In this document: piece after piece, positions 1-64,000 of the stretch
Numbering within the stretch: the first letter of the stretch is position 1
Layout of the letters: each line of letters begins with the position of its first letter
Source of the DNA: Squalus acanthias
Taxonomy: Eukaryota
Assembly: GCA_030390025.1 (NCBI GenBank)
Contig: CM059431.1
Coordinates: 157,792,001 to 157,856,000, forward strand
DNA length: 64,000 bases
Direction of reading: 5' to 3'
Notes under the pieces: generated by a model
What the model was told of the DNA's origin: nothing
Database searches by the model: none
The model's input: only the letters and a program-made list of their open reading frames with translations
Program-made: the position numbers and the translations under genes

Positions 1-1005
1 TCTGTTCACAATTTACATTAATGACCTGGATCAGGGAGTCGGATGCAGCATTTCCAAATTTGCAGACGACACTAAACTAGGAGGGGGGGTGGGCTCAGAG
101 GAGGAGACCAGGAAGCTCCAGAGCGATTTGGACAGGCTGGGTGATTGGGCGGATAAATGGCAGATGCACTATAATGTGGACAAGTGCGAAGTTATCCACC
201 TTGGGTGCAGGAACGGGAGGGCAAATTATTATTTAAATGGCAATAAATTGGGAGAGGGGGAAGTACAGAGAGACCTGGGTGTTCTTGTACACCAGTCACT
301 GAAGGCGAGCATGCAGGTGCAACAGGCGGTCAAGAAGGCAAACGGTATGCTGGCCTTCATAGCAAAAGGGTTGGAATACAGGAACAGGGATACCTTGCTG
401 CAGCTGTACAGGGCACTGGTGAGACCACACCTCGAGTACTGTGTACAGTTTTGGTCGCCCCATCTGAGGAAAGATGTTCTTGCCATGGAGGGGGTGCAGC
501 GGCGATTCACCAGGCTGATACCAGGAATGGCGGGATTGACCTATGAGGAGAGACTATGTAGTTTAGGGATGTACACACTGGAGTTTAGAAGATTGAGAGG
601 GGACCTCATAGAAGTGTATAAAATTCTGACAGGTCTAGACAGACTAGATGCAGAAGGAATGTTTCCCTTGGCGGGTGAGAACAGAACTAGAGGACATAAT
701 TTAAGGATAAGGGCTAAACCATTTAGGACAGAAATGAGGGGGAATTTCTTCACTCAGAGGGTGGTGAACCTGTGGAACTCATTGCCACAGAGGGCAGTGT
801 ACGCCAGCTCATTAAATATATTTAAGAGGGAATTAGATATATTTCTACAGGCAAGAGGGGTTAAGGGTTACGGAGAGAAGACAGGGACGGGATACTGAAT
901 TGGAGGATCAGCCATGATCTCATTAAATGGCGGAGCAGGCTCGAAGGGCCGGATGGCCTACTCCTGCTCCTATCTTCTATGTATCTATGTATCTATGTAT
1001 CTATG
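1..1005 (+). mobile_element. CR1 LINE, 3' part (RT C-terminus, 3' UTR, (CTATGTAT)n tail); young family
   Basis: FADDTKL motif, ORF open to stop at 898, microsatellite tail about 973-1005. Nearly identical to 36535-37532. Confidence 0.95.
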
Positions 1006-1289
1006 TCTCTCTTACTGCCCGCCTGCCTGTCTTGGCGTGATTTGAGTGGAGGGGAATTAGAAGAATGCAAAGTTCCCACAGCAGCTTTTACTGTCAGAGC
1101 TCCTCCAGAGGGGACCGACTGAGGCCTCCTGCAGAGGGGACTGACCGAGGCCTCCCCCAGAGGTGCAGAAGGTAATGTGTTTTGAGGAATCTTTATTTAA
1201 TATATTAAAACAATGAAGCAAGTTATTGAAAATGTCGAGGAGACCAGGCGTGAGCTGAACTAAGCGGTGGAGTTTTATTAACACAACAC

Positions 1290-1575
1290 AGGGACAACAG
1301 CAATAATATGCATTTATACAGCGGCTTTAATATAATGAAACGACACAAGGCAATTCTCAGGCAAAATTCGACACTGAGCCACATGAAGATTTTAGGAGAG
1401 ATGGCCGAAAGCTCGGTGAAAGAGGTAGGTTTTAAGAAGCGTTTAATGGAGGAGGGGGGAATGGTAGAGCTGTGACGAGATTTGGGGAGGGATGTCCAGA
1501 GTTTAGGGCTTTCGCAGCTGAAGTCATGGCGCCAATGTGGATCAACAAAAGTCAAGGATGTGCATCAGGTCAGAG
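1290..1575 (-). mobile_element. L2-type LINE 3' fragment (degraded)
   Basis: Minus translation SPKLWTSLPK...SSIKRFLKP resembles the L2 ORF2 C-terminus. The 3' end resembles those at about 16975 and 41205. Confidence 0.65.
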
Positions 1576-1599
1576 GAGTGGAGAGATATCCGAGGGTTG

Positions 1600-2305
1600 T
1601 ACGGACACGTGTTTCAGAGTCTGACTCCTCACTGGGAGAGACACACACTGTACACAGGAACATTTCTTTCATAGTCGGACTATTCACTCGGAGAGAAGCA
1701 CGCTGTACACAGGGACACTTGTTACAGAGTCCGACTCCTCACTGGGAGAGACACACACTGTACACAGGGACACTTGTTACAGGGTCTGGCTCCTCACTGG
1801 GAGAGACACACACTGTACACAGGGACACTTGTTACAGGGTCTGACTCCTCACTGGCAGAGACACACACTGTACAAAGGGACACTTGTTACAGAGTCTGTC
1901 TCCTCACTGGGAGAGACACACATTGTACATAGGGACACTTGTTACAGGGTCTGACTCCTCACTGGCAGAGACACACACTGTACAAAGGGACACTTGTTAC
2001 AGGGTCTGGCTCCTCACTGGGAGAGACACACATTGTACATAGGGACACTTGTTACAGAGTCCGACACCTCACTGGGAGAGGCACACCCTGTACACAGGGA
2101 CACTTCTAACAGAGCCCTAATATTCCCTGGGAGAGACACAAACGGTACACAGCGACACTTGTTGCAGAATCCATCTTCTCACTGGGAGAGACACACACTG
2201 TACACGAGGACACTGGTTACAGAGCCTGACTCCTCACTGGCAGCTACACACACTGTACATAGGGACACTTGTTACAGAGTCGGTCTCTTCTCTGGGAGAG
2301 ACACC
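1600..2305. repeat. 55-bp minisatellite, about 13 copies
   Basis: Unit cacttgttacagagtctgactcctcactgggagagacacacactgtacacaggga; starts at 1771, 1826, 1881. Confidence 0.95.
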
Positions 2306-2515
2306 CAGGAATACTGAGTGCAATTGTCAGTGTCCCACAACAACCCAGACTGAGCTCCAACCTGGGCCCTTCCTGCCTGTGCATTTCCCCAGTGCCCCAC
2401 TGGGGAACATTCAGCCCCGGATATCCTGCAGAAACAGCGCTGTTGGGCAGGGCGGCTGAGTCTCGTGACCCTGTGCCTGAGCCTCTGACATCACAATGGG
2501 AGAAGACTTGCGCTC

Positions 2516-2603
2516 TCACACATCCACTCTCAGTCTGAGTCTGGATTCCTGCAGCGAACCCAGGAGTCTCTTTCCATTTGAACTGAACTCATTCCCCCAC
2601 AGC
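2516..2603 (-). CDS. NLR terminal coding exon (last LRR/cap, stop)
   Basis: Acceptor aatctgtttcag. Encodes [28 protein letters not shown] then TGA (2518-2516). Confidence 0.88.
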
Positions 2604-5600
2604 CTGAAACAGATTAAAGATTAAGCAGGAAATAAACAAATTGAACAACAGTTTAAATAACAGGGAGACTGGCGTTAATAATTCAATATTAATTTCAGAC
2701 AAATGTTACCCCTAAATATGACTGGATCCCATTGATATTTTATTTATTACATTAAAACTTAACACAAATACTCACCGGATCCGCTCCAGACTCCTGCAGG
2801 TCCGTATGAAGCGGCTGAGAGCGGGGACAGACCGGTCTGTGAAGGAGTTTGATCCCAGGGACAGATCCGTCAGTGAGCGGTTTGTACTGAGAGCGGAGGC
2901 GAGATCCTCGGCACAAGAATCTGTGAGACCGACATCACATAGCCTGGGGATCAGAGAGAGAAATAACAGGAATCAGAGTAAATCCCTAGAGTTTTTTTAA
3001 TAACACTATTACTGATACTAATAATAATGTTCAGTGTCAGACATCCAGTTATTATAAACACAATCTCACACAGTCTGGTACTTACTCCAGTTCCTGTATT
3101 TTACAGTCTGGGTTCCTCAGAGCCGCTGACAGTGGTTTCACTCCTGAATCTCCCAGTTTATTATAACCCAGGCCCAGAACCGTCAGTGACCGGTTTGTAG
3201 TGAGAGCGGAGACGAGATTCTCGGCACAAGAATCTGTGAGACCGTTATTATACAGCCTGGGGATCAGAGAGAGAAATAACAGGTATCAGAGTAAATCCCC
3301 AGAGTTTATGAATAACACTATTACTACTAATAATAATGTACAGTGTCGGACATCCAGTTATTATAAACACAATCTCACAGTCTGCTACTTACTCCAGTTC
3401 CTGTATTTTACAGTCCGGGTTCCTCAGAGCCGCAGACAGTAGTTTCACTCCTGAATCTCCCAGTTCATTGCCGCTCAGTCTAAACACAAACAGAGAGAAA
3501 CAAACTGAATCAAACTCCCGATCTGATATATTTTTCTCTCTCGGATATTGCAACAATCACTGAAAGTACTTCAGGATATTAATAACCCGGTTTCCCCCCG
3601 CGATTTCCCGATTGGGCAGGGCGTGTGCGATCGGTGGCGGGTCGGGTGCGGCCGGGGTCGGTGGCGGATCGGGTGCGGCCGGGGTCGGGTTGGGCTGCGA
3701 TCGGTGGCGGGTCGGGTGCGGCCAGGGTCACTGGCGGGTCGGGAGCGGCCGGGGTCGGTGGCGGGACGTTAGCGGCCGGGGTCGGGTTAGGCCGCGGTCG
3801 GTGGCGGGTCGGGTGCGGGCAGGGTCACTGGCGGGTCGGGTGCGGCCGGTTCGGTGGCGGGTCGGTAGCGGCCGGGGTCGGGTTGGGCCGCGGTCGGTGG
3901 CGGGTCGGGTGTGGGCAGGGTCAATGGCGGGTCGGGAGCGTCCGGAGTCGGTGGCAGGTCGGCTGCGGCCGGGGTCGGTGGCGGGTCCGGTGCGCCCGGG
4001 TTCGCTGGCGGAACGGGTGCGGCCGGGGTCGGTGGCGGGTGGGGTGTGGCCGGGGTCGCTGGCGGAACGGGTGCGGCCGGGGTCGGTGGCGGGTGGGGTG
4101 TGGCCGGGGTCGCTGGCGGAACGGGTGCGGCCGGGGTCGGTGGCGGGTCGGGTGCGGCCAGGGTCGGTGGCGGGTCGGGAGCGGCCGGGGTCGCGGCCGG
4201 GTCAGGTGCGGGAGGTGTCGGTGGCGGGTCGGGTGCGGATCGGGTGCGGCCGGTGTCGGGGGCGGGTCGGGTGTGGCTAAGGGGTCCGGAGAATTAGTGG
4301 AAGCGGGATTGATGACGTCATTTGATAAGGCGCACATTGAGTTTGACCTTTGTGATGTCAGTGTTTAACAATATTGAGGTGCTGCAAACAATGAGAAACT
4401 TTGCACAGAGGACCACGGCTGCACCCAGGCTCTCCCATAACTCCCTCCATATGCTTATGTTGGAAGCCACAGCACGCAGGGAAGTTCTCTTCACTTCCAA
4501 TGGGCGGAAGAGACTAACACAGCCTGGTTGCCCATTGCTCAGTGGGGTTCAAGCAGGGATGTCGTCAGGAGGATCAGGCTGCAGTGGCGCAAACCTTTCA
4601 ATGATCTCAGTAGATCACGAAACGTAACTACAAAACCACCCTCAAACTCATCCTGCTGTGCCACTCATCACATCCCCAATACTCTGCCTTACCTACCCTA
4701 CTCCTGCACATTATTACTCACACCAACTTAACTTGCACCTCCACCCGTCCCTCTCTATCTATATTATCACAACCCCATCTCACTAACCACCCCTCAGACT
4801 CTCCCTGAACCTAGTCCAAACATATCAACTAACAATACACAAGGATAGGCAATTATGTGTTTTAGCGAATGTTCATGTGAAGTTTCTGTTGTGTGCACCA
4901 TTGGATGAGGCGTAGTGAGTTGCAGTGAATAGGTGAGCCATAACGGTACCACACGCAATGGTTATGAGTGTGACAGGAATGGTTTGGGAATTTTAGGGAT
5001 GCTTTATGTTGTTGGTGTGGTCTGGCGGCAACCTGGAGCATAATGTGGCATCCAGGGCATCCAGCGTCCAGTGAAGATAATCTAGCCATGGTGAGGCCAA
5101 CTGTGGCGTCCTGGTTAGCATTGTGGACGAGTGTTGATGTTCTCTGTGCTGTGCAGCATCAGGAGTTGTGGAATGGGTTGGTGTTGTTGTTGGTGCTGCT
5201 GGTGTTCCTGGTGCAGCAGGTGTTTGGGCTGATGGTAGTGTTACTCTGAGGCCCGAGGTGAGACAGTAGAAACCATACCCATGCTGATGTAATAGATGGC
5301 AGGTAAATTTGAGATGACAGAAGCAATCGGTCAATGCTGAGAGAGGTAGTTCCATTGAGGGGACACTGGATAGAGAGTTTTCTCCAAACACTTGCAACTA
5401 GCATAAAGCTTGCTCTGTCTTCCAAATGCAGTAAACAACAGCTTCTGTGCTTGGAAAGGGAACAACTGTGAGACGGGAGCTTTAATAGCACATTTCTAGC
5501 TGTCAAGTAACGAGATGATTCCATGGCCATTCAATTCCCGCCCTGTTTACCTGACGTAATCCCCGAGAAGCGTGGACAACGTGGGCGAATTGGTAAACTT

Positions 5601-8600
5601 TGAAGGTGAGCTAAAATAGTTGTTGATCCTTTGTTAACAAGTTCATAAACACTTGAATTGCACCACTCCCCGCACCCCCCCCCCCCCCCCGCCGCTGCCT
5701 ATCGGGTCAGCTCAGCGCTGACAGCCCCAACATTTGGGAAAGGCGCGTGGCGGGGGGTTGACAGCGGGGACCCGATCCGCTGGGGTAAAATCCAGTTTCC
5801 CTCCCGACCCGACACCGATCGCGCCCGCTGACCCCCGCAAAATTCCCCCCTATTCCTGTCACTGGGAATGAATCTCACTCTTTCCAACCCCTCATATATT
5901 CAGGTACTGTCCGTAAATGTATTTATTAAGTAAAGTGCAGTCTGTATGACGCCTTAAAATGTCCCTCTGTCCGGTCTCAGTCCCTGATGATCAAAATTAC
6001 CCTCCTGAAGCTCAATGACTGGCTCCGTCATGTTTGGGAAACTTGACTCATTTATGCTGCTCCTTAAATCCCGGATTTTATTGGAATTGGGCGATTTTCC
6101 CTGAATAAAATGATAAAGCGGTGATTCCCTGTACTTTATACTCTGTGCATTATATTAATCTGTATAATATCTCGAGGTGAGTTATATTGTGAAACGCTAA
6201 CTGCTGCTGTAAAATCAGTCCCCCAGGATTTTATATGAAAAGGAGGAATTATTCTGAAATAAAAACAGAAAATGCTGGAAATACCCAGCAGGTCAGGCGG
6301 CATCTATATAGAGAGAAACAGAGTTAAAGTTTCAGCTCGAGGACACTTCGTCAGAACTGGAAATAGTTACAGATGTAACAGATTTTAAAGCAAGTGTAGG
6401 GGCAGGGAATGGCGGGGGGTGGGGGTGGGGGTGGGGAGCGGAGGAAAGAACGAAAGGGAAGGTCTATGATAGGGTGAAAGACAGGAGAGATTAAAAGACA
6501 AAAGGGAAGATTGTGCAAGCAAAAGGAGATTGTAATGGGACACGTTAAGAAACAAAAGATGAATCCAGATGAGGTGTGAATGGCAATGGCAGAATCATCA
6601 ACAGCTGTCATGTGAGAGAAAAAAAAGGGAAAAAGAAAAGCAATAATGCAAAAAATAAAATATGGGCCGAGTGTGTTTCCTCCCTGGTGCAAGTGTCAAG
6701 GACGTCTCGGAGCGGCTACAGAACATTTTGGAGGGGGAGGGCGAACAGCCATTTGTCGTGGTGCACATAGGCACCAATGATATAGGTAAAAAACGGGATG
6801 AGGTCCAAAAAGCAGAATATAGGGAGTTAGGAGGTAAATTAAAAAATAGGTCCTCAAAGGTAGTAATCTCAGGATTGCTAGCAGTGCCACGTGCTAGTCA
6901 GAGTAGAAATAGGAGGATATTTCAAACGAATACTTGGCCAGAGGAATGGTGCAAGGAGGAGGGATCCAAATTCGTTGGACATTGGAACCGGTTCTGGGGG
7001 AGGTGGGACCAACACAAACGGGACGGTCTGCAACTGGGCAGGGCCATGACCGATGTCCTAGGGGGAGTGTTTGCGAGTGCTGTTGGGGAGGGTTTAAACT
7101 AAAGTGGCAGGGGGTTGGGTACCTGAGCAGGGAGACAGAGGAAAGGGAAACAAGGATAAAAGCAAAAGACAGGAAGGAGAAAAACAAAATTAGAAGGCAA
7201 AGAACTCAACAGTTTAAATCAAACATGGTCACAATAAATAACAATTCTTATAGGTCTGAGAGCATTAAAAAAAGAAGTATGAAGGCTTTGTGTCTTAATG
7301 CAAGGAGCATTCTTAAAAAGGTGGATGAATTAGCTGCGCAAATAGAGGTAAATGAATACGATTTGATTGGGATTACAGAAACATGGCTCCAGGGTGGACA
7401 AGGCTGGGAAATCAACATCCAGCGGTATTCAATATTTAGGAAAGATAGGCAAAAAAGAAAGGGAGGTGGGGTAGCATTGCTGTTTAAAGAGGGGATTAAC
7501 AAAATTGAAAGGAATGATAGTAACTCTGATGATGCGGAATCTGTATGGGTAGAACTGAGAAATAAGAAGGGGCAGAAAACGTTAGTGGGACTGGTATATA
7601 GACCTCCAAACAGTAATACGGAGGTGGGGGACAGCATTAAAAGGGAAATTAGAGAAGCATGCAGTAAGGGCAGAGAAGTCATCATGGGTGACTTTAATTT
7701 ACATATAGATTGGGCTAACCAAATTAGTAAAAATATTGTGGAGGACGAATTCCTAGAATGTTTACGGGATAGTTTTCTTGAATAATATGTCGAGGAACCA
7801 ACCAGAGATCAGGCCATCTTAGAATTGGTGTTATGTAACGAGAAAGGATTAATTAGCAATCTCTTTGTACGAGGCCTCTTGGGTCAGAGTGATCATAATA
7901 TGATAGAAATCTTCATTAGGGTGGAGAGTGAAGTAGTTGAATCAGAGACTCGGGTCCTGAATTTAAATAAAGGAAACTACGATGGTATGAGGCGCGAATT
8001 GGGTAGGATTGTTTGGGGAATGTCACTCAAAGGGTTTACGGTGGACAGGCAATGGCAAACATTCAAAGACTGGCCACAAGATCATACCCATATTGTTCCA
8101 GAAAACCATATGGGTAGGATCTTGTGGCCATTACAGAAACCTGCCTGCAGGGTGACAATGCCTGAGAATTAAACATACCAGGTTATTTAACGATTAGGAA
8201 AGACAGGCAGGAAGGAAGGGGAGGTGGGGTGGCTATGTTTTAAAGGGAGGAATCAGTGTAATACAGAGAAATGATATTGGGTCAAAAGATCAGGATAATA
8301 AAACAGTTTGGGTGGAGATAAGGAATAATAAGGGGAAAAAAACACTAGTGCGCGTAGTCTATAGGCCTCCGAACAGTGGCAACTCTGTTGGACGGAGTAT
8401 CAATCCGGAAATAGTTGAGGCTTGTAATAAGGGAACATCTATAATTATGGGGGATTTTAACTATCATCTTAATTGGACAAATCAAATTGGGCAGGGCTGC
8501 TTTAAGGATGAGTTCATTGAGTGTATTAGCGATGGGTTTCTTGAGCAGTATGCAACTGAACCGACCAGGGGAGGTTGCTGGAGAGCAAATAATAAAAATG

Positions 8601-11600
8601 ACAACAGAGAAGGTCATAGACTTAGGTAGCAGTGGGGAAATTAAAAACCAGAGTGTGTCAGGATGGGGCAGAAGGTATGGAGTAAAAGGTAAAGTAATAA
8701 AAAGGGCAAAAGCAGGAACTAAGTGTCACAAAACTTATTTGAAAGTTCTCTATCTGAATGCACGTAGCATTCGTAACAAAATAGACGAGTTAATGGCACA
8801 AATAAGTACATATGGGTATGATCTTGTGGCCAGTACAGAAACATGGCTGCAGGGTGACAATGCCTGGGAATTAAACATTCCAGGTTATTTAACGATCAGG
8901 AAGGACAGGCAGGAATGAAGGGGAGGTGGGGTGGCTATGTTAATAAAGGAAGGAATCACTGTAATACAGAGAAATGATATTGGGTCAAAAGATCAGGATA
9001 ATGAAACAGTTTTAGTGGAGATCAGGAATAATAAGGGGGAAAAAACACTAGTGGGCGTAGTCTATAGGCCTCCGAACAGTTGCAACTCTGTTGGACCGAG
9101 TATCAATCAGGAAATAGTTGAGGCTTGTAATAAGGGAACATCTGTAATTATGGGGATTTTAACTATCATATTAAATGGACAAATCAAATTGGGCAGGGCT
9201 GCCTTGAGGATGAGTTCATTGAGTGTATTAGGGATGGGTTTCTTGAGCAGCATGTAACTGAACCGACGAGGGGGCAAGCAACCTTAGATCTGGTCCTGTG
9301 TAACGAGACAGGATTAATTAAAAATGTCTTAGTAAAGGATCCCCTTGTAATGAGAGACCATAACATGGTTGAATTCCATATTCAATTAGAGGGTGAGAAG
9401 GTTGGATCTCAAACAAGCGTGCTGTGCTTGGATAAAGGAGACTAGAAGGTATGCGAGCGGAATTGAGTAGAGTGGATTGGGAAAATAGATTAAAGGGTAA
9501 GACGATACATGATCAGTGGTGTACATTTAAGGAGTTATTTTACAAATTCCAAAAAATATATATTCCACTGAGACCAAAAGGGTGTAAAATTAAAGCCAGT
9601 CATCCGTGGCTAAGTAAAGAAATTAAGGATAGTATTCGAGTAAAAACAATGGTTTTAAGGTAGCCAAATCTAGTGGGAGGATAGAGGATTGGGAAAACTT
9701 TAAAAGACAGCAAAAAATAACAAAAAGTTTGATTAAGAAAGGGAAGATAGATTATAAAAGTGAATTAGCAAAAAATATAAAAACAGATAGTAAGAGTTTT
9801 TATAGTTATATAAAAAGAAAAAGGGTGGCTAAAGTAAATGTTGCTCCCTTAGAGGATGAGACCGGGAAATTAATGGTAGCAAATATGGAGATGGCAAATA
9901 CACTGAATGAATATTTTGTATCAGTCTTTACCGTAGAGGACACTAAGAATATCCCAACACTGGACAAATAGGGGGCTATAGAGGGGGAGGAGCTAAACAC
10001 GATCAAAATCACTAAGGAAGTGGTACTCGGTAAAATAATGGGACTCAAGGCGGATAAATCACCTGGACCTGATGGCTTACATCCTAGGGTCTTGAGGGAA
10101 GTGGCGGTAGGGATTGTGGATGCATTGGTAATAATTTTCTAAAACTCCCTGGACTCAGCAAAGAACCCGGCAAACTGGAAAACTGCTAATGTAAGACACT
10201 TATTGAAAAAGGGCAGTAGACAGAAGGCTGTTAACTATAGACCGGTTAGCCTAACATCTGTGGTAGATAAAATTTTGGAGTCCATTATTAAGGACACAGT
10301 AACGGGTCATTTGGATAAAATGATAATTTAAGAGGAAAAAGTCAGCATGGTTTTATGAAGGGGAAGTCATGTTTGACAAATTTGATGGAGTTCTTTGAGG
10401 AAGTAACATACAGGGTGGATAAAGGGGAACCAGAGGATGTGGTGTATTTAAACATCCAAAAGGCATTTGACAAGGTGCCACACAAAAGATTATTGCTTAA
10501 GATAAAAAAAATCACGGGAATGGGGGTAATATTCTGGCATGGATAGAGGATTGGCTATCTAACAGAAGGCCGAGAGTTGGGATAAATGCTTCATTCTCAG
10601 ACTGGCAATCAGTAACTGGTGGTGTTCCGCAGGGGTCAGTGCTGGGTCCCCAACTCTTTACAATCCATATTAACGATTTGGAGGAGGGGACCAAGTGTAA
10701 TTTATCAAAATTTGCAGATGATACTTAGATGGGAGGGAAAGTAGTGAGTGAGGAGGACATAAAAAATCTGCAAGGGGACATAGACAGGCTAAGTAAGTGG
10801 GCAGAGATTTGGCAGATGGAATACAATACTGGAAAGGGTGAGGTTTTAGCACTTTGGCAGGAAAAATAGTAGAGCAAGTTATTATCTTAATGGCAAGAAA
10901 CTGGAAAGTACTGAAGTACAAAGGGATCTGGGGCTCCTGGTGCACGAAACTCAAAAGTTTAGTATGCAGGTGCAGCAAGTGATTAAGAAGGCCAATGGCA
11001 TGTTGGCTTGCATTGTTATGGGGATAGAATATAAAAATAGGGAGGTATTGCTTCAGTTGTACAAGGTATTGGTGAGACCGCACCTGGAATACTGCATACA
11101 GTTTTGGTGTCCATACTTAAGAAAATACATAATTGCTCTCGAGTCAGTACAAAGAAGGTTCACTCGGTTAATCCCGGGGATGAGGGGATGGACATATGAG
11201 GAGAGGGTGGGTAGATTGGGACTCTACTCATTGGAGTTCAGAAGAATGAGATGCGATCTTATTGAAACATATAAGATTGTAAAGGGGTTGGATCGGGTGG
11301 GTGCGGGGAGGATGTTCCCGATGATGGGTGAAACTAGAACTAGGGGGCATAGTCATGGAATAAGGGGCTGCTCTTTCAAAACTGAGATGAGAAGGAACTA
11401 CTTCACTCAGAGGGTGGTAGGTCCATGGAATATGCTGCCCCAAAAAGCTGTAGAAGCTACATCATTACATAAATTTAAAACAGAAATAGACAGTTTCCTA
11501 GAAGTAAAGGGAATTAAGGGTTACCGGGAGCGGGCAGGAATTTGGACATGAGTCTAGGTTCGGATCGGTCATGGCCTTGTGGGTAGCTTAGCGGGCCCAG

Positions 11601-14600
11601 GGGCCGTGTAGCCTGATCATGCTCCTATTTCGTGTGTCCAATTCTGTTAGGTTCAGGAGATGGTTCTGTGATATTAGATTGGCGGTTAGGATCAGATCAG
11701 CCATGATCTTATTGAATGGCGGAGCAGGCTTGAGGGGCCAATTGGCCTACTCCTGCTCCTATTTCTTATGTTCTTATGTTCTTATGTACTGCATGGATGA
11801 ACTACAGAATTTGTTCATCCCAGTGTGGCATAAGAGTAAAAATAAAATGGTGACTCAACCGTGGCTAACAAGGGAAATTAGGGATAGCATAATTTCCGTG
11901 GAGATGGCATATAAATTGGCCAGAAAAAGCGGTAACCCTGAGGATTGTGAGCAGTCTAGGAATCAACAAAGGAGGACAAAGGGATTAATTGAGAAGGGGA
12001 AAATAGAATATGAGAGTATGCTTGCTGGGAACATAAAAACTGACTGTACGAGCTTTTATAGATATGTGAAGAGAAAAAGATTAGTGAAATCATGTGTAGG
12101 TCCCTTGCAGTCAGAAGTGGGGAAGTTATAATGGGGAACAAAGAAATGTCAGACCAATTAAATGCATATTTTGGTTCTGTCTTCACAAAGGAGGACACAA
12201 ATAATCTCCCAGAGAGGGTCTGATGAAAGGGAGGAACTGAAAGAAATCAGTATTTGCAGGAAAATTGTGTTAGGGAAATTGATGGGATTGAAGGCCGATA
12301 AATCCCCAGGGCCTTATAATCTACATCCTAGGTTACTTAAGGAAGTGGCCCTAAAAATAGTAGATGCATTGCTGATCATCTTCCAACATTCGGTGGAATC
12401 TGGAACTGTACCCATGGATTGGAGGGTAGCTAATGTTACCCCACTATTCAAAAAGTGTGATAGAGAGAAAGCGTGGAATTACAGATCGGTAAGCCTGACA
12501 TCGGTAGTGGGAAAAATGCTAGAGTCCTTTATAAAGGATGTAATCGCTGAGCACTTGAAAAACAGTGACGGGATCGGACAAAGTCAACATGGATTTACAA
12601 AAGGTAAATCGTGCTTGACTAATCTACTGGAATTTTTTGAGGAAGTAGCTGGGAAAGTAGATAAGGGAGAACCAGTAGATGTGGTGTATTTGGACTTTCA
12701 AAAGGCTTTCGATAAGGTCCCGCATAAGAGATTAGCGTGTAAAGTTAAGGGACATGGGATTGGGGGCAAGGTATTGACTTGGATAGAGAACTGGTTGTCA
12801 GACAGAAAGCAGAGAGTAGGAATTAATGGGTCTTTTTCTGAGTGGCAGGCAGTGACTAGTGGGGTACCGCAGGGATCGGTCCTTGAAACCCAGCTATTCA
12901 CAATATATATTAATGATCTAGACAAGGGAACTAGATGTAATGTCTCCAAGTTTGCAGACGACACAAAACTGGGTGGGCGTGTGTGCTGCGAGGAGGATAC
13001 CGAGAAACTCCAGGATGATTTGGACAGTTTGGGTGAGTGGGCAGAAGCGTGGCAGATGCAATATAACGTGGATAAATGCGAGGTTATCCAATTTGGTGTC
13101 AACAACAGAGCCGTGTCCACTACGGTAGAGGGTAATCCTCGGTTGAGGAAAAGGGAAGACATGTCGGAAGCATTAGTATGGAACGTGGCATCGTCAGAGC
13201 AGATGCGGCAGAGACGGAAAAACTGGGAGAATGGACCAGAGTCCTTACAGGAAGCGAGGTCGGAGGAAGTGTATTCCAGGTAGCTGTGGGAGTCAGAGCG
13301 CTTATAGTGAATACAGAAAATGCTGGAAATACTCAGCAGGTCAGGCAGCATTTGTGGAGACAGGAACAGACTTAACGTTTCAGGTCGATGAAGCTTCGTC
13401 AGAACGGTGAGGAAGGGTCATCGACCTGAAAGATTAACTCTGTTTCTTTCTCCACAGATTCTGCCTGAGCTGCTGAATATTTCCAGCATTTTCTGTTTTT
13501 ATTTCAGATTTCCAGCCGCCGCAGTATTTTGCTTTTGATTTATGGTAAATGTTTCCCAATAGCAGTAATGGAGTTTATTCTGTCCCGTTACAATTTTAAA
13601 TGTCCCTTGTGCTCCGAGTTTAATGGGGAAGGGAGTCTCTCACTTTATTCCCCTTAAAACTGGCACTATATTTATTTCAGGTGTAACTGGCCTGACAGTT
13701 TTTGGGCAATTTACGGAAGTTCCCTCCCCGAGTGGGGCCTCACACACAGGGGGCGGATTATGGGGAATTCCCGGGTTCACTGCCCCCGGTTTACCAAGGA
13801 GCCGCCCGATGTGTGTGAGTCCCCACCGCTGGCCGGTGTGTGTCTGTAATCCGGGGCTAATACCCCACAACACGTTAGATTGGAACCTTTTTACCGGCAG
13901 ATATAAGATCCTGAATAACAATTTTTACTCAATGTTCAGGACTGTGTATAGTTGTAAATATTTAAAGCTGAAAGAATTCCAGATTCCCCAAATTTCCCAA
14001 TCCAGGAAACTAACCACTGGACAGGACACACCCTGCACGGTTTTGGAGTAAATATCGAACTGTTAGTGATTTAAACTCGGGTTACTCTCCTGTCTCCAGT
14101 TGAAATGGTGGATGTGGAAAATATTTTAAATTAATTTTATCTTTACTGCCGGGTTTTATTTTATGTTTATCTTCTGCTGCACAGCCTTATTAAATATGAC
14201 TTATTGCAATTAAATTATCAGTCACTCAGTGACCTGTATTTGCTGATCCGTCAAAGACTGTAAAATCCCTACTTGTTCACAAGGGTCCGTTCCAGATTCT
14301 CCAGTCCTTAGGGAATTACTAACCGTTCCTCTTATTATTGTTCATATTTATGTTTCATCTGCTTCCCTCTGGTTTAACTGAACTGTTTGTTTCCCTTCAT
14401 TATGGAGCAACAACACAATTCGTGACTATTCTAAAATTAGCCCAAAAGTTAGAGACAAATAAACTGTTACCCCAAAACCCGGCATTTGTGCAGTACGGGT
14501 CCCAGCCGCTGGAATCCTTCACACTGAATGGAGCAGTTATGCAGATCGAGGTTTTTTATTGTATCACAGAGTCCAATGACATGAGACAGGACCGCACAGT

Positions 14601-17600
14601 CAATCGGGGTCAATCTCAATCCACGAAAAGTAAGTGTTTTCACAGATCCCACTGTGGCCCGAGCCAGTGCTTTATTCTGAGACTCAAACATGTAGTGGAA
14701 TGTGTTCAGGAGGTTTATTTTATCAGTTTCACTCTCTGTGTTTCCAATCTGTCCTTCAACCTTCTCCTTCACCCAGTCAATCACTCGGCAGGTGGTTTGA
14801 TGAAGAAATGGACCCAGAAACTCCTCCAGGGGCCGAGCTGACTGTGGGGAGGAGAGACCAGCAACAAAACGGAGAAATATCTCAAATCGCCCATCTTCCT
14901 TGCTGTGGGCTTCTCTGAGGAATTTCAGGATGTCCCCGGGATCTGGAGTCAGGAAATGTGCGAGTGCGGCTACAAACTCTTGGATGGTGAGGTGCGGGAA
15001 TGTGTACACCACGCTCTGGGCAGAAACATCTCTCTCCAAAAGTTCCATCATGAACCCAGACAGGAACTGGGAAGGTTGCAGATTGTATTTGATCAAATCT
15101 CCATTTCTAAACACAATCTTCTTCTCGGAGACTCCTGTGAAGGCCATCTCACCGATCTTCAGTAACACATCACGGGGGCTTTCAATCTCTCGGCCATGGT
15201 TTTTCAGAATGTTGTAAATATAGTAGCAATATAGTTGGGTAATGGTTTTGGGAACTCGCTGCTGATTCCTGTCTCTTTGTGTAAAGAAGGGACCCAGTGA
15301 CAGACCGAGGATCCAGCAGTAGGAAGGGTTGTAGCACATTGTGTACAGGATCTCGTTCTCTTCCACGTGTTTAAAAACTGCTGCTGCCACAGTCTGATCT
15401 TCAAAAAACTTGTTGAAATATTCCTTCCGTTCTTCACCAACAAATCCCAGGATTTCAGCCCAGACACTGATCTCAGCCTTTTCCAATAAATGTAATGCAG
15501 TGGGGCGGCTGGTCACTAGCACTGAACATCCTGGGAGCAGCTTGTGCTGTATTAAACTGTACACAATGTCAGAAACTTCACACCAGCATTCGGGATGTGT
15601 GCATATGTACTGAGGTTCTGTATTTCTGCGATTGTCAGCAAAATCGATACTGTCCTTGAATTCATCCAAACCATCGAATATAAACAGCAATGTCTCTGGG
15701 TTCTTCCAGAGCTCTCCCAGAATATTCCCAAAGTAAGGATACAGATCCAGTATCAGATTCCTCAGGTTTATTCTACAGCTAATAGCGTTCAAATCCCGGA
15801 ATTTAAAGCTGAAAACAAATTGAAAGTGTGGGTATATTTTCCCAGTGGCCCAGTCATGAACAATCTTTTGTACCATTGTTGTTTTCCCAATCCCCGGGAC
15901 TCCGCTCACTGCTCCTGAACTTCCAGAATTGAATTTTGTCCGGGAAAAACTGCTGTTGAACAATTGATCAGTTCGGATTTTTTCCAGCTCTCTCCGGAGA
16001 TGTTTCTCTCTCCACTCTTCATGGTCTCGGCCTCTTGCCAGCAGTTCATGTTCTACAAGTGTCCGATCTCGAACAGTAGAAATGACCGTTAGCTCAGCGT
16101 ATCGATCAACCAGCTGGAACATCTTAACCTTCTCCTTTATTAGGATAGTGTTTACTCTCAGTGTTTCAGTTTGAACCCGGAGTGCTTCCTTGTGTTTATG
16201 TTGAACATCTTCAATTAGAACAGACAAAAAAGTTTTCAATGTTAGTTATAATGACAAAGAAATCTCCGATACACTGGTCTGCTTTTCAGTAAAATGTAAC
16301 AGGATCTACTTCGATATTTTAATCGAGGACAGTTAGAAAACGAAAACCAACATTTCCTGAGAATCTTGTTTGACAGGAACTTTCGGAGAGAAGTTTTAAA
16401 TCAACATTGGACACTAATATTTACATAACATGGCGAGCTGGGTGAAGGTGGAATGTTCCCTCTGATGGTGAATACTATCTGTCGCACAATGTACTGCAGA
16501 CATCTCATTACAAATCCACATGTGATTCTGATTATATGGCTTCAGTGGTTATAATGTAAAAATGATTGAACCCCCACCCAGCAGAGCGGAGCTTTTGTAC
16601 AAATAGAAAATCGGAAATTGGGAAGCACTGAGAGAGGGACAGGCTCACAATGTACTAATTGGGCAGCACTGAGAGAGGGACAGGATCGCAATGTACTGTT
16701 TGGGCAGCACTGAGAGTGGGACAGTCTCACAATGTACTGATAGGGCAGCACAGAGAGAGGGGCAGGCTCACAATGTACTGATTGGGCAGCACTGAGAGGG
16801 GGACAGGTTCACAATGTACTGATTGGGCAGCACTGAGAGAGGGACGGGTTCACAATGTACTGATGTTACCCAATTATTTGATCAGCACTTGTGTGAGCTC
16901 TTGAAAAATTCTATACATTTCCGGTTAACATGTCACAGGGAAATGTAAATATTATTGTGAAGGGAAAAAGGGGATTAGCAGCAACAACTTGAATTGATAT
17001 AGCCCGTTCAACTTAATACAAACGTCCCAAGAGGCTTTGCAGAAGCGTAATCAGATAAGATGAAACACCGAGCTAAATAAAGAGATATTAGAACGGGTAA
17101 CCAAAAGCTTACTCAAAGAGGTAGACTTTACGAGTGAAAAGGCGATAAGTAGAGGCGGATAGGGTTAACCAGGGTATTCCAGAGTTCAGGGCCGAGGCTG
17201 CTGAGAACACAGCCGCCAAAATTGTAGGAGTGAAAATCAGGGATGCACAAAGTTCAAAATTGAGGAGTGCAGATATCTCGCAGGGTTGTAGGCCTGGAGC
17301 AGATTGCAGAGATAAAGAGGGGTGAGGTCATGGAGGGACTGAATACAACGATGATAATTTCAAAATCAGGGCTCTGCCAGACACGAGAAAAAGTAGGTCA
17401 GCGAGCACATGCGTGATGGGTGAACGGGACTTGGTGCGAGTTCCGATAGGCACAGCAGAGTTTTGGATAAGCTCAAATTTACAGAGGATGGAACGTGGTT
17501 GGTTTGCAAGCCTTAGCGTGTTGGAATAATTGAGATTGGAGATAACAAAGGCATAGATGAGGATTGCAGCATTAGATGGGCTGAGGCAGGGGAGCAGACA

Positions 17601-20600
17601 GCGAAGGTTATGGAGATGGAAGTAAGTGGTCTTGTTGATGGAGAGTGTATGGGAGTGAAAGGCCATCTAAAAGGATGCATTGGTTGCAAACAGTCTGGTT
17701 CAGCCTCACACTGTTGCCAAGAAGAGGGATGGAGTCCATGGCTAGGGAATGGAGTTTGTGGCCGCGATCAAAGATAATGGCTTTGGTCTACCCAATATTT
17801 AATAGGAGGAAGTGATTGCTCAGCCAATACTGAATGTCGGACAAGCTGCATGATGGATCAGAGGAGTGGAGGGCTTGAGAGAGTTGGTGGTGCGGTAGAG
17901 CTGAATCTCATTCAGTGGAATCTGACATTTTGTTTTCGGATGATGTCGCCAAGGGGCAGCATGTAGATCATAAATAGGAGGGGGCCAAGGATATATCCTT
18001 GGTAACTGTGCGGGAGCGGGTAGAGAAGAAAGTGCAGGATATTCGATTATTTTTCTACGATTGGATGAGTCATAGTCATAGGGGGAGAAATTCAGTATCG
18101 CCCCATTTGGGGCGCAATTATCGGCCGGGCGCAAAGATTAGCGCCTGGTGCTAATTATCGCCACCGACTGCAAACTTGACTTTTATCGCCCCTGGAGGTG
18201 ATTGGAGTGCTAAATCAGGCACTTCACACCTGTCTTAAGGCGCAAAGGCCGAGGAGCGTGGCGCTACCTCTGAGCGCTGGCGAAGCTCATGTAATGTCAG
18301 TCAGCTATGGAACACACACACAACGGCACGGTCCAGTTCTTAAAGGGGATGGTTGATCTTGCTTTCCATCCACATCCTGCTCATTGCAGCCTTGAATCTC
18401 GGCCTGGAGAGACCTGCACATCAAATCTGCTGGAAAGAACAATGGAGAGTACCAGGCAAAGAGCTCAGAGTGCAGCCCCCACAAACTCTTCTAAATCGAT
18501 ACAAGGAATGGCAAATCAAAATGAACCTGCAAAGTGCTGCTCAGTACCCAAAACTCCTTCACACAACGTTGAATCTCTCCAGAAGTCTCTCTCACTCTCT
18601 CTCAGAATGCGTAGTTCAAAAATGGCACCAACAATAAAAGGCAGGAAGCAGTCACATTTAAATAGCGCTCCCACTTTCCATTCATGACTGAAGAACGCTC
18701 CTATCAACCTGTCGTTGCTATCGTCAGGCGGTAAGGCAGGGGGCGCCACTCAATATCCGCTCCGGGGCGATACCGGGGCGTTACGCACTCGTCTGATGTC
18801 ACGATCTGCCGGCGCAGGAGATCGTGGCGGTAGTGTTTAGCGCCGCCGCAAAATGTCTAGTTAATTTCGCGAGCGGCGCAAACTTCGCCGCGCCTGGGCG
18901 CTGGATGCTTTGCGCCCCATTAGCGCCCTCTTAAGGCACTAACGGGAGGCACAACCAACTGAATTTTTCCCCCATAGAGTCATAACGGCACAGCGGGAGG
19001 CCATTCGGCCCATCGAGTCCGTGCCGGCTCTCTGCAGAGCAATCGAGTCAGTCCCATTCCCCCGCTCTATCCCCGTAGCCCTGCAAGTTTATTTCCCTCA
19101 ATTGCCTATCCAGTCTCTTTTGAAAACATTGAGTGTGTCACTTCCACCACTTCCATCAGCAGCGAGTTCCAGGTCCTCACCACTCGCTGCGTAAAACGGT
19201 TTTTCCTCACTTCCCCCCTTTTGACTCTTGCCCAAAACCTTAAATCTGTATCATCTATTCCTTGTACCATCAAACAGCCTTTCCCCGTCTAGCCTATCCA
19301 AACCCCTCATAATCTATACACCTCTATCAAATCACTCCAAAACCTCCTTTGCTCTAATGAAAACAAATGCAGCTTCGCCAACCTGTCCTTGAGCTAAGAT
19401 CCCCGATCCCCGGTACCATTCTGGTAAATCTCCTCGGCACCCTCTCAAGGGCCTTCACATTCTTCCTAAAGTGTGTTGACTAGAACTGGACGCAATACAC
19501 CAGTTGTGGCCTAACCAGCGCTTTATAAAGATTCAGCATTTCATTTCTCCTTGTGTACTCAATACCTCTATTTATGAAACCCAAGATAACATATGCTTTG
19601 TTAACCACTCTCCCAGTATGTCCCGCCACCTTCAGGGACAGATGCACATTAACTCCTACGGCCCTCTGTCCCTGCACACTCTTTAAAACTGTGCCATTAA
19701 GTTTACATTGCCTCTCCCTGTTCCTTCTGCCAAAATGCATCACCTGACACTTCTCTGTATTAATTCCATCTGCCTCTTGTCTGCCTATTCGGCTAGCCTT
19801 TCTATATCCTGATGCAGTCGATTGGTATCATTATGACCGTTTGCCCCCCACCCCCCCGCCCCAATTTTGGTGTCATCAGCAAATTTAGAAATTCTACTTT
19901 GTATTCCAATATCCAGATCATTTATATATATATATATATATTATATATATATATATATATATAAAGCAGTGGCCCCAGCACTGACACTTAGGGAACACCA
20001 CTGGCTACCATCCTCCAGTCTGAAAAACAGCCATTTACCACAACTCGCTGTTTTCTGTCCTTAAGACAATTCCTTATCCATGCTGCCACGGATCCACCTT
20101 TTCCATGAGCCTCAATTTTTATAACCAGCCTTCTATGTGATACTTTGTCAAACGACTTCCAAAAATCCATGTAGACGACATCCACTCCATTCCCTTCATC
20201 AATCCTCCCTGTTACTTCACCAAAAAAATCGTTTAGTTTTATCAAAAATGATCAACTTTTACAAATCCGTGATGGCTCTCCTTAATTAGCTTAAACCTCT
20301 CCAAGTGCCCAATATTTTATTCCTTGATTATTGTTTCTAAAACTTTACCCATCACTGATGTTAAAATGACCGGCCTGTAGTTACGAGCTTTGTCCTTAAA
20401 CCTTTCTTGAACAATGGTATCACATTTGCCACTTTCCAATCCTCAGTCACCTCTCCCGCATCTAGGGAAGATTGGAAAATTATGGGAAGCACTTCCGCTA
20501 TCTCCTCCCCAAATTCCCTTAGCAACCTGGGATGCAAGCCACCTGGACCAGGCGACCTATCCACTCTAAGCATACCCAGCCATTCGACTACATCCTGTCT

Positions 20601-23600
20601 ATCAATTTTAAACCATTCCATTACATCCCACTTTTCCACTCCTACCGTTATTTTGTCAGCATCCACCTCCTTAGTAAACACCGATGCAAAGTACTCATTG
20701 AGAATTCTAGCCTTGCACTGGGTCTCTAAGCATAAAACATCTTCTTTGTCGCTAATAGGCCCCACCCCGCCTCTTACTACCTGTTTACTGTTTACATGAC
20801 GGTAGAAGATTTTTGTGTTCCCTATTATTTTTACCGCCATTCTACTCTCATATTCTCTCTTTGCCAATCTGATTTTCATCTTCACTTCCCCTCTCAAGTT
20901 ATTGTATTCGGTCTGGTTCTCCCTTGAAGAATTCACCTGACGTGCGCCATACACCCTCTTTATTGTTCCTTCATCTTGTCTATCTCCATCGTCATTCAAG
21001 GGAGGAGTCCTTGCTTCGTTTCCCTTAGCATTCCCTCTTCTTGGAATGTACCTAGCCTGTATTTGTAACATCTCCTCCTTAAAGATCACACATTGCTCCG
21101 TTACAGTTTTTCCTGGCAGTCTTTGATTCCATTTTACTCTGGCTAGATCCTTTCACATCCCATTGAATTTGGCCCTATTGCAGTTTAGAAGTTCCACTCT
21201 AGATTGTTCCTTGCTCCTCTTCATTGCTAATATAAAACACATGATACGATGATCACTCGTACCAAGTGTTCTCCCACAGACACTTGGTCGACCTGGCCCA
21301 CCTCATTCCCCAGCAGCAGATCCAGCAATGCCTCCTTCCTAGTTGGGCCAAGAACATACTGGTCAAGGAAATTCTCCTGAACACATTTCAGAAATTCCTC
21401 CCCCTCCATTCCCTTTACACTAGCATTATTCCAATCGATATTTGGATAATTAAAGTCCCCCAATATCACCACTCTATAGCTCTTGCATATCTCTGCGATG
21501 TCCCTGCAGATTTGTTCCTCTACCTCTCTCTCACTATTTGGAGGCTTATAGAACACCCCAAATAGCGTGATCATACCCTTTTTGATGCTCAACTATAAAC
21601 AAATGGATTCTGTCCTTGTCCCCTCAAGAACATCCGCCCTTTCCACTACAATGTCTTTCTTAATCAGCACTGCCACCGCACCTCCCTTTTTTCCTTCCCT
21701 ATCTTTTATGAACACCTGGTACCCTTGAATATTAAGTGCCCATTCCTCACCGTTTTTATGCCAAGTTTCCGGAATTGCCACAACATCATATTGCCACATG
21801 ACGATTTGTGCTTGTAGCTCACAAAACTTATTCACCACAATTTGTTTGTTTGCGTACATGCATTCTGAACCCATTTTCGAATTTTTCGTAGTCTTTCTTA
21901 GTCTGCTCCTATCTAATATGGTACTACTTCCGCCTCTAATACTACATTCTTCTCTAGTAATATGCAGCACGCTCACTCTTTCATGCACATTTTTCCTCTT
22001 TTCTACTCCTATATGCTAGTGCTGGTGCCCATGAAGTTTAACCCGTCCGGCTTGTACAGGTCCCACCTTCCCTAGAAACGATCCCAATGCCTCAGGAATC
22101 TAACGCTCTCCCTCCAGCACCACGTCTCCAGCCACGCATTAATCTGTTCTATCCTTCTATTCCTGTACTGACTAGCCTGTGGTACAGGGAGTAATCCGGA
22201 GATTACTAACTTTGAGGTCCTGCTTTTTAATATCTCTCCTAGCTCCCTAAACTCTTCCCAAGGACCTCATCCCTCTTCCTGCCTATGTGGTTGGTACTAG
22301 TATGGACAACGACCTCTGGCTGTTCACCCTCCCCCCTCAGAGTGGACTGCAGCCACTCAGTGACATCCTTGATGTTGGCACAAGGGAGGCAACATACCAT
22401 CCTCGAGTCATGTCTACGGTCGCAGAAACGCCTGTCTGCTCCCCTAACTATCGAATCCCCTACCACTATCGGTCTTCCACTCTTTTTCCTCACCCCCCCC
22501 CCCCCACCCCCTCCGTGCAGTTGAACCACCAGTGATGACCTGCACCTGACTCAGGCTGCATTCCGCAGAGGAACCATAGCCCTCACCAGTACTCAGATCA
22601 GAATAATGTTTGGAGAGCGAGATGCACACTGGGGACTCCTGCACTACCTGCTTGGTTCCCCTCTTCTGTCTGGTGGTCACACAGTCCCAGGAGGATGGCC
22701 TTGGCGCCATGGGAGAGGCACATGCTGTCCTGTCTCAGGGGGACAGCATGACAGATCCTCCAGCAGCCTGTCCACCAGTGCTCCTGTTAGTGCCACAGTG
22801 CCACCTGGGCCAGACTGCTCGGACTCACGTCAAGATATCAATCTGCAACCGGGCATTCCGACACGGTAAGAGAGCCCCAGGTGGGCATAGGTAACGCTTC
22901 AAGGACTCCTTCAAGGCCTCCTTGAAAAAGTGCAACATCCCCACCGACACCTGGGAATCCCTGGCCCAAGACCGCACAAAGTGGAGGAGAAGCATCCCGG
23001 AAGGCGCCGAACAACACGAGTCTCTTCGCCGGGCGCAAGTGGAAGGCAAGCGCAAACAGCGGAAGGAGCGCCCGTCAGCCGAAGCACCCCACCCACAATT
23101 CAGCCGAAATGTTCGGTGCCAGTGTATCTGCTCCGCACAAACCTCCTCCCACCGTACAATCACACCTTATCAGCATATCTGGCTATTCCTTTTCCATCAT
23201 GTATATATCCAGGTTCCCTTTCTTGTAGGAGAAATGCCCCCTGAATACCCGCTGTAGGCATGGCCTTCTGCGGAGTGCTTCTCCTGATCCCTCCTGTGTC
23301 AACTGTTCTTGGTCTGTGCTGTATTCCTCACTGCTCCTGCTGTATTCGTCACTGCTCCTGCTGCATTCCTCACTGCTCCTGCTGTATTCCTCAGTGTTCC
23401 TGCTGTATTCCTCACTGCTCCTGCTGTATTCCTAAGTGTTCCTGCTGTATTCCTCACTGCTCCTGCTGTATTCCTCAGTGTTCCTGCTATATTCCTCACT
23501 GCTCCTGCTGTATTCCTCACTGCTCCTGCTGTATTCCTCACTGCTCCTGCTGTATTCCTCAGTGTTCCTGCTGCATTCCTCACTGCTCCTGCTGTATTCC

Positions 23601-26600
23601 TCACTGCTCCCTCTCCTCCTCCAGTCCCAAAAGCAGTCCTGTGACACCACCCATGATTATAGCCAAACTATCTATGAGGCAGCCAACAACAGTGCAAGAT
23701 CAGGAGCATCTTGCCCTCTTTAAACAAAGCAAAACTATCCAATGTGATAAAACACAGCAAGAAACGCCACGAAGTTTACCAGCTGCCTGAAACGACAAGT
23801 CAGTTACCAAATTTTAGGTTCCCCATGACCCCTTTCAATAGCACTGATGAGGGCTCCTTCCTGCCGGTTTGTGCCTGGTGTTGCTCGGCGGGTTCAGCAC
23901 GTGGCGTGAGATGTTGCGGCGTAGCAAAAGCGGGAAAAGTTCCACTTGAAGCGCAGGACCCTCATTAAAATAACATTTCAACTCTTAAGTTATACTGACC
24001 TGCACTCCCGACATCACAGCGAAGCCCGATCCGCACTTCAGGCTGGAAGTGTGCGGACACTTCCTGTCCACCATGTCGGCCGCAGGAGGCCGATAAACAG
24101 CTGAAAAACGAGCAGTGCGCGACCGAATATCTAAGCCAATCACTAAGTGCTACACTCACTGGTACATCATCCATTGAATCATCCAGGGAAGCCCCAATAA
24201 CTTCATTTTCTCTGCTGATTAATGGCTGTTTTTATCCGACTGACCACTGAGAGTTTGATGTTTTATCCCGGTCAGTGACGTGCACTGGCAGCAAAGGCCA
24301 GTTGCAGGAACAGCTGGATAAACTACTGGAGTAATGACAACATCTGCAAATTTACAGATAATCCCAAGCCTGGTGTGAATTGTAACTTCACCCCACACAT
24401 TTGAATGACACATTTAAGTATCAGTGACAAGTGAAAATGAAGTTGAATTCTTTTTGCCCAGCTCTTGAACTTTTCACCCCCAGATTCTAGACATCTCGAA
24501 ACCAATGGTCAAAGTTAAAGCCTCTAATAATCAGAAGCGAAATAACCTGTTTGAAATCATCATCCCATCACCTACCTTTCAGCTGAATGGGAACTTCGGA
24601 TAAACATTCTGTGGCTTTCATGTCATTAAATCGAAAGAAACCTGTTTAAATAAATTAGCTTTCATGAAAGCAAATCTGTGAACTACTTTAGTAAAGTATG
24701 TAATTTTAGATGTGAAATTGAATTCCGTGTATGATTTTACCGTACCAAGTTCCTGTATTTCTTTCAGTATTTTGTCCAACTTTGGTACCCCATGACGCAT
24801 TTTCACAAAGGATTCCCACATTGTCCTTCGGGCCCGAGAGCCTTTCTCCATCACCAGATTTAGGAGAAGTTTGGAACTGTCCGCCCGGTTTCCCTTCTCC
24901 ACGAGATCAGTGATTTTCTGTAAAGAATAATAATGAATATATTGAGGAGCGGAGTGAAATATCAATTTCACCCCATACTCACCCTGTTTATTGAATTCGA
25001 TACTTTTGATTCCGTTCAACAACAGGACCACGGCAATTAATTTAATTGAAGTGAATATTAGTTACCGATTGGTAAATTTTTGACACTAACTTCGCTAGTT
25101 GGTTTGGCATGGATGAATGACGCTGTTCAGCAGAATATTGCGCAGCAGGTTATAAATACTCACACAGACGAAGTTTACTCCTTCTCAGAAAGTGCAGATA
25201 CTCTGAGGTCCATGAAATTTCAATGATTCTTGCAGGGATTTACTGAAGCGGTGGGATAAATCGCTTTTCCATGGGAATATGTGAGGCCATTTTACCTGGA
25301 TGTCCTGCTCCTGCTAAGATCATGTAGACCCAACCACTCCAGGGACTGTACTTCATGTATTGAATCTCCGCACCCCAATCTCCCACATTAATCTGAATAC
25401 AGCTGTCTGACTCCATCAAATGCTGTCAAGGGGAATCCTAAATATCTGCTCATTGACATCTCCACTAATTAACGGTGGTTGGATTATTTCTACTTATTGC
25501 TTCTGCTGTAGCAACATTGAGTTCCCTCCAGTATTTTTTCACTCTATACTTAATTCGATAATCCACAGTTTTATTCAATTGACACCAATTTTTTGAGAGA
25601 TTTTTTTGGACACATTAATGCTTTCGATACTGGACGGGCTGCTACAGATTCAACTCAATGTAAATTGGGGTTGACCATTGGTCTCGTCTGAGGCTTGTAT
25701 CATGTGTCTGGTTTACTACTTACGGTCCAAGTTCCACAGTATTATCTACAGTTCGATTGTTTTATCTTTTCAAGCATTCATAAGACCCGGATCATGTTCC
25801 CCTCCTCACTTTTTTTCCTGTAAGGTGATAAATTCAGCTCTGTGACTGTGTTTTGTAAAGAAAGGTCCTCGGGCCTAGTATGACCGTTCTGCTCTGCTCT
25901 GACCCCACTCCCCATTATTCGTTCATTCAGATGTTAGGGGGCTCAATCCTGCTCAGCAATGGCCTCAGCAATGTTCTGTGCAACTATAAGCCATGAATGG
26001 GAGTGTTTAACCTAATTTGGTAGGGGGATGGGAACCAGGATGAAGAATTACAGAGGAGAAACAAGGTGTATCGAGCATTGCGAGAGACAAATAGCAATAG
26101 AATATGAAACAGTCCAGAGAGAGGAGGAATCAGACAGGGGAGAAATGCGAAACAGACTAAGGCTTGTGTAGAATGCATATGCCTCAATGCACGGGGCGTG
26201 ACCAATAATGTTGTTAAGCTGTAGGCATATAGGTTATGATATAATAGCAAGATGGATAACTGGCTCAAACAATGAGAGGAATCAGAACATAACATTCCTG
26301 GATACAATGAGTTCAGGGTGCATGAGGAAGAAAAATAGTGGGGTGGGGGAGGGTGACAGTAGACTGGGGAAAACACAGAGTAATTGCCAAGGGGGGATGG
26401 AATTCCTGAAATGTTTAGACGAGAACATTCTTGATTAATATATTTCCATCCCAACAAGGAAGGAAGCAGTGCTAGATCTAGTTACGGGCATTGAAGTGGG
26501 GAAAGTGGAGCACGTTTCAGTCGGACAGCATTTGGGGAACAGCGATCACAATATCATTAGGTTTCGAGCAGTAATGGAAAGGGAGAATGAACAATCTAAG

Positions 26601-29600
26601 GTGAATATGCTCAACTGAAATAGGGCTTACTTCAGTGAGCTGTAAACGGATCAGTTGAATTGGAAACAAAGATTGGCAGATAAAAGCGTAAATGAGTAAT
26701 GGGAGGCCTTCAAAGAGGAGATATCACAGGTACAGACCAGACACGTTCCTATGAGGGGGAAGGAAAGGCATTCAAAGCTAGAGCGCCCTGGATTACTAAA
26801 GATATAGAGGTTAAACTTAAACAAAAAAGTTGGCTTATAATAAATGTCATATTCATAACACAATGGAGAGAATCAAGAAGCATACAGAAAGTGCAGAGGA
26901 GAACTGAAACCGGAAATATGAGGGCCTAAGAGACTGTATGAGAAAATATCATCGGTTAAAATAAAGGGGAATACTATAGTCATTTATAAATATTTAAATA
27001 GTAAAAGTTTAATCAAACGAATGCTGGGGCCGAATAAGGACCAAAAACGAGATCTCTTTGTGGAGCCAAAGGGCATGGCTGAGGAACTAAATTAATGCGT
27101 TGCATCTGTCTTCACAAAGCAAGAGCGTGCTGCCTATGTCACAGTAAACGAAGAGATAATAGAGAAATTGGATACGTTGCAAATAGGTAAAGGGGAGGCA
27201 CTTAAATTATTGGCAGCACTCAAAGTATAAACTCCACCCTCTCCGGATGAAATTAATCCTCAGTTGCTGAGGGATGTAAGGGTGGAAATTTTCGTTTTGC
27301 AAGCTACAATTATCCAATCCTCCGTGGACATGTGAGTGGTGCCAGAGGACTGGAGAGTTGCCAATGTCACACCTCTGTTCAAAACAGAGGAGAGGAAAAG
27401 CAACTGCAGGCCAGTCGGCCTAATGTCGGTGGTGGAGCAACTGCTAGACAATCATACAGGGCAAAATTGTCACTTGGAAAGACATATGTTAATAAATTAC
27501 AGCCAGCACCAGGGATGAGGGTCTTCAGTTACATGGACGGGATGGAACTGTCTGTTTGACACCCCTTATCTAGATGCATAATTGGGGCACTTTCAGTAAT
27601 TCTTTGGTATCCCGTGATGAGAAATTGTCTGGTTTGGTTAGTATTCAGATTCCAATTTTTCCTACTACTTGTTTGGAAAAGTTAGGAACGTTCTCATTGG
27701 AACAAAGAAGGTGACCTAATAGGGGTTTTAAAGATGATGAGATGATTTGATAGAGTCGATAGAGAAAAAACTATTCCCTCTGGTAAGAAGTTCAATAACC
27801 AGAGGTCATATATATAAAATCACTGAAAAAGATCTCGAGGGAGGACGAGGACAATTGTTCTCACTGAGAGTTGTCAGGATTAGGAACGCTCTACCTGAAA
27901 AGATGGTGGAAGCTGATTACACAAATAATTTTAAAGGGAGTTGGACAGGAACTTGAGAATGAGGAACTTACAGGGCTATGGACAAAAGGTTGGAATTCGG
28001 GACTAAGCAGGACTGTTATTTCAAAGAGTCTGCAGAGACACGACGCGTCAAATGGTATCCGTCTGTGCTATATGTTTCTGTAATTCTACTAATTATAGCT
28101 GTTTAATTCGCTTGAATATCCTGAGGATCTTCATAGAACAACAATTTGATTTTGCTCTGGTATCTGAATCAATATAAATTGGATCATTCTATTCAGTTGA
28201 TCCGACACTCCCCACAGGTTTTTTTGGATGGTTTGCGCTGTTTGGGTCCAATACTTGTTCACTGGTTTAGCATTTTCTAAAAAAATATATTTCCTTTACC
28301 ACGCAGATAATTTTTTACCCTCTCACAGTTCCTCGATATACTTTAAGTAGTTTGTAGGTCAATCAACTCATGAATTCCATCCAAATTCCATTAGTTGATT
28401 CCCGCCTCTGTTTCCCAGTGCTACTACAATTCTTGGATCCCTTTGAGTTCAGCCCACGAAGGGTTATATCGCTCCCGGTACCCTGTCCTTTCTTTGTACA
28501 GACACTGACTGATCTGCTGGGTATTTTAACATTCGTGTTGTTGTTTCATATTTACACCATTAACAGTTAGAATCATTTCTTTCCTATTTGATCTGTTTCT
28601 CTTCACTAACATTCTGTGATTCTAAGATCTGATATCCTGTCAGTACTTTGATATTTAAATAATCCAAACTCATTCTGTGTCCCTCCCACTTACCCGATGT
28701 TCTTGTCCACTGAAATGCCTCTCGTATGTTAACAACGAGCTGACTCCGTCCACCCCTCCTTCAATCGCCTGTTCCAGTCTGTCCCGGTAGAATTTCGTCA
28801 ACTGGAACAGATGGAAATCGTTGCACTCTGTCAAGAACTCAGTGATTGTAGAGTTCGGAACTATGAACACAAATGGGGAAAACTAAACACATTATTCACT
28901 TTATATCCAAGCTGCAACATTTCCTCTTATTCCAGACGGCTGAAGCCTCCTGTGAGCCACATCGAACACCTTGTGAAAAACCATATAAAACGCACTTGCT
29001 ACATCCCGTCGATCTACATAGTGAATTCTTTAAAAACAGTGTTTAAATTTCTCAAACACGACTACTAATCCGTGCCAGCCTCCCCTGATCACCCCCTCTC
29101 AACGCTCACTAATTCAGACTTCAATTACAAATTCGAGCAGTCTGCTCTCGACTGCCATAGACTAGCTAATCCAGTTACCCGATTTTCCGCTCTCCACCAT
29201 TGTTGAACAGACGTTACTTGGGCTCCTTCAGCGATCAAATATATAGTCTATATCTAAAGCGGATTGATAAATTATGCAGTCTCTTCCTATCTCCTCTGTG
29301 ACTTCCTTTAACATCCTGGAGTGCATTTTTTCTGGGACCATTGACTTATCCACATTGGCTATTTTTCTCAAATCCAAATCCTTCTCTACAGTTATCTCTA
29401 ACTATGCTCCCACATCCTCCTCTATTACACCAACATTCGCACTACCAATTCATGTTTAGAAACTAAATGAAATATATGATATCTCCTTAAAACGTCATCC
29501 TCCACAATTAGATTCCCCATTCATCCCGAGTCCTACAGCCTTGAATTATTATTTCACTTCTAATAAACGCTGATTTTTATATTATCCGGAGGCGTTGTCC

Positions 29601-32600
29601 CATATACCATTTTAACCACTCCGCCCTATCTCCCTTTCCAGCTTGCTACTACATATTCTACATTCCTAATGATTTCCTGCAGTATTGAGTGTTCTGGTCT
29701 GATTTTGGGACAGATACAAACCAGCTATTAATACAGCCACCCACAACAATGTTCTCGCTCTGCTGAAAATGTTCTAACCGGAAGCATTTCTCTCCTAGTC
29801 CTGTACAATCATTGCATATATACTGGACCCCATCAGTCTTGCTTTTAACTTTCATATGTGTTTGGAACGATTTTTACATTCACACACGTAAAATTCAGTC
29901 GATGTTATTTTTAATGCTCATCCTCCTTTGTTTCGCTTTTGAAAAAATACGCAAAATGACTTTATCACTCATTGCTTCAAAATCCTCCTCCTTCTTTCCT
30001 GGTAATATCTTTACACTATTTCATAACTCTGCTGATCCTGCTCCAAAAAAGTTGTATTAATTACAATCCCTATTCTCAGATCCGGATTTCCCTAAATGCC
30101 GGTCATATCAACTGATTCTCTTCCGCCTGCTGCATCCACCTTTACTGAAAACCATTATTAATGGTCTGTTCAGATCGCAGCCGTCCCTTCCCTTTTCCCC
30201 GAACACACTGTAATGTCCCAACAACGTGAACCCTTACGTGCTGTTCCAGCACTGCAGTCACACATTGGCCTGCCTCCTTAAGCAGCCCAGTGCAAAGAAA
30301 TCCAGAGATCACCAACTTGATGCCTTGTTTTTAAATCTATTGTCTGACTTTCAATTCCCTCAATATTTTCCTCAAACCAGGGCAGCGTACTGGCGGAACT
30401 ATCTCAAGCTGATTCACCTTCGCTCCATCATAAGGTCAGAGGTGGGGCTGCTCATTGATGATTGCTCAGTGTCTTTGCCTCTGTTGGCAATTCCTCAGAT
30501 AATGAAACAGTCCATGCCCGCATGCAGCAAAACTTGGATAATACCGAGGTTTGGGCTGATAACTGGCAAATAATATTCGAACCACACAAGTGTCAGGCAT
30601 TGATCATTTTTTAATTCATTCCTGGGATGTGGGCGTCGCTGGCAAGGCCAGCATTTATTAACTATCCCTAATTGACATTGATGTGGAGGCGGTGAGAAAC
30701 CTTGAACCGCTGCTGTCCCTGTGGTGAAGGTACTCTCACAGTGCTGTTACTGACGGATTTCCATGATTTTGACCAAGCGACGATGAAGGAACGGCGATAT
30801 ACTTCCAAGTCAGGATGGCGTTTGATTGAGGGAAATAGGTGATAGTGTTTCTATGCGGCGGCTACAATTTTCCTTCTAGGTGGTGGAGGTAGCAGGTTTG
30901 GGAGGTGCTACCGAAAAAGCATTGGCCAGTTGCTGCAGTGCACCTTGTAGATGGTACACACTGCATAAATGGTGCGCCGATGGTGGAGGGAGTGAATGTT
31001 TATGATGGTAGATGCGGTGCCAATGAAGCGGGCTGCTTTCTCCTGGATGGTGTCGAGCTTCTTGAGTGTTGTTGGAGCTGCACTCATCCGGCCAAGTGGA
31101 GCGTATTCCATCACACTCCTTACTTGTGCCTTGTAGATGGTGGAAAGGCTTTGGGGAGTCAGGAGGTGAGACACTCGCCACAGAAATTCCAGCCTCTGAC
31201 CTTCTCTTGTAGCCACATTGTTTATATGGCTGGCCCAGTTAAATTTCTAGTCAATGATGTGCCCCAGGATATTGCTGGTTGGGGATTCAGCGATGGTAAT
31301 GCCGTTAAATGTTAAGGGCAGTAGTTAGAATCTCGCTTGTTGGAGATAGTCATTGATTGTCACTTCTGGGACCCGAATATTACTTGTCACATATCAGGCC
31401 AAGCCTAAATGTTGTCAAGATCTTGCTGCATGCGGACATGGGCTGCTTCATTATCTGAGTAGTTGCGAATGGAACTGAACACTGTGCAATCATCAGCGAA
31501 CATCCCCATTTTTGACATTATGATGGGGGGAAGATCATTAAATGAAGCAGTTGTAGATGTTTGAGTCTAGGACACTGCCCTGAGGACCTCCTGCAGCGAT
31601 TTCCTGGGGCTGTGATGATTAGCCTCCAAAAACCTCAACCATCTTCCTTTGTGCTAGCTATGACTGCAGCTCGTGGAGAGATTTCCCCGATTCCCATTCA
31701 CTTCTATTTTACTAGGTCTCCTTGACACCACACTCGGTCAAATGCTTCCTTGATGTCAAGGGCAGTCACTCTCACCTCATCTCTGGAATTCAGCTCCTTT
31801 GAACAAAGGCTGTAATCAGGTCTGGAGCCGAGTTGTCTTGGCAGAACCCAAACTGGGCATCACTGAGCAGGTTATTGGCGAGTAAGAGGCGCTTAATAGC
31901 ACTGTCGACGACACCTTCCATCACTTTGCTGATCATTGCGAGTAGACTGATGGGATGGTAAGTGGCAGAATTGGATTTGTCCTGCTTTTTGTGGACAGGA
32001 CATACCTGGCCAGTTTTCCACATTCTCGGTTAGATGCTAATGTTGTAGCTGTACTGGAACAGCTTAGCTAGAGGTGCGGCTAGTTGTGGAGCACAAGTCG
32101 TCAGCACGACAGCCGGGATGTTGTCGGGGCTCATAGCCTTTGATGTATCCAGTGCGCTCAGCCGTTTCTTGAAATCACGTGGAGTGAATGAAATTGCCTG
32201 AAGACTGGTTTCTGTGATGGTGGCGACCTCCGGAGGAGGCTGAAGATGGTTGCGAACACTTCAGCCTTGTCTTTTGCACTTCCGCGCTGGGCTACTCCAT
32301 CATTGAGGATGGGGATATTCATGGAGCCTCCTCCTTCTGATAATTGTTGAATTGTCCACCACCATTCACGACGGATGTGGCAGGACTGCAGAGCTTTGGT
32401 CTGATCCGCTGGTTGTTGAATCGATTAGTTATGTCTGTAGCATGCTGCTTCTGCTGTTTAGCATGCAAGTAGTCCTGTGTTGCAGCATCCCCAGGTTGGC
32501 ACCTCATTTTTAGGTACTCAAGCTATTGCTCCTGGCAAACTCTTCTGCACTCTTCATTGAACCAGGTTTGGTCCCCTGGCTTGATGATAATGGCAAAGTG

Positions 32601-35600
32601 AGGGATATGCCGGGCCATGAGGTTACAGATTGTCATGAAGTACAATTCTGCTGCTGCTGATGTCCCACAGAGCCTCATGGATACCCAGTTTTGAGCTCCT
32701 AGATCCGTTCTCAATCTATCCCATTTAGCACATTGGTAGTGCCACACAACACGATGGAGGGTGTCCTCAGTGTGAGGATGGGACTTCGTCTCCACAATGA
32801 CTATGCGATAGTCACTGCTACCAATACTGTCATGGACAGATGCATCTGCGACAGGTAGATTGGTGAGGCCGAATTCCATTAGGTTTTTCGCTCGTGTTGG
32901 TTCTTTCACCATCTGCCACAGGCCCAGCCTGACATCTACGTCCTTCAGGACAAGGCCAGCAGTGGCGCTACCGAGCCACTCTTGATGATGGACATTGAAG
33001 ACCCCACCCAGATTACATTCTGTGCCCTTGGTAATCTCAGTGCTTCATGCAAGTGGTTTTCAACATGGAGAAGTACTGATTCATCAGCTGAGGGAGGGCG
33101 GTAGATGGTAATCGCCAGGAGGTTTCCTTGCCCATGCTTGACCTGTGCCATGAGATTTCGTGGGGTCTGGAGTCAATGTCCAATTCTCCTCGGACCACTC
33201 CTTCCTGACTGTATACCAATGTACCGCCTCATCTGGTGATGATGGTGGATTCTGGGTTATTGGCTGAAAGCTATGATTCTGTGAGTATGACTATATCAGG
33301 CTTTTGGTTGCCTATTCTGTGGGACAGCTCTCCAAATTTTGACACACTTCCCCAGATGTTAATGAGGCGGACTTTGCAAGGTCGACTGGGCTCGTTGTGC
33401 AATTTTCGCATCCAAAGCCAGTGCCGAGGTCGATGCTGTGTGGTCCGTCCGTTTTTGTTCTTCTTTTTATTGTTTTCTGTAGCGGTTTGTTGAAACTGAG
33501 TGGCTTGTTAGGGCATTTCAGAGGGCAGTTGGGAGTCACGTATACGCCAGAGCAGCTATGGACAGCAGAGTTCCTTCCCTAAAAGTCGTTCGTCAACCAG
33601 ATGTTTTTTTACGACAATCCGGCCGTTTCGTGGTCACCATTACTGATCGTAGCTTTTTATTTCAGATTTATTTAATTAGCTGAATTTAAATTCTCCAGTT
33701 GCAGATGACTCGTCCAGTAACATAATCATTATGCTACCTTTCCCTTGTCATCTCCATGTCCTCAACCACATTCCCATGAGAGTCAACGACATTACCATCG
33801 CCAAGTCCCCCACATCATCCAATAATTGTACTGGATCAGCCACATAAAAAGCGTATCTACTGGAGCAGGCCAGAGGCTGGGTATTCTGTCTCGAGTGGCT
33901 CACCTCCTCATCCCAAATTCTTTACCCCGCCTACTAGGCACGTCAGGTTGGAATACTCTCCATTTGTCTGGACGAGTGCAATTGCAACGACACTCATGAA
34001 GCTCGACACAATTCAGTATAAAACATTCTGCCTGATCAGCACCCCATCCATTGGGTTAAATATTCACACCCTCCACCACTGGCGTACCGTGGCTACAGTG
34101 TGCTGTCTACAGATGCACTCAAGTAACTCGCCAAGCCATCATTTGACAGCACCACCCAAACCCACGACATTTAACATTAGAAGGACGAGGGAAGCAGGTG
34201 CAAGGGAACACCATCACCTCCAGGTTCCCCTTAAAATAACACAACATTTTAAGTTGGACAGTGGACATCACTGCTTCTTCATTGTCGCTGAAAATCTCAA
34301 CCTTGGAACTCCCTACCTAAAAGCATTGAAGGAGCACCTTCACCATGTGGACTGCAGCGATTCAAGAAGGTAGCCTACCACCACCTATTCAAGGACAACC
34401 AGGAATGGACAATAAATGCTGAACTTGCCAGTAACACTCGCAACTTGAACATTAAAAAAAAATCTATTTCAAGTTGTGTTATTGGTTTTGACCGGAAATA
34501 TTTTCTGCTCTCCTTGCCTTTCCAGAAAAGGTCACACCCGTTCTAACATTTATTTCCATCTGGCACCAGAAGTTGTGTATTCCCCAAACTATCGAATCAG
34601 ACACTTTTATCGTTCTCCTATTCTTTTTGGTAAATTGCTCTGAACCTCTTGCCCCCCAACACTCGAGGTGGCCTCCTGCTCCCTGGTGTCACACTGTTGT
34701 TTAGGAAGACATTCCTCTGAGTCACTGTCTCTATCCACCTTATAGTCCCCAATACCAGGCATCTATTGGACAGTTCCAGTGCTCAGAGGCTCACTCCACC
34801 TGTGACTGCAGTGCCCCTCTAGATGTTCACTCACTTCCCGCTTTGGACTCAGCACCTGCCCAGTTCCATGAGGTGATTTCATTGAAACATAAAATTCTTA
34901 AGGAGCTTGACAGCGTAGCTGCTGGCAGGATGTTTCCACTGCCTGGCGAGTCTAGTACTAGGGGTCAGAGTCAAAGAATAAGGGGGTCAGACATTTAGGA
35001 CTAAAGCGAGGAGAAATATCTTCACTCAAATAGTTGCGAATCTTTGAATTCTCTACCACAGATAATGTGGATGCCCAGTTGTTGACTATTTTCAAGACAA
35101 AGATCGATAGATTATTGGATACTAATTAGAGAGCTGGCTCGAAGGGTCGAATGACGTATTACTATTTCTTATAATAAGTTTCCTCTTCCTGTGTGACCTC
35201 AGGCTCTTGCACGAGATCTGTACCTTGGGTCAGAGCGATCATAACATGATCGATTTCTCACTCGAAATAGAGAGCGAAGAAATTGACTCAGATACTAAGG
35301 TCCTGAATTTAAACAAGGGGAATTATGATGCCATTAGACGGGAACTGAGTAGGTCTGATTGGACAACGTTCCTGGGAGGACTGGAGGTAGATAAACAATG
35401 GCAAGCATTTAAAGATAGAATGACAAAATTGCAAAAATTGTTCATACCAATCTGGCATAAAAGGAAATCTAAAAAGGTGACTCAACCGTGGATAACAGGG
35501 GAAATTAGAGACAGCATAAAATCCAAAGATAGGGCGTATAAAATAGCCAAAAAAAGCGCCAGAGCGGAAGATTGGGAACAGTTTAAGATAGAGCAAAGGC

Positions 35601-38600
35601 GGACAAAGGGCTTAATCAAGAGGGGCAAAATAGCTTACGAAAGCAAGCTGGCGGAAAATATAAAAACTAACTCCAAAAGCTTTTATAAGTATATCAAGAG
35701 GAAAAGACTGGTGAAAACCAAAGTTGGCCCATTGCAGTCAGATACGGGGGAATATATAACGGGAAATAAGGAAATGGCAGACCAACTAAATGCATACTTT
35801 GGGTCAGTCTTTACGAAGGAAGACACAAAAAACCTCCCTGGGATATCGGGAAAAATAGGGACATTTGCAAAGGAGGAACTGACGCAAATCAATATCTCTA
35901 AGGATATGGTGTTAAGGAAGCTAAAGGGATTGAAGGCGGACAAATCCCCAGGGCCTGATAACATGCATCCTAGGGTGCTGAAGGAGGTGGCCCTAGAGAT
36001 AGCGGATGCACTAAGTATGATTTTTCAGAATTCATTAGACTCGGGAACAGTGCCCATGGATTGGAGGGTAGCTAACGTTACCCCACTATTCAAAAAGGGG
36101 GGTAGGGAAAAATCAGGTAATTACAGACCTGTAAGCCTTACATCAGTTGTGGGCAAAATGCTGGAGTCCATCATTAAGGATGAAATAGCGGAGCACTTAG
36201 CAAATGGGGACAGGATAGGACAGAGTCAACATGGATTTACAAAGGGTAAATCGTGCTTGACTAATCTATTGGAATTTTTTGAGGGAGTAACTGGTAAAAT
36301 AGATGGGGGAGAGCCAGTAGATGTGGTGTACCTGGACTTCCAAAAGGCCTTCGATAAGGTCCCACATAAAAGATTAGCAGGGAAAATTGAAGCTCATGGG
36401 ATAAAGGGGAAAGTATTGACGTGGATAGAGAACTGGCTGTCAGATAGAAAACAGAGAGTTGGAATAAACGGCTCATTTTCTGAATGGCAGGCAGTAACAA
36501 GTGGGGTACCGCAGGGATCTGTCCTGGGTCCCCAGCTGTTCACAATTTACATTAATGACCTGGATCAGGGAGTCGGATGCAGCATTTCCAAATTTGCAGA
36601 CGACACTAAACTAGGAGGGGGGGTGGGCTCAGAGGAGGAGACCAGGAAGCTCCAGAGCGATTTGGACAGACTGGGTGATTGGGCGGATAAATGGCAGATG
36701 CACTATAATGTGGACAAGTGCGAAGTTATCCACCTTGGGTGCAGGAACGGGAGGGCAAATTATTATTTAAATGGCAATAAATTGGGAGAGGGGGAAGTAC
36801 AGAGAGACCTGGGTGTTCTTGTACACCAGTCACTGAAGGCGAGCATGCAGGTGCAACAGGCGGTCAAGAAGGCAAACGGTATGCTGGCCTTCATAGCAAA
36901 AGGGTTGGAATACAGGAACAGGGATACCTTGCTGCAGCTGTACAGGGCACTGGTGAGACCACACCTCGAGTACTGTGTACAGTTTTGGTCGCCTCATCTG
37001 AGGAAAGATGTTCTTGCCATGGGTGGCGTGCAGCGGCGATTCACCAGGCTGATACCAGGAATGGCGGGATTGACCTATGAGGAGAGACTATGTAGTTTAG
37101 GGATGTACACACTGGAGTTTAGAAGATTGAGAGGGGACCTCATAGAAGTGTATAAAATTCTGACAGGTCTAGACAGACTAGATGCAGAAGGAATGTTTCC
37201 CTTGGCGGGTGAGAACAGAACTAGAGGACATAATTTAAGGATAAGGGCTAAACCATTTAGGACAGAAATGAGGGGGAATTTCTTCACTCAGAGGGTGGTG
37301 AACCTGTGGAACTCATTGCCACAGAGGGCAGTGTACGCCAGCTCATTAAATATATTTAAGAGGGAATTAGATATATTTCTACAGGCAAAAGGGGTTAAGG
37401 GTTACGGAGAGAAGGCGGGGACGGGATACTGAATTGGAGAATCAGCCATGATCTCATTAAATGGCGGAGCAGGCTCGAAGGGCCGGATGGCCTACTCCTG
37501 CTCCTATCTTCTATGTATCTATGTATCTATGTAAGGACAGAAATTATATTTAAAGAATATTGTGAACCCACCTGTGTCCATTCTCATTCTTGAAGATGTT
37601 GTATCTTCTCCCCTGTTTGGACCTTCAGCCATGCTGGTGGCAGGCGTTCCCAGATTCGGATGGTCTGTAATAAATATATTAATAGGAGGGTTAGACGGAA
37701 ACATTAAAATGAGAAGGAAACGATGCTTGGTTAAACATGATATCAGGTCCCTCCTCTCCCATCAGTACAACAGCTGTTAGCTCTGGGATCGAGCATTTCC
37801 CGAGTGTTACGGTTAACTCTCCACATCAGGTGTGACACAGACAGCTGCCCAGTGAAATCCAGTGAGTCCCGCTGATCTCCACAACCGAGTTCCAGACAGG
37901 CTCCCGTCGGCCGAGACTCTGCACTGGGAGTGTCCATTCGTGAGATTTACTCACATAGTGCAGGACAAAACCAGCCTTATTACTGAGGTAGAGAATATTC
38001 TGCAGGGAAATAACGAGCGGGTGATCATTGATGTATTCAATGATCCTTCACTAGGTTTTACAGTGTGGCAGTGTTGGATTATTTTTATTTACAGGTTGGT
38101 TTTTAATATTTTTGATTTGTTGTTTTTTGATATTAAATTCTGCTATTTTATGAAAATGATATCTATCCACCTACACAATATATAGCTGGTTGTGATCCCT
38201 CTAGTCTCTATGGGCAGTGACATTGTTCGTGTGTTCATGGAGATGTGTCCTGGTTGGTGTTTCTATATGAATATATTGATCATATCTCTCATGGTGTCAG
38301 CACCTGACTAATGAGCCCTTGCAATGTAGAATCATAGAAAGATAGAATCATAGAATGTTTACAGCACATATGGAGGCCATTCGGCCCGTCGAGCCCGTGC
38401 CGACTCTCTGCAAGAGCACTTCAGCTAGTCCCACCCCCCCCCGCCCTTTTCCCGCAGCCCTGAATTTTTTTTCCATCGGGTTCTAATGCAATTCCATTTT
38501 GAAAATCACGATTGAATCGGCCTCCACCACCGTTTCAGCCAGTGTATTCCAGATCCTAACCACTCGCTGCGTAAAAAAGTTTTTCCTCATGTCGCCTTTG

Positions 38601-41600
38601 ATTCCTCTGCCAATCCTCGTAAATCTCTGTCCTCTGGTTCTCGACCCTTCCGCCAATGGGAGCAGTTTCTCTCTATCTACGCTGTAAAGACCCCTCATGA
38701 ATTCGAACACCTCTGTCAAATCGCCTCTCAAACTTCTCTGCTCTAAGGCGAACAACCCTAGCTTCTCCAGTCTATCTATGTACCTGAAGTCCCTTATCCC
38801 TGGAACCATTCTCATAAATCTTCTGTGCACCTTCTCTAACGCCCACACATCCTTCCTAAAGTGCGATGCCCAGAATTGGACTCAATACTCCAGTTGAGGC
38901 CGAACCAGTTTTTGTATAAATGTTCATCATAACATCCTTGCGTTTGAACTCTATACCTCTATTTATGAACCCCGGGATCCGGCATGCTTATGTAACTGCT
39001 TTCTCAACATGACCTTCCACATTCAACGATTTGTTCACGTATAACCCAGGTCTCTCTGTTCATGCACACCCTTTAGAGCTGTACCCTTTAGTTTATATTA
39101 CCTCTCCTCGTTCTTCCAATCAGAATGTATAATTTCGCACTTTTCTGCAATAAATTTCATCTGCCACGTGGCCACTCATTCCCTCAGCCTGTCTATGTCC
39201 TCTGCAAATCTATCAATCTCCTCTCACTGTTCGCTGTACCTACAAGTTTTGTGTTATCTGCAAAATTTTGAAACTGTGCCCTGTACAACTAAGTCTAAGT
39301 CATTAATATTTATCAAGAAAAGCAGTGGTCCTATTACCAACCCCTGGGGAACACCACTGTGTTCCTTCCTCCATTCCGGAACACAAACGTTCACCACTAC
39401 TCCCTGTTTCCTATCACTTCGCCAATTTCGTATTCATGCTGCTACTGTCATAAGAACATAAGAACATAAGAAATAGGAGCAGGAGTAGGCCAATCGGCCC
39501 CTCGAGCCTGCTCCGCCATTCAATAAGATCATGGCTGATCTGATCCTAACCGCCAATCTACTATCTATCACAGAACCATCTCCTGCATCTAACAGAATTT
39601 TATTCCAGGGGCTTCAACTTTGCTGCCAAGCCTATTATGTGATACTTTAGCAAACGCCTTTTGGAAGTCCATGTACACCACATCAACCACATTGCCCTCA
39701 TCAACCCTCTCTGTTACCTCATCAAAAAGCTCAATCAAGTGATTAAACACTATTTGCCTTTAACAAATTTGTGCTGGCTTTCCTTAATTAATCTTACTTT
39801 TCCAAGTGACTGTTAATTTTGCCCCGGATTATCGTTTCTAAAAGCTTCCCCACTACCGAGGTTAAACTGACTGGTCTGTCGTTGCTGGGTTTATCCTTAC
39901 ACCCTTTTTTGAACAAGTGTGTAACATTTGCAATTCTCCAGTCCTCTGGCACCAGCCCCGTATCCAAGGACGATTGGAAGATATGCAAGATTATGTACAT
40001 CCGCAATTTCCACCCTTACCTCCCATAGCATCCTAATATGTATCCCAACCGGTCCTGGTGAATTATCTACTTTAAGTACAGCCAACCTTTCTAGTAACTT
40101 TCCTTATCTAATTTTATCCTATCCAGTATCTCAAATGCCTACTCTTTCACTATGAGTTTGGCAGCATCTTCTTCCTTGGTAAAGATACAAGCAAAATACT
40201 GATTTAGTACCTCAGCAATTCCCTCTGTCTCCATCCGTAGGTCTCCATTTTTGTCCCTAGTCGGCCCCACCCATCCTCTTACTACCTTTTTATTATTTAT
40301 ATGTCTATAGAATACTTTTGGATTTCCTTTTATGTTACCTGCCAGTCTATTTTCATAATCTCTCTTTGCCCCTCTTATTTCCTTTTTCGCTTCGCCTCTG
40401 AACTTTCTATATTTAGCCTGGTTCAACCTGACATCCTTTTTCTGCTTCATCTTACTCTGTCTCTTTCGTCATCCAGAGAGCTCTGCTTTTGGTTGCCCTA
40501 CCTTCCTCCCCCCCCCCCCGACCCGTGGGAATTTACCTCGACTGTTACCGAACCATCTCCTCTTTAAACGCAGCCCATTGTTCGATTACAATTTTGTCTG
40601 CCAATATTTGATTCCAATTTACCCGGGCCAAATCCAATTTTTACTCTAGGCTGCACTTTGTCATTTTACACAGCTAATCTAAACCTTATGATACTGTGAT
40701 CACTGATCGCTAAATGTTCCCCTACTGACACTTGCTCCACTTGACCCCCCTCATTCCCCAAAACCAGATCCAGCAATGCCTCCTTCCTCGTTGGGTCGGA
40801 AACGTACTAATCAAAAAAGTTCTCCTGGACACACTTCAGACATTCTTCCCCCTCTCTGTCCTTTTCACTATTTCTATCCCAGTCTATATTAGGATAATTA
40901 AGTCCCCCATTATCACTACTATAAGTGGTAGATTTGAATGCTATTTTACAGTGAATATTCTCCACTTATCCACGTGTCTCGCTGTGAGTTTGCCCAAGCA
41001 CGTGAGTCCAGTCAAACTATCAGTCAGCGTCCTTTCCTTTCCCCACTGTGGAAATGTAAAAGTGATCCAGTTTAGGATCAGTAAATTATCCAAAATATAG
41101 TTGAAGTTATTCTCCAGAATTAAGCTGTAACCATGTTTGAAACCTTTTAAGATTCAGTTATCTGCTGTGTCACTCACGCTGGCACGAGTACAATAAACTC
41201 ACAACAACAACATCTTACATTTCTGCAGCGCTTTTAACATCTAAAAACATCGCAAGGCGCCTCACAGGAGCTGAATCAGACAAAAGGTGGACGCTGAATA
41301 AAGTGGGTAGAAAGAAGGCTGGTCAAAGATTAATCAAATAAGAGAGTTTTAGGAGTGTCTTAAAGGAGGAAGGAGGAGGAGATTGTTAGGTGGGGAATTG
41401 ATAAGCATTGAGCCGGGACAGCCGAAGGCACAGCCTCCATAGATGGGGGGAGGAGAATGAAATGCACAAGAGGCCAGAGTCGGAGGAACAGAGAGTTTGG
41501 GGATTGTAGGTCAGGAGGAGGTTAGAGAGAGAGCGAGCAATGATCCCATTGAGGGAGTTAAACTCGACGATGGGAGTTTTCATTTGGATGTGTCGAGGGA

Positions 41601-44600
41601 CCGGGAGCCAAAGTAGGTTCACAAGGACGGGGTGATCGCAGCAGCGATTTTCATTCGTTTAAATTTACGAAGAGTGAAAGGAGTAAAGTGACTCAGAGAG
41701 CACTGGAAAAATCGAGTCACCGGGTGAAAAAACCATGGATGAGGATTTCAGCAGCAGCTGGGCTGATGCAGGGGCGAAGATTGATAATACTACGGATTGG
41801 ATTTAGGCGGTCTTTGTGATGCAGAGAATATCGGGTCGGAAGCTCAGCTTGACGTTAAATCAAATTCTGAGGTTGTAAGCAGTCTGATTCAATCCGAAAC
41901 ACTGTCTGGGACGGGGATGGAATCATTGCCGAGGGAACAGAATTCGTGGCGAGGCCTGAAGATCATGTCTTCGGTCTTCCAAATGTTTAATTTGAGAAAT
42001 ATGTATTTCATCTCAGACTGGGTTTCGGAAAAGCAGCGTGAGACAGCAGAGGGAGTGGATGGGTGGATAGAGGTGGTGGAGATGTGGAGCAGTGTGTTAT
42101 CAGCGTGCATGTGATAGCTGATCACTTTTCTTCGGACAATGTCTCCATGTAGAAGAGAAATAGGAGGGGGCGAGGGGCGACCAGTGGGGGACTCCAGTGT
42201 TAACAGTCTGGGAGCAGAAAGATAAACCCATGATGAAGTTTCTCTGGGTACGACTGGTTGGTTAAAAGTGGAACCAAGCGAGGGCAGCCACACTGAGCTG
42301 GACAACGGAGGAGAGGCGTTGGATGATGTTGTGCTCGACCGTGTCAAAGATTGCAGAAGCCGAGAAGAATGAGGAGGGGTACTTAATCACGATCAGTCAT
42401 AGAAGGTTTCATTTGTGACTTTGATTAAAGCCAATTCAGTGCTGTGGCAGGAGCGTAAACCCGATTGGAGAGATTCAAACCTAGAGTTATGAGAAAGATC
42501 GGCAGAGATTCGGGAGGCAACATGACACTGAGCGGAGACGGGGAGATGGAGATAAACATGTCTAACTCTTCGCCCACGTGTCAAACTGGGCGAGTCTCTT
42601 TGATCAAACTCTCTCCTCTGAAATACATAATTCCCATTTGCAGTATAACATTTTAGAAACGGTTAAACTCATTTCAAGTTAACAAGACATTGTACATCCT
42701 CCAGCTAGGACTGGAATCTCCCAGTTCCACTGGAGGAGTTTGCTTGTTGCAGGCATCAAAATAAGAACGAAGCTTCCAATAATTCCGTTTTAGAAAACTG
42801 CTTCAGAAAATGTGGCTTTGTCGCTTCTCACTTTATATATAATTACATAGAATGTACAGCACACAAATAGAACATTTGACCCAACTGGTCAAAGCCTCCT
42901 CCCACCCCAGCCCTGCAACAACACCCTACTGATCCAGCCCTACACCGCCACCCCACTGACCCAGCCCTACAACCACACCCCACTGACCCAGCCCTACACT
43001 GACAGCCTACTGACCCATCCCTACACCCACACCCCACTGACCCAGCCCTACACTGACAGCCTACTGACCCATCCCTACACCCACACCCCACTGACCCAGC
43101 CCTACACTGACAGCCTACTGACCCAGCCCAACACCAGCACCACACGGACCCAGCGCTACACTGACACCCTACTGACCTAGCACGACACTGACACCCTACT
43201 GACCCAGCACGACACTGACACCCTACAGACCCAGCCCTACAACGACACCCAACTGATCGAGCCCTACATAAACAACATACTGACCCACCCCTACAAAGAC
43301 ACCCAACTGACCCAGCCCAACACCGACACCCCACTGACCGACCCATACACCGACAACCAACATCCCCAGCCGAACACCGGCACCCCACTGACCCACCCCT
43401 ACAACGACAACCCACTGACCCAGCCCTACACCGACACCCCACTGACCCAACCCCTACACCGACACCCCACTGACCCACCCCTACGCCGACACCCCACTGA
43501 CACACCCCTACACCGAAACCCCACTGACCCACCCCAACACCGGCACCCCACTGACATACCGCTACACCTAAACCCCACTGATCCAGGCCTAAACTGACAC
43601 CCTACTGACCCAGCCCCTCACCGACACTCCACTGACCCACCACTACACCGACACCCCACTGACCCAGCCCAACACCGAAACCCCACTGACCCAGCCCCTC
43701 ACCGACACCCTTCTGACCCAGCCCTACACTGCCACCCTACTGACACAGCCCCACACCGACACACCAAAGACACAGCCCTTGACCGACACACTACTGACTC
43801 GGACTTACACCGAAACCCCACTGATCCAGCCCAACACCGAAACACCACTGACCCAGCCCTTGAACGAGACCCCAGTAACGGGGAGTGAGAGGTTACACTA
43901 CAAATTTAATGTCTGCATTGTGAAGTTTTACGTGTAACAGGAAGTGAATGTGACAAGGACGAGGGCAGCAATAAGTTTTACGCTTACAGGAAGTGTGCAT
44001 TATAAATAAGACTTTTAATTCTTTACTGCCGAATCTCCATGGTTTCGCTCATGATTAGGCAGATGAACTGGAATGCGTTCTCACTGCGTTTGTTGAAACT
44101 GGCGAGAATGGCAAGCGGACAAGTGTGAATGTTCTATGCAGCGCCTCCAGTGCTGGGAGGACTGAACAAATGAACAATATTCTCTATTATAAAAGGAATT
44201 GAAACAGGCGTTATCAATGTTAAAAATGCTTTATTAAGCCATGGCAACGGGAAACCCTATGAAGTATATGTTTCTATGCAGCCGGCTGTGTTATTATGTT
44301 ATTTAGCAGAAATTATTAATATGTATTCTCCGTGTGCAGAAGATGTTGCTGCTGCTACTGGGCTGACGAATACACAGATAGGAATTTGCAGTGAATCGAG
44401 GAGAATTCTGGTAATTGGGGAGGGGAGTTTTGAGAGTGCCTGGGCAACAGGTAATGCAAGGCTCACGTGAGGGTAATGATATAAATGAGTTAGTAGGCTT
44501 ATCTTGGGTTTCCGTGTGAGGTGGTTGAACTTCTTCCTGCAATGCAGCTGTTATGGCGCTATATTTCTGCTACCTCTCCCCACTCACTCCTTGCCTGGAT

Positions 44601-45256
44601 ATCTTCCTGCCATCTGATAGATAGAAGAAATCCGTATTCCTGGAGACTTCCTCCCGCAAAACCTCGAATTCAGTGTCCGAAAACTGGGCGGCCCTTGCGG
44701 GGTCATATTTTAAACTATATTATATATTTTTTTGCATTTTTTCCATTAAGTGAATGGACAGAGTTTTGTTGTAGTGTTTGAAATGTTCAGGGATGTTTAA
44801 TTTGAAGTGAGTTTCATTCTACTAACCTGTTTTTTGGTCAAAGTTTGTAGTATTCATATTTAATAAACCTTCGGGGGAAGGAGTCGGTTCACTTGTACCG
44901 TTTCCAGGGGCCTGATCACCTTCCCCAGGAGCAGGGCCTTGAATCTGACTCTGCTCACTTGTACAGGTTCCTGGGGCCTGAGCATCTTCCCCAGGAGCAG
45001 GGCCTTGAATCAGACTCTGTTCACTTGTACAGGTTCCTGGGGCCTGAGCATCTTCCCCAGGAGCAGAGCCTTGAATCTGACTCTGTTCACTTGTACAGGT
45101 TCCTGGGGCCTGAGCATCTTCCCCAGGAGCAGGGCCTTGAATCTGACTCTGCTCACTTGTACCGGTTCCTGGGGCCTGAGCATCTTCCCCAGGAGCAGGG
45201 CCTTGAATCTGGCGTTGTTTTCTTGCACCGCTTTGTTTACTTGATGAGTGCCCCAT
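2516..45256 (-). CDS. Spliced NLR immune receptor gene (myristoylation motif + 22-aa repeats + CARD-like + NACHT + LRR), 9 coding exons, about 1028 aa
   Basis: Exons 45256-44827, 28860-28694, 24917-24746, 24641-24576, 16208-14471, 3479-3393, 3256-3086, 2943-2776 and 2603-2516 all have GT/AG introns with matching phases (1,0,1,1,2,2,2,2). They sum to 3087 nt = 1029 codons ending in TGA. Small extra exons cannot be excluded without RNA data. Confidence 0.85.
2776..2943 (-). CDS. NLR LRR exon (168 nt, two LRRs)
   Basis: Acceptor ctgatccccag, donor CG|gtgagt. Encodes [55 protein letters not shown]. Confidence 0.92.
3086..3256 (-). CDS. NLR LRR exon (171 nt, two LRRs)
   Basis: Acceptor ctgatccccag, donor GGA|gtaagt. 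Encodes [56 protein letters not shown]. Confidence 0.93.
3393..3479 (-). CDS. NLR LRR exon (87 nt)
   Basis: Acceptor tttgtgtttag, donor GGA|gtaagt. Encodes [28 protein letters not shown], an RI-type LRR; phase 2/2. Confidence 0.92.
3590..5850 (+). mobile_element. Degraded PIF/Harbinger-type DNA transposon with Myb/SANT-like remnant
   Basis: 4391-4615 translates across a frameshift to [12 protein letters not shown]...RREVLF...AWLPIA...[14 protein letters not shown], a Myb/SANT pattern. Inverted match 3627-3646 vs 5803-5822 (19/20). Right end aaaattcccccc. Confidence 0.6.
3627..4275. repeat. G-rich 27-bp minisatellite
   Basis: Unit gtcggtggcgggtcgggtgcggccggg; period 27 (3631, 3658). Confidence 0.95.
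6253..6615 (-). mobile_element. Penelope-like element terminal (pLTR) fragment
   Basis: Homologous to 46260-46585. Contains a degenerate hammerhead core on the minus strand (CTGACGA...GAAAC). Confidence 0.8.
6662..13100 (+). mobile_element. CR1 LINE (ORF1 esterase end, ORF2 APE + RT), interrupted at 8073-11787 and truncated at 13100
   Basis: ORF1 SGNH-like [14 protein letters not shown] motifs LNARS, ITETWL, MGDFN; RT motifs [24 protein letters not shown]. The reading QTFKD resumes as CMDELQ after the insert. Confidence 0.92.
8073..11787 (+). mobile_element. Nested CR1 LINE with rearranged 5' end
   Basis: Degenerate APE/RT, ORF2 end at 11551, (TTCTTATG)n tail to 11787. Flanked by ACTG at 8069-8072 and 11788-11791. 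Confidence 0.92.
13105..13540 (-). mobile_element. Penelope-like fragment (RT thumb) plus inverted pLTR pair
   Basis: Minus translation [37 protein letters not shown]...NRGLP. Arms 13313-13401 and 13408-13496 are reverse complements. Confidence 0.85.
14471..16208 (-). CDS. NLR NACHT exon (pre-NACHT region, NBD, HD1, WHD, HD2, first LRRs)
   Basis: Intact 590-aa ORF with Walker A GVPGIGKT, Walker [11 protein letters not shown], sensor VLVTSRP and winged-helix FPHLTIQEF. Acceptor ctaattgaag, donor TTGGG|gtaaca. Confidence 0.97.
16605..16865. repeat. 41-bp minisatellite, about 6 copies
   Basis: Unit cactgagagagggacaggctcacaatgtactgattgggcag; starts at 16626, 16667, 16708. Confidence 0.92.
16975..18065 (-). 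mobile_element. L2-type LINE 3' fragment
   Basis: ORF 17328-17666 reads YFHLHNL...[14 protein letters not shown]...ELIQNSA, the L2 ORF2 C-terminal pattern. Confidence 0.85.
18081..18973. mobile_element. Non-autonomous PIF/Harbinger-type element (MITE-like), 893 bp
   Basis: TIRs gggggagaaattcag (18081-18095) and ctgaatttttccccc (18959-18973), 14/15 match; 3-bp TSD ATA on both sides. Confidence 0.88.
19922..19962. repeat. (TA)n microsatellite inside CR1
   Basis: Imperfect TA run. Confidence 0.9.
22840..23100 (+). mobile_element. RTE-clade LINE C-terminal fragment
   Basis: Translation [41 protein letters not shown] matches the RTE ORF C-terminal pattern. Confidence 0.8.
23317..23610. repeat. 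21-bp minisatellite, about 14 copies
   Basis: Unit tgctgtattcctcactgctcc. Confidence 0.95.
24576..24641 (-). CDS. NLR 66-nt linker exon
   Basis: Acceptor atttaaacag, donor AAAG|gtaggt. Encodes (G)[21 protein letters not shown](D); phase 1/1, joins the NACHT exon in frame. Not in the ORF track. Confidence 0.75.
24746..24917 (-). CDS. NLR exon: second half of CARD-like domain
   Basis: Acceptor ttattctttacag, donor TTG|gtacgg. Encodes [57 protein letters not shown]; phase 0 in, phase 1 out. Confidence 0.85.
25990..28085 (+). mobile_element. Old, internally deleted CR1 LINE
   Basis: Remnants [15 protein letters not shown] and [15 protein letters not shown]; 3' end SITRGHIYK...[10 protein letters not shown]; many stops. 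Confidence 0.85.
28694..28860 (-). CDS. NLR exon: first half of CARD-like death-fold domain
   Basis: Acceptor tgtgttcatag, donor CGG|gtaagt. Encodes [55 protein letters not shown]. Confidence 0.85.
30380..34460 (+). mobile_element. Old LINE (CR1/Jockey group, second family), RT 3' half, split by an antisense copy of the same family
   Basis: 30420-30607 reads [15 protein letters not shown]...HKCQAL. It resumes at about 33748 and includes [24 protein letters not shown]-rich end near 34460. Confidence 0.75.
30608..33747 (-). mobile_element. Near full-length LINE (same family), APE + RT, degraded
   Basis: [11 protein letters not shown] and [12 protein letters not shown]-side [16 protein letters not shown]-terminal [15 protein letters not shown]-rich tail at 30608. 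Confidence 0.88.
34880..35165 (+). mobile_element. Old CR1 3' fragment
   Basis: Reads [27 protein letters not shown]..., followed by a remnant of the CR1 3' UTR (gctcgaagggtcgaatg). Confidence 0.75.
35223..37532 (+). mobile_element. Young 5'-truncated CR1 LINE with uninterrupted ORF2 (APE end + RT)
   Basis: 741-aa open frame to 37432 with intact RT motifs ([26 protein letters not shown]); (CTATGTAT)n tail. Confidence 0.97.
38325..40925 (-). mobile_element. Degraded CR1 LINE
   Basis: ORFs 38483-38848, 39794-40006 and 40139-40450 carry CR1 ORF2 motifs; (ATAGAATC)n tail at 38325-38355. Confidence 0.9.
39449..39600 (-). mobile_element. Short CR1 3'-UTR-only insertion nested in the CR1 above
   Basis: (CATAAGAA)n tail and 3' UTR matching the reverse complement of 11640-11787. 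Confidence 0.85.
41200..42540 (-). mobile_element. L2-type LINE fragment
   Basis: [23 protein letters not shown] and [12 protein letters not shown] (YADDT-like); L2-type 3' end at about 41205. Confidence 0.85.
42905..43875. repeat. C-rich 27-bp minisatellite, about 35 copies
   Basis: Unit actgacccagccctacaccgacacccc; period 27 (42955, 42982). Confidence 0.95.
44827..45256 (-). CDS. NLR coding exon 1: MGHSSSK N-terminus plus five 22-aa repeats
   Basis: Acceptor ttttttgcag precedes exon start 45273. ATG is in good Kozak context (gagATGG). Donor is ACAG|gttagt. The 430 coding nt end in phase 1, matching the next exon (G|TT=Val). Confidence 0.75.
44888..45217 (-). repeat. Coding 66-bp tandem repeat, 5 copies
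   Basis: Period 66 (44941, 45007); encodes [22 protein letters not shown]. Confidence 0.95.
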
Positions 45257-45439
45257 CTCAGGCAACTTGTTACCTGCAAAAAACAATAATTTCAGGTTAT
45301 AGCAGGGTATATTAGAACAGAACAGAAACATGTGGATTCAAAATAATTCCATTGCAGCGCTGATTCGAAATCGAGAAACGAGGCCATCAATTTGTGAATT
45401 CTAAAATCGTGAAAAATATTTCCGCTGGTTGTTCATCAG

Positions 45440-45860
45440 GAGATGAGTGCAGGACCTGAGGATGGACCAGGGAGAGAGCGGGTGCGTCAGGCTGAGTGCG
45501 GCACGTGCGGGTGGGTCAGGGTGAGTGCGACAGGGTCAGGGTGAGTGCGGGACGTGATAGTGAGTCAGGGTGAGGGCGAAACGAGCGGGTGGGTAAAATG
45601 AGTGCTGGAAGTGCGGCTGGATCAGGGAGAGAGCGGGTGCGTCAGGCTGAGTGCGACAGGGTCAGGGTGAGTGCGGGACGGGCGGGTGATTCAGGGTGAG
45701 GGCGGGACAAGCGGTTGGGGCAGGGTGAGTGCTGGAAGTGCGGTAGGGTCAAGATGAATGCGGGATGTGCGGGTGGGTCAGGGTGAGTGCGTGATGTGTG
45801 GTTGGGTCAGCGTGAGTGCGGAAAGTGCGGTTGCTTTCGGGTGAGTGCGGGACCTGCTTG
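45440..45860. repeat. Degenerate G-rich minisatellite, about 29 bp
   Basis: Unit tcagggtgagtgcgggacgggcgggtggg-like. Confidence 0.85.
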
Positions 45861-46239
45861 TGGATCAGTGCCGAGATAATTTTTAACTTCAATCGTGCTT
45901 TATTCTGTAAATTATTAGCAACACACGGTTATTACGGCAGTAAATCATTTGTAGTTAAAAACAGAGAGTGCTGCTCTAAAGGTAATCAGGGTTTATTTTT
46001 ATCTCTGGTCAATAGTGTAATATGAGCAATATCGAATTAGCGGCTCATTTTGAACAACGGACGATTTTCCTTCCCATTGACGTAAATGGAAGGGAGTATC
46101 AGGCGTGCTTTATACTGGGCGGCCAATTCCATATCCCCAATATTAAACTACCGCCCAGTTTCCATTACTTTAAATTACTCCCAATGAATTACAATCTCCA
46201 AAATTTCAAAACTTAGAAATTCAATTTAACGTGGACTAT

Positions 46240-48230
46240 TACAAAAGCACAACACTGCGGATGCTGGAAATGCTCAGCAGGTCAGGCAGCATCTGTGGAG
46301 AGAGAAACAATGTTAACGTTTCAAATCGATGATCTTTCGTCAGAACTGGTAAAAGTTAGAGAGGTAACAGATTTTAAGTAAGTCCGGGGAAGGCAAAGCG
46401 GGAGGGGAGGAAAGAACGAAACAGAAGGTCTATGATACGGTGGAAGGCAGGAGTGATTACATGACAAAAGGGATGATTGTACAAAGGAAAAGGAGATGGT
46501 AATGGGACAAGTGAATAAACAAAATATGAGTTTAGCAGAGATGCAAATGGGAATGGCAGAATTGTCAACATCTGCCATCTGAAAAAATAGGTGCAACGAT
46601 TATGGTCTGAAATTGTTGAACTCCATATTGAGTCCGGAAGGCTGTAAAGTTCCAAATCGAAAGATGATGTGCTGTTCCTCGAGTTTACGTTGAGCTTCAT
46701 TGGAGCAGTGTAAGAGTCCAAGGACAGGGAGGTCAGATTGGGAGTGGAGCGGAGAATTAAAGTGACAGGCGACCGGAAGCTTGGGGTCACGCTTGCAGAC
46801 TGAACAGCGGTGTTCCGCAAAGCAATCAGCCAATCTGAGATTGATGGACACAATGTAGAGGAGACCGTATAATAAATTGCAAATACAACAAGTAAATCGC
46901 TGTTTCACCTGGAAGGAGTGTTTGGGGCCCGGTACAGTGGAAGGGAGGAGTTAAAATGGCAGGTGTTGCACCTCGTGCCCTTGCACGGGAAGGTGCCGTG
47001 GCAAGTGGAGCGGAAATGGGGGGTGATTGAGGAGTGGACCAGGCTGTCGCGCAGGGAGTGGTACCTTCGGAATGGTGAAAGAGGAGGGGAAAATATGTTT
47101 AATGGTGTGATTACACTGGAGATGGCGGAAATGGCAGAGGATGATCCGCTGAATGTGGAGGCTGGTGGGGTGAAAGGTGAGGACAAGGGGAACCCTATCG
47201 TGTTCCTGGGAGGGAGGGAAAGTGGTGAGAGCAGAATTGTGGGAAATAGAATTGAACGGTCGAGGGACATGTCAACCTCACTGGAGAGGAATCCTCGGTT
47301 TAGGGAAAATGAAGAAATATAGGAAGCATTGTATGGAAGTTGGCATGATCAGAACAAATGCGACAGAGATGAAGAAACTAGGAGAATTGAACAGAGTCTT
47401 TACAGGAAGCGGGTGGGAGGATGTGTATTCCAACTAGCTGTGGGAGTCAGTGGGATGTTATTCAATGATTGTCGAAAGCCTATCCCCAGAAATTAAGGCA
47501 GAGAAGTCGAGGAAGGGAAGGAAGGATTTTGAGATGGACCATGTGAAGATGAGGGATTGATGAAAAATGGAAAAAGTGAATGTAATTTTCCAGTTCAGGG
47601 TGACAGCAGGAAACGGCACCGATGCAATCAACATTATACTGGACAAAGAGGTGGGGGAGGGGACACGAGTAGAACTGGAAGAAAGAATGTTCCACCTATC
47701 CGACGAAAAAGCAGGCATAGCTAGGACCATGCGGGTTCCCATAGCAACACCTTTAATTTGGTGGAAGTGAGTAGAATCAAAGGAGAAGTTGTTCAACGTG
47801 AGAACAAGTTCTGCCAGGCGGAGGAGGATGGTGGTGGATGGGGATTGGTTGTGCCTCTGTTCAAGGAAGAAGTGGAGCGTCATCAACCCGTCCTGTTGGG
47901 GGATGGAGGTCTAGAGGGATTGGACATCCATGGTTAAAAAAAGATTTTTGGCGCCAGGAAGCTTGAAACGCTTAGAGTCGTGGATGTAGGTGGGAAGAGA
48001 CTAGACAAGGGGAAAAATTGAGTCGTAATAGGAAGAAATCAGTTCGTTGGGGCAAGAACAGGCTGAAATAATAGTTCTACCAGTGCAGTCGTGTATCTTT
48101 ATCTTGGGAAGTAGGTAGAAGCGAGCTGTGCGGGGTTGGGGAACGATGAGGTTGGCGACGGTGGAGGCAAATCTCCAGAGGTGATCAGGTCAGTTGCAGT
48201 CTTGGAAACGATCGCTTGGTTTTCGGCAGT
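46240..48230 (-). mobile_element. Penelope-like retroelement (RT + GIY-YIG endonuclease + pLTR), degraded
   Basis: RT LLRLAELVLTLNNFSF...QIKGVAMGTRM (47458-47886); GIY-YIG C-terminus FAEH...PVACHFN...RKLEEQHIIFRFGTLQPSGLN (46600-46908). Confidence 0.92.
46312..46347 (-). ncRNA. Minimal type I hammerhead ribozyme motif in Penelope pLTR
   Basis: Minus strand AGTT-CTGACGA-a-AGATC-atc-GATTT-GAAAC-GTT-AAC: core boxes, stem II, short stem I and palindromic ACGT at stem III. Confidence 0.65.
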
Positions 48231-48329
48231 GTGGTCATGGTACAGTGGGAGGTAGGAGGAGGTGGCAGAGAGATGGCCTTCACCCTCCGAAAGGTAGTGG
48301 ACTGTAGGAATATAAGAAGTAGGAGCAGG

Positions 48330-48860
48330 AGTAGATCATATGGCTCCTCCAGCCTAGGCTGCAGAAGACAGGACCGGCAATGGTGGAGCGGTGAAAATCG
48401 GTGCCGAGCAAGAGGTGAGAATTGGAGGAGCGCAGAGATCTTGGAGGGTTGTTGGGCTGGAGGAAGTTACATAGATAGGGAGGGGCGAGGCCATGGAGGT
48501 AGGGACGTGACCATGAAGAGACTAGAAATCAGGGAGGAGAATTTTGAAATCATTTTTTGCTGTACCGGGAGCCAATGTAGTTCAGCGAGCACAGGGTTGA
48601 TGGGTAAACAGGAACTGGTGTCAGTTAGGATACGGGCAGCCGAGGTTTGAATGAGTTCCAGTTTATGGAGAGTGCATGGTGGGAAGCCGGCCACAAGAGC
48701 ATTGAAATATTCGAATTCAGAACTAACAAAGGCATGGATGAGAGTTTCAGCAGCAGATGAGCTGAGACAGGGGCAGAGATCGGCGTTGTTAATATGGTGG
48801 AAGTAGGCGCACTTGGTGATTGAGGGACGGAAGCTCAGCTCAGCGTCAAATAGGACTCCA
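48330..48860 (-). mobile_element. L2-type LINE fragment
   Basis: LHKLELIQTSAARILT...INPVLAELHWLPV. Confidence 0.85.
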
Positions 48861-49429
48861 ACCTATAAATTGCAATTCTCCATGTCTGGGTTTTTCGTTG
48901 TTAGAATTCTGCATATCTTTAGTGATCATTAAATCACAAATTCTAGATGTTTGTAATTAGCTATGTATTTCCTTATAATTATATTTGTTTGTGAATGAAT
49001 AATTTACTCTGTCGGCGATAGACCTTGCTGATCTTTGAGATTGGTCTGTGCATCGTGTTTAGTGAACTGACTATGGTGTTTCCGTTTCAATCTTTCCATT
49101 TGAATTGTCACCAGATCTAAGCTAATTTATAATAGAGATCTAAGGGTGTCGGTTTGGGTTCAGCCCACCAAATAAACAGGCACGTGCCCGTCTGCTGGGC
49201 TCTGCCTCAGACCAGAGTCACTATTTAGATCAAATCCCTTTACTAGAAAACACGTAAAAGATTCACTTGTGACTGTGTGTTCAGAGACAGAACCTGATCT
49301 CTCTTCACATTTCATTGCACGGCCACATGCTGTATAATTGTGGTCGGTGCTCAGACTCTCCCAGTCTCATTCTCACCATTTAACGCCTTACCTTGTAACC
49401 TTTGTGTAACGTCTAAAGGAATAGGATAT

Positions 49430-49750
49430 ATCTGTGACAATTGGACTCTCTCTGACCTTTCTCCCCGGTCCATCTCCAGTACCAGTGTGTATCTGAGTCA
49501 ACTGGAATCTCTCTCTGAACTTTCTCCCCGGTCAATCTCCAGGAACAGTGTCTATCTGAGTCAAAGGGATTCTCTCTGACTTTTCTCCCCAGTCCGTCTT
49601 CACGACCAGTGTGTATCGGCGTCACTGGGAATCTCTCTGACCTTTCTTCCCGGTCCATCTCCAGGACCAGTGTGTCTCTGAGTCAATGGGACATTCTGTT
49701 ACCTTTCTCCACAGTCCATCTCCAGCACAAGTGTATATCTAAGTCAATAG
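49430..49750. repeat. Short array (about 5 units) of the 61-bp satellite
   Basis: Same unit as 59500-64000. Confidence 0.9.
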
Positions 49751-51340
49751 GACTGCCTGTTAACTTGCTCCCCAGTCGATCTAGTAATGCTCTTGGAATC
49801 GGAAGATTTCTCTCTGGTTGGTGCTCTCACAATCCTGTGCTGGTTCACCTGCTGTCATTCCTCAGTCTACAATGCCTGTTTACTTCCAGCTGTGCAGCTT
49901 CCTCAATCACTCCATCATTTACCAGGAGATCTAATTATGGCAGGACAGAAAATGAGAACAAAATTGACGGTGTGAACTAAAACGTAATGTGCACGTTTGC
50001 TATAATTATCTAATTGTGGCAGGGCTGAAAATAATCTAATATTGACTGTGAAGTAAATCCCCACGGAGCAACCACAGCCCTGCTATTAATTTGTTCGCTG
50101 CCTTTTCTTCCATTCACCGCAGTGAAAGATCTGTGCTTTGTTCGTTCTCCTCCACAGCAGCATCGCAAATTCCAACAAACGAAATCAAATTGCTTGAAAT
50201 GACCACTCAGATATCCTCAGAGCATTCCTGTATTAACTGCCAGTTATTCCCTGCCCCAGCCGCTCTGAGATACAATTCCTGCTTATTTTAAACAACGCCC
50301 AGTTTCTGCCCTGTTGAATACAGCGGTTACGACATTCTGCGTTTCTCTGCAGTTTGCAACAGGAGATCCAGGGCGGTAGCTGAAACTATCTTCCTCGTTG
50401 CCGAGAAAACTGTGGGACCAATCGCTGCCGGATACTCCGCATCTTCAGCTTCAGTGCCGAGTATTTCTGTTCGATTCTTCCTGTTCCTCAGGTACCCGGC
50501 ATGCCCGCCCGGACTGCCTAGAAATACCCAGAATTCGAGGCAGAATGTAACATTTTCTGTCTGCGCATTAGACAAAACGGCGTTGTTTGAATTCATTGGG
50601 CCCATCCTCCCCGGGTTTCATACTGTCTCATCTCACTGGGCCCATCTTCCCCGGATCACACACTGTCTCATCTCACTGGGCCCATTCTCCACGGGGTACA
50701 CACTGTCTGATCTAACAGGGCCAATCCTCCCCGTGTTAGAACACTGACAGATCTCATTGGGCCTTCCTCCCCGGGTAACACAATAACTCTTCTCACTAGT
50801 CCCATCCTCCCCTGGTTACAAACTGGCTGATCTAACTGGCCGCATCCTCCCTGGGTTACAAACTGTCTGATCCCACTGGACACACCCTCCTCAGGTTACT
50901 CACTGGCTGAACTTTCTGGGCCAATCCTACAAGGGTAAGACACTGCCTGATCTCACTGGGTCCATCCTCCAAGGTTTACACACTGTCTGATCTCACTGGT
51001 CCCATCGTCCCCGGGTTACAAACTGTCTGATGTCACTGAGCCCATGCTTCCCGGTTTAAACACTGTCTGATCTCACTGGGCCCATCCTCCCCGGTTACAC
51101 GCTGTCTGATCTCATTAAGACCATCCACCCGGGATACACACTGCCTGATCTCAACGGGCCCATCAACCCCGGGTTACATATTATCTGATCTCACTGGGCC
51201 CATCCTCCCGGCTTTACACACTGTCTGATCTCGCTGGACCGATCGATCCTCTTCGTGTTACACACTGTCTGATCTCACTGGGCCCATCCTCCCCGGGTAG
51301 CACACTGTCCGATCTCACTGGGCCCATCCTCCCCGGGTTA

Positions 51341-52085
51341 CATAAGAACATAAGAATATAAGAACATAAGAAATAGGAGCAGGAGTAGACCAATCGGCCC
51401 CTCGAGCCTGCTCCGCCATTCAATGAGATCATCGCTGATCTGATCCCACCTCAACTCTAAAGAACACAAGAAGCAGGAGAAGGACCAGACCACTCGGTCC
51501 CTGGGCCCGCTCCGCCACCCACAGGGCCTTGACCGATCCGAACTCAAACTCATGTCCAATTTCCAGCCTCCTCCCAGTAACCCCTGATTCCCTTTACTTC
51601 TAGGAAACGGTCTATTTCTGTTTTAAATTTATTTAATGAAGTAGCTTCCACAGCTTCCTGGTGTAGCAAATTCCACAGACCCACTACCCTCTGAGTGAAA
51701 AAGTTTCTCCTCATCTCAGTTTTGAAAGAGGAGCCCCTTATTCTAAGATTATGTACCCTAGTTCTAGTTTCACCCATCATTGGGAACATCCTCACCGCGT
51801 CCACCCGATCAAGCCCCTTCACAATCTTATATGTTTCAATAAGATCGCCTCTCATTCTTCTGAACTCCAATGAGTAGAGTCCCAATCTACTCAACCTCTC
51901 CTCGTATGTCCACTCCCTTATCCCCGGAATTAACCGAGTGAACCTTCTTTGTACTGCCTCGAGAGCAAGTATGTATTTTCTTAAGTATGGACACCAAAAC
52001 TGTATGCAGTACTCCAGGTGCGGTCTCACCAATACCCTATACAACTGCAGCAATACCTCCCTGTTTTTATATTCTATCCCCCTAG
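51341..52085 (-). mobile_element. 5'-truncated CR1 inside the satellite (copy 1)
   Basis: ORF 51550-52053 is the CR1 ORF2 C-terminus; (CATAAGAA)n tail. Confidence 0.95.
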
Positions 52086-54357
52086 CACACTGTCTGATCT
52101 CACTGGGCCCTTCCTCCCCGGGTTACACACTGTCTGATCTCACTGGTTCCATGCTCCTCGAGCTAAACACTGTCTGAGCTCACTCGGCCCATCCTCCCGG
52201 TTTACACACTGTCCGATCTCACTGGGCCCTTCCTCCCCGGCTTACACACTGTCTGAACTCACTGGGCCCATCCTCCCCGGTTTAAACACTGTCTGATCGC
52301 ACTGGGCCCATCCTCCTCGAGCTAAACACTGTCAGATCTCAGGGGGCCCATCCTCCGCGTTTTACACACTGTTTGATCTCTCTGGGCCCGTCCTCCCCTG
52401 GTAACAAACTGTCCAATCTCACTGGGCGATCCTTCCGGGGTTACACACTGTCTGATCTCACTGGGCACATCCTCCCCGGGTTACACACTGTCTGATCTCA
52501 CTGGGCCCGTCCTCCCCTGTTAACAAACTATCCGATCTCACTGGGCGATCCTTCCGGGTTACACACTGTCTGATCTCACTGGGCACATCCTCCCCGGGTT
52601 ACACACTGACTGATCTCACTGGGCCCATCCTCCCCGGGTTACACATAATCTGATCTCGTTGTTCAGATCTTCCCCGGGTTGCACACTGTTTTATCTCACT
52701 GGGACCATCGTCCCCGGTTTACACACTATCTGATCTCACTGAACCCATTCTCCCCTGGTTACACACTTTCTGATCTGATTGGGCCCATCCTCCAAGGTTG
52801 CACACTGTCTGATCTCACTGGGCGCATCCACCCCGATTTACACACTGTCTGAACTCACTGGGCCCATCCTCTTCGGGTTACACACTGTCAGATCTCACTT
52901 GGCCCATCCTCCCCGAGTAACACACTGTCTGATCTCACTGCGCCCATTTTACCGGGTTACACACTGTCTGACTGGATTGGACCCATCCTCCCCGGGTTAC
53001 ACACTGTCTGATATCACTGGGCCCATCCTCCCCGGGTTACACGCTGTCTGATCTCATTGAGCCATCCACCCGGGATACACACTGCCTGATCTCAACGGGC
53101 CCATCGACCTCGGGTTACACATTATCTGATCTCACTGGGCCCATTCTCCCCGCATTACACACTGTCTGATCTCACTGGGCCCATCCTCGCCGCATTACAC
53201 ACTGTCTGATCTCACTGGACATATCCTCTTCGTGTTACACACTGCCTAATCTCACTGGGCCAATCCTCCCCGGTTTACACACTGTCTGTTCTCACTGGGC
53301 CCATCCTCCCCGGATTACACACTGTCTGATCTCACTGGGCCTATCCTCCCCGAGTAACTAACTGTCCGATCTCACTGGACACATCCTCCCCGGGTTACAC
53401 AGTGTCCGATCTCACTGGAAACATCCTCCCCGGGTTACACACTGTCTGACTGCACTGGGCCCATCCTCCCCGGGTTACACGCTGTCTGATCTCATTGAGA
53501 CCATCCACCCGGGATACACACTGCCTGATCTCAACGGGCCCATCGACCCCGGGTTACACATTATCTGATCTCACTGGGCCCATCCCCCCCGCATTACACA
53601 CTGTCTGATTTCACTGGACCGATCCTCCCCGGGTTACACACTGTCTGATCTCACTTGGTCCATCCATCCATTGTTACACGCTGTCTGATCTCACTGGTCC
53701 CGTCCTCCCCGGGTTACCCACTGTCTGCTCACTCAGGATCCATGATCCCCGGGTTACACACTGTCTAATCTCACTGGTACCTTCTTCCCAGGTTACACAC
53801 TGTCTGATCTCACTGCGCCCATCGTCCCCGGGTAGCACACTGTCTTATCTCACTAGGGCCATCCTTCCCGGGTTACACACATTATCTGATCTCACTGGGC
53901 CATCCTTCCCTGGTTCCACATTGTCTGACCTCACTGAGTGCATCCTCCCCGGATAACACACTGTCTGATCTCACTGGGCCATCCTTCCCTGGTTCCACAT
54001 TGTCTGACCTCACTGAGTGCATCCTCCCCGGATAAGACACTGTCTGATATCACTTGTCCCATCCTCCCCGGGTTACACACTGTCTGATATCACTGGGCCC
54101 ATCCTCCCCGGTTACACGCTGTCTGATCTCATTAAGACCATCCACCCGGGATACACACTGCCTGATCTCAACGGGCCCATCAACCCCGGGTTACATATTA
54201 TCTGATCTCACTGGGCCCATCCTCCCGGCTTTACACACTGTCTGATCTCGCTGGACCGATCGATCCTCTTCGTGTTACACACTGTCTGATCTCACTGGGC
54301 CCATCCTCCCCGGGTAGCACACTGTCCGATCTCACTGGGCCCATCCTCCCCGGGTTA

Positions 54358-55102
54358 CATAAGAACATAAGAATATAAGAACATAAGAAATAGGAGCAGG
54401 AGTAGACCAATCGGCCCCTCGAGCCTGCTCCGCCATTCAATGAGATCATCGCTGATCTGATCCCACCTCAACTCTAAAGAACACAAGAAGCAGGAGAAGG
54501 ACCAGACCACTCGGTCCCTGGGCCCGCTCCGCCACCCACAGGGCCTTGACCGATCCGAACTCAAACTCATGTCCAATTTCCAGCCTCCTCCCAGTAACCC
54601 CTGATTCCCTTTACTTCTAGGAAACGGTCTATTTCTGTTTTAAATTTATTTAATGAAGTAGCTTCCACAGCTTCCTGGTGTAGCAAATTCCACAGACCCA
54701 CTACCCTCTGAGTGAAAAAGTTTCTCCTCATCTCAGTTTTGAAAGAGGAGCCCCTTATTCTAAGATTATGTACCCTAGTTCTAGTTTCACCCATCATTGG
54801 GAACATCCTCACCGCGTCCACCCGATCAAGCCCCTTCACAATCTTATATGTTTCAATAAGATCGCCTCTCATTCTTCTGAACTCCAATGAGTAGAGTCCC
54901 AATCTACTCAACCTCTCCTCGTATGTCCACTCCCTTATCCCCGGAATTAACCGAGTGAACCTTCTTTGTACTGCCTCGAGAGCAAGTATGTATTTTCTTA
55001 AGTATGGACACCAAAACTGTATGCAGTACTCCAGGTGCGGTCTCACCAATACCCTATACAACTGCAGCAATACCTCCCTGTTTTTATATTCTATCCCCCT
55101 AG
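54358..55102 (-). mobile_element. 5'-truncated CR1 inside the satellite (copy 2, duplicate of copy 1)
   Basis: Identical translation and the same junctions as copy 1, offset 3017. Confidence 0.95.
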
Positions 55103-57697
55103 CACACTGTCTGATCTCACTGGGCCCTTCCTCCCCGGGTTACACACTGTCTGATCTCACTGGTTCCATGCTCCTCGAGCTAAACACTGTCTGAGCTCAC
55201 TCGGCCCATCCTCCCGGTTTACACACTGTCCGATCTCACTGGGCCCTTCCTCCCCGGCTTACACACTGTCTGAACTCACTGGGCCCATCCTCCCCGGTTT
55301 AAACACTGTCTGATCGCACTGGGCCCATCCTCCTCGAGCTAAACACTGTCAGATCTCAGGGGGCCCATCCTCCGCGTTTTACACACTGTTTGATCTCTCT
55401 GGGCCCGTCCTCCCCTGGTAACAAACTGTCCGATCTCACTGGGCGTTCCTTCCGGGGTTACACACTGTCTGATCTCACTGGGCACATCCTCCCCGGGTTA
55501 CACACTGTCAGATCTCACTGGGCCCATCCTCTAAGGGTTATCCATTATCTGATCTCGTTGGGCCCATCTTCCCCAGGTTACACACTGTTTGATCTCACTG
55601 GGACCATCGTCCCAGGTTTACACACTGTCTCATCTCACTGGTACCATCCTCACAGGAATACAAACTGTTTGCTTTCACTGAGCTCATCCTCCCAGGATTA
55701 TACACTGTCTCCTCTCACTGGGCCCATCCTCCCCGTGTTATAAACTGTTTGCACTCACTGGGCCCATGCTCCCAGGATTACACACTGTCTGCTCTCACAA
55801 AGCTCATCCTCCTTGTGTTATCCACTGCCTAATCTCACTGGAACTAACCTCCCCTGGTTACAAACTGTGTGATCTCACGGGGCCATCCTCCCCGGGTTAC
55901 ACACTGTCTCATCTCACTTGGCCCATCCATCACGGGTTAAACACTGTCTGATCTCACTGGGCCAACCTCCCCGGGTGAAAAATTGTGTGATCTCACTGGG
56001 CCCACCTTCCCCGGGTTATACACTGTCTGATATCAGTTGGTCCATTCTCCCCGGGTTACACACTGTCTGATATCACTGGGCCCGTCCTCTCCGGGTTACA
56101 CACTGTCTGCTCTCACAGGACCTATCCGCCTCGGGTTACACACTGTCTCATTTCACTCGGCCTATCCATACCGTGTTACACACTGTCTGATCTCACTGGG
56201 CCCATCCTCCCCGGGTTACACACTTTCTCATCACATTGGCCCATCCTCCCCGGGTTACACACTGTCTGATCACATTGGCCCATTCTCCCCGGGTTACACA
56301 CTTTCTCATCACACAGGACGCATCCTCCCCGGGTTACACATTGTTTGATCTCACTGGGGCAATGCTCCCCAGGTTAAAAACTCTCTGATCTCACAGGCCC
56401 CAACCTCCCCGGGTTACACACTTTCTGATTTCACTGGGCCCATCCTCTCGGGCTTACACACTGTCTGACCCTCACTGGGCCCATCCTTCCCGGGTTACAC
56501 ACTGTCTGATCTCACGGGTCCCATCCTCCCCCAGCTGCACACTGTGCGATCTCACTGGGCCCCTCCTCCCCTGGTAACAAACTCTCTGATCTCACGGGTC
56601 CCATCCTCCCCCAGCTGCACACTGTCTGATCTCACTGGGCCATCCTCCCAGGTTGCACACTGTCTGATCTCACTGGGCACATCCTCTCCGTGTTACAAGC
56701 TGTCTGATCTCACTGGGCACATCCTCCCCGTGTTACACACTCTCTGATCTCACTGGGCCCTTCCTACCCGGGTTACACACTGTCTGATTAACTGGGCCCA
56801 TCCTCCCCGGGTTAAACACTGTCTGATCTCACTGGGCCCAACCTCCCCGGGGTTAAACACATTCTGATTTCACTGGGCCCACCCTGCCCGGGTCACACAC
56901 TGCCTGATTTCACTGTGCCCATCCTCCCAGGGTTATCCACTGTCTGATCTCACTGGGACCATACTCCCCGGGTCACAGTCTTTCTGATCTCACTGGGCCC
57001 ATCCTCCCCGGATTACACACTGTTTGATATCACTGGACCGAATGTCCCCCGGATACACACTTTCTGGTCTCATTGGGCCCCATCCTCCCGACTTACACTA
57101 AGTCTGATCTTACTTAGCCCACCCTCCCCGGGTTACACAATATCTGCTCTCACAGGACCCATCCTCCTCGGGTTACACACAGTCTGATCTCACTGGGCCC
57201 ATCCATTCCGGGTTAGACACAGTCTGATCTCACTGGGTCCAAATTCCCCACGTTACACACTGTCTGCTCTCACAGGACCCATCCTCCTCGGATTAAACAC
57301 TGTCTGATCTCACTGGACCCATTCTCCTCGGTTTGCACACATTGTCTGATCTCACTGGATCCATCCTCCCCGGGTTTCACACTGTCTGTACTCACTGAGC
57401 ACATCCTCCCCGCGTTTCACACTGTCTGATCAGACTGGGCCCGTCCTCCGCGGGTTACACACTGTCTGATCTCACTGGGCACATCTTCCCCGGGTTTCAC
57501 ACTGTCTGATCTCACTGGAGGACTGAGTGTACTGAGTTACATACCGGTGCTGTGATACTGTGAAGCCACTCCCTCGCTCGCTGTGATCTAAACTCTGGGC
57601 TGAGCAGCCGCGCTGTCAGGCCGTGTACTTAATGGTGCCGAGTTCCCTCAGTCACAGAGCGCGGCCCTGTAATCCGGGGAACGATCCTGTTTCTTAC

Positions 57698-57830
57698 CGT
57701 CACTCACACACTTGCCCGCGCGGCCCGACACACAGCAAACCTCGCCCACTGGTCATCCCCGGATGAGCAAGGGTGCGGCACTGCGCCTGCGTGAGAGAGC
57801 ACGGCTGCTCTGCCAACTCCCGGCAAATTG
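57698..57830 (-). promoter_or_regulatory. Candidate promoter / non-coding first exon of the NLR gene
   Basis: CpG-rich unique sequence between satellites. NRF1-like TGCGCCTGCG at about 57782-57791. Minus-strand donor ACG|gtaaga at 57698/57697. The first coding exon has an acceptor, so an upstream exon is needed. Confidence 0.45.
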
Positions 57831-59499
57831 TTGGAGGAAGTGGATCGAGGGGCTGCATGGGCTCTTTTTGTTCCTACCAGTCTGTGGTCTTGTGCTATCC
57901 GATACTGCTTTCATGTGTTAATTATCTGGAACCAACATGAACAAACATTTTAATGAATGCTCTCTCTAATCAGTTTTAATTTGAATAAGGTGTTTTTTAA
58001 AATAAATATAACCAGCTGCTCATCTCCCATCAGTATTGAGTGAGATTACACTGGAACTATGATGTCTGATGTGGAACAGAATATAAAAGTGACAGGAGTT
58101 TAATTTGGCCAACAGTATTTGTGCCGCTTATCATAAAATAATCTTACTTTACTGGTATAGACAATGCATTAAAACGTATTCCTTCTACCCAGAAGATGTT
58201 TCCACTCTTGGACTACCAAATACAGAGACAGGAGTTCACACTGAATGTTTCCGGTTTTTCGATATAAATTGGAGCCAAGGCCTCTTGTACTGAGATCTGA
58301 CAGTTTGTTACCTTGGCAACAGAGGAAATCACTCACCGCAATAACTGAACACGGAAATAACAAAACCAACATCACATGTTCGGAGTTTAGTTAAGATCAT
58401 TAACCCTGAACATTCAGCCAGTGTTTCTAACCTTGAAGCTCAGATTCCAATCATGGAATTTTTTATACCGCCAGACCTGACACTGCGGATTTACTGAATC
58501 CATTGGCAGTTACCGCTGTACAGCACATTAATTAACGCTGCACCTACACAAGTACATGAATAAAATAGTCATTGTTAGAAATAGGCCCCGTTTCATCGGA
58601 AAATCAGCTTGTCTCAAATCATCTAAATCTGTTACTGTTAAAACTGGTCAGTTAAATTACACAATACCGAATTCGATGGTGAAATATCTGATAGTCACCT
58701 TTGTACATCTGATAAGCTGCAACATTTAGAAAAGGACAATTCTGGAAACTCCAGTCAGTCTTTAATGGGCTGAGACACGGTGTTTTTATTTCCTGCTGAA
58801 GGAAGGTCCCCACAACAATCAGGTGATTGTGTTGAACGAGCAGATGAAATTAATCTAGAAACTGTTTGAGCAAACATCGCTCTCAGTTTTAAAAAAGCTC
58901 CCGAGGCTGGGAAAATGATAAGGTGATCAACGAGAACCTTTATTCTAACACAACATACAAAAAAATCAATTGGAAGTAAGTTTATGAATCTTAATTAAAA
59001 TATAAGATTTGCGTGTCATTTTGTCAACAGTTTATGTTGAAATGAAACTTTTATTTCAACTGCAAATGTTAAATCCAGCAATAGATTCACTGAGAGCAAA
59101 TTACTTTTTGTAAAACCCAGCGACCAGTTCAGCATTATAAGATTATTTATTTTGAGAGTTGGATCTGAAATATGTTTGAATGTCTGGTCCTATCTTAACT
59201 CGCATTATAACATTGAAATTATGCTCGGTTATTTCCGAGTTGGTGCTGGGGGCGGGCAGACAGTTAGTATCTGCTGGGTTCTGCCTCAGACTGAAGTCAC
59301 CACTTCGATCAAATCCCTTTACTCTAAAATACACAAAATACTCACTTGTGACTGTGTGCTTAGAGACAGAAACTGATCTCACTTCACATTTCATTGCACG
59401 GCCTCATATTGGATAATTGTGCTCGCTGGTCAGACTCTCCCAGTCTCATTCTCAGCATTCCCTGCCTTACCCAGTAACCTTTGTGTATTGTCTACAGAA

Positions 59500-62400
59500 C
59501 CGAAGTGTATCCCAGTCAATGGCAGTTTCTCTTAAATTTCGCCTCAGTCCATCTCCATGACCAGTATGTATCTGAGTCAATGGGACTCTCTATCATATTT
59601 CCCCCGGTCCATCTCCAGGACTAGTATTTATCTGACTCAATGGAACTCTCACTGAAATTTCTCCACGGTCCATCTCCGGGACCAGTGTGTAGCCGAGTTA
59701 ATGGGACTCTCTCTGACCTTTCTCCCCGGTCCATCTCCTGGACTAGTATTTATCTGAGACAATGAAACTCTCTCTGAACTTTCTCTACGATCCATCTCCC
59801 GGATCAGTGTGCAGCCGAGTTAATGGGACTCTCTGTGACGTTTCTACACGGTTCATCTCCAGGACCAGCGTGCATCTGACTCAATGGGACTCTGTCTGAA
59901 CTTTCTCCCCAGTCCATCTCCAGGACAAGTATGTATCTGAGTCAATGGGACTCTCTCTGACCTTTCTCCGCAGTCCATCTTCAGGACCAGTGTGCATCTG
60001 AGTCAATGGGACTCGCTCTGACCTTTCTCCCCGGTCTATCTCCAGAACCAGTGTGAATCTGAGTCAATGGGCCTCTCTCTGACGTTTCTCCCCGTCCATC
60101 TCCAGGACCAGTTTGAATCTGAGTCAATGGGTCTTTCTCTGACCTTTCTCCCCGGTCGATCTCCAGGACCATTGTGTATCTCAGTCAACAAGAATCCCTC
60201 TGATCTTTCGTCCCGGTCCATCTCCGGGACCAGTGTGTATCTGAGTCAATGGGATGCTCTCTGATATTTCTACCCGGTCCAACTCCAGTACCAGTGTCCA
60301 TCTGTGTCAATGGAACTCTCTGGGACCTTTCCCCCCTGTCCATCTCCAGGACCAGCGTGTATCTGAGTCAATGGGACTCTCTCTGACCTTTCTCCACGGT
60401 CTATCTCAGGGACCAGTGTGTAGCCAGGTTAATGGGACTCTCTGTAACATTTCTACACGGTTCATCTCCAGGACCAGTTTGCATCTGACTCAATGGGAAT
60501 CTCTCTGACGTTTCTCCGCAGTCCATCTCCAGGTAAAGTGTTTATCTGAGTCAATGGGTCTCTCTCTGACATTGGCCCCAGTCTATCTTCAGAACCAGTG
60601 TGCATCCGAGTCAATGGGACTCTCTCTGACATTACCCCCCGTCCATCTCCAGGACCAGTGTGTTTCTGAGTAAATGGGACTCTCTCTGACCTTTCTCCCC
60701 GGTCCATCTCCAGGACCAGTGTGTATCTGAGTCAAATGGGACTCACTCTGACCTTTCTCCTCTGTCCATCTCCAGCACCAGAGTCCATCTGTGACAATGG
60801 AGCTCTCTCTGACCATTCTCCCAGGACCATATCCAGGACCAGTGTGTATCTGAGTCAAGGGGAATCTGTCTGACCTTTCTCCCCAGACCATCTCCAGGAT
60901 CAATGTGTCTCTGAGTCAATGGGTTTCTCTGACCTTTCTCCGCAGTCCATCTCCAGGGCCGGTGTTTATCTGAGTCAATGGGACTCTCTCTGACCTTTCT
61001 GCCCTGTCCATATCCAGGACAAGTGTCCATCTGTGACAATGGGACTCTCTCTGACCATTCTCCCAGGACCATCTCCAGGACCATTGTGCATCTGAGTCAA
61101 TGGGACTCTCTCTGACCTTTCTCCCCAATCCATATCCAGGACCAGTGTATATCTGAGTCAATGGGACTCTCTCTGACCATTCCCCCGGGACCATATCCAG
61201 GACTAGTGTGTATCTGAGTCAATGGGACTCTCTCTGACATTTCTCCCCAGTCCATCTCCAGGACCAGTGTTCATCAGTGTCAATGGGACTCTCTCTGTCC
61301 TTTCTGCCCTGTCCATCTCCAGGACCAGTGTGTATCTGAGTCAATGGGACTCTCTCTGACCTTTCTCCCCGGTCCATCTCCAGGACCAGTGTGTATCTCA
61401 GTCAATCGGACTCTCTCTGACCTTTCTCCCAGATCCACCTCCAGGATCAGTCTGTGTCATTGGGACACTCTGGGACGTATCTCCCCTGTCCATCTCCAGG
61501 ATCAGCGTGTATCTGAGTCAATGGGACTCTCTCTGACCTTTCTCCATGGACCATTTCAGGGACCAGTGTGTAGCCAGGTTAATGGGACTCTCTGTGTCAT
61601 TTCTACCCGGTTCATCTCCAGGACCAGTTTGCATCTGACTTACTGGGAATCACTCTGACCTTTCTCCGCAGTCCATCTCCAGGTAAAGTGTTTATCTGAG
61701 TCAATGGGACTCTCTCTGACATTTTCCCCTGTCTATCTCCAGAACCAGTGTGCATCCGAATCAATGGGACTCTCTCTGACATTTCCCCCCGTCCATCTCC
61801 AGGACCAGTGTGTTTCTGAGTCAATGGGACTCTCTCTGACCTTTCTCCCCGGCCAATCTCCAGGACCAGTGTGTATCTGAGTCAATGGGACTCTCTCTGA
61901 CATTTCTCCCCGGTCCATCTCCAGGACCATTGTCTATCTCAGTCAAAGAGAATGTCTCTGATCTTTCGCCCCCGTCCATCTCCAGGACAATTATGTATCT
62001 GAGTCAATGGCACTCACTCTAATCTTTCTCCCCAGTCCATCTCCAGAACCAGTGTGTATCTGAGTCAATGGGACTCTCTCTGATTTTTCTACTCGTTGCA
62101 TATCCAGGACCAGTGTGTATCTGAGTCAATGGGACAATTTCTGACCTATCTCCCCTGTCCATCTCCAGGACCAGGGTCCATCTGTGACAATGGGACTCTC
62201 TCTGACCATTCTCCCAGGACCATATCCAGGACCAGTGTGTATCTCAGTCAATGGGACTCTCTCTGACCTTTCTCCCCAGTCCATCTCCAGGGCCAGTGTT
62301 CATCTGAGTCAATGGGACTCTCTCTGACCTTTCTGCCCTGTCCATCTCCAGTACAAGTGTCCATCTGTGACAATGGGACTCTCTCTGACCATTCTCCCAG

Positions 62401-64000
62401 GACCAACTCCAGGACCAGTGTGTATCTGAGTCAATGGGAATCTCTCTGACCTTTCTCCCCAATCCATCTCCAGGACCAGTTTGAATCTGAGTCAATGGGT
62501 CTTTCTCTGACCTTTCTCCCCGGTCGATCTCCAGGACCATTGTGTATCTCAGTCAACAAGAATCCCTCTGATCTTTCGTCCCGGTCCATCTCCGGGACCA
62601 GTGTGTATCTGAGTCAATGGGATGCTCTCTGATATTTCTACCCGGTCCAACTCCAGTACCAGTGTCCATCTGTGTCAATGGAACTCTCTGGGACCTTTCC
62701 CCCCTGTCCATCTCCAGGACCAGCGTGTATCTGAGTCAATGGGACTCTCTCTGACCTTTCTCCACGGTCTATCTCAGGGACCAGTGTGTAGCCAGGTTAA
62801 TGGGACTCTCTGTAACATTTCTACACGGTTCATCTCCAGGACCAGTTTGCATCTGACTCAATGGGAATCTCTCTGACGTTTCTCCGCAGTCCATCTCCAG
62901 GTAAAGTGTTTATCTGAGTCAATGGGTCTCTCTCTGACATTGGCCCCAGTCTATCTTCAGAACCAGTGTGCATCCGAGTCAATGGGACTCTCTCTGACAT
63001 TTCCCCCCGTCCATCTCCAGGACCAGTGTGTTTCTGAGTAAATGGGACTCTCTCTGACCTTTCTCCCCGGTCCATCTCCAGGACCAGTGTGTATCTGAGT
63101 CAAATGGGACTCACTCTGACCTTTCTCCTCTGTCCATCTCCAGCACCAGAGTCCATCTGTGACAATGGAGCTCTCTCTGACCATTCTCCCAGGACCATAT
63201 CCAGGACCAGTGTGTATCTGAGTCAAGGGGAATCTGTCTGACCTTTCTCCCCAGTCCATCTCCAGGATCAATGTGTCTCTGAGTCAATGGGTTTCTCTGA
63301 CCTTTCTCCGCAGTCCATCTCCAGGGCCGGTGTTTATCTGAGTCAATGGGACTCTCTCTGACCTTTCTGCCCTGTCCATATCCAGGACAAGTGTCCATCT
63401 GTGACAATGGGACTCTCTCTGACCATTCTCCCAGGACCATCTCCAGGACCATTGTGCATCTGAGTCAATGGGACTCTCTCTGACCTTTCTCCCCAATCCA
63501 TATCCAGGACCAGTGTATATCTGAGTCAATGGGACTCTCTCTGACCATTCCCCCGGGACCATATCCAGGACTAGTGTGTATCTGAGTCAATGGGACTCTC
63601 TCTGACATTTCTCCCCAGTCCATCTCCAGGACCAGTGTTCATCAGTGTCAATGGGACTCTCTCTGTCCTTTCTGCCCTGTCCATCTCCAGGACCAGTGTG
63701 TATCTGAGTCAATGGGACTCTCTCTGACCTTTCTCCCCGGTCCATCTCCAGGACCAGTGTGTATCTCAGTCAATCGGACTCTCTCTGACCTTTCTCCCAG
63801 ATCCACCTCCAGGATCAGTCTGTGTCATTGGGACACTCTGGGACGTATCTCCCCTGTCCATCTCCAGGATCAGCGTGTATCTGAGTCAATGGGACTCTCT
63901 CTGACCTTTCTCCATGGACCATTTCAGGGACCAGTGTGTAGCCAGGTTAATGGGACTCTCTGTGTCATTTCTACCCGGTTCATCTCCAGGACCAGTTTGC
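59500..64000. repeat. 61-bp satellite array with higher-order structure; runs off the window end
   Basis: Unit ctgagtcaatgggactctctctgacctttctccccggtccatctccaggaccagtgtgtat; 60095-61632 is repeated at 62463-64000. Confidence 0.97.

Follow-up and report, generated by a model that had tools for sequence, protein, structure and literature searches.

The 64,000-nucleotide stretch of Squalus acanthias DNA analysed here (the window) carries on its minus strand what its sequence identifies as an intact member of an expanded shark and ray NLRP-related NLR family. On balance we favour a reading in which this receptor joins a repeat arm predicted to be disordered to a predicted CARD, a NACHT module and LRRs, and in which its likely myristoylated start would tether it to a membrane.

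Gene model and domain order

We examined the gene model in order to assess a preliminary description that had proposed an intact NLR of nine exons and 1028 aa. The nine exons splice into one open frame of 3087 nt (1028 aa plus stop), with GT donors at 8/8 introns, AG acceptors at 8/8 and matching phases. Residues 9-1028 align with P0354 (Heterodontus francisci, XP_067916240.1) at 78% identity over 1020 columns with 4 gap positions, an end-to-end alignment that places the model far beyond chance. The first coding exon ends in phase 1 as described (430 nt, or 143 aa plus 1 nt). All nine exons of the earlier list are borne out, but it missed an exon here called E1b and an upstream leader; the 1028-aa model is thus correct but incomplete. 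The linker exon and E1b were found by tblastn with homologues, both falling below the thresholds of an ab initio search for short phase 1-1 exons. For the LRRs, tblastn with homologues found nothing further in the 11-kb intron (14470-3480). A second copy of the CARD or of E1b was not found within the window.

Features of the gene in window coordinates.
Feature	Position	Strand	Basis
Leader exon, likely non-coding, flank of 61-bp satellite array	49169..49400	-	Contig of a relative, one joint
Repeat exon E1: 17-nt UTR, ATG 45256, Met-Gly-x-x-x-Ser-Lys, five 22-aa units, 14-aa tail, phase-1 donor	44827..45273	-	
E1b, 93 nt, phase 1-1, ATG 37632 in strong Kozak context	37572..37664	-	tblastn, intact AG/GT
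CARD exon 1	28694..28860	-	87% identical to P0003
CARD exon 2	24746..24917	-	81% identical to P0055
Linker exon, 22 aa	24576..24641	-	86% identical to P0055; splice sites
FISNA-like segment, NACHT, winged helix and HD2 exon	14471..16208	-	Pfam, NLRP3 match
LRR exon, 87 nt	3393..3479	-	Homologue alignment and Pfam
LRR exon, 171 nt	3086..3256	-	Pfam LRR_6 1.6e-5
LRR exon, 168 nt	2776..2943	-	Homologue alignment and Pfam
Last coding exon with TGA stop	2516..2603	-	Homologue alignment

The NACHT exon matches the Pfam families NACHT (PF05729, 2.3e-36), NLRC4_HD2 (2.6e-16) and NOD2_WH (2.4e-12), and its Walker A, Walker B, sensor-1 and winged-helix motifs are intact. Its best solved match is NLRP3 (human, mouse), both by fold (1.5e-27) and by sequence (8e-50); the sequence match begins 70 residues before the P-loop and includes the FISNA-like segment, which aligns to its NLRP3 counterpart, with Pfam FISNA unmatched at E<=1. 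LRR_6 matches lie on three of the four C-terminal exons, one of them above the curated cut-off, and LRRs are also present in a homologue model. Beyond the last LRR exon the frame stops, with no B30.2. Pfam SPRY/PRY is unmatched on three full-length homologues, and FIIND is unmatched on the exons or on three full-length homologues.

Among 8000 scored candidates, 2133 are homologues at E<=0.001, and the best 120 of these 2133 are all from sharks and 81-91% identical. A quick NACHT tree of 72 rows (drawn from 256, partly at random, with 4 wanted rows left out that do not have a full NACHT exon) places the window gene inside a 66-row crown group (SH-aLRT 100). Its place within that group has no resolution, the rows cluster mainly by species, and arm-bearing rows are scattered. 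The homologue count, their identity and the nesting of the gene among paralogues agree with the earlier proposal of a lineage-expanded cartilaginous-fish NLR.

The N-terminal death-fold domain is predicted to be a CARD from the fold of a close homologue, P0125, whose model contains a helical bundle at residues 181-280 (pLDDT 90-98 in 10-residue blocks). In a VIA fold search, 27 of the 29 top rows are CARDs, by title or by aligned N-terminal range. The CARD matches have Z 8-11 and rmsd 1.9-2.4 A over 87-96 residues, and the best (Z 11.3) lies below the value of about 13 under which VIA advises caution with helical bundles. As for other death folds, the first death domain has Z 8.2 and the only pyrin row stands at rank 48 with Z 6.1. 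Foldseek on the CARD model gives no match at E<=0.001, and ESM Atlas CARD clusters reach 0.87-0.89, under the 0.9 lead level, and are not counted as support. Pfam finds no CARD on the window's exons; among the family members tested, only P0243 has one above cut-off. The Pfam search also found no PYD family, and the N-terminal pyrin domain that is a feature of NLRP membership was not found. The fold of P0125 thus upholds the CARD-like domain of the preliminary description, as well as its warning that automatic names such as 'NLRP3-like' hide the architecture: these names imply a PYD, whereas the predicted fold is that of a CARD.

The repeat arm and its Met-Gly start

The coding part of E1 opens with Met-Gly-His-Ser-Ser-Ser-Lys, followed by the repeat units, which are encoded by a 66-bp tandem repeat (4.9 copies, 95% matches). 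The units are acidic, with Gly, Gln, Pro, Ser and Thr, and the arm has a net charge of -12; no Pfam family matches E1. As proposed earlier, the arm is predicted to be disordered, on the evidence of homologue models (P0104 residues 1-111, pLDDT < 50).

Of seven putative RNA runs (5-11% of words), contigs of four, from relatives, were aligned to positions 43900-49400, a stretch that ends short of E1b and CARD exon 1. E1 is covered in 4/4 runs, deeper than most flanking bins. One contig of run X2, from a relative at ~86% identity, aligns to 49175-49400 and continues at 45272 after 7 intervening letters, as a GT after 49169 and an AG before 45273 would predict. The leader has in-frame stops 17-18 codons before its donor and no in-frame ATG after them, so that in the spliced form the ATG at 45256, in strong Kozak context, would be the first usable one in frame; there the Met-Gly-x-x-x-Ser/Thr motif would form the N-terminus. 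Other starts are possible, namely an in-frame ATG at 45331 if the transcript is unspliced, or a 49-codon leader frame that is in frame via a second AG at 45265. If the 45273 acceptor is used, this frame instead forms an out-of-frame 136-codon uORF overlapping the start. A coding leader is less likely, as its 49-codon frame matches 0 of 348 fetched proteins.

The preliminary description presented the architecture as peculiar to this gene, which was an overstatement: annotated models of four other shark species have the same order, and E1 is open and spliceable in all four. The repeat module occurs in 11 annotated shark proteins, with 0-23 counted units. Residue 2 of 12 module-bearing proteins is Gly in 6, Glu in 4 and Ser in 2. 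Ser/Cys6 and Lys7 are kept in 6/6 Gly2 proteins, whereas 0/4 Glu2 proteins have both; the S. canicula pair adds a Cys cluster. All five isoforms of the P0104 gene begin with the Met-Gly motif, and among the Heterodontus genes seen, the Glu2 form occurs in several and the Gly2 form in one.

A wider survey covered 300 CARD-bearing, Met-starting proteins of the 348 fetched. Position 6 is Ser, Thr or Cys in 32 of 37 Met-Gly starts, compared with 67 of 263 others. With identical 8-mers merged and E1b-type starts left out, the counts are 9/13 and 26/123 (Fisher p=7e-4, which is optimistic because the rows are related). Ray E1b-type starts have Gly2 in 7 of 27 distinct 8-mers and Ser6 without Gly2 in 15 of 20 (p=0.28); their position 2 is Gly, Asp, Ala, Arg, Ser, His or Val, with Ser6 regardless, indicating that a start rich in Ser can resemble the motif by itself. 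In rays, Met-Gly together with Ser/Thr/Cys6 recurs at unrelated starts, some with extra Cys. In four ray proteins whose repeat arm is weakly similar, the start is instead a basic amphipathic helix (moment 0.79-0.96, charge +3 to +6). P0203 and similarly weak matches may be unrelated.

These patterns bear on a simpler reading, which we consider possible but doubtful, that the gene is an ordinary CARD-NACHT-LRR member in which E1 is a translated minisatellite serving as a neutral disordered leader, its Met-Gly incidental to a Ser-rich start. The variable unit number, the absence of Gly2 in half of the module-bearing proteins, the lack of an arm in most paralogue models and the indifference of ray Ser6 to residue 2 would all fit, and N-terminal peptide repeats have been gained by exon shuffling in other NLR families (10.1101/022061, in excerpt). 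This reading has more difficulty with the tie of Ser/Cys6 and Lys7 to Gly2, with the recurrence of Met-Gly plus Ser/Thr/Cys6 in unrelated ray starts, and with an exon that stays open and spliceable in four other sharks. The lipid-anchor motif named in the preliminary description is present, but the anchor itself is a prediction from sequence, with Gly2 giving way to Glu or Ser in 6 of 12. Judged on the motif, the Met-Gly-x-x-x-Ser-Lys start is likely myristoylated, which would anchor it in a membrane. Myristate alone binds membranes weakly. The acidic arm of the window gene has just one short basic patch (+3) and is free of Cys up to residue 54, so a second anchoring signal would be weak.

Alternative first exons and the proposed tether

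E1b lies inside the 44827-28860 intron, is 68% identical to P0001 (tblastn) and is matched by 25/120 homologues at E<=1e-3. The frame is open with E1b skipped (1028 aa) or included (1059 aa), and its own ATG gives 905 aa. With this alternative exon three isoforms are possible, the 1028-aa form among them. The main product could therefore begin in E1b or include it, the 1028-aa form being minor or unused; we think this rather unlikely. E1b has intact splice sites, frame and strong Kozak ATG, and an E1b-type Met is the direct start in 55 of 128 proteins from two homologue searches, the commonest annotated start. P0121, with the same linker type as the window, runs from repeat exon to E1b to CARD, but 8 of 11 module-bearing homologue models contain the direct type of junction that had been proposed between 44827 and 28860, and all listed arm-carrying isoforms of Heterodontus likewise join the repeat exon straight to the CARD exon. 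The coverage of E1 in all four runs also argues against an E1b start, and the 1059-aa form would retain the Met-Gly start anyway.

In the tethered reading that we favour, myristate on Gly2 would hold the receptor at the membrane through the arm. Upon activation, the NACHT would oligomerise and the clustered CARDs would recruit a CARD partner (caspase-1-like, ASC or RIPK2-type), while the arm of ~140 residues would give the oligomer and its CARD filament room to assemble away from the membrane. For NLRP3, membrane binding beside the death fold is reported not to be compatible with a filament growing out of the active disk (PMC12224916, in excerpt), a conflict that would be eased by a long arm. 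If the repeat exon were skipped and translation began in the 37.6-kb exon, the untethered 905-aa form would result. The absence of the arm from most family models, with those 55 of 128 E1b-type starts, speaks against a tether, which would be an optional addition that some paralogues have retained and others lost. A broader version, which we put forward only tentatively, is that an exchangeable first exon across the large shark and ray CARD-NLR family supplies an anchor and a tunable spacer, exon choice switching between tethered and cytosolic forms. The anchor could then be myristoylation, myristoylation with Cys acylation, or a basic amphipathic helix; if true, this would amount to an N-myristoylated vertebrate NLR.

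It is improbable that the arm, in place of tethering by a lipid, senses through its own cleavage or modification (protease bait, phosphorylation or N-degron): the arm is predicted to be disordered, is Ser/Thr/Gln/Asp-rich and differs between paralogues, and NLRP1, activated via N-terminal cleavage and a Gly/N-degron, is a precedent, but with FIIND unmatched and the CARD N-terminal the NLRP1 mechanism has no direct counterpart here, and identical repeats bring little recognition diversity.

Relation to known NLRs

The closest relatives are elasmobranch models annotated as 'NACHT, LRR and PYD domains-containing protein 3-like': P0104 of Heterodontus francisci (XP_067916099.1), P0354, P0124 of Scyliorhinus canicula (XP_038656754.1) and P0121 of Pristiophorus japonicus. 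They share the 22-aa repeat arm, CARD fold, NACHT and LRR order at 72-78% identity over nearly the whole model, and differ in repeat number and residue 2. No functional description of such annotated models was found in the literature covered. The mostly open-access literature likewise yielded no description of a shark NLR with a CARD, repeat arm or myristoylation.

The family is likely the whale-shark clade of Tan et al. 2021 (PMC8455134, in excerpt), which is also shark-expanded with a NACHT closest to NLRPs; the excerpted text mentions neither an N-terminal domain nor a repeat arm nor a lipid motif. By accession comparison only, none of its 17 Rhincodon typus entries appears in 30 cluster look-ups of fetched proteins. 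NLRP3 resembles our proposal in using lipidation for membrane binding (PMC12224916, in excerpt), but it has a PYD and combines reversible S-acylation at Cys130 with a polybasic linker, whereas the window gene has a Met-Gly at the N-terminal tip of its long arm. Zebrafish NLR-B30.2 groups 2-4 (Howe et al., 10.1101/022061, in excerpt) are similarly expanded, with FISNA, NACHT and ~30-aa N-terminal repeats shuffling between genes. Unlike the window gene, they have a PYD-type or no death fold and, in most groups, a C-terminal B30.2, which groups 2b and 4 also do without. The excerpted text has 0 occurrences of 'myristoyl', and its repeats resemble the shark arm by description only. Plant acylated CC-NLRs such as RPS5 and PML5 have an N-terminal Met-Gly-x-x-x-Ser/Thr, with or without Cys, and such acylation sites are needed for localisation and function in plants (PMC11467418, in excerpt). 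With an NB-ARC and a coiled coil adjoining the anchor with no spacer, they offer an analogy only. In the literature covered, N-myristoylation as a targeting mode was found described only for plant NLRs.

Sharks are reported to have no clear NLRP orthologues, and the expanded family may serve inflammasome-type sensing (PMC8455134, in excerpt). A predicted CARD where database names say PYD leads one to expect a different partner downstream. Should the motif be incidental, the gene would be unremarkable among the thousands in its family. If the Met-Gly arm works as an anchor, N-myristoylation on a long spacer would set the position of a vertebrate NLR and provide a natural test of whether a membrane-attached active NLR disk can signal, a question left from NLRP3.

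Gene model and family

We rebuilt the minus-strand NLR gene from nine coding exons; all eight introns have a GT donor and an AG acceptor, and the spliced frame encodes 1028 aa followed by a stop, with intact nucleotide-binding motifs. P0354, a Heterodontus francisci homologue (XP_067916240.1), aligns with residues 9-1028 of this model (78% identity, 4 gap positions). This end-to-end alignment means that an annotated counterpart exists for the exon chain, including the direct repeat-to-CARD junction. The canonical splice sites and the P0354 match uphold the open nine-exon frame proposed in the preliminary description, and we hold the gene structure alone with high confidence. That description had, however, overlooked an alternative exon (E1b) and an upstream leader exon.

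E1b was located by a homologue tblastn match inside the first intron. This 93-nt, phase 1-1 exon keeps both splice sites intact and has an ATG at 37632 in strong context. Its inclusion gives a product of 1059 aa, and translation begun inside it gives 905 aa; 55 of 128 homologues fetched in the NACHT-exon and repeat-arm searches use an E1b-type start. Ray family models hold as many as five tandem E1b-type copies (P0129, P0131, P0132, P0230-P0257 group). Some 40 bases separate the E1b donor from the tail of a LINE-type reverse transcriptase element, which has an open frame of 768 codons. Over 998 bp, the 3' part of this element and the copy that opens the window are 99.1% identical, which indicates a young element; a 40-bp satellite array (about 135 copies) contains this 3' fragment twice, at an interval of about 3 kb.

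Features in the window
Feature	Position	Strand
Coding exon 1 (repeat exon)	45256-44827	-
Coding exon 2	28860-28694	-
Coding exon 3	24917-24746	-
Coding exon 4	24641-24576	-
Coding exon 5	16208-14471	-
Coding exon 6	3479-3393	-
Coding exon 7	3256-3086	-
Coding exon 8	2943-2776	-
Coding exon 9	2603-2516	-
E1b	37664-37572	-
Leader ATG frame	49315-49169	-
Second leader-exon copy	59270-59497	-
CpG-rich repeat block	45501-46000	
LINE-type element	35126-37533	+
LINE 3' copy	1-999	+
40-bp satellite array	50593-57518	
61-bp satellite array	59505-63996	

The NACHT exon matched 2133 proteins at E<=0.001 (8000 candidates scored), the best 120 being models from sharks, named 'NLRP3-like' or similarly, with 81-91% identity, and the CARD-region search brings in ray proteins (391 of 697 candidates, best 120 listed). 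NLRP3 is the closest solved structure both by sequence (8e-50) and by the fold of homologue P0104 (H. francisci XP_067916099.1; 1.5e-27). A quick NACHT tree of 72 rows places the gene inside a crown group (SH-aLRT 100) and gives it no finer position there; rows group chiefly by species, with arm-bearing rows scattered. The match count and this placement support the cartilaginous-fish expansion suggested earlier. An expansion of an NLRP-related NLR family is described for whale shark in the part of Tan et al. 2021 (PMC8455134) available to us, and the present family is likely the same; 30 protein look-ups recovered none of the whale-shark accessions from that part.

Repeat arm and predicted CARD

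The first coding exon encodes 143 aa plus one base, begins Met-Gly-His-Ser-Ser-Ser-Lys and contains five 22-aa units. We found this arm in 11 proteins (nine longer, and two short versions among earlier matches) from Heterodontus, Pristiophorus and two Scyliorhinus species; ten have a NACHT and one is a partial model. Arm length ranges from 0 to 23 units by a rough pattern count, and the arm exon leads directly to the CARD exon in eight of the 11, via an E1b-like exon in two and straight to NACHT in one. Automatic models from four shark species already imply the arm-CARD-NACHT-LRR layout. Modelling predicts a disordered arm, with pLDDT <50 at residues 1-111 of P0104. Ray proteins carry a weakly similar arm (local BLAST E 6e-8 to 6e-5, in low-complexity sequence), opened in four by a basic amphipathic helix, not Met-Gly (among P0274, P0276, P0287, P0289, P0177). 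In Scyliorhinus canicula P0123 and P0357-P0359, the arm is fused straight to the NACHT exon and the CARD is absent; these are possibly tethered receptors without a signalling domain.

The death fold is predicted to be a CARD, in line with the CARD-like domain first proposed. The AlphaFold2 model of homologue P0125 contains a confident helical bundle, and title or aligned range identifies 27 of its best 29 VIA rows as CARDs, the remaining two being one untitled entry and one de novo design. The best CARD Z is 11.3 (rmsd 1.9-2.4 A across 87-96 residues), and the first death domain and sole pyrin score 8.2 and 6.1. Foldseek on the CARD model returned nothing at E<=0.001, with the ARC CARD as top row. 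Pfam matched no death-fold family in the two death-fold exons and three full-length homologues; its CARD family matched in 4/12 selected relatives, above cut-off in 2. Precomputed CARD annotation occurs in 0/120 listed NACHT-exon matches and 1/120 listed CARD-region matches. Folds were computed on homologues; the window's two CARD exons share 87% and 81% identity with family members. Many family models have two or three tandem CARD modules (P0129, P0131, P0132, P0230-P0257).

Leader exon and translation start

One contig of X2, a sequencing run of a relative at about 86% identity, aligns at 49175-49400 and is joined to 45272 with 7 letters in between, the gap that splicing from a donor after 49169 to an acceptor before 45273 would leave; those letters differ from the window's own. 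Summed contig depth is 41-898 over three repeat-exon bins in 4/4 runs and 0-20 nearly throughout the unique flanking bins (single exception 175.5), in runs that come from relatives and whose RNA nature is only guessed.

Read in frame, the leader carries stops 17-18 codons upstream of the donor and no ATG downstream of them, so that in the leader-spliced form the first in-frame ATG available is 45256. Its use could be reduced or bypassed by an in-frame ATG at 45331 (unspliced transcript, weak context) and by the 49-codon leader frame, which with acceptor 45273 forms an out-of-frame 136-codon uORF overlapping the repeat exon. Through a second AG at 45265 the leader frame is in frame with the repeat exon; it has no match among fetched proteins. 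The second leader-exon copy, 85% identical, diverges ahead of the donor site and, like the original, adjoins a 61-bp satellite array (59505-63996 in the case of the copy). The CpG-rich block directly upstream of the repeat exon (observed/expected 1.05) is a possible alternative promoter.

A putative membrane anchor

The lipid-anchor motif of the preliminary description stands in part: the Met-Gly start is present, but the residue after the module Met is Gly in only six of 12 module proteins including the window's (Glu in four, Ser in two), and these are not independent because several are paralogues or one and the same gene. The module Met is internal in three of the models. Ser/Cys6 and Lys7 are both kept in 6/6 Gly2, 0/4 Glu2 and 2/2 Ser2 proteins. 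Among 300 CARD-bearing, Met-starting proteins (out of 348), Ser/Thr/Cys occupies position 6 in 32/37 Met-Gly starts versus 67/263 other starts, and in 9/13 versus 26/123 of a collapsed set without E1b-type starts (p=7e-4, an optimistic value). Of 27 distinct E1b-type starts in rays, only 7 have Gly2, and Ser6 occurs with or without it (p=0.28); in Heterodontus, the Glu2 form outnumbers the Gly2 form. The arm encoded in the window is acidic and has no more than a small basic patch. Weighing the points on both sides, we consider the anchor likely for the window's copy but, judged from sequence, optional across the family.

For zebrafish, 10.1101/022061 describes N-terminal peptide repeats in NLR-B30.2 genes, and for plants, PMC11467418 describes Met-Gly acylation sites in CC-NLRs. 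Our literature search, outside which most subscription papers fell, found no shark NLR described with a CARD, a repeat arm or myristoylation.

N-myristoylation of Gly2 would hold the receptor at the membrane; upon activation, NACHT would oligomerise, the CARDs cluster and a CARD partner be recruited, with the arm supplying clearance from the membrane. We slightly favor this whole reading, of an intact family NLR with a disordered arm, a CARD and a myristoyl tether at the membrane. In NLRP3, lipidation adjacent to the death fold appears incompatible with filament growth off the active disk, according to the available part of a review on NLRP3 (PMC12224916), and an arm of ~140 residues would remove the membrane/filament clash described there.

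Follow-up and report, generated by a model that had tools for sequence, protein, structure and literature searches.

A repeat array behind a predicted lipid anchor in a shark CARD-NACHT-LRR gene: length-variable arm or viral-protease bait?

Introduction

What does a row of nearly identical 22-residue units, each carrying Gln-Gly, do between the start and the CARD of a shark NOD-like receptor (NLR)? The window, a 64,000-nucleotide stretch of Squalus acanthias DNA, contains such an array, and a preliminary description read it as a bait whose cutting by viral proteases would release the receptor from the membrane. Sharks have no clear NLRP orthologues and have expanded an NLR family of their own (PMC8455134). 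A floppy arm is likelier than a viral-protease tripwire because relatives have from one to at least 22 copies of the unit, mostly without Gln-Gly.

Results

The repeat lies in the first coding exon

Retranslation of positions 44888–45217 on the minus strand reproduced exactly the five 22-residue units, each with Gln-Gly, of the preliminary description. In the DNA the array is a 66-bp minisatellite of 4.9 copies with 95% matches and no indels (tandem-repeat analysis), and the protein segment is acidic, with 14 Asp/Glu against 2 Lys/Arg. A sequence scan found no Gln-Gly pair outside the array in residues 1–1,030 of the gene model, nor any in the LRR tail. The repeat exon (E2) comprises a 17-nt leader, an ATG at 45256, the array, a 21-residue tail and a phase-1 donor; with nine further exons it splices into an intact 1,059-residue CARD-NACHT-LRR frame (Table 1).

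Table 1. Features of the gene model in the window
Feature	Position	Strand	Basis
Probable upstream exon, likely untranslated, borders approximate	49703..49930	-	RNA loose end, P0251 match
E2, first coding exon	44827..45273	-	Canonical splice sites; both borders marked by depth and loose ends of relatives' RNA
Start codon and MGHSSSK, predicted N-myristoylation signal (Gly2, Ser6, Lys7)	45236..45256	-	Sequence
Five 66-bp units in register	44891..45220	-	Residues 13-122; majority unit of 22 residues
Gln-Gly, unit 1 (RQIQ|GP)	45200..45205	-	Sequence
Gln-Gly, unit 2 (SQIQ|GP)	45134..45139	-	Sequence
Gln-Gly, unit 3 (SQIQ|GS; sole window unit without P2' proline)	45068..45073	-	Sequence
Gln-Gly, unit 4 (SLIQ|GP)	45002..45007	-	Sequence
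Gln-Gly, unit 5 (SQIQ|GP)	44936..44941	-	Sequence
E3, 31-residue linker with second Met (MAEG)	37572..37664	-	tblastn; RNA loose end from E2
CARD exon 1	28694..28860	-	tblastn, splice model; homologue's fold
CARD exon 2	24746..24917	-	tblastn, splice model; homologue's fold
22-residue linker exon	24576..24641	-	tblastn, splice model
NACHT, winged-helix and HD2 exon	14471..16208	-	Pfam NACHT E 2e-36, NOD2_WH, NLRC4_HD2
LRR exon 1	3393..3479	-	tblastn, splice model
LRR exon 2	3086..3256	-	tblastn, splice model
LRR exon 3	2776..2943	-	tblastn, splice model
Last coding exon and stop	2516..2603	-	Splice model

The exon sits 7 kb from the next one, amid many non-coding minisatellites, and two plus-strand frames are also open across it. 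These features would suit a non-coding minisatellite in an intron with an accidental reading frame, as would the origin of the RNA, which comes from related organisms (most reads 90–95% alike to the window) and includes none from the window's own gene. Nevertheless, the relatives' RNA depth ends at both splice borders of the repeat exon, and loose ends join it to E3, mapping to 37635–37662 with two mismatches. The exon phases yield the intact frame, and at least 15 annotated NLR proteins, belonging to five named shark species, have homologous units at the N-terminus. The non-coding reading is strongly disfavoured and we give it next to no credence; the coding status of the exon is upheld.

The MGHSSSK start fits N-myristoylation, in which Ser6 and Lys7 are preferred (PMC7044312), and the anchor is predicted from this motif. 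The start MGxxx[S/C]K is present in five homologues. His at position 3 presumably falls outside the PROSITE myristoylation pattern, which counts against the anchor. With the two donors closest to the RNA, no in-frame Met lies upstream; 4 of 13 candidate donors would add one. Candidates for the upstream exon came from a looser comparison, exact-pattern searches having given no match: one RNA loose end matches at 22 of 29 bases at 49764, tied with two places in a larger 61-bp array, and the candidate itself runs into a 61-bp minisatellite. The N-terminus of the relative P0251, in which the upstream exon is joined directly to E3, matches 49854–49768 (E 7e-17). Many relatives are annotated to start at the MAEG Met of E3.

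AlphaFold gave the repeat exon a mean pLDDT of 45, with no residue above 70, and the predicted structure of the homologous array in protein P0127 shows no secondary structure, so the disordered linker of the preliminary description holds as a prediction. The best AlphaFold model does place short strands on QIQ and TxTS in every unit, in line with a beta-solenoid or an amyloid-like signalling stack; given the low pLDDT, the featureless P0127 array and 14 prolines in 110 residues, we consider such a stack very improbable. No Pfam family matches the exon and a search of the ESM Atlas returned no usable match. Among 1.84 billion representatives searched, true homologues made up 2 of 21 matches, the others resembling unrelated low-complexity repeats, and the literature searched held no published description of the module.

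The receptor belongs to an elasmobranch family and probably carries a CARD

Pfam detected neither a CARD nor a pyrin domain among the six homologues scanned. The N-terminal domain was assigned from the predicted fold of P0127, whose corresponding domain is 82% identical to that of the window. In VIA-align this model gave a best Z of 11.3 (rmsd 1.9, 96 aligned), and CARD-bearing structures filled 29 of the top 30 rows, part of which we take to be CARDs from their structure titles. Foldseek also returned CARDs first, with no E below 0.001, and Atlas features gave 0.88 for CARD, a lead only. The modelled fold thus supports the CARD proposed earlier. A true NLRP-subfamily receptor with an N-terminal pyrin domain was rejected, the sole N-terminal folded domain being assigned to CARDs. 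In line with the preliminary description, no FIIND was found: the spliced model ends in LRRs and the stop at 2516 with nothing FIIND- or CARD-like 3' of them, and Pfam scans of the six homologues gave no FIIND at E up to 1. B30.2 was likewise absent from both the gene model and these scans.

The NACHT, winged helix, HD2 and LRRs are highly similar to shark 'NLRP3-like' models. The NACHT exon is 81–91% identical to the 120 matches listed, reaching 91% with 'NLRP3-like' models of Heptranchias perlo, and a tree built on 54 of the 132 NACHT regions has the window gene nested next to Heptranchias paralogues. The domain order is that of an elasmobranch-expanded family with the automatic NCBI names 'NACHT, LRR and PYD domains-containing protein 3-like' or '12-like', members of which carry homologous repeats in Pristiophorus, Heterodontus, Scyliorhinus and Mustelus. 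The automatic name says PYD, whereas the effector domain of the window gene is predicted to fold as a CARD. The domain order is also that of NOD1 and NLRC4-type receptors, whose CARDs match the model at Z 10.6–11.0 but share just 12–17% identity with the homologue's domain; we know of no myristoylated repeat arm in these receptors. The family is probably the NLRP-related expansion noted in whale shark, where the consulted part of the report describes no N-terminal repeat or lipid anchor (PMC8455134). By its description, a parallel to the array is found in zebrafish NLR-B30.2 groups 2–4 (bioRxiv 10.1101/022061), which are lineage-expanded and carry an N-terminal peptide repeat in varying number, shuffled between paralogues. 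Their unit is longer, at about 30 residues, and B30.2 is C-terminal in many members, whereas the shark unit has 22, lies in one exon and is not accompanied by B30.2.

Repeat number and sequence vary among relatives

All homologues of the repeat were elasmobranch proteins (14 of 14 matches in one search, 9 of 9 in another). Their arrays hold from one to at least 22 units, which bears out the proposed expandability. The 119 in-register units of 16 proteins carry QH (56), QA (24), QG (14, five of them in the window), HG (11), QT (11), QE (1), QQ (1) and EH (1) at the presumptive cleavage position. Outside the window, QG occurs in 9 of 114 units and 2 of 15 proteins, or in 11 of 120 units when dropped and shifted ones are included, so its retention in relatives, on which the earlier reading depended, largely fails. 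Arrays are near-uniform within each gene (QH in 22 of 22 units of P0151), and in Pristiophorus P0123 His replaces the P1 Gln in 11 of 19 units. Heterodontus models that start with MENSS, and so lack Gly2, have 2–22 units; three CARD-less models (P0125, P0131 and P0197) have 10–12. A ray protein (P0154) has amplified a different, 24-residue register with Gln-Pro, and the unit is absent from all 82 Heptranchias models, a count that takes in isoforms and truncated models.

In sharks the unit is best conserved at P4–P1 and P2'–P3', while P1' varies most of its 22 positions (2.2 bits, five parsimony steps). In the comparison of paralogues suggested earlier, repeat number varies and P1' changes freely, but the flanks are conserved. 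Conserved flanks and variable P1' taken together (S-Q-I-Q-x-P-A) have p 0.002 at the register of the preliminary description and about 0.05 at any register, for a statistic chosen post hoc. The number of parsimony steps shows no overdispersion across positions (p 0.35–0.40), as expected under weak, even constraint. Among close relatives, eight well-supported base differences separate the window unit from the RNA, all outside P4–P4' (p 0.027; among 40 of 140 differences listed), and no well-supported change at P1 or P1' is found among them; close relatives appear to keep the IQ|GP site.

Discussion

Our best explanation, to which we give about an even chance, is that the five units form an optional, length-variable, predicted disordered arm behind a predicted lipid anchor; Gln-Gly is likely just the form taken in this lineage by a position that changes freely. 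N-myristoyltransferase would acylate Gly2, Ser6 and Lys7 being present, and basic residues at 7, 12, 13 and 15 could supply a second membrane signal. The acidic arm may stay extended and hold the receptor off the membrane, while the unit, which preserves the frame, would undergo unequal crossing-over or slippage that alters the arm's length and homogenises the copies within a gene. Signalling might then proceed as is usual for NLRs, through NACHT oligomerisation and CARD–CARD recruitment, by analogy with NOD1 and NLRC4, for which both are established. The exon is optional, and relatives lacking or skipping it start at the Met of the next exon.

Several results favour such an arm. The array arose by duplication of one unit and its copies are 95% alike, so that five Gln-Gly sites stem from a single mutational event and are not five-fold evidence; in shuffles of the unit at the same composition QG arises in 49%, QGP in 8.4% and hydrophobic-QGP in 0.5%, the last statistic having been picked after the sequence was seen. 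Near-uniform arrays point the same way, as a bait aimed at many proteases should profit from differing units, and a single cut would suffice. So do the long arrays of paralogues without Gly2 or CARD, the ray's amplified Gln-Pro unit, the even spread of parsimony steps, the Heptranchias models that lack the unit, the skipping of the exon in P0251 and the missing FIIND. Against it stand the modest post-hoc signal of conserved flanks around P1' and the RNA differences outside P4–P4', which a pure spacer does not predict. The tether role in particular is weakened by arrays in paralogues without Gly2, for which neutral expansion is left.

In the tripwire reading, the arm baits picornavirus-type 3C proteases, whose cut would detach CARD-NACHT-LRR from the membrane, or lift autoinhibition, and so activate it without a FIIND, P1' tracking different proteases. 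Its family-wide version has an expandable bait S-Q-I-Q|x-P-A, with P1' (Gly, His, Ala or Thr) retuned in each lineage, a cut that frees a myristoylated CARD-NACHT-LRR, and CARD-less members as dedicated sensors. Both seem to us distinctly unlikely. The anatomy stands (a coding exon, a predicted myristoylated start, a disordered, expandable arm and a CARD fold), but the scarcity of QG in relatives and the arrays without Gly2 or CARD, in which a cut would have no membrane-bound CARD to release, do not fit. In human NLRP1 and CARD8 (PMC7857732, PMC10249858) a disordered N-terminal region likewise carries Gln-Gly, as predicted for the shark gene, and P1' and P2' are known to switch cleavage, as P1' does in bat CARD8. 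Those receptors, however, need FIIND self-cleavage and release a C-terminal CARD, whereas the shark CARD is N-terminal, and their baits are single and rapidly evolving, in contrast to a homogenised repeat with conserved flanks. Lacking a FIIND, a new N-terminus could route the whole receptor, CARD included, to N-degron degradation (PMC7458402). As a substrate of enterovirus-type 3C the site is plausible: IQGP occurs at 33 and QIQG at 14 natural sites in 796 enterovirus polyproteins (from 66 and 28 text matches, each site being printed twice), and the P2' proline of four of the five window units, all five with QG, suits the preference of enterovirus 3C (PMC10249858). Gly2 and a CARD accompany QG in each of the three proteins that have such a unit, always with QG in the first unit, the site shows no well-supported P1/P1' change among the RNA differences listed, and picornaviruses do infect cartilaginous fish (genus Rajidapivirus, from skate; PMC8322000). 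On the other side, SQIQ, IQAP, IQHP and IQTP have no match in this enterovirus set, and the published 3C motif [A/hydrophobic]XXQG matches none of the 119 family units, the five of the window included, which does not exclude cleavage since the validated site in NLRP1 likewise lacks a hydrophobic P4 and has Gly there; Ser at P4 is for the same reason not fatal. The coronavirus-type 3C-like proteases also proposed earlier fit poorly for four of the five window units: their core XX-hydrophobic-Q[G/A/S] is found in 5/5 window and 38/119 family units, but P2' proline, which never occurs in more than 10,000 betacoronavirus sites, is present in all except window unit 3 (1/119). We rejected kobuvirus dipeptides as the source of the P1' series: kobuvirus sites use Q/H, Q/T and Q/A, but inspection by eye of the 90 tabulated sites showed P2' proline in none, and the CARD8 variant with P2' proline fails to respond to Aichi 3C (PMC10249858).

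The conserved flanks could instead mean that S-Q-I-Q-x-P-A is bound or modified by a host enzyme or partner and repeated for avidity, with x free. We hold this to be unlikely, although it deserves some weight: of the 119 units, 103 have QxP and 102 have SQ, QxP occurs in 15 of the 16 proteins, and such a motif works without Gly2 or a CARD. One candidate is a Ser-Gln site for kinases of the ATM/ATR type, while RHIM, LC8 and TRAF motifs do not, to our knowledge, fit the unit. Transglutaminase is another candidate, Q-X-P being a preferred TG2 substrate (PMC11252922). Yet shuffled units give QxP in 44% and S/T-Q in 60%, the ray's amplified unit has neither, positions are not overdispersed and the partner is putative. 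Viral antagonism, in which proteases would cut the site to detach or destabilise the receptor and P1' His, Thr or Glu would be host escape, agrees with the hypervariable P1' and has precedents in NLRP12, where other species have Asp or His in place of the Gly that follows the cleavage site, and in megabat CARD8, which 3CL antagonises. We judge it improbable: an attacked host is unlikely to multiply and keep five QG copies, which close relatives appear to retain, and cleavage at the site is hypothetical.

Should the arm prove to be a bait, vertebrates would have a form of protease sensing that works without a FIIND, and the P1' variants found in nature would lend themselves to testing it. Otherwise the array adds one more example of N-terminal repeat turnover in an expanded fish NLR family. 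For the shark NLR family (PMC8455134), an optional exon bringing a predicted lipid anchor and an arm of variable length offers a concrete handle on differences in location and control among its paralogues.

Gene model and RNA support

Translation of the minus strand yields the five 22-residue, Gln-Gly-bearing units that the preliminary description had listed. At the DNA level, 66 bp are repeated in tandem (4.9 copies, 95% matches, 0 indels), and the five Gln-Gly copies are one event. The remaining exons were placed by tblastn with 120 listed NACHT homologues, and ten exons, linked by position through canonical splice sites, form an intact frame of 1,059 residues. It begins with the repeat exon and a linker exon, followed by two exons for the CARD, a further linker, the NACHT exon and four exons for the LRRs. 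Heptranchias perlo models match the NACHT exon at 91% identity, which marks the source as a shark. The gene is a member of an NLR family expanded in sharks, which is probably the NLRP-related expansion of the whale shark paper (PMC8455134).

Features of the window by coordinate
Feature	Coordinates	Strand	Basis
Five 22-residue units with Gln-Gly	44888-45217	minus	translation
Repeat exon, ATG at 45256, opening MGHSSSK	45273 to 44827	minus	sequence
Cysteines of units 2-4	45097, 45031, 44965		
Pro-to-Ser change at P2' of unit 3	45068-45067 and neighbours		
Exon tail past the repeats	44830-44890		
61-bp minisatellite family	49429-49782 and 59505-63996		
Identical frame pair, 61-bp array	60589-61218 / 62957-63586		
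Identical frame pair, 40-bp array	51550-52122 / 54567-55139		
Intronic open frame, 768 residues	35126-37432	minus	

The repeat exon is coding, as judged from its intact frame and from relatives' RNA, which stops at its splice borders and is spliced to the next NLR exon. Among these reads, which pool paralogues of relatives and do not come from the window's own gene, X21 (a raw RNA run of one related organism, about 26% read) gave 655 on the exon, mostly 90-95% alike, with depth confined between both borders and little beyond. Unmatched read ends at 44827 run into the next NLR exon (six X21 reads and two contigs of X6, a putative RNA set); the X6 end continues at 37635-37662 with 2 mismatches in 28, a match reached by 0 of 100 shuffles. 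Unmatched ends at 45272 (26 X21 reads, plus X6 and X9, the latter also putatively RNA) derive from an upstream exon, whose best matches within the window lie in the 61-bp family, for example at 49764. The two best-fitting upstream donors bring no in-frame upstream Met; of 13 candidate donors, 4 would introduce such a Met.

The 61-bp units hold donor-like sites and are similar to the end of the exon that relatives' RNA shows spliced to the repeat exon; a minisatellite may thus contain the end of the 5' leader. The identical frame pairs show recent higher-order duplications within the 61-bp and 40-bp arrays, and the intronic frame resembles, on visual inspection, the reverse transcriptase of a non-LTR retrotransposon.

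Predicted anchor, effector domain and arm

Gly2, Ser6 and Lys7 of MGHSSSK fit reported N-myristoyltransferase preferences (PMC7044312), and five homologues start with MGxxx[S/C]K. Other relatives lack Gly2, opening with MENSS (Heterodontus; Pristiophorus P0055) or MSLLS (Scyliorhinus torazame). Pfam did not detect the effector domain; in homologue P0127, 82% identical over it, the model has pLDDT above 90 there and matches CARDs with Z up to 11.3, which supports a CARD despite the Pfam miss. The arm is predicted to be disordered, and no FIIND was found in Pfam scans of homologues or in the spliced gene model, both as the preliminary description had it. The cysteines of units 2-4 are glycine in relatives and may be palmitoylation or redox sites. 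In the exon tail, 7 of 7 differences shown against relatives alter the amino acid, which suggests weak constraint or fast evolution.

The repeat among relatives

Among the matches listed, a sample given that each search covered about 8,000 candidates at most and the NACHT homologue search took in proteins of up to 1,012 residues, the unit occurs in one ray protein and 15 other shark proteins (Pristiophorus, Heterodontus, two species of Scyliorhinus, Mustelus), including possible same-gene or close pairs (P0127/P0128, P0129/P0130). Proteins hold between 1 and at least 22 copies, bearing out the idea of an expandable array. In a hand count that took in isoforms and truncated models, 0 of 82 Heptranchias models carry the unit. 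Arrays are also long in proteins that lack Gly2 (Heterodontus, 2-22 units) or CARD (P0125, P0131, P0197), and homologue P0251 joins the upstream exon straight to the linker exon. In the NACHT tree (54 of 132 regions), paralogues mostly cluster by species, with repeat-bearing members dispersed among the rest, a pattern that fits a repeat exon that is old, optional and homogenised by lineage.

The ray protein P0154, a stingray NLR whose N-terminus holds two larger duplications, has multiplied a 24-residue unit that contains Gln-Pro but no SQI and is made of the unit end and the start of the exon tail. In catshark and smooth-hound models (P0125, P0194-P0196, P0131, P0197, P0153), the repeat exon leads straight into the NACHT exon, a CARD being absent; these are possibly effector-less sensors or model errors, and P0125 and P0131 cluster in the NACHT tree.

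The profile rests on 119 of the 125 units, since six that carry internal deletions (QG in two of these) were dropped; the ray is not part of it. P1-P1' reads QH 56, QA 24, QG 14, HG 11, QT 11, QE 1, QQ 1 and EH 1. Beyond the window, QG is present in 2 of 15 proteins and in 9 of 114 units. A Heterodontus gene (P0106, P0155-P0158) opens with MGNPSSK and has YLQ/GP in its first unit only, the rest being IQ/HP.

With species weighting, none of the 22 positions varies as much as P1' (2.2 bits), and among 22 windows P4-P4' shows the strongest conservation, nearly tied with four neighbours (0.80 versus 0.81-0.86). Quiet flanks and a busy P1' have a joint p of 0.002 at the proposed register, rising to about 0.05 when any register is allowed, for a statistic picked post hoc. 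Parsimony over 14 gene consensuses assigns P1' 5 of 45 steps, with no overdispersion over all positions (p 0.35-0.40). Of the base differences that separate the window's unit from relatives, the eight well-supported ones all spare P4-P4' (p 0.027, with 40 of 140 rows shown); in one DNA contig a P1 Gln is altered.

Possible roles of the array

The preliminary description proposed, as a speculation, that the array is bait whose cleavage by a viral protease would free the receptor from the membrane. In shuffled units of the same composition, QG arises in 49%; for QGP the share is 8.4%, and for hydrophobic-QGP it is 0.5%. The enterovirus 3C motif as published, [A/hydrophobic]XXQG, fits 0 of 5 window units, and the proven NLRP1 site likewise lacks the hydrophobic P4 (PMC7857732, supplement 1). 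A text search of that paper's whole table of 796 polyproteins found IQGP at 33 sites, QIQG at 14, and SQIQ, IQAP, IQHP and IQTP at none. Enterovirus 3C is reported to favour P2' proline, which occurs at 0 of over 10,000 betacoronavirus sites (PMC10249858). The window's Gln-Gly may therefore well be cleavable by enterovirus-type 3C, and cleavage by coronavirus-type 3CL is probably not to be expected, unit 3 excepted. There, a single base change has put serine in place of the P2' proline, which relatives' RNA carries; it is one event among nine amino-acid departures and anecdotal, and a swap of the same kind reportedly toggles human CARD8 between enterovirus and coronavirus protease sensing (PMC10249858).

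A variable P1' between conserved flanks also speaks for bait, as P1' switches cleavage of bat CARD8 (PMC10249858), and P1' varies in NLRP12 (PMC7850364). A parallel with kobuvirus sites (Q/G, Q/H, Q/T, Q/S, Q/A; PMC8567428) was dropped, those sites lacking P2' proline. Bait would need an activation step of the sort that NLRP1 and CARD8 obtain from FIIND. Lacking FIIND, the receptor is not of their type, although sensing could work alike; cleavage would leave a new N-terminus on the CARD-bearing fragment, which N-degron pathways could remove whole (inferred from PMC7458402). The units are confirmed as described, and the interpretation is supported in part: exon, CARD, absence of FIIND, expandability and a plausible enterovirus-type site agree with it, but QG is mostly missing in relatives, and we consider bait improbable. 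Conserved flanks around a free P1' also fit a motif read by the host, such as the Q-X-P reportedly preferred by transglutaminase 2 (PMC11252922), a reading that is unlikely but somewhat less so; that the site serves viral antagonism is the most doubtful of the three.

The literature listings searched, with subscription journals mostly outside their coverage, show no account of this repeat, anchor or bait; zebrafish NLR-B30.2 genes are reported to carry N-terminal peptide repeats variable in number (bioRxiv 10.1101/022061). We favour, at roughly even chances, an optional module of predicted myristoyl anchor and acidic, predicted disordered arm. The arm's length would change by unequal exchange of a frame-preserving unit, and Gly after Gln would then be the form that a tolerant position takes in this lineage. 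Such an arm would keep a conventional CARD-NACHT-LRR receptor close to a membrane.
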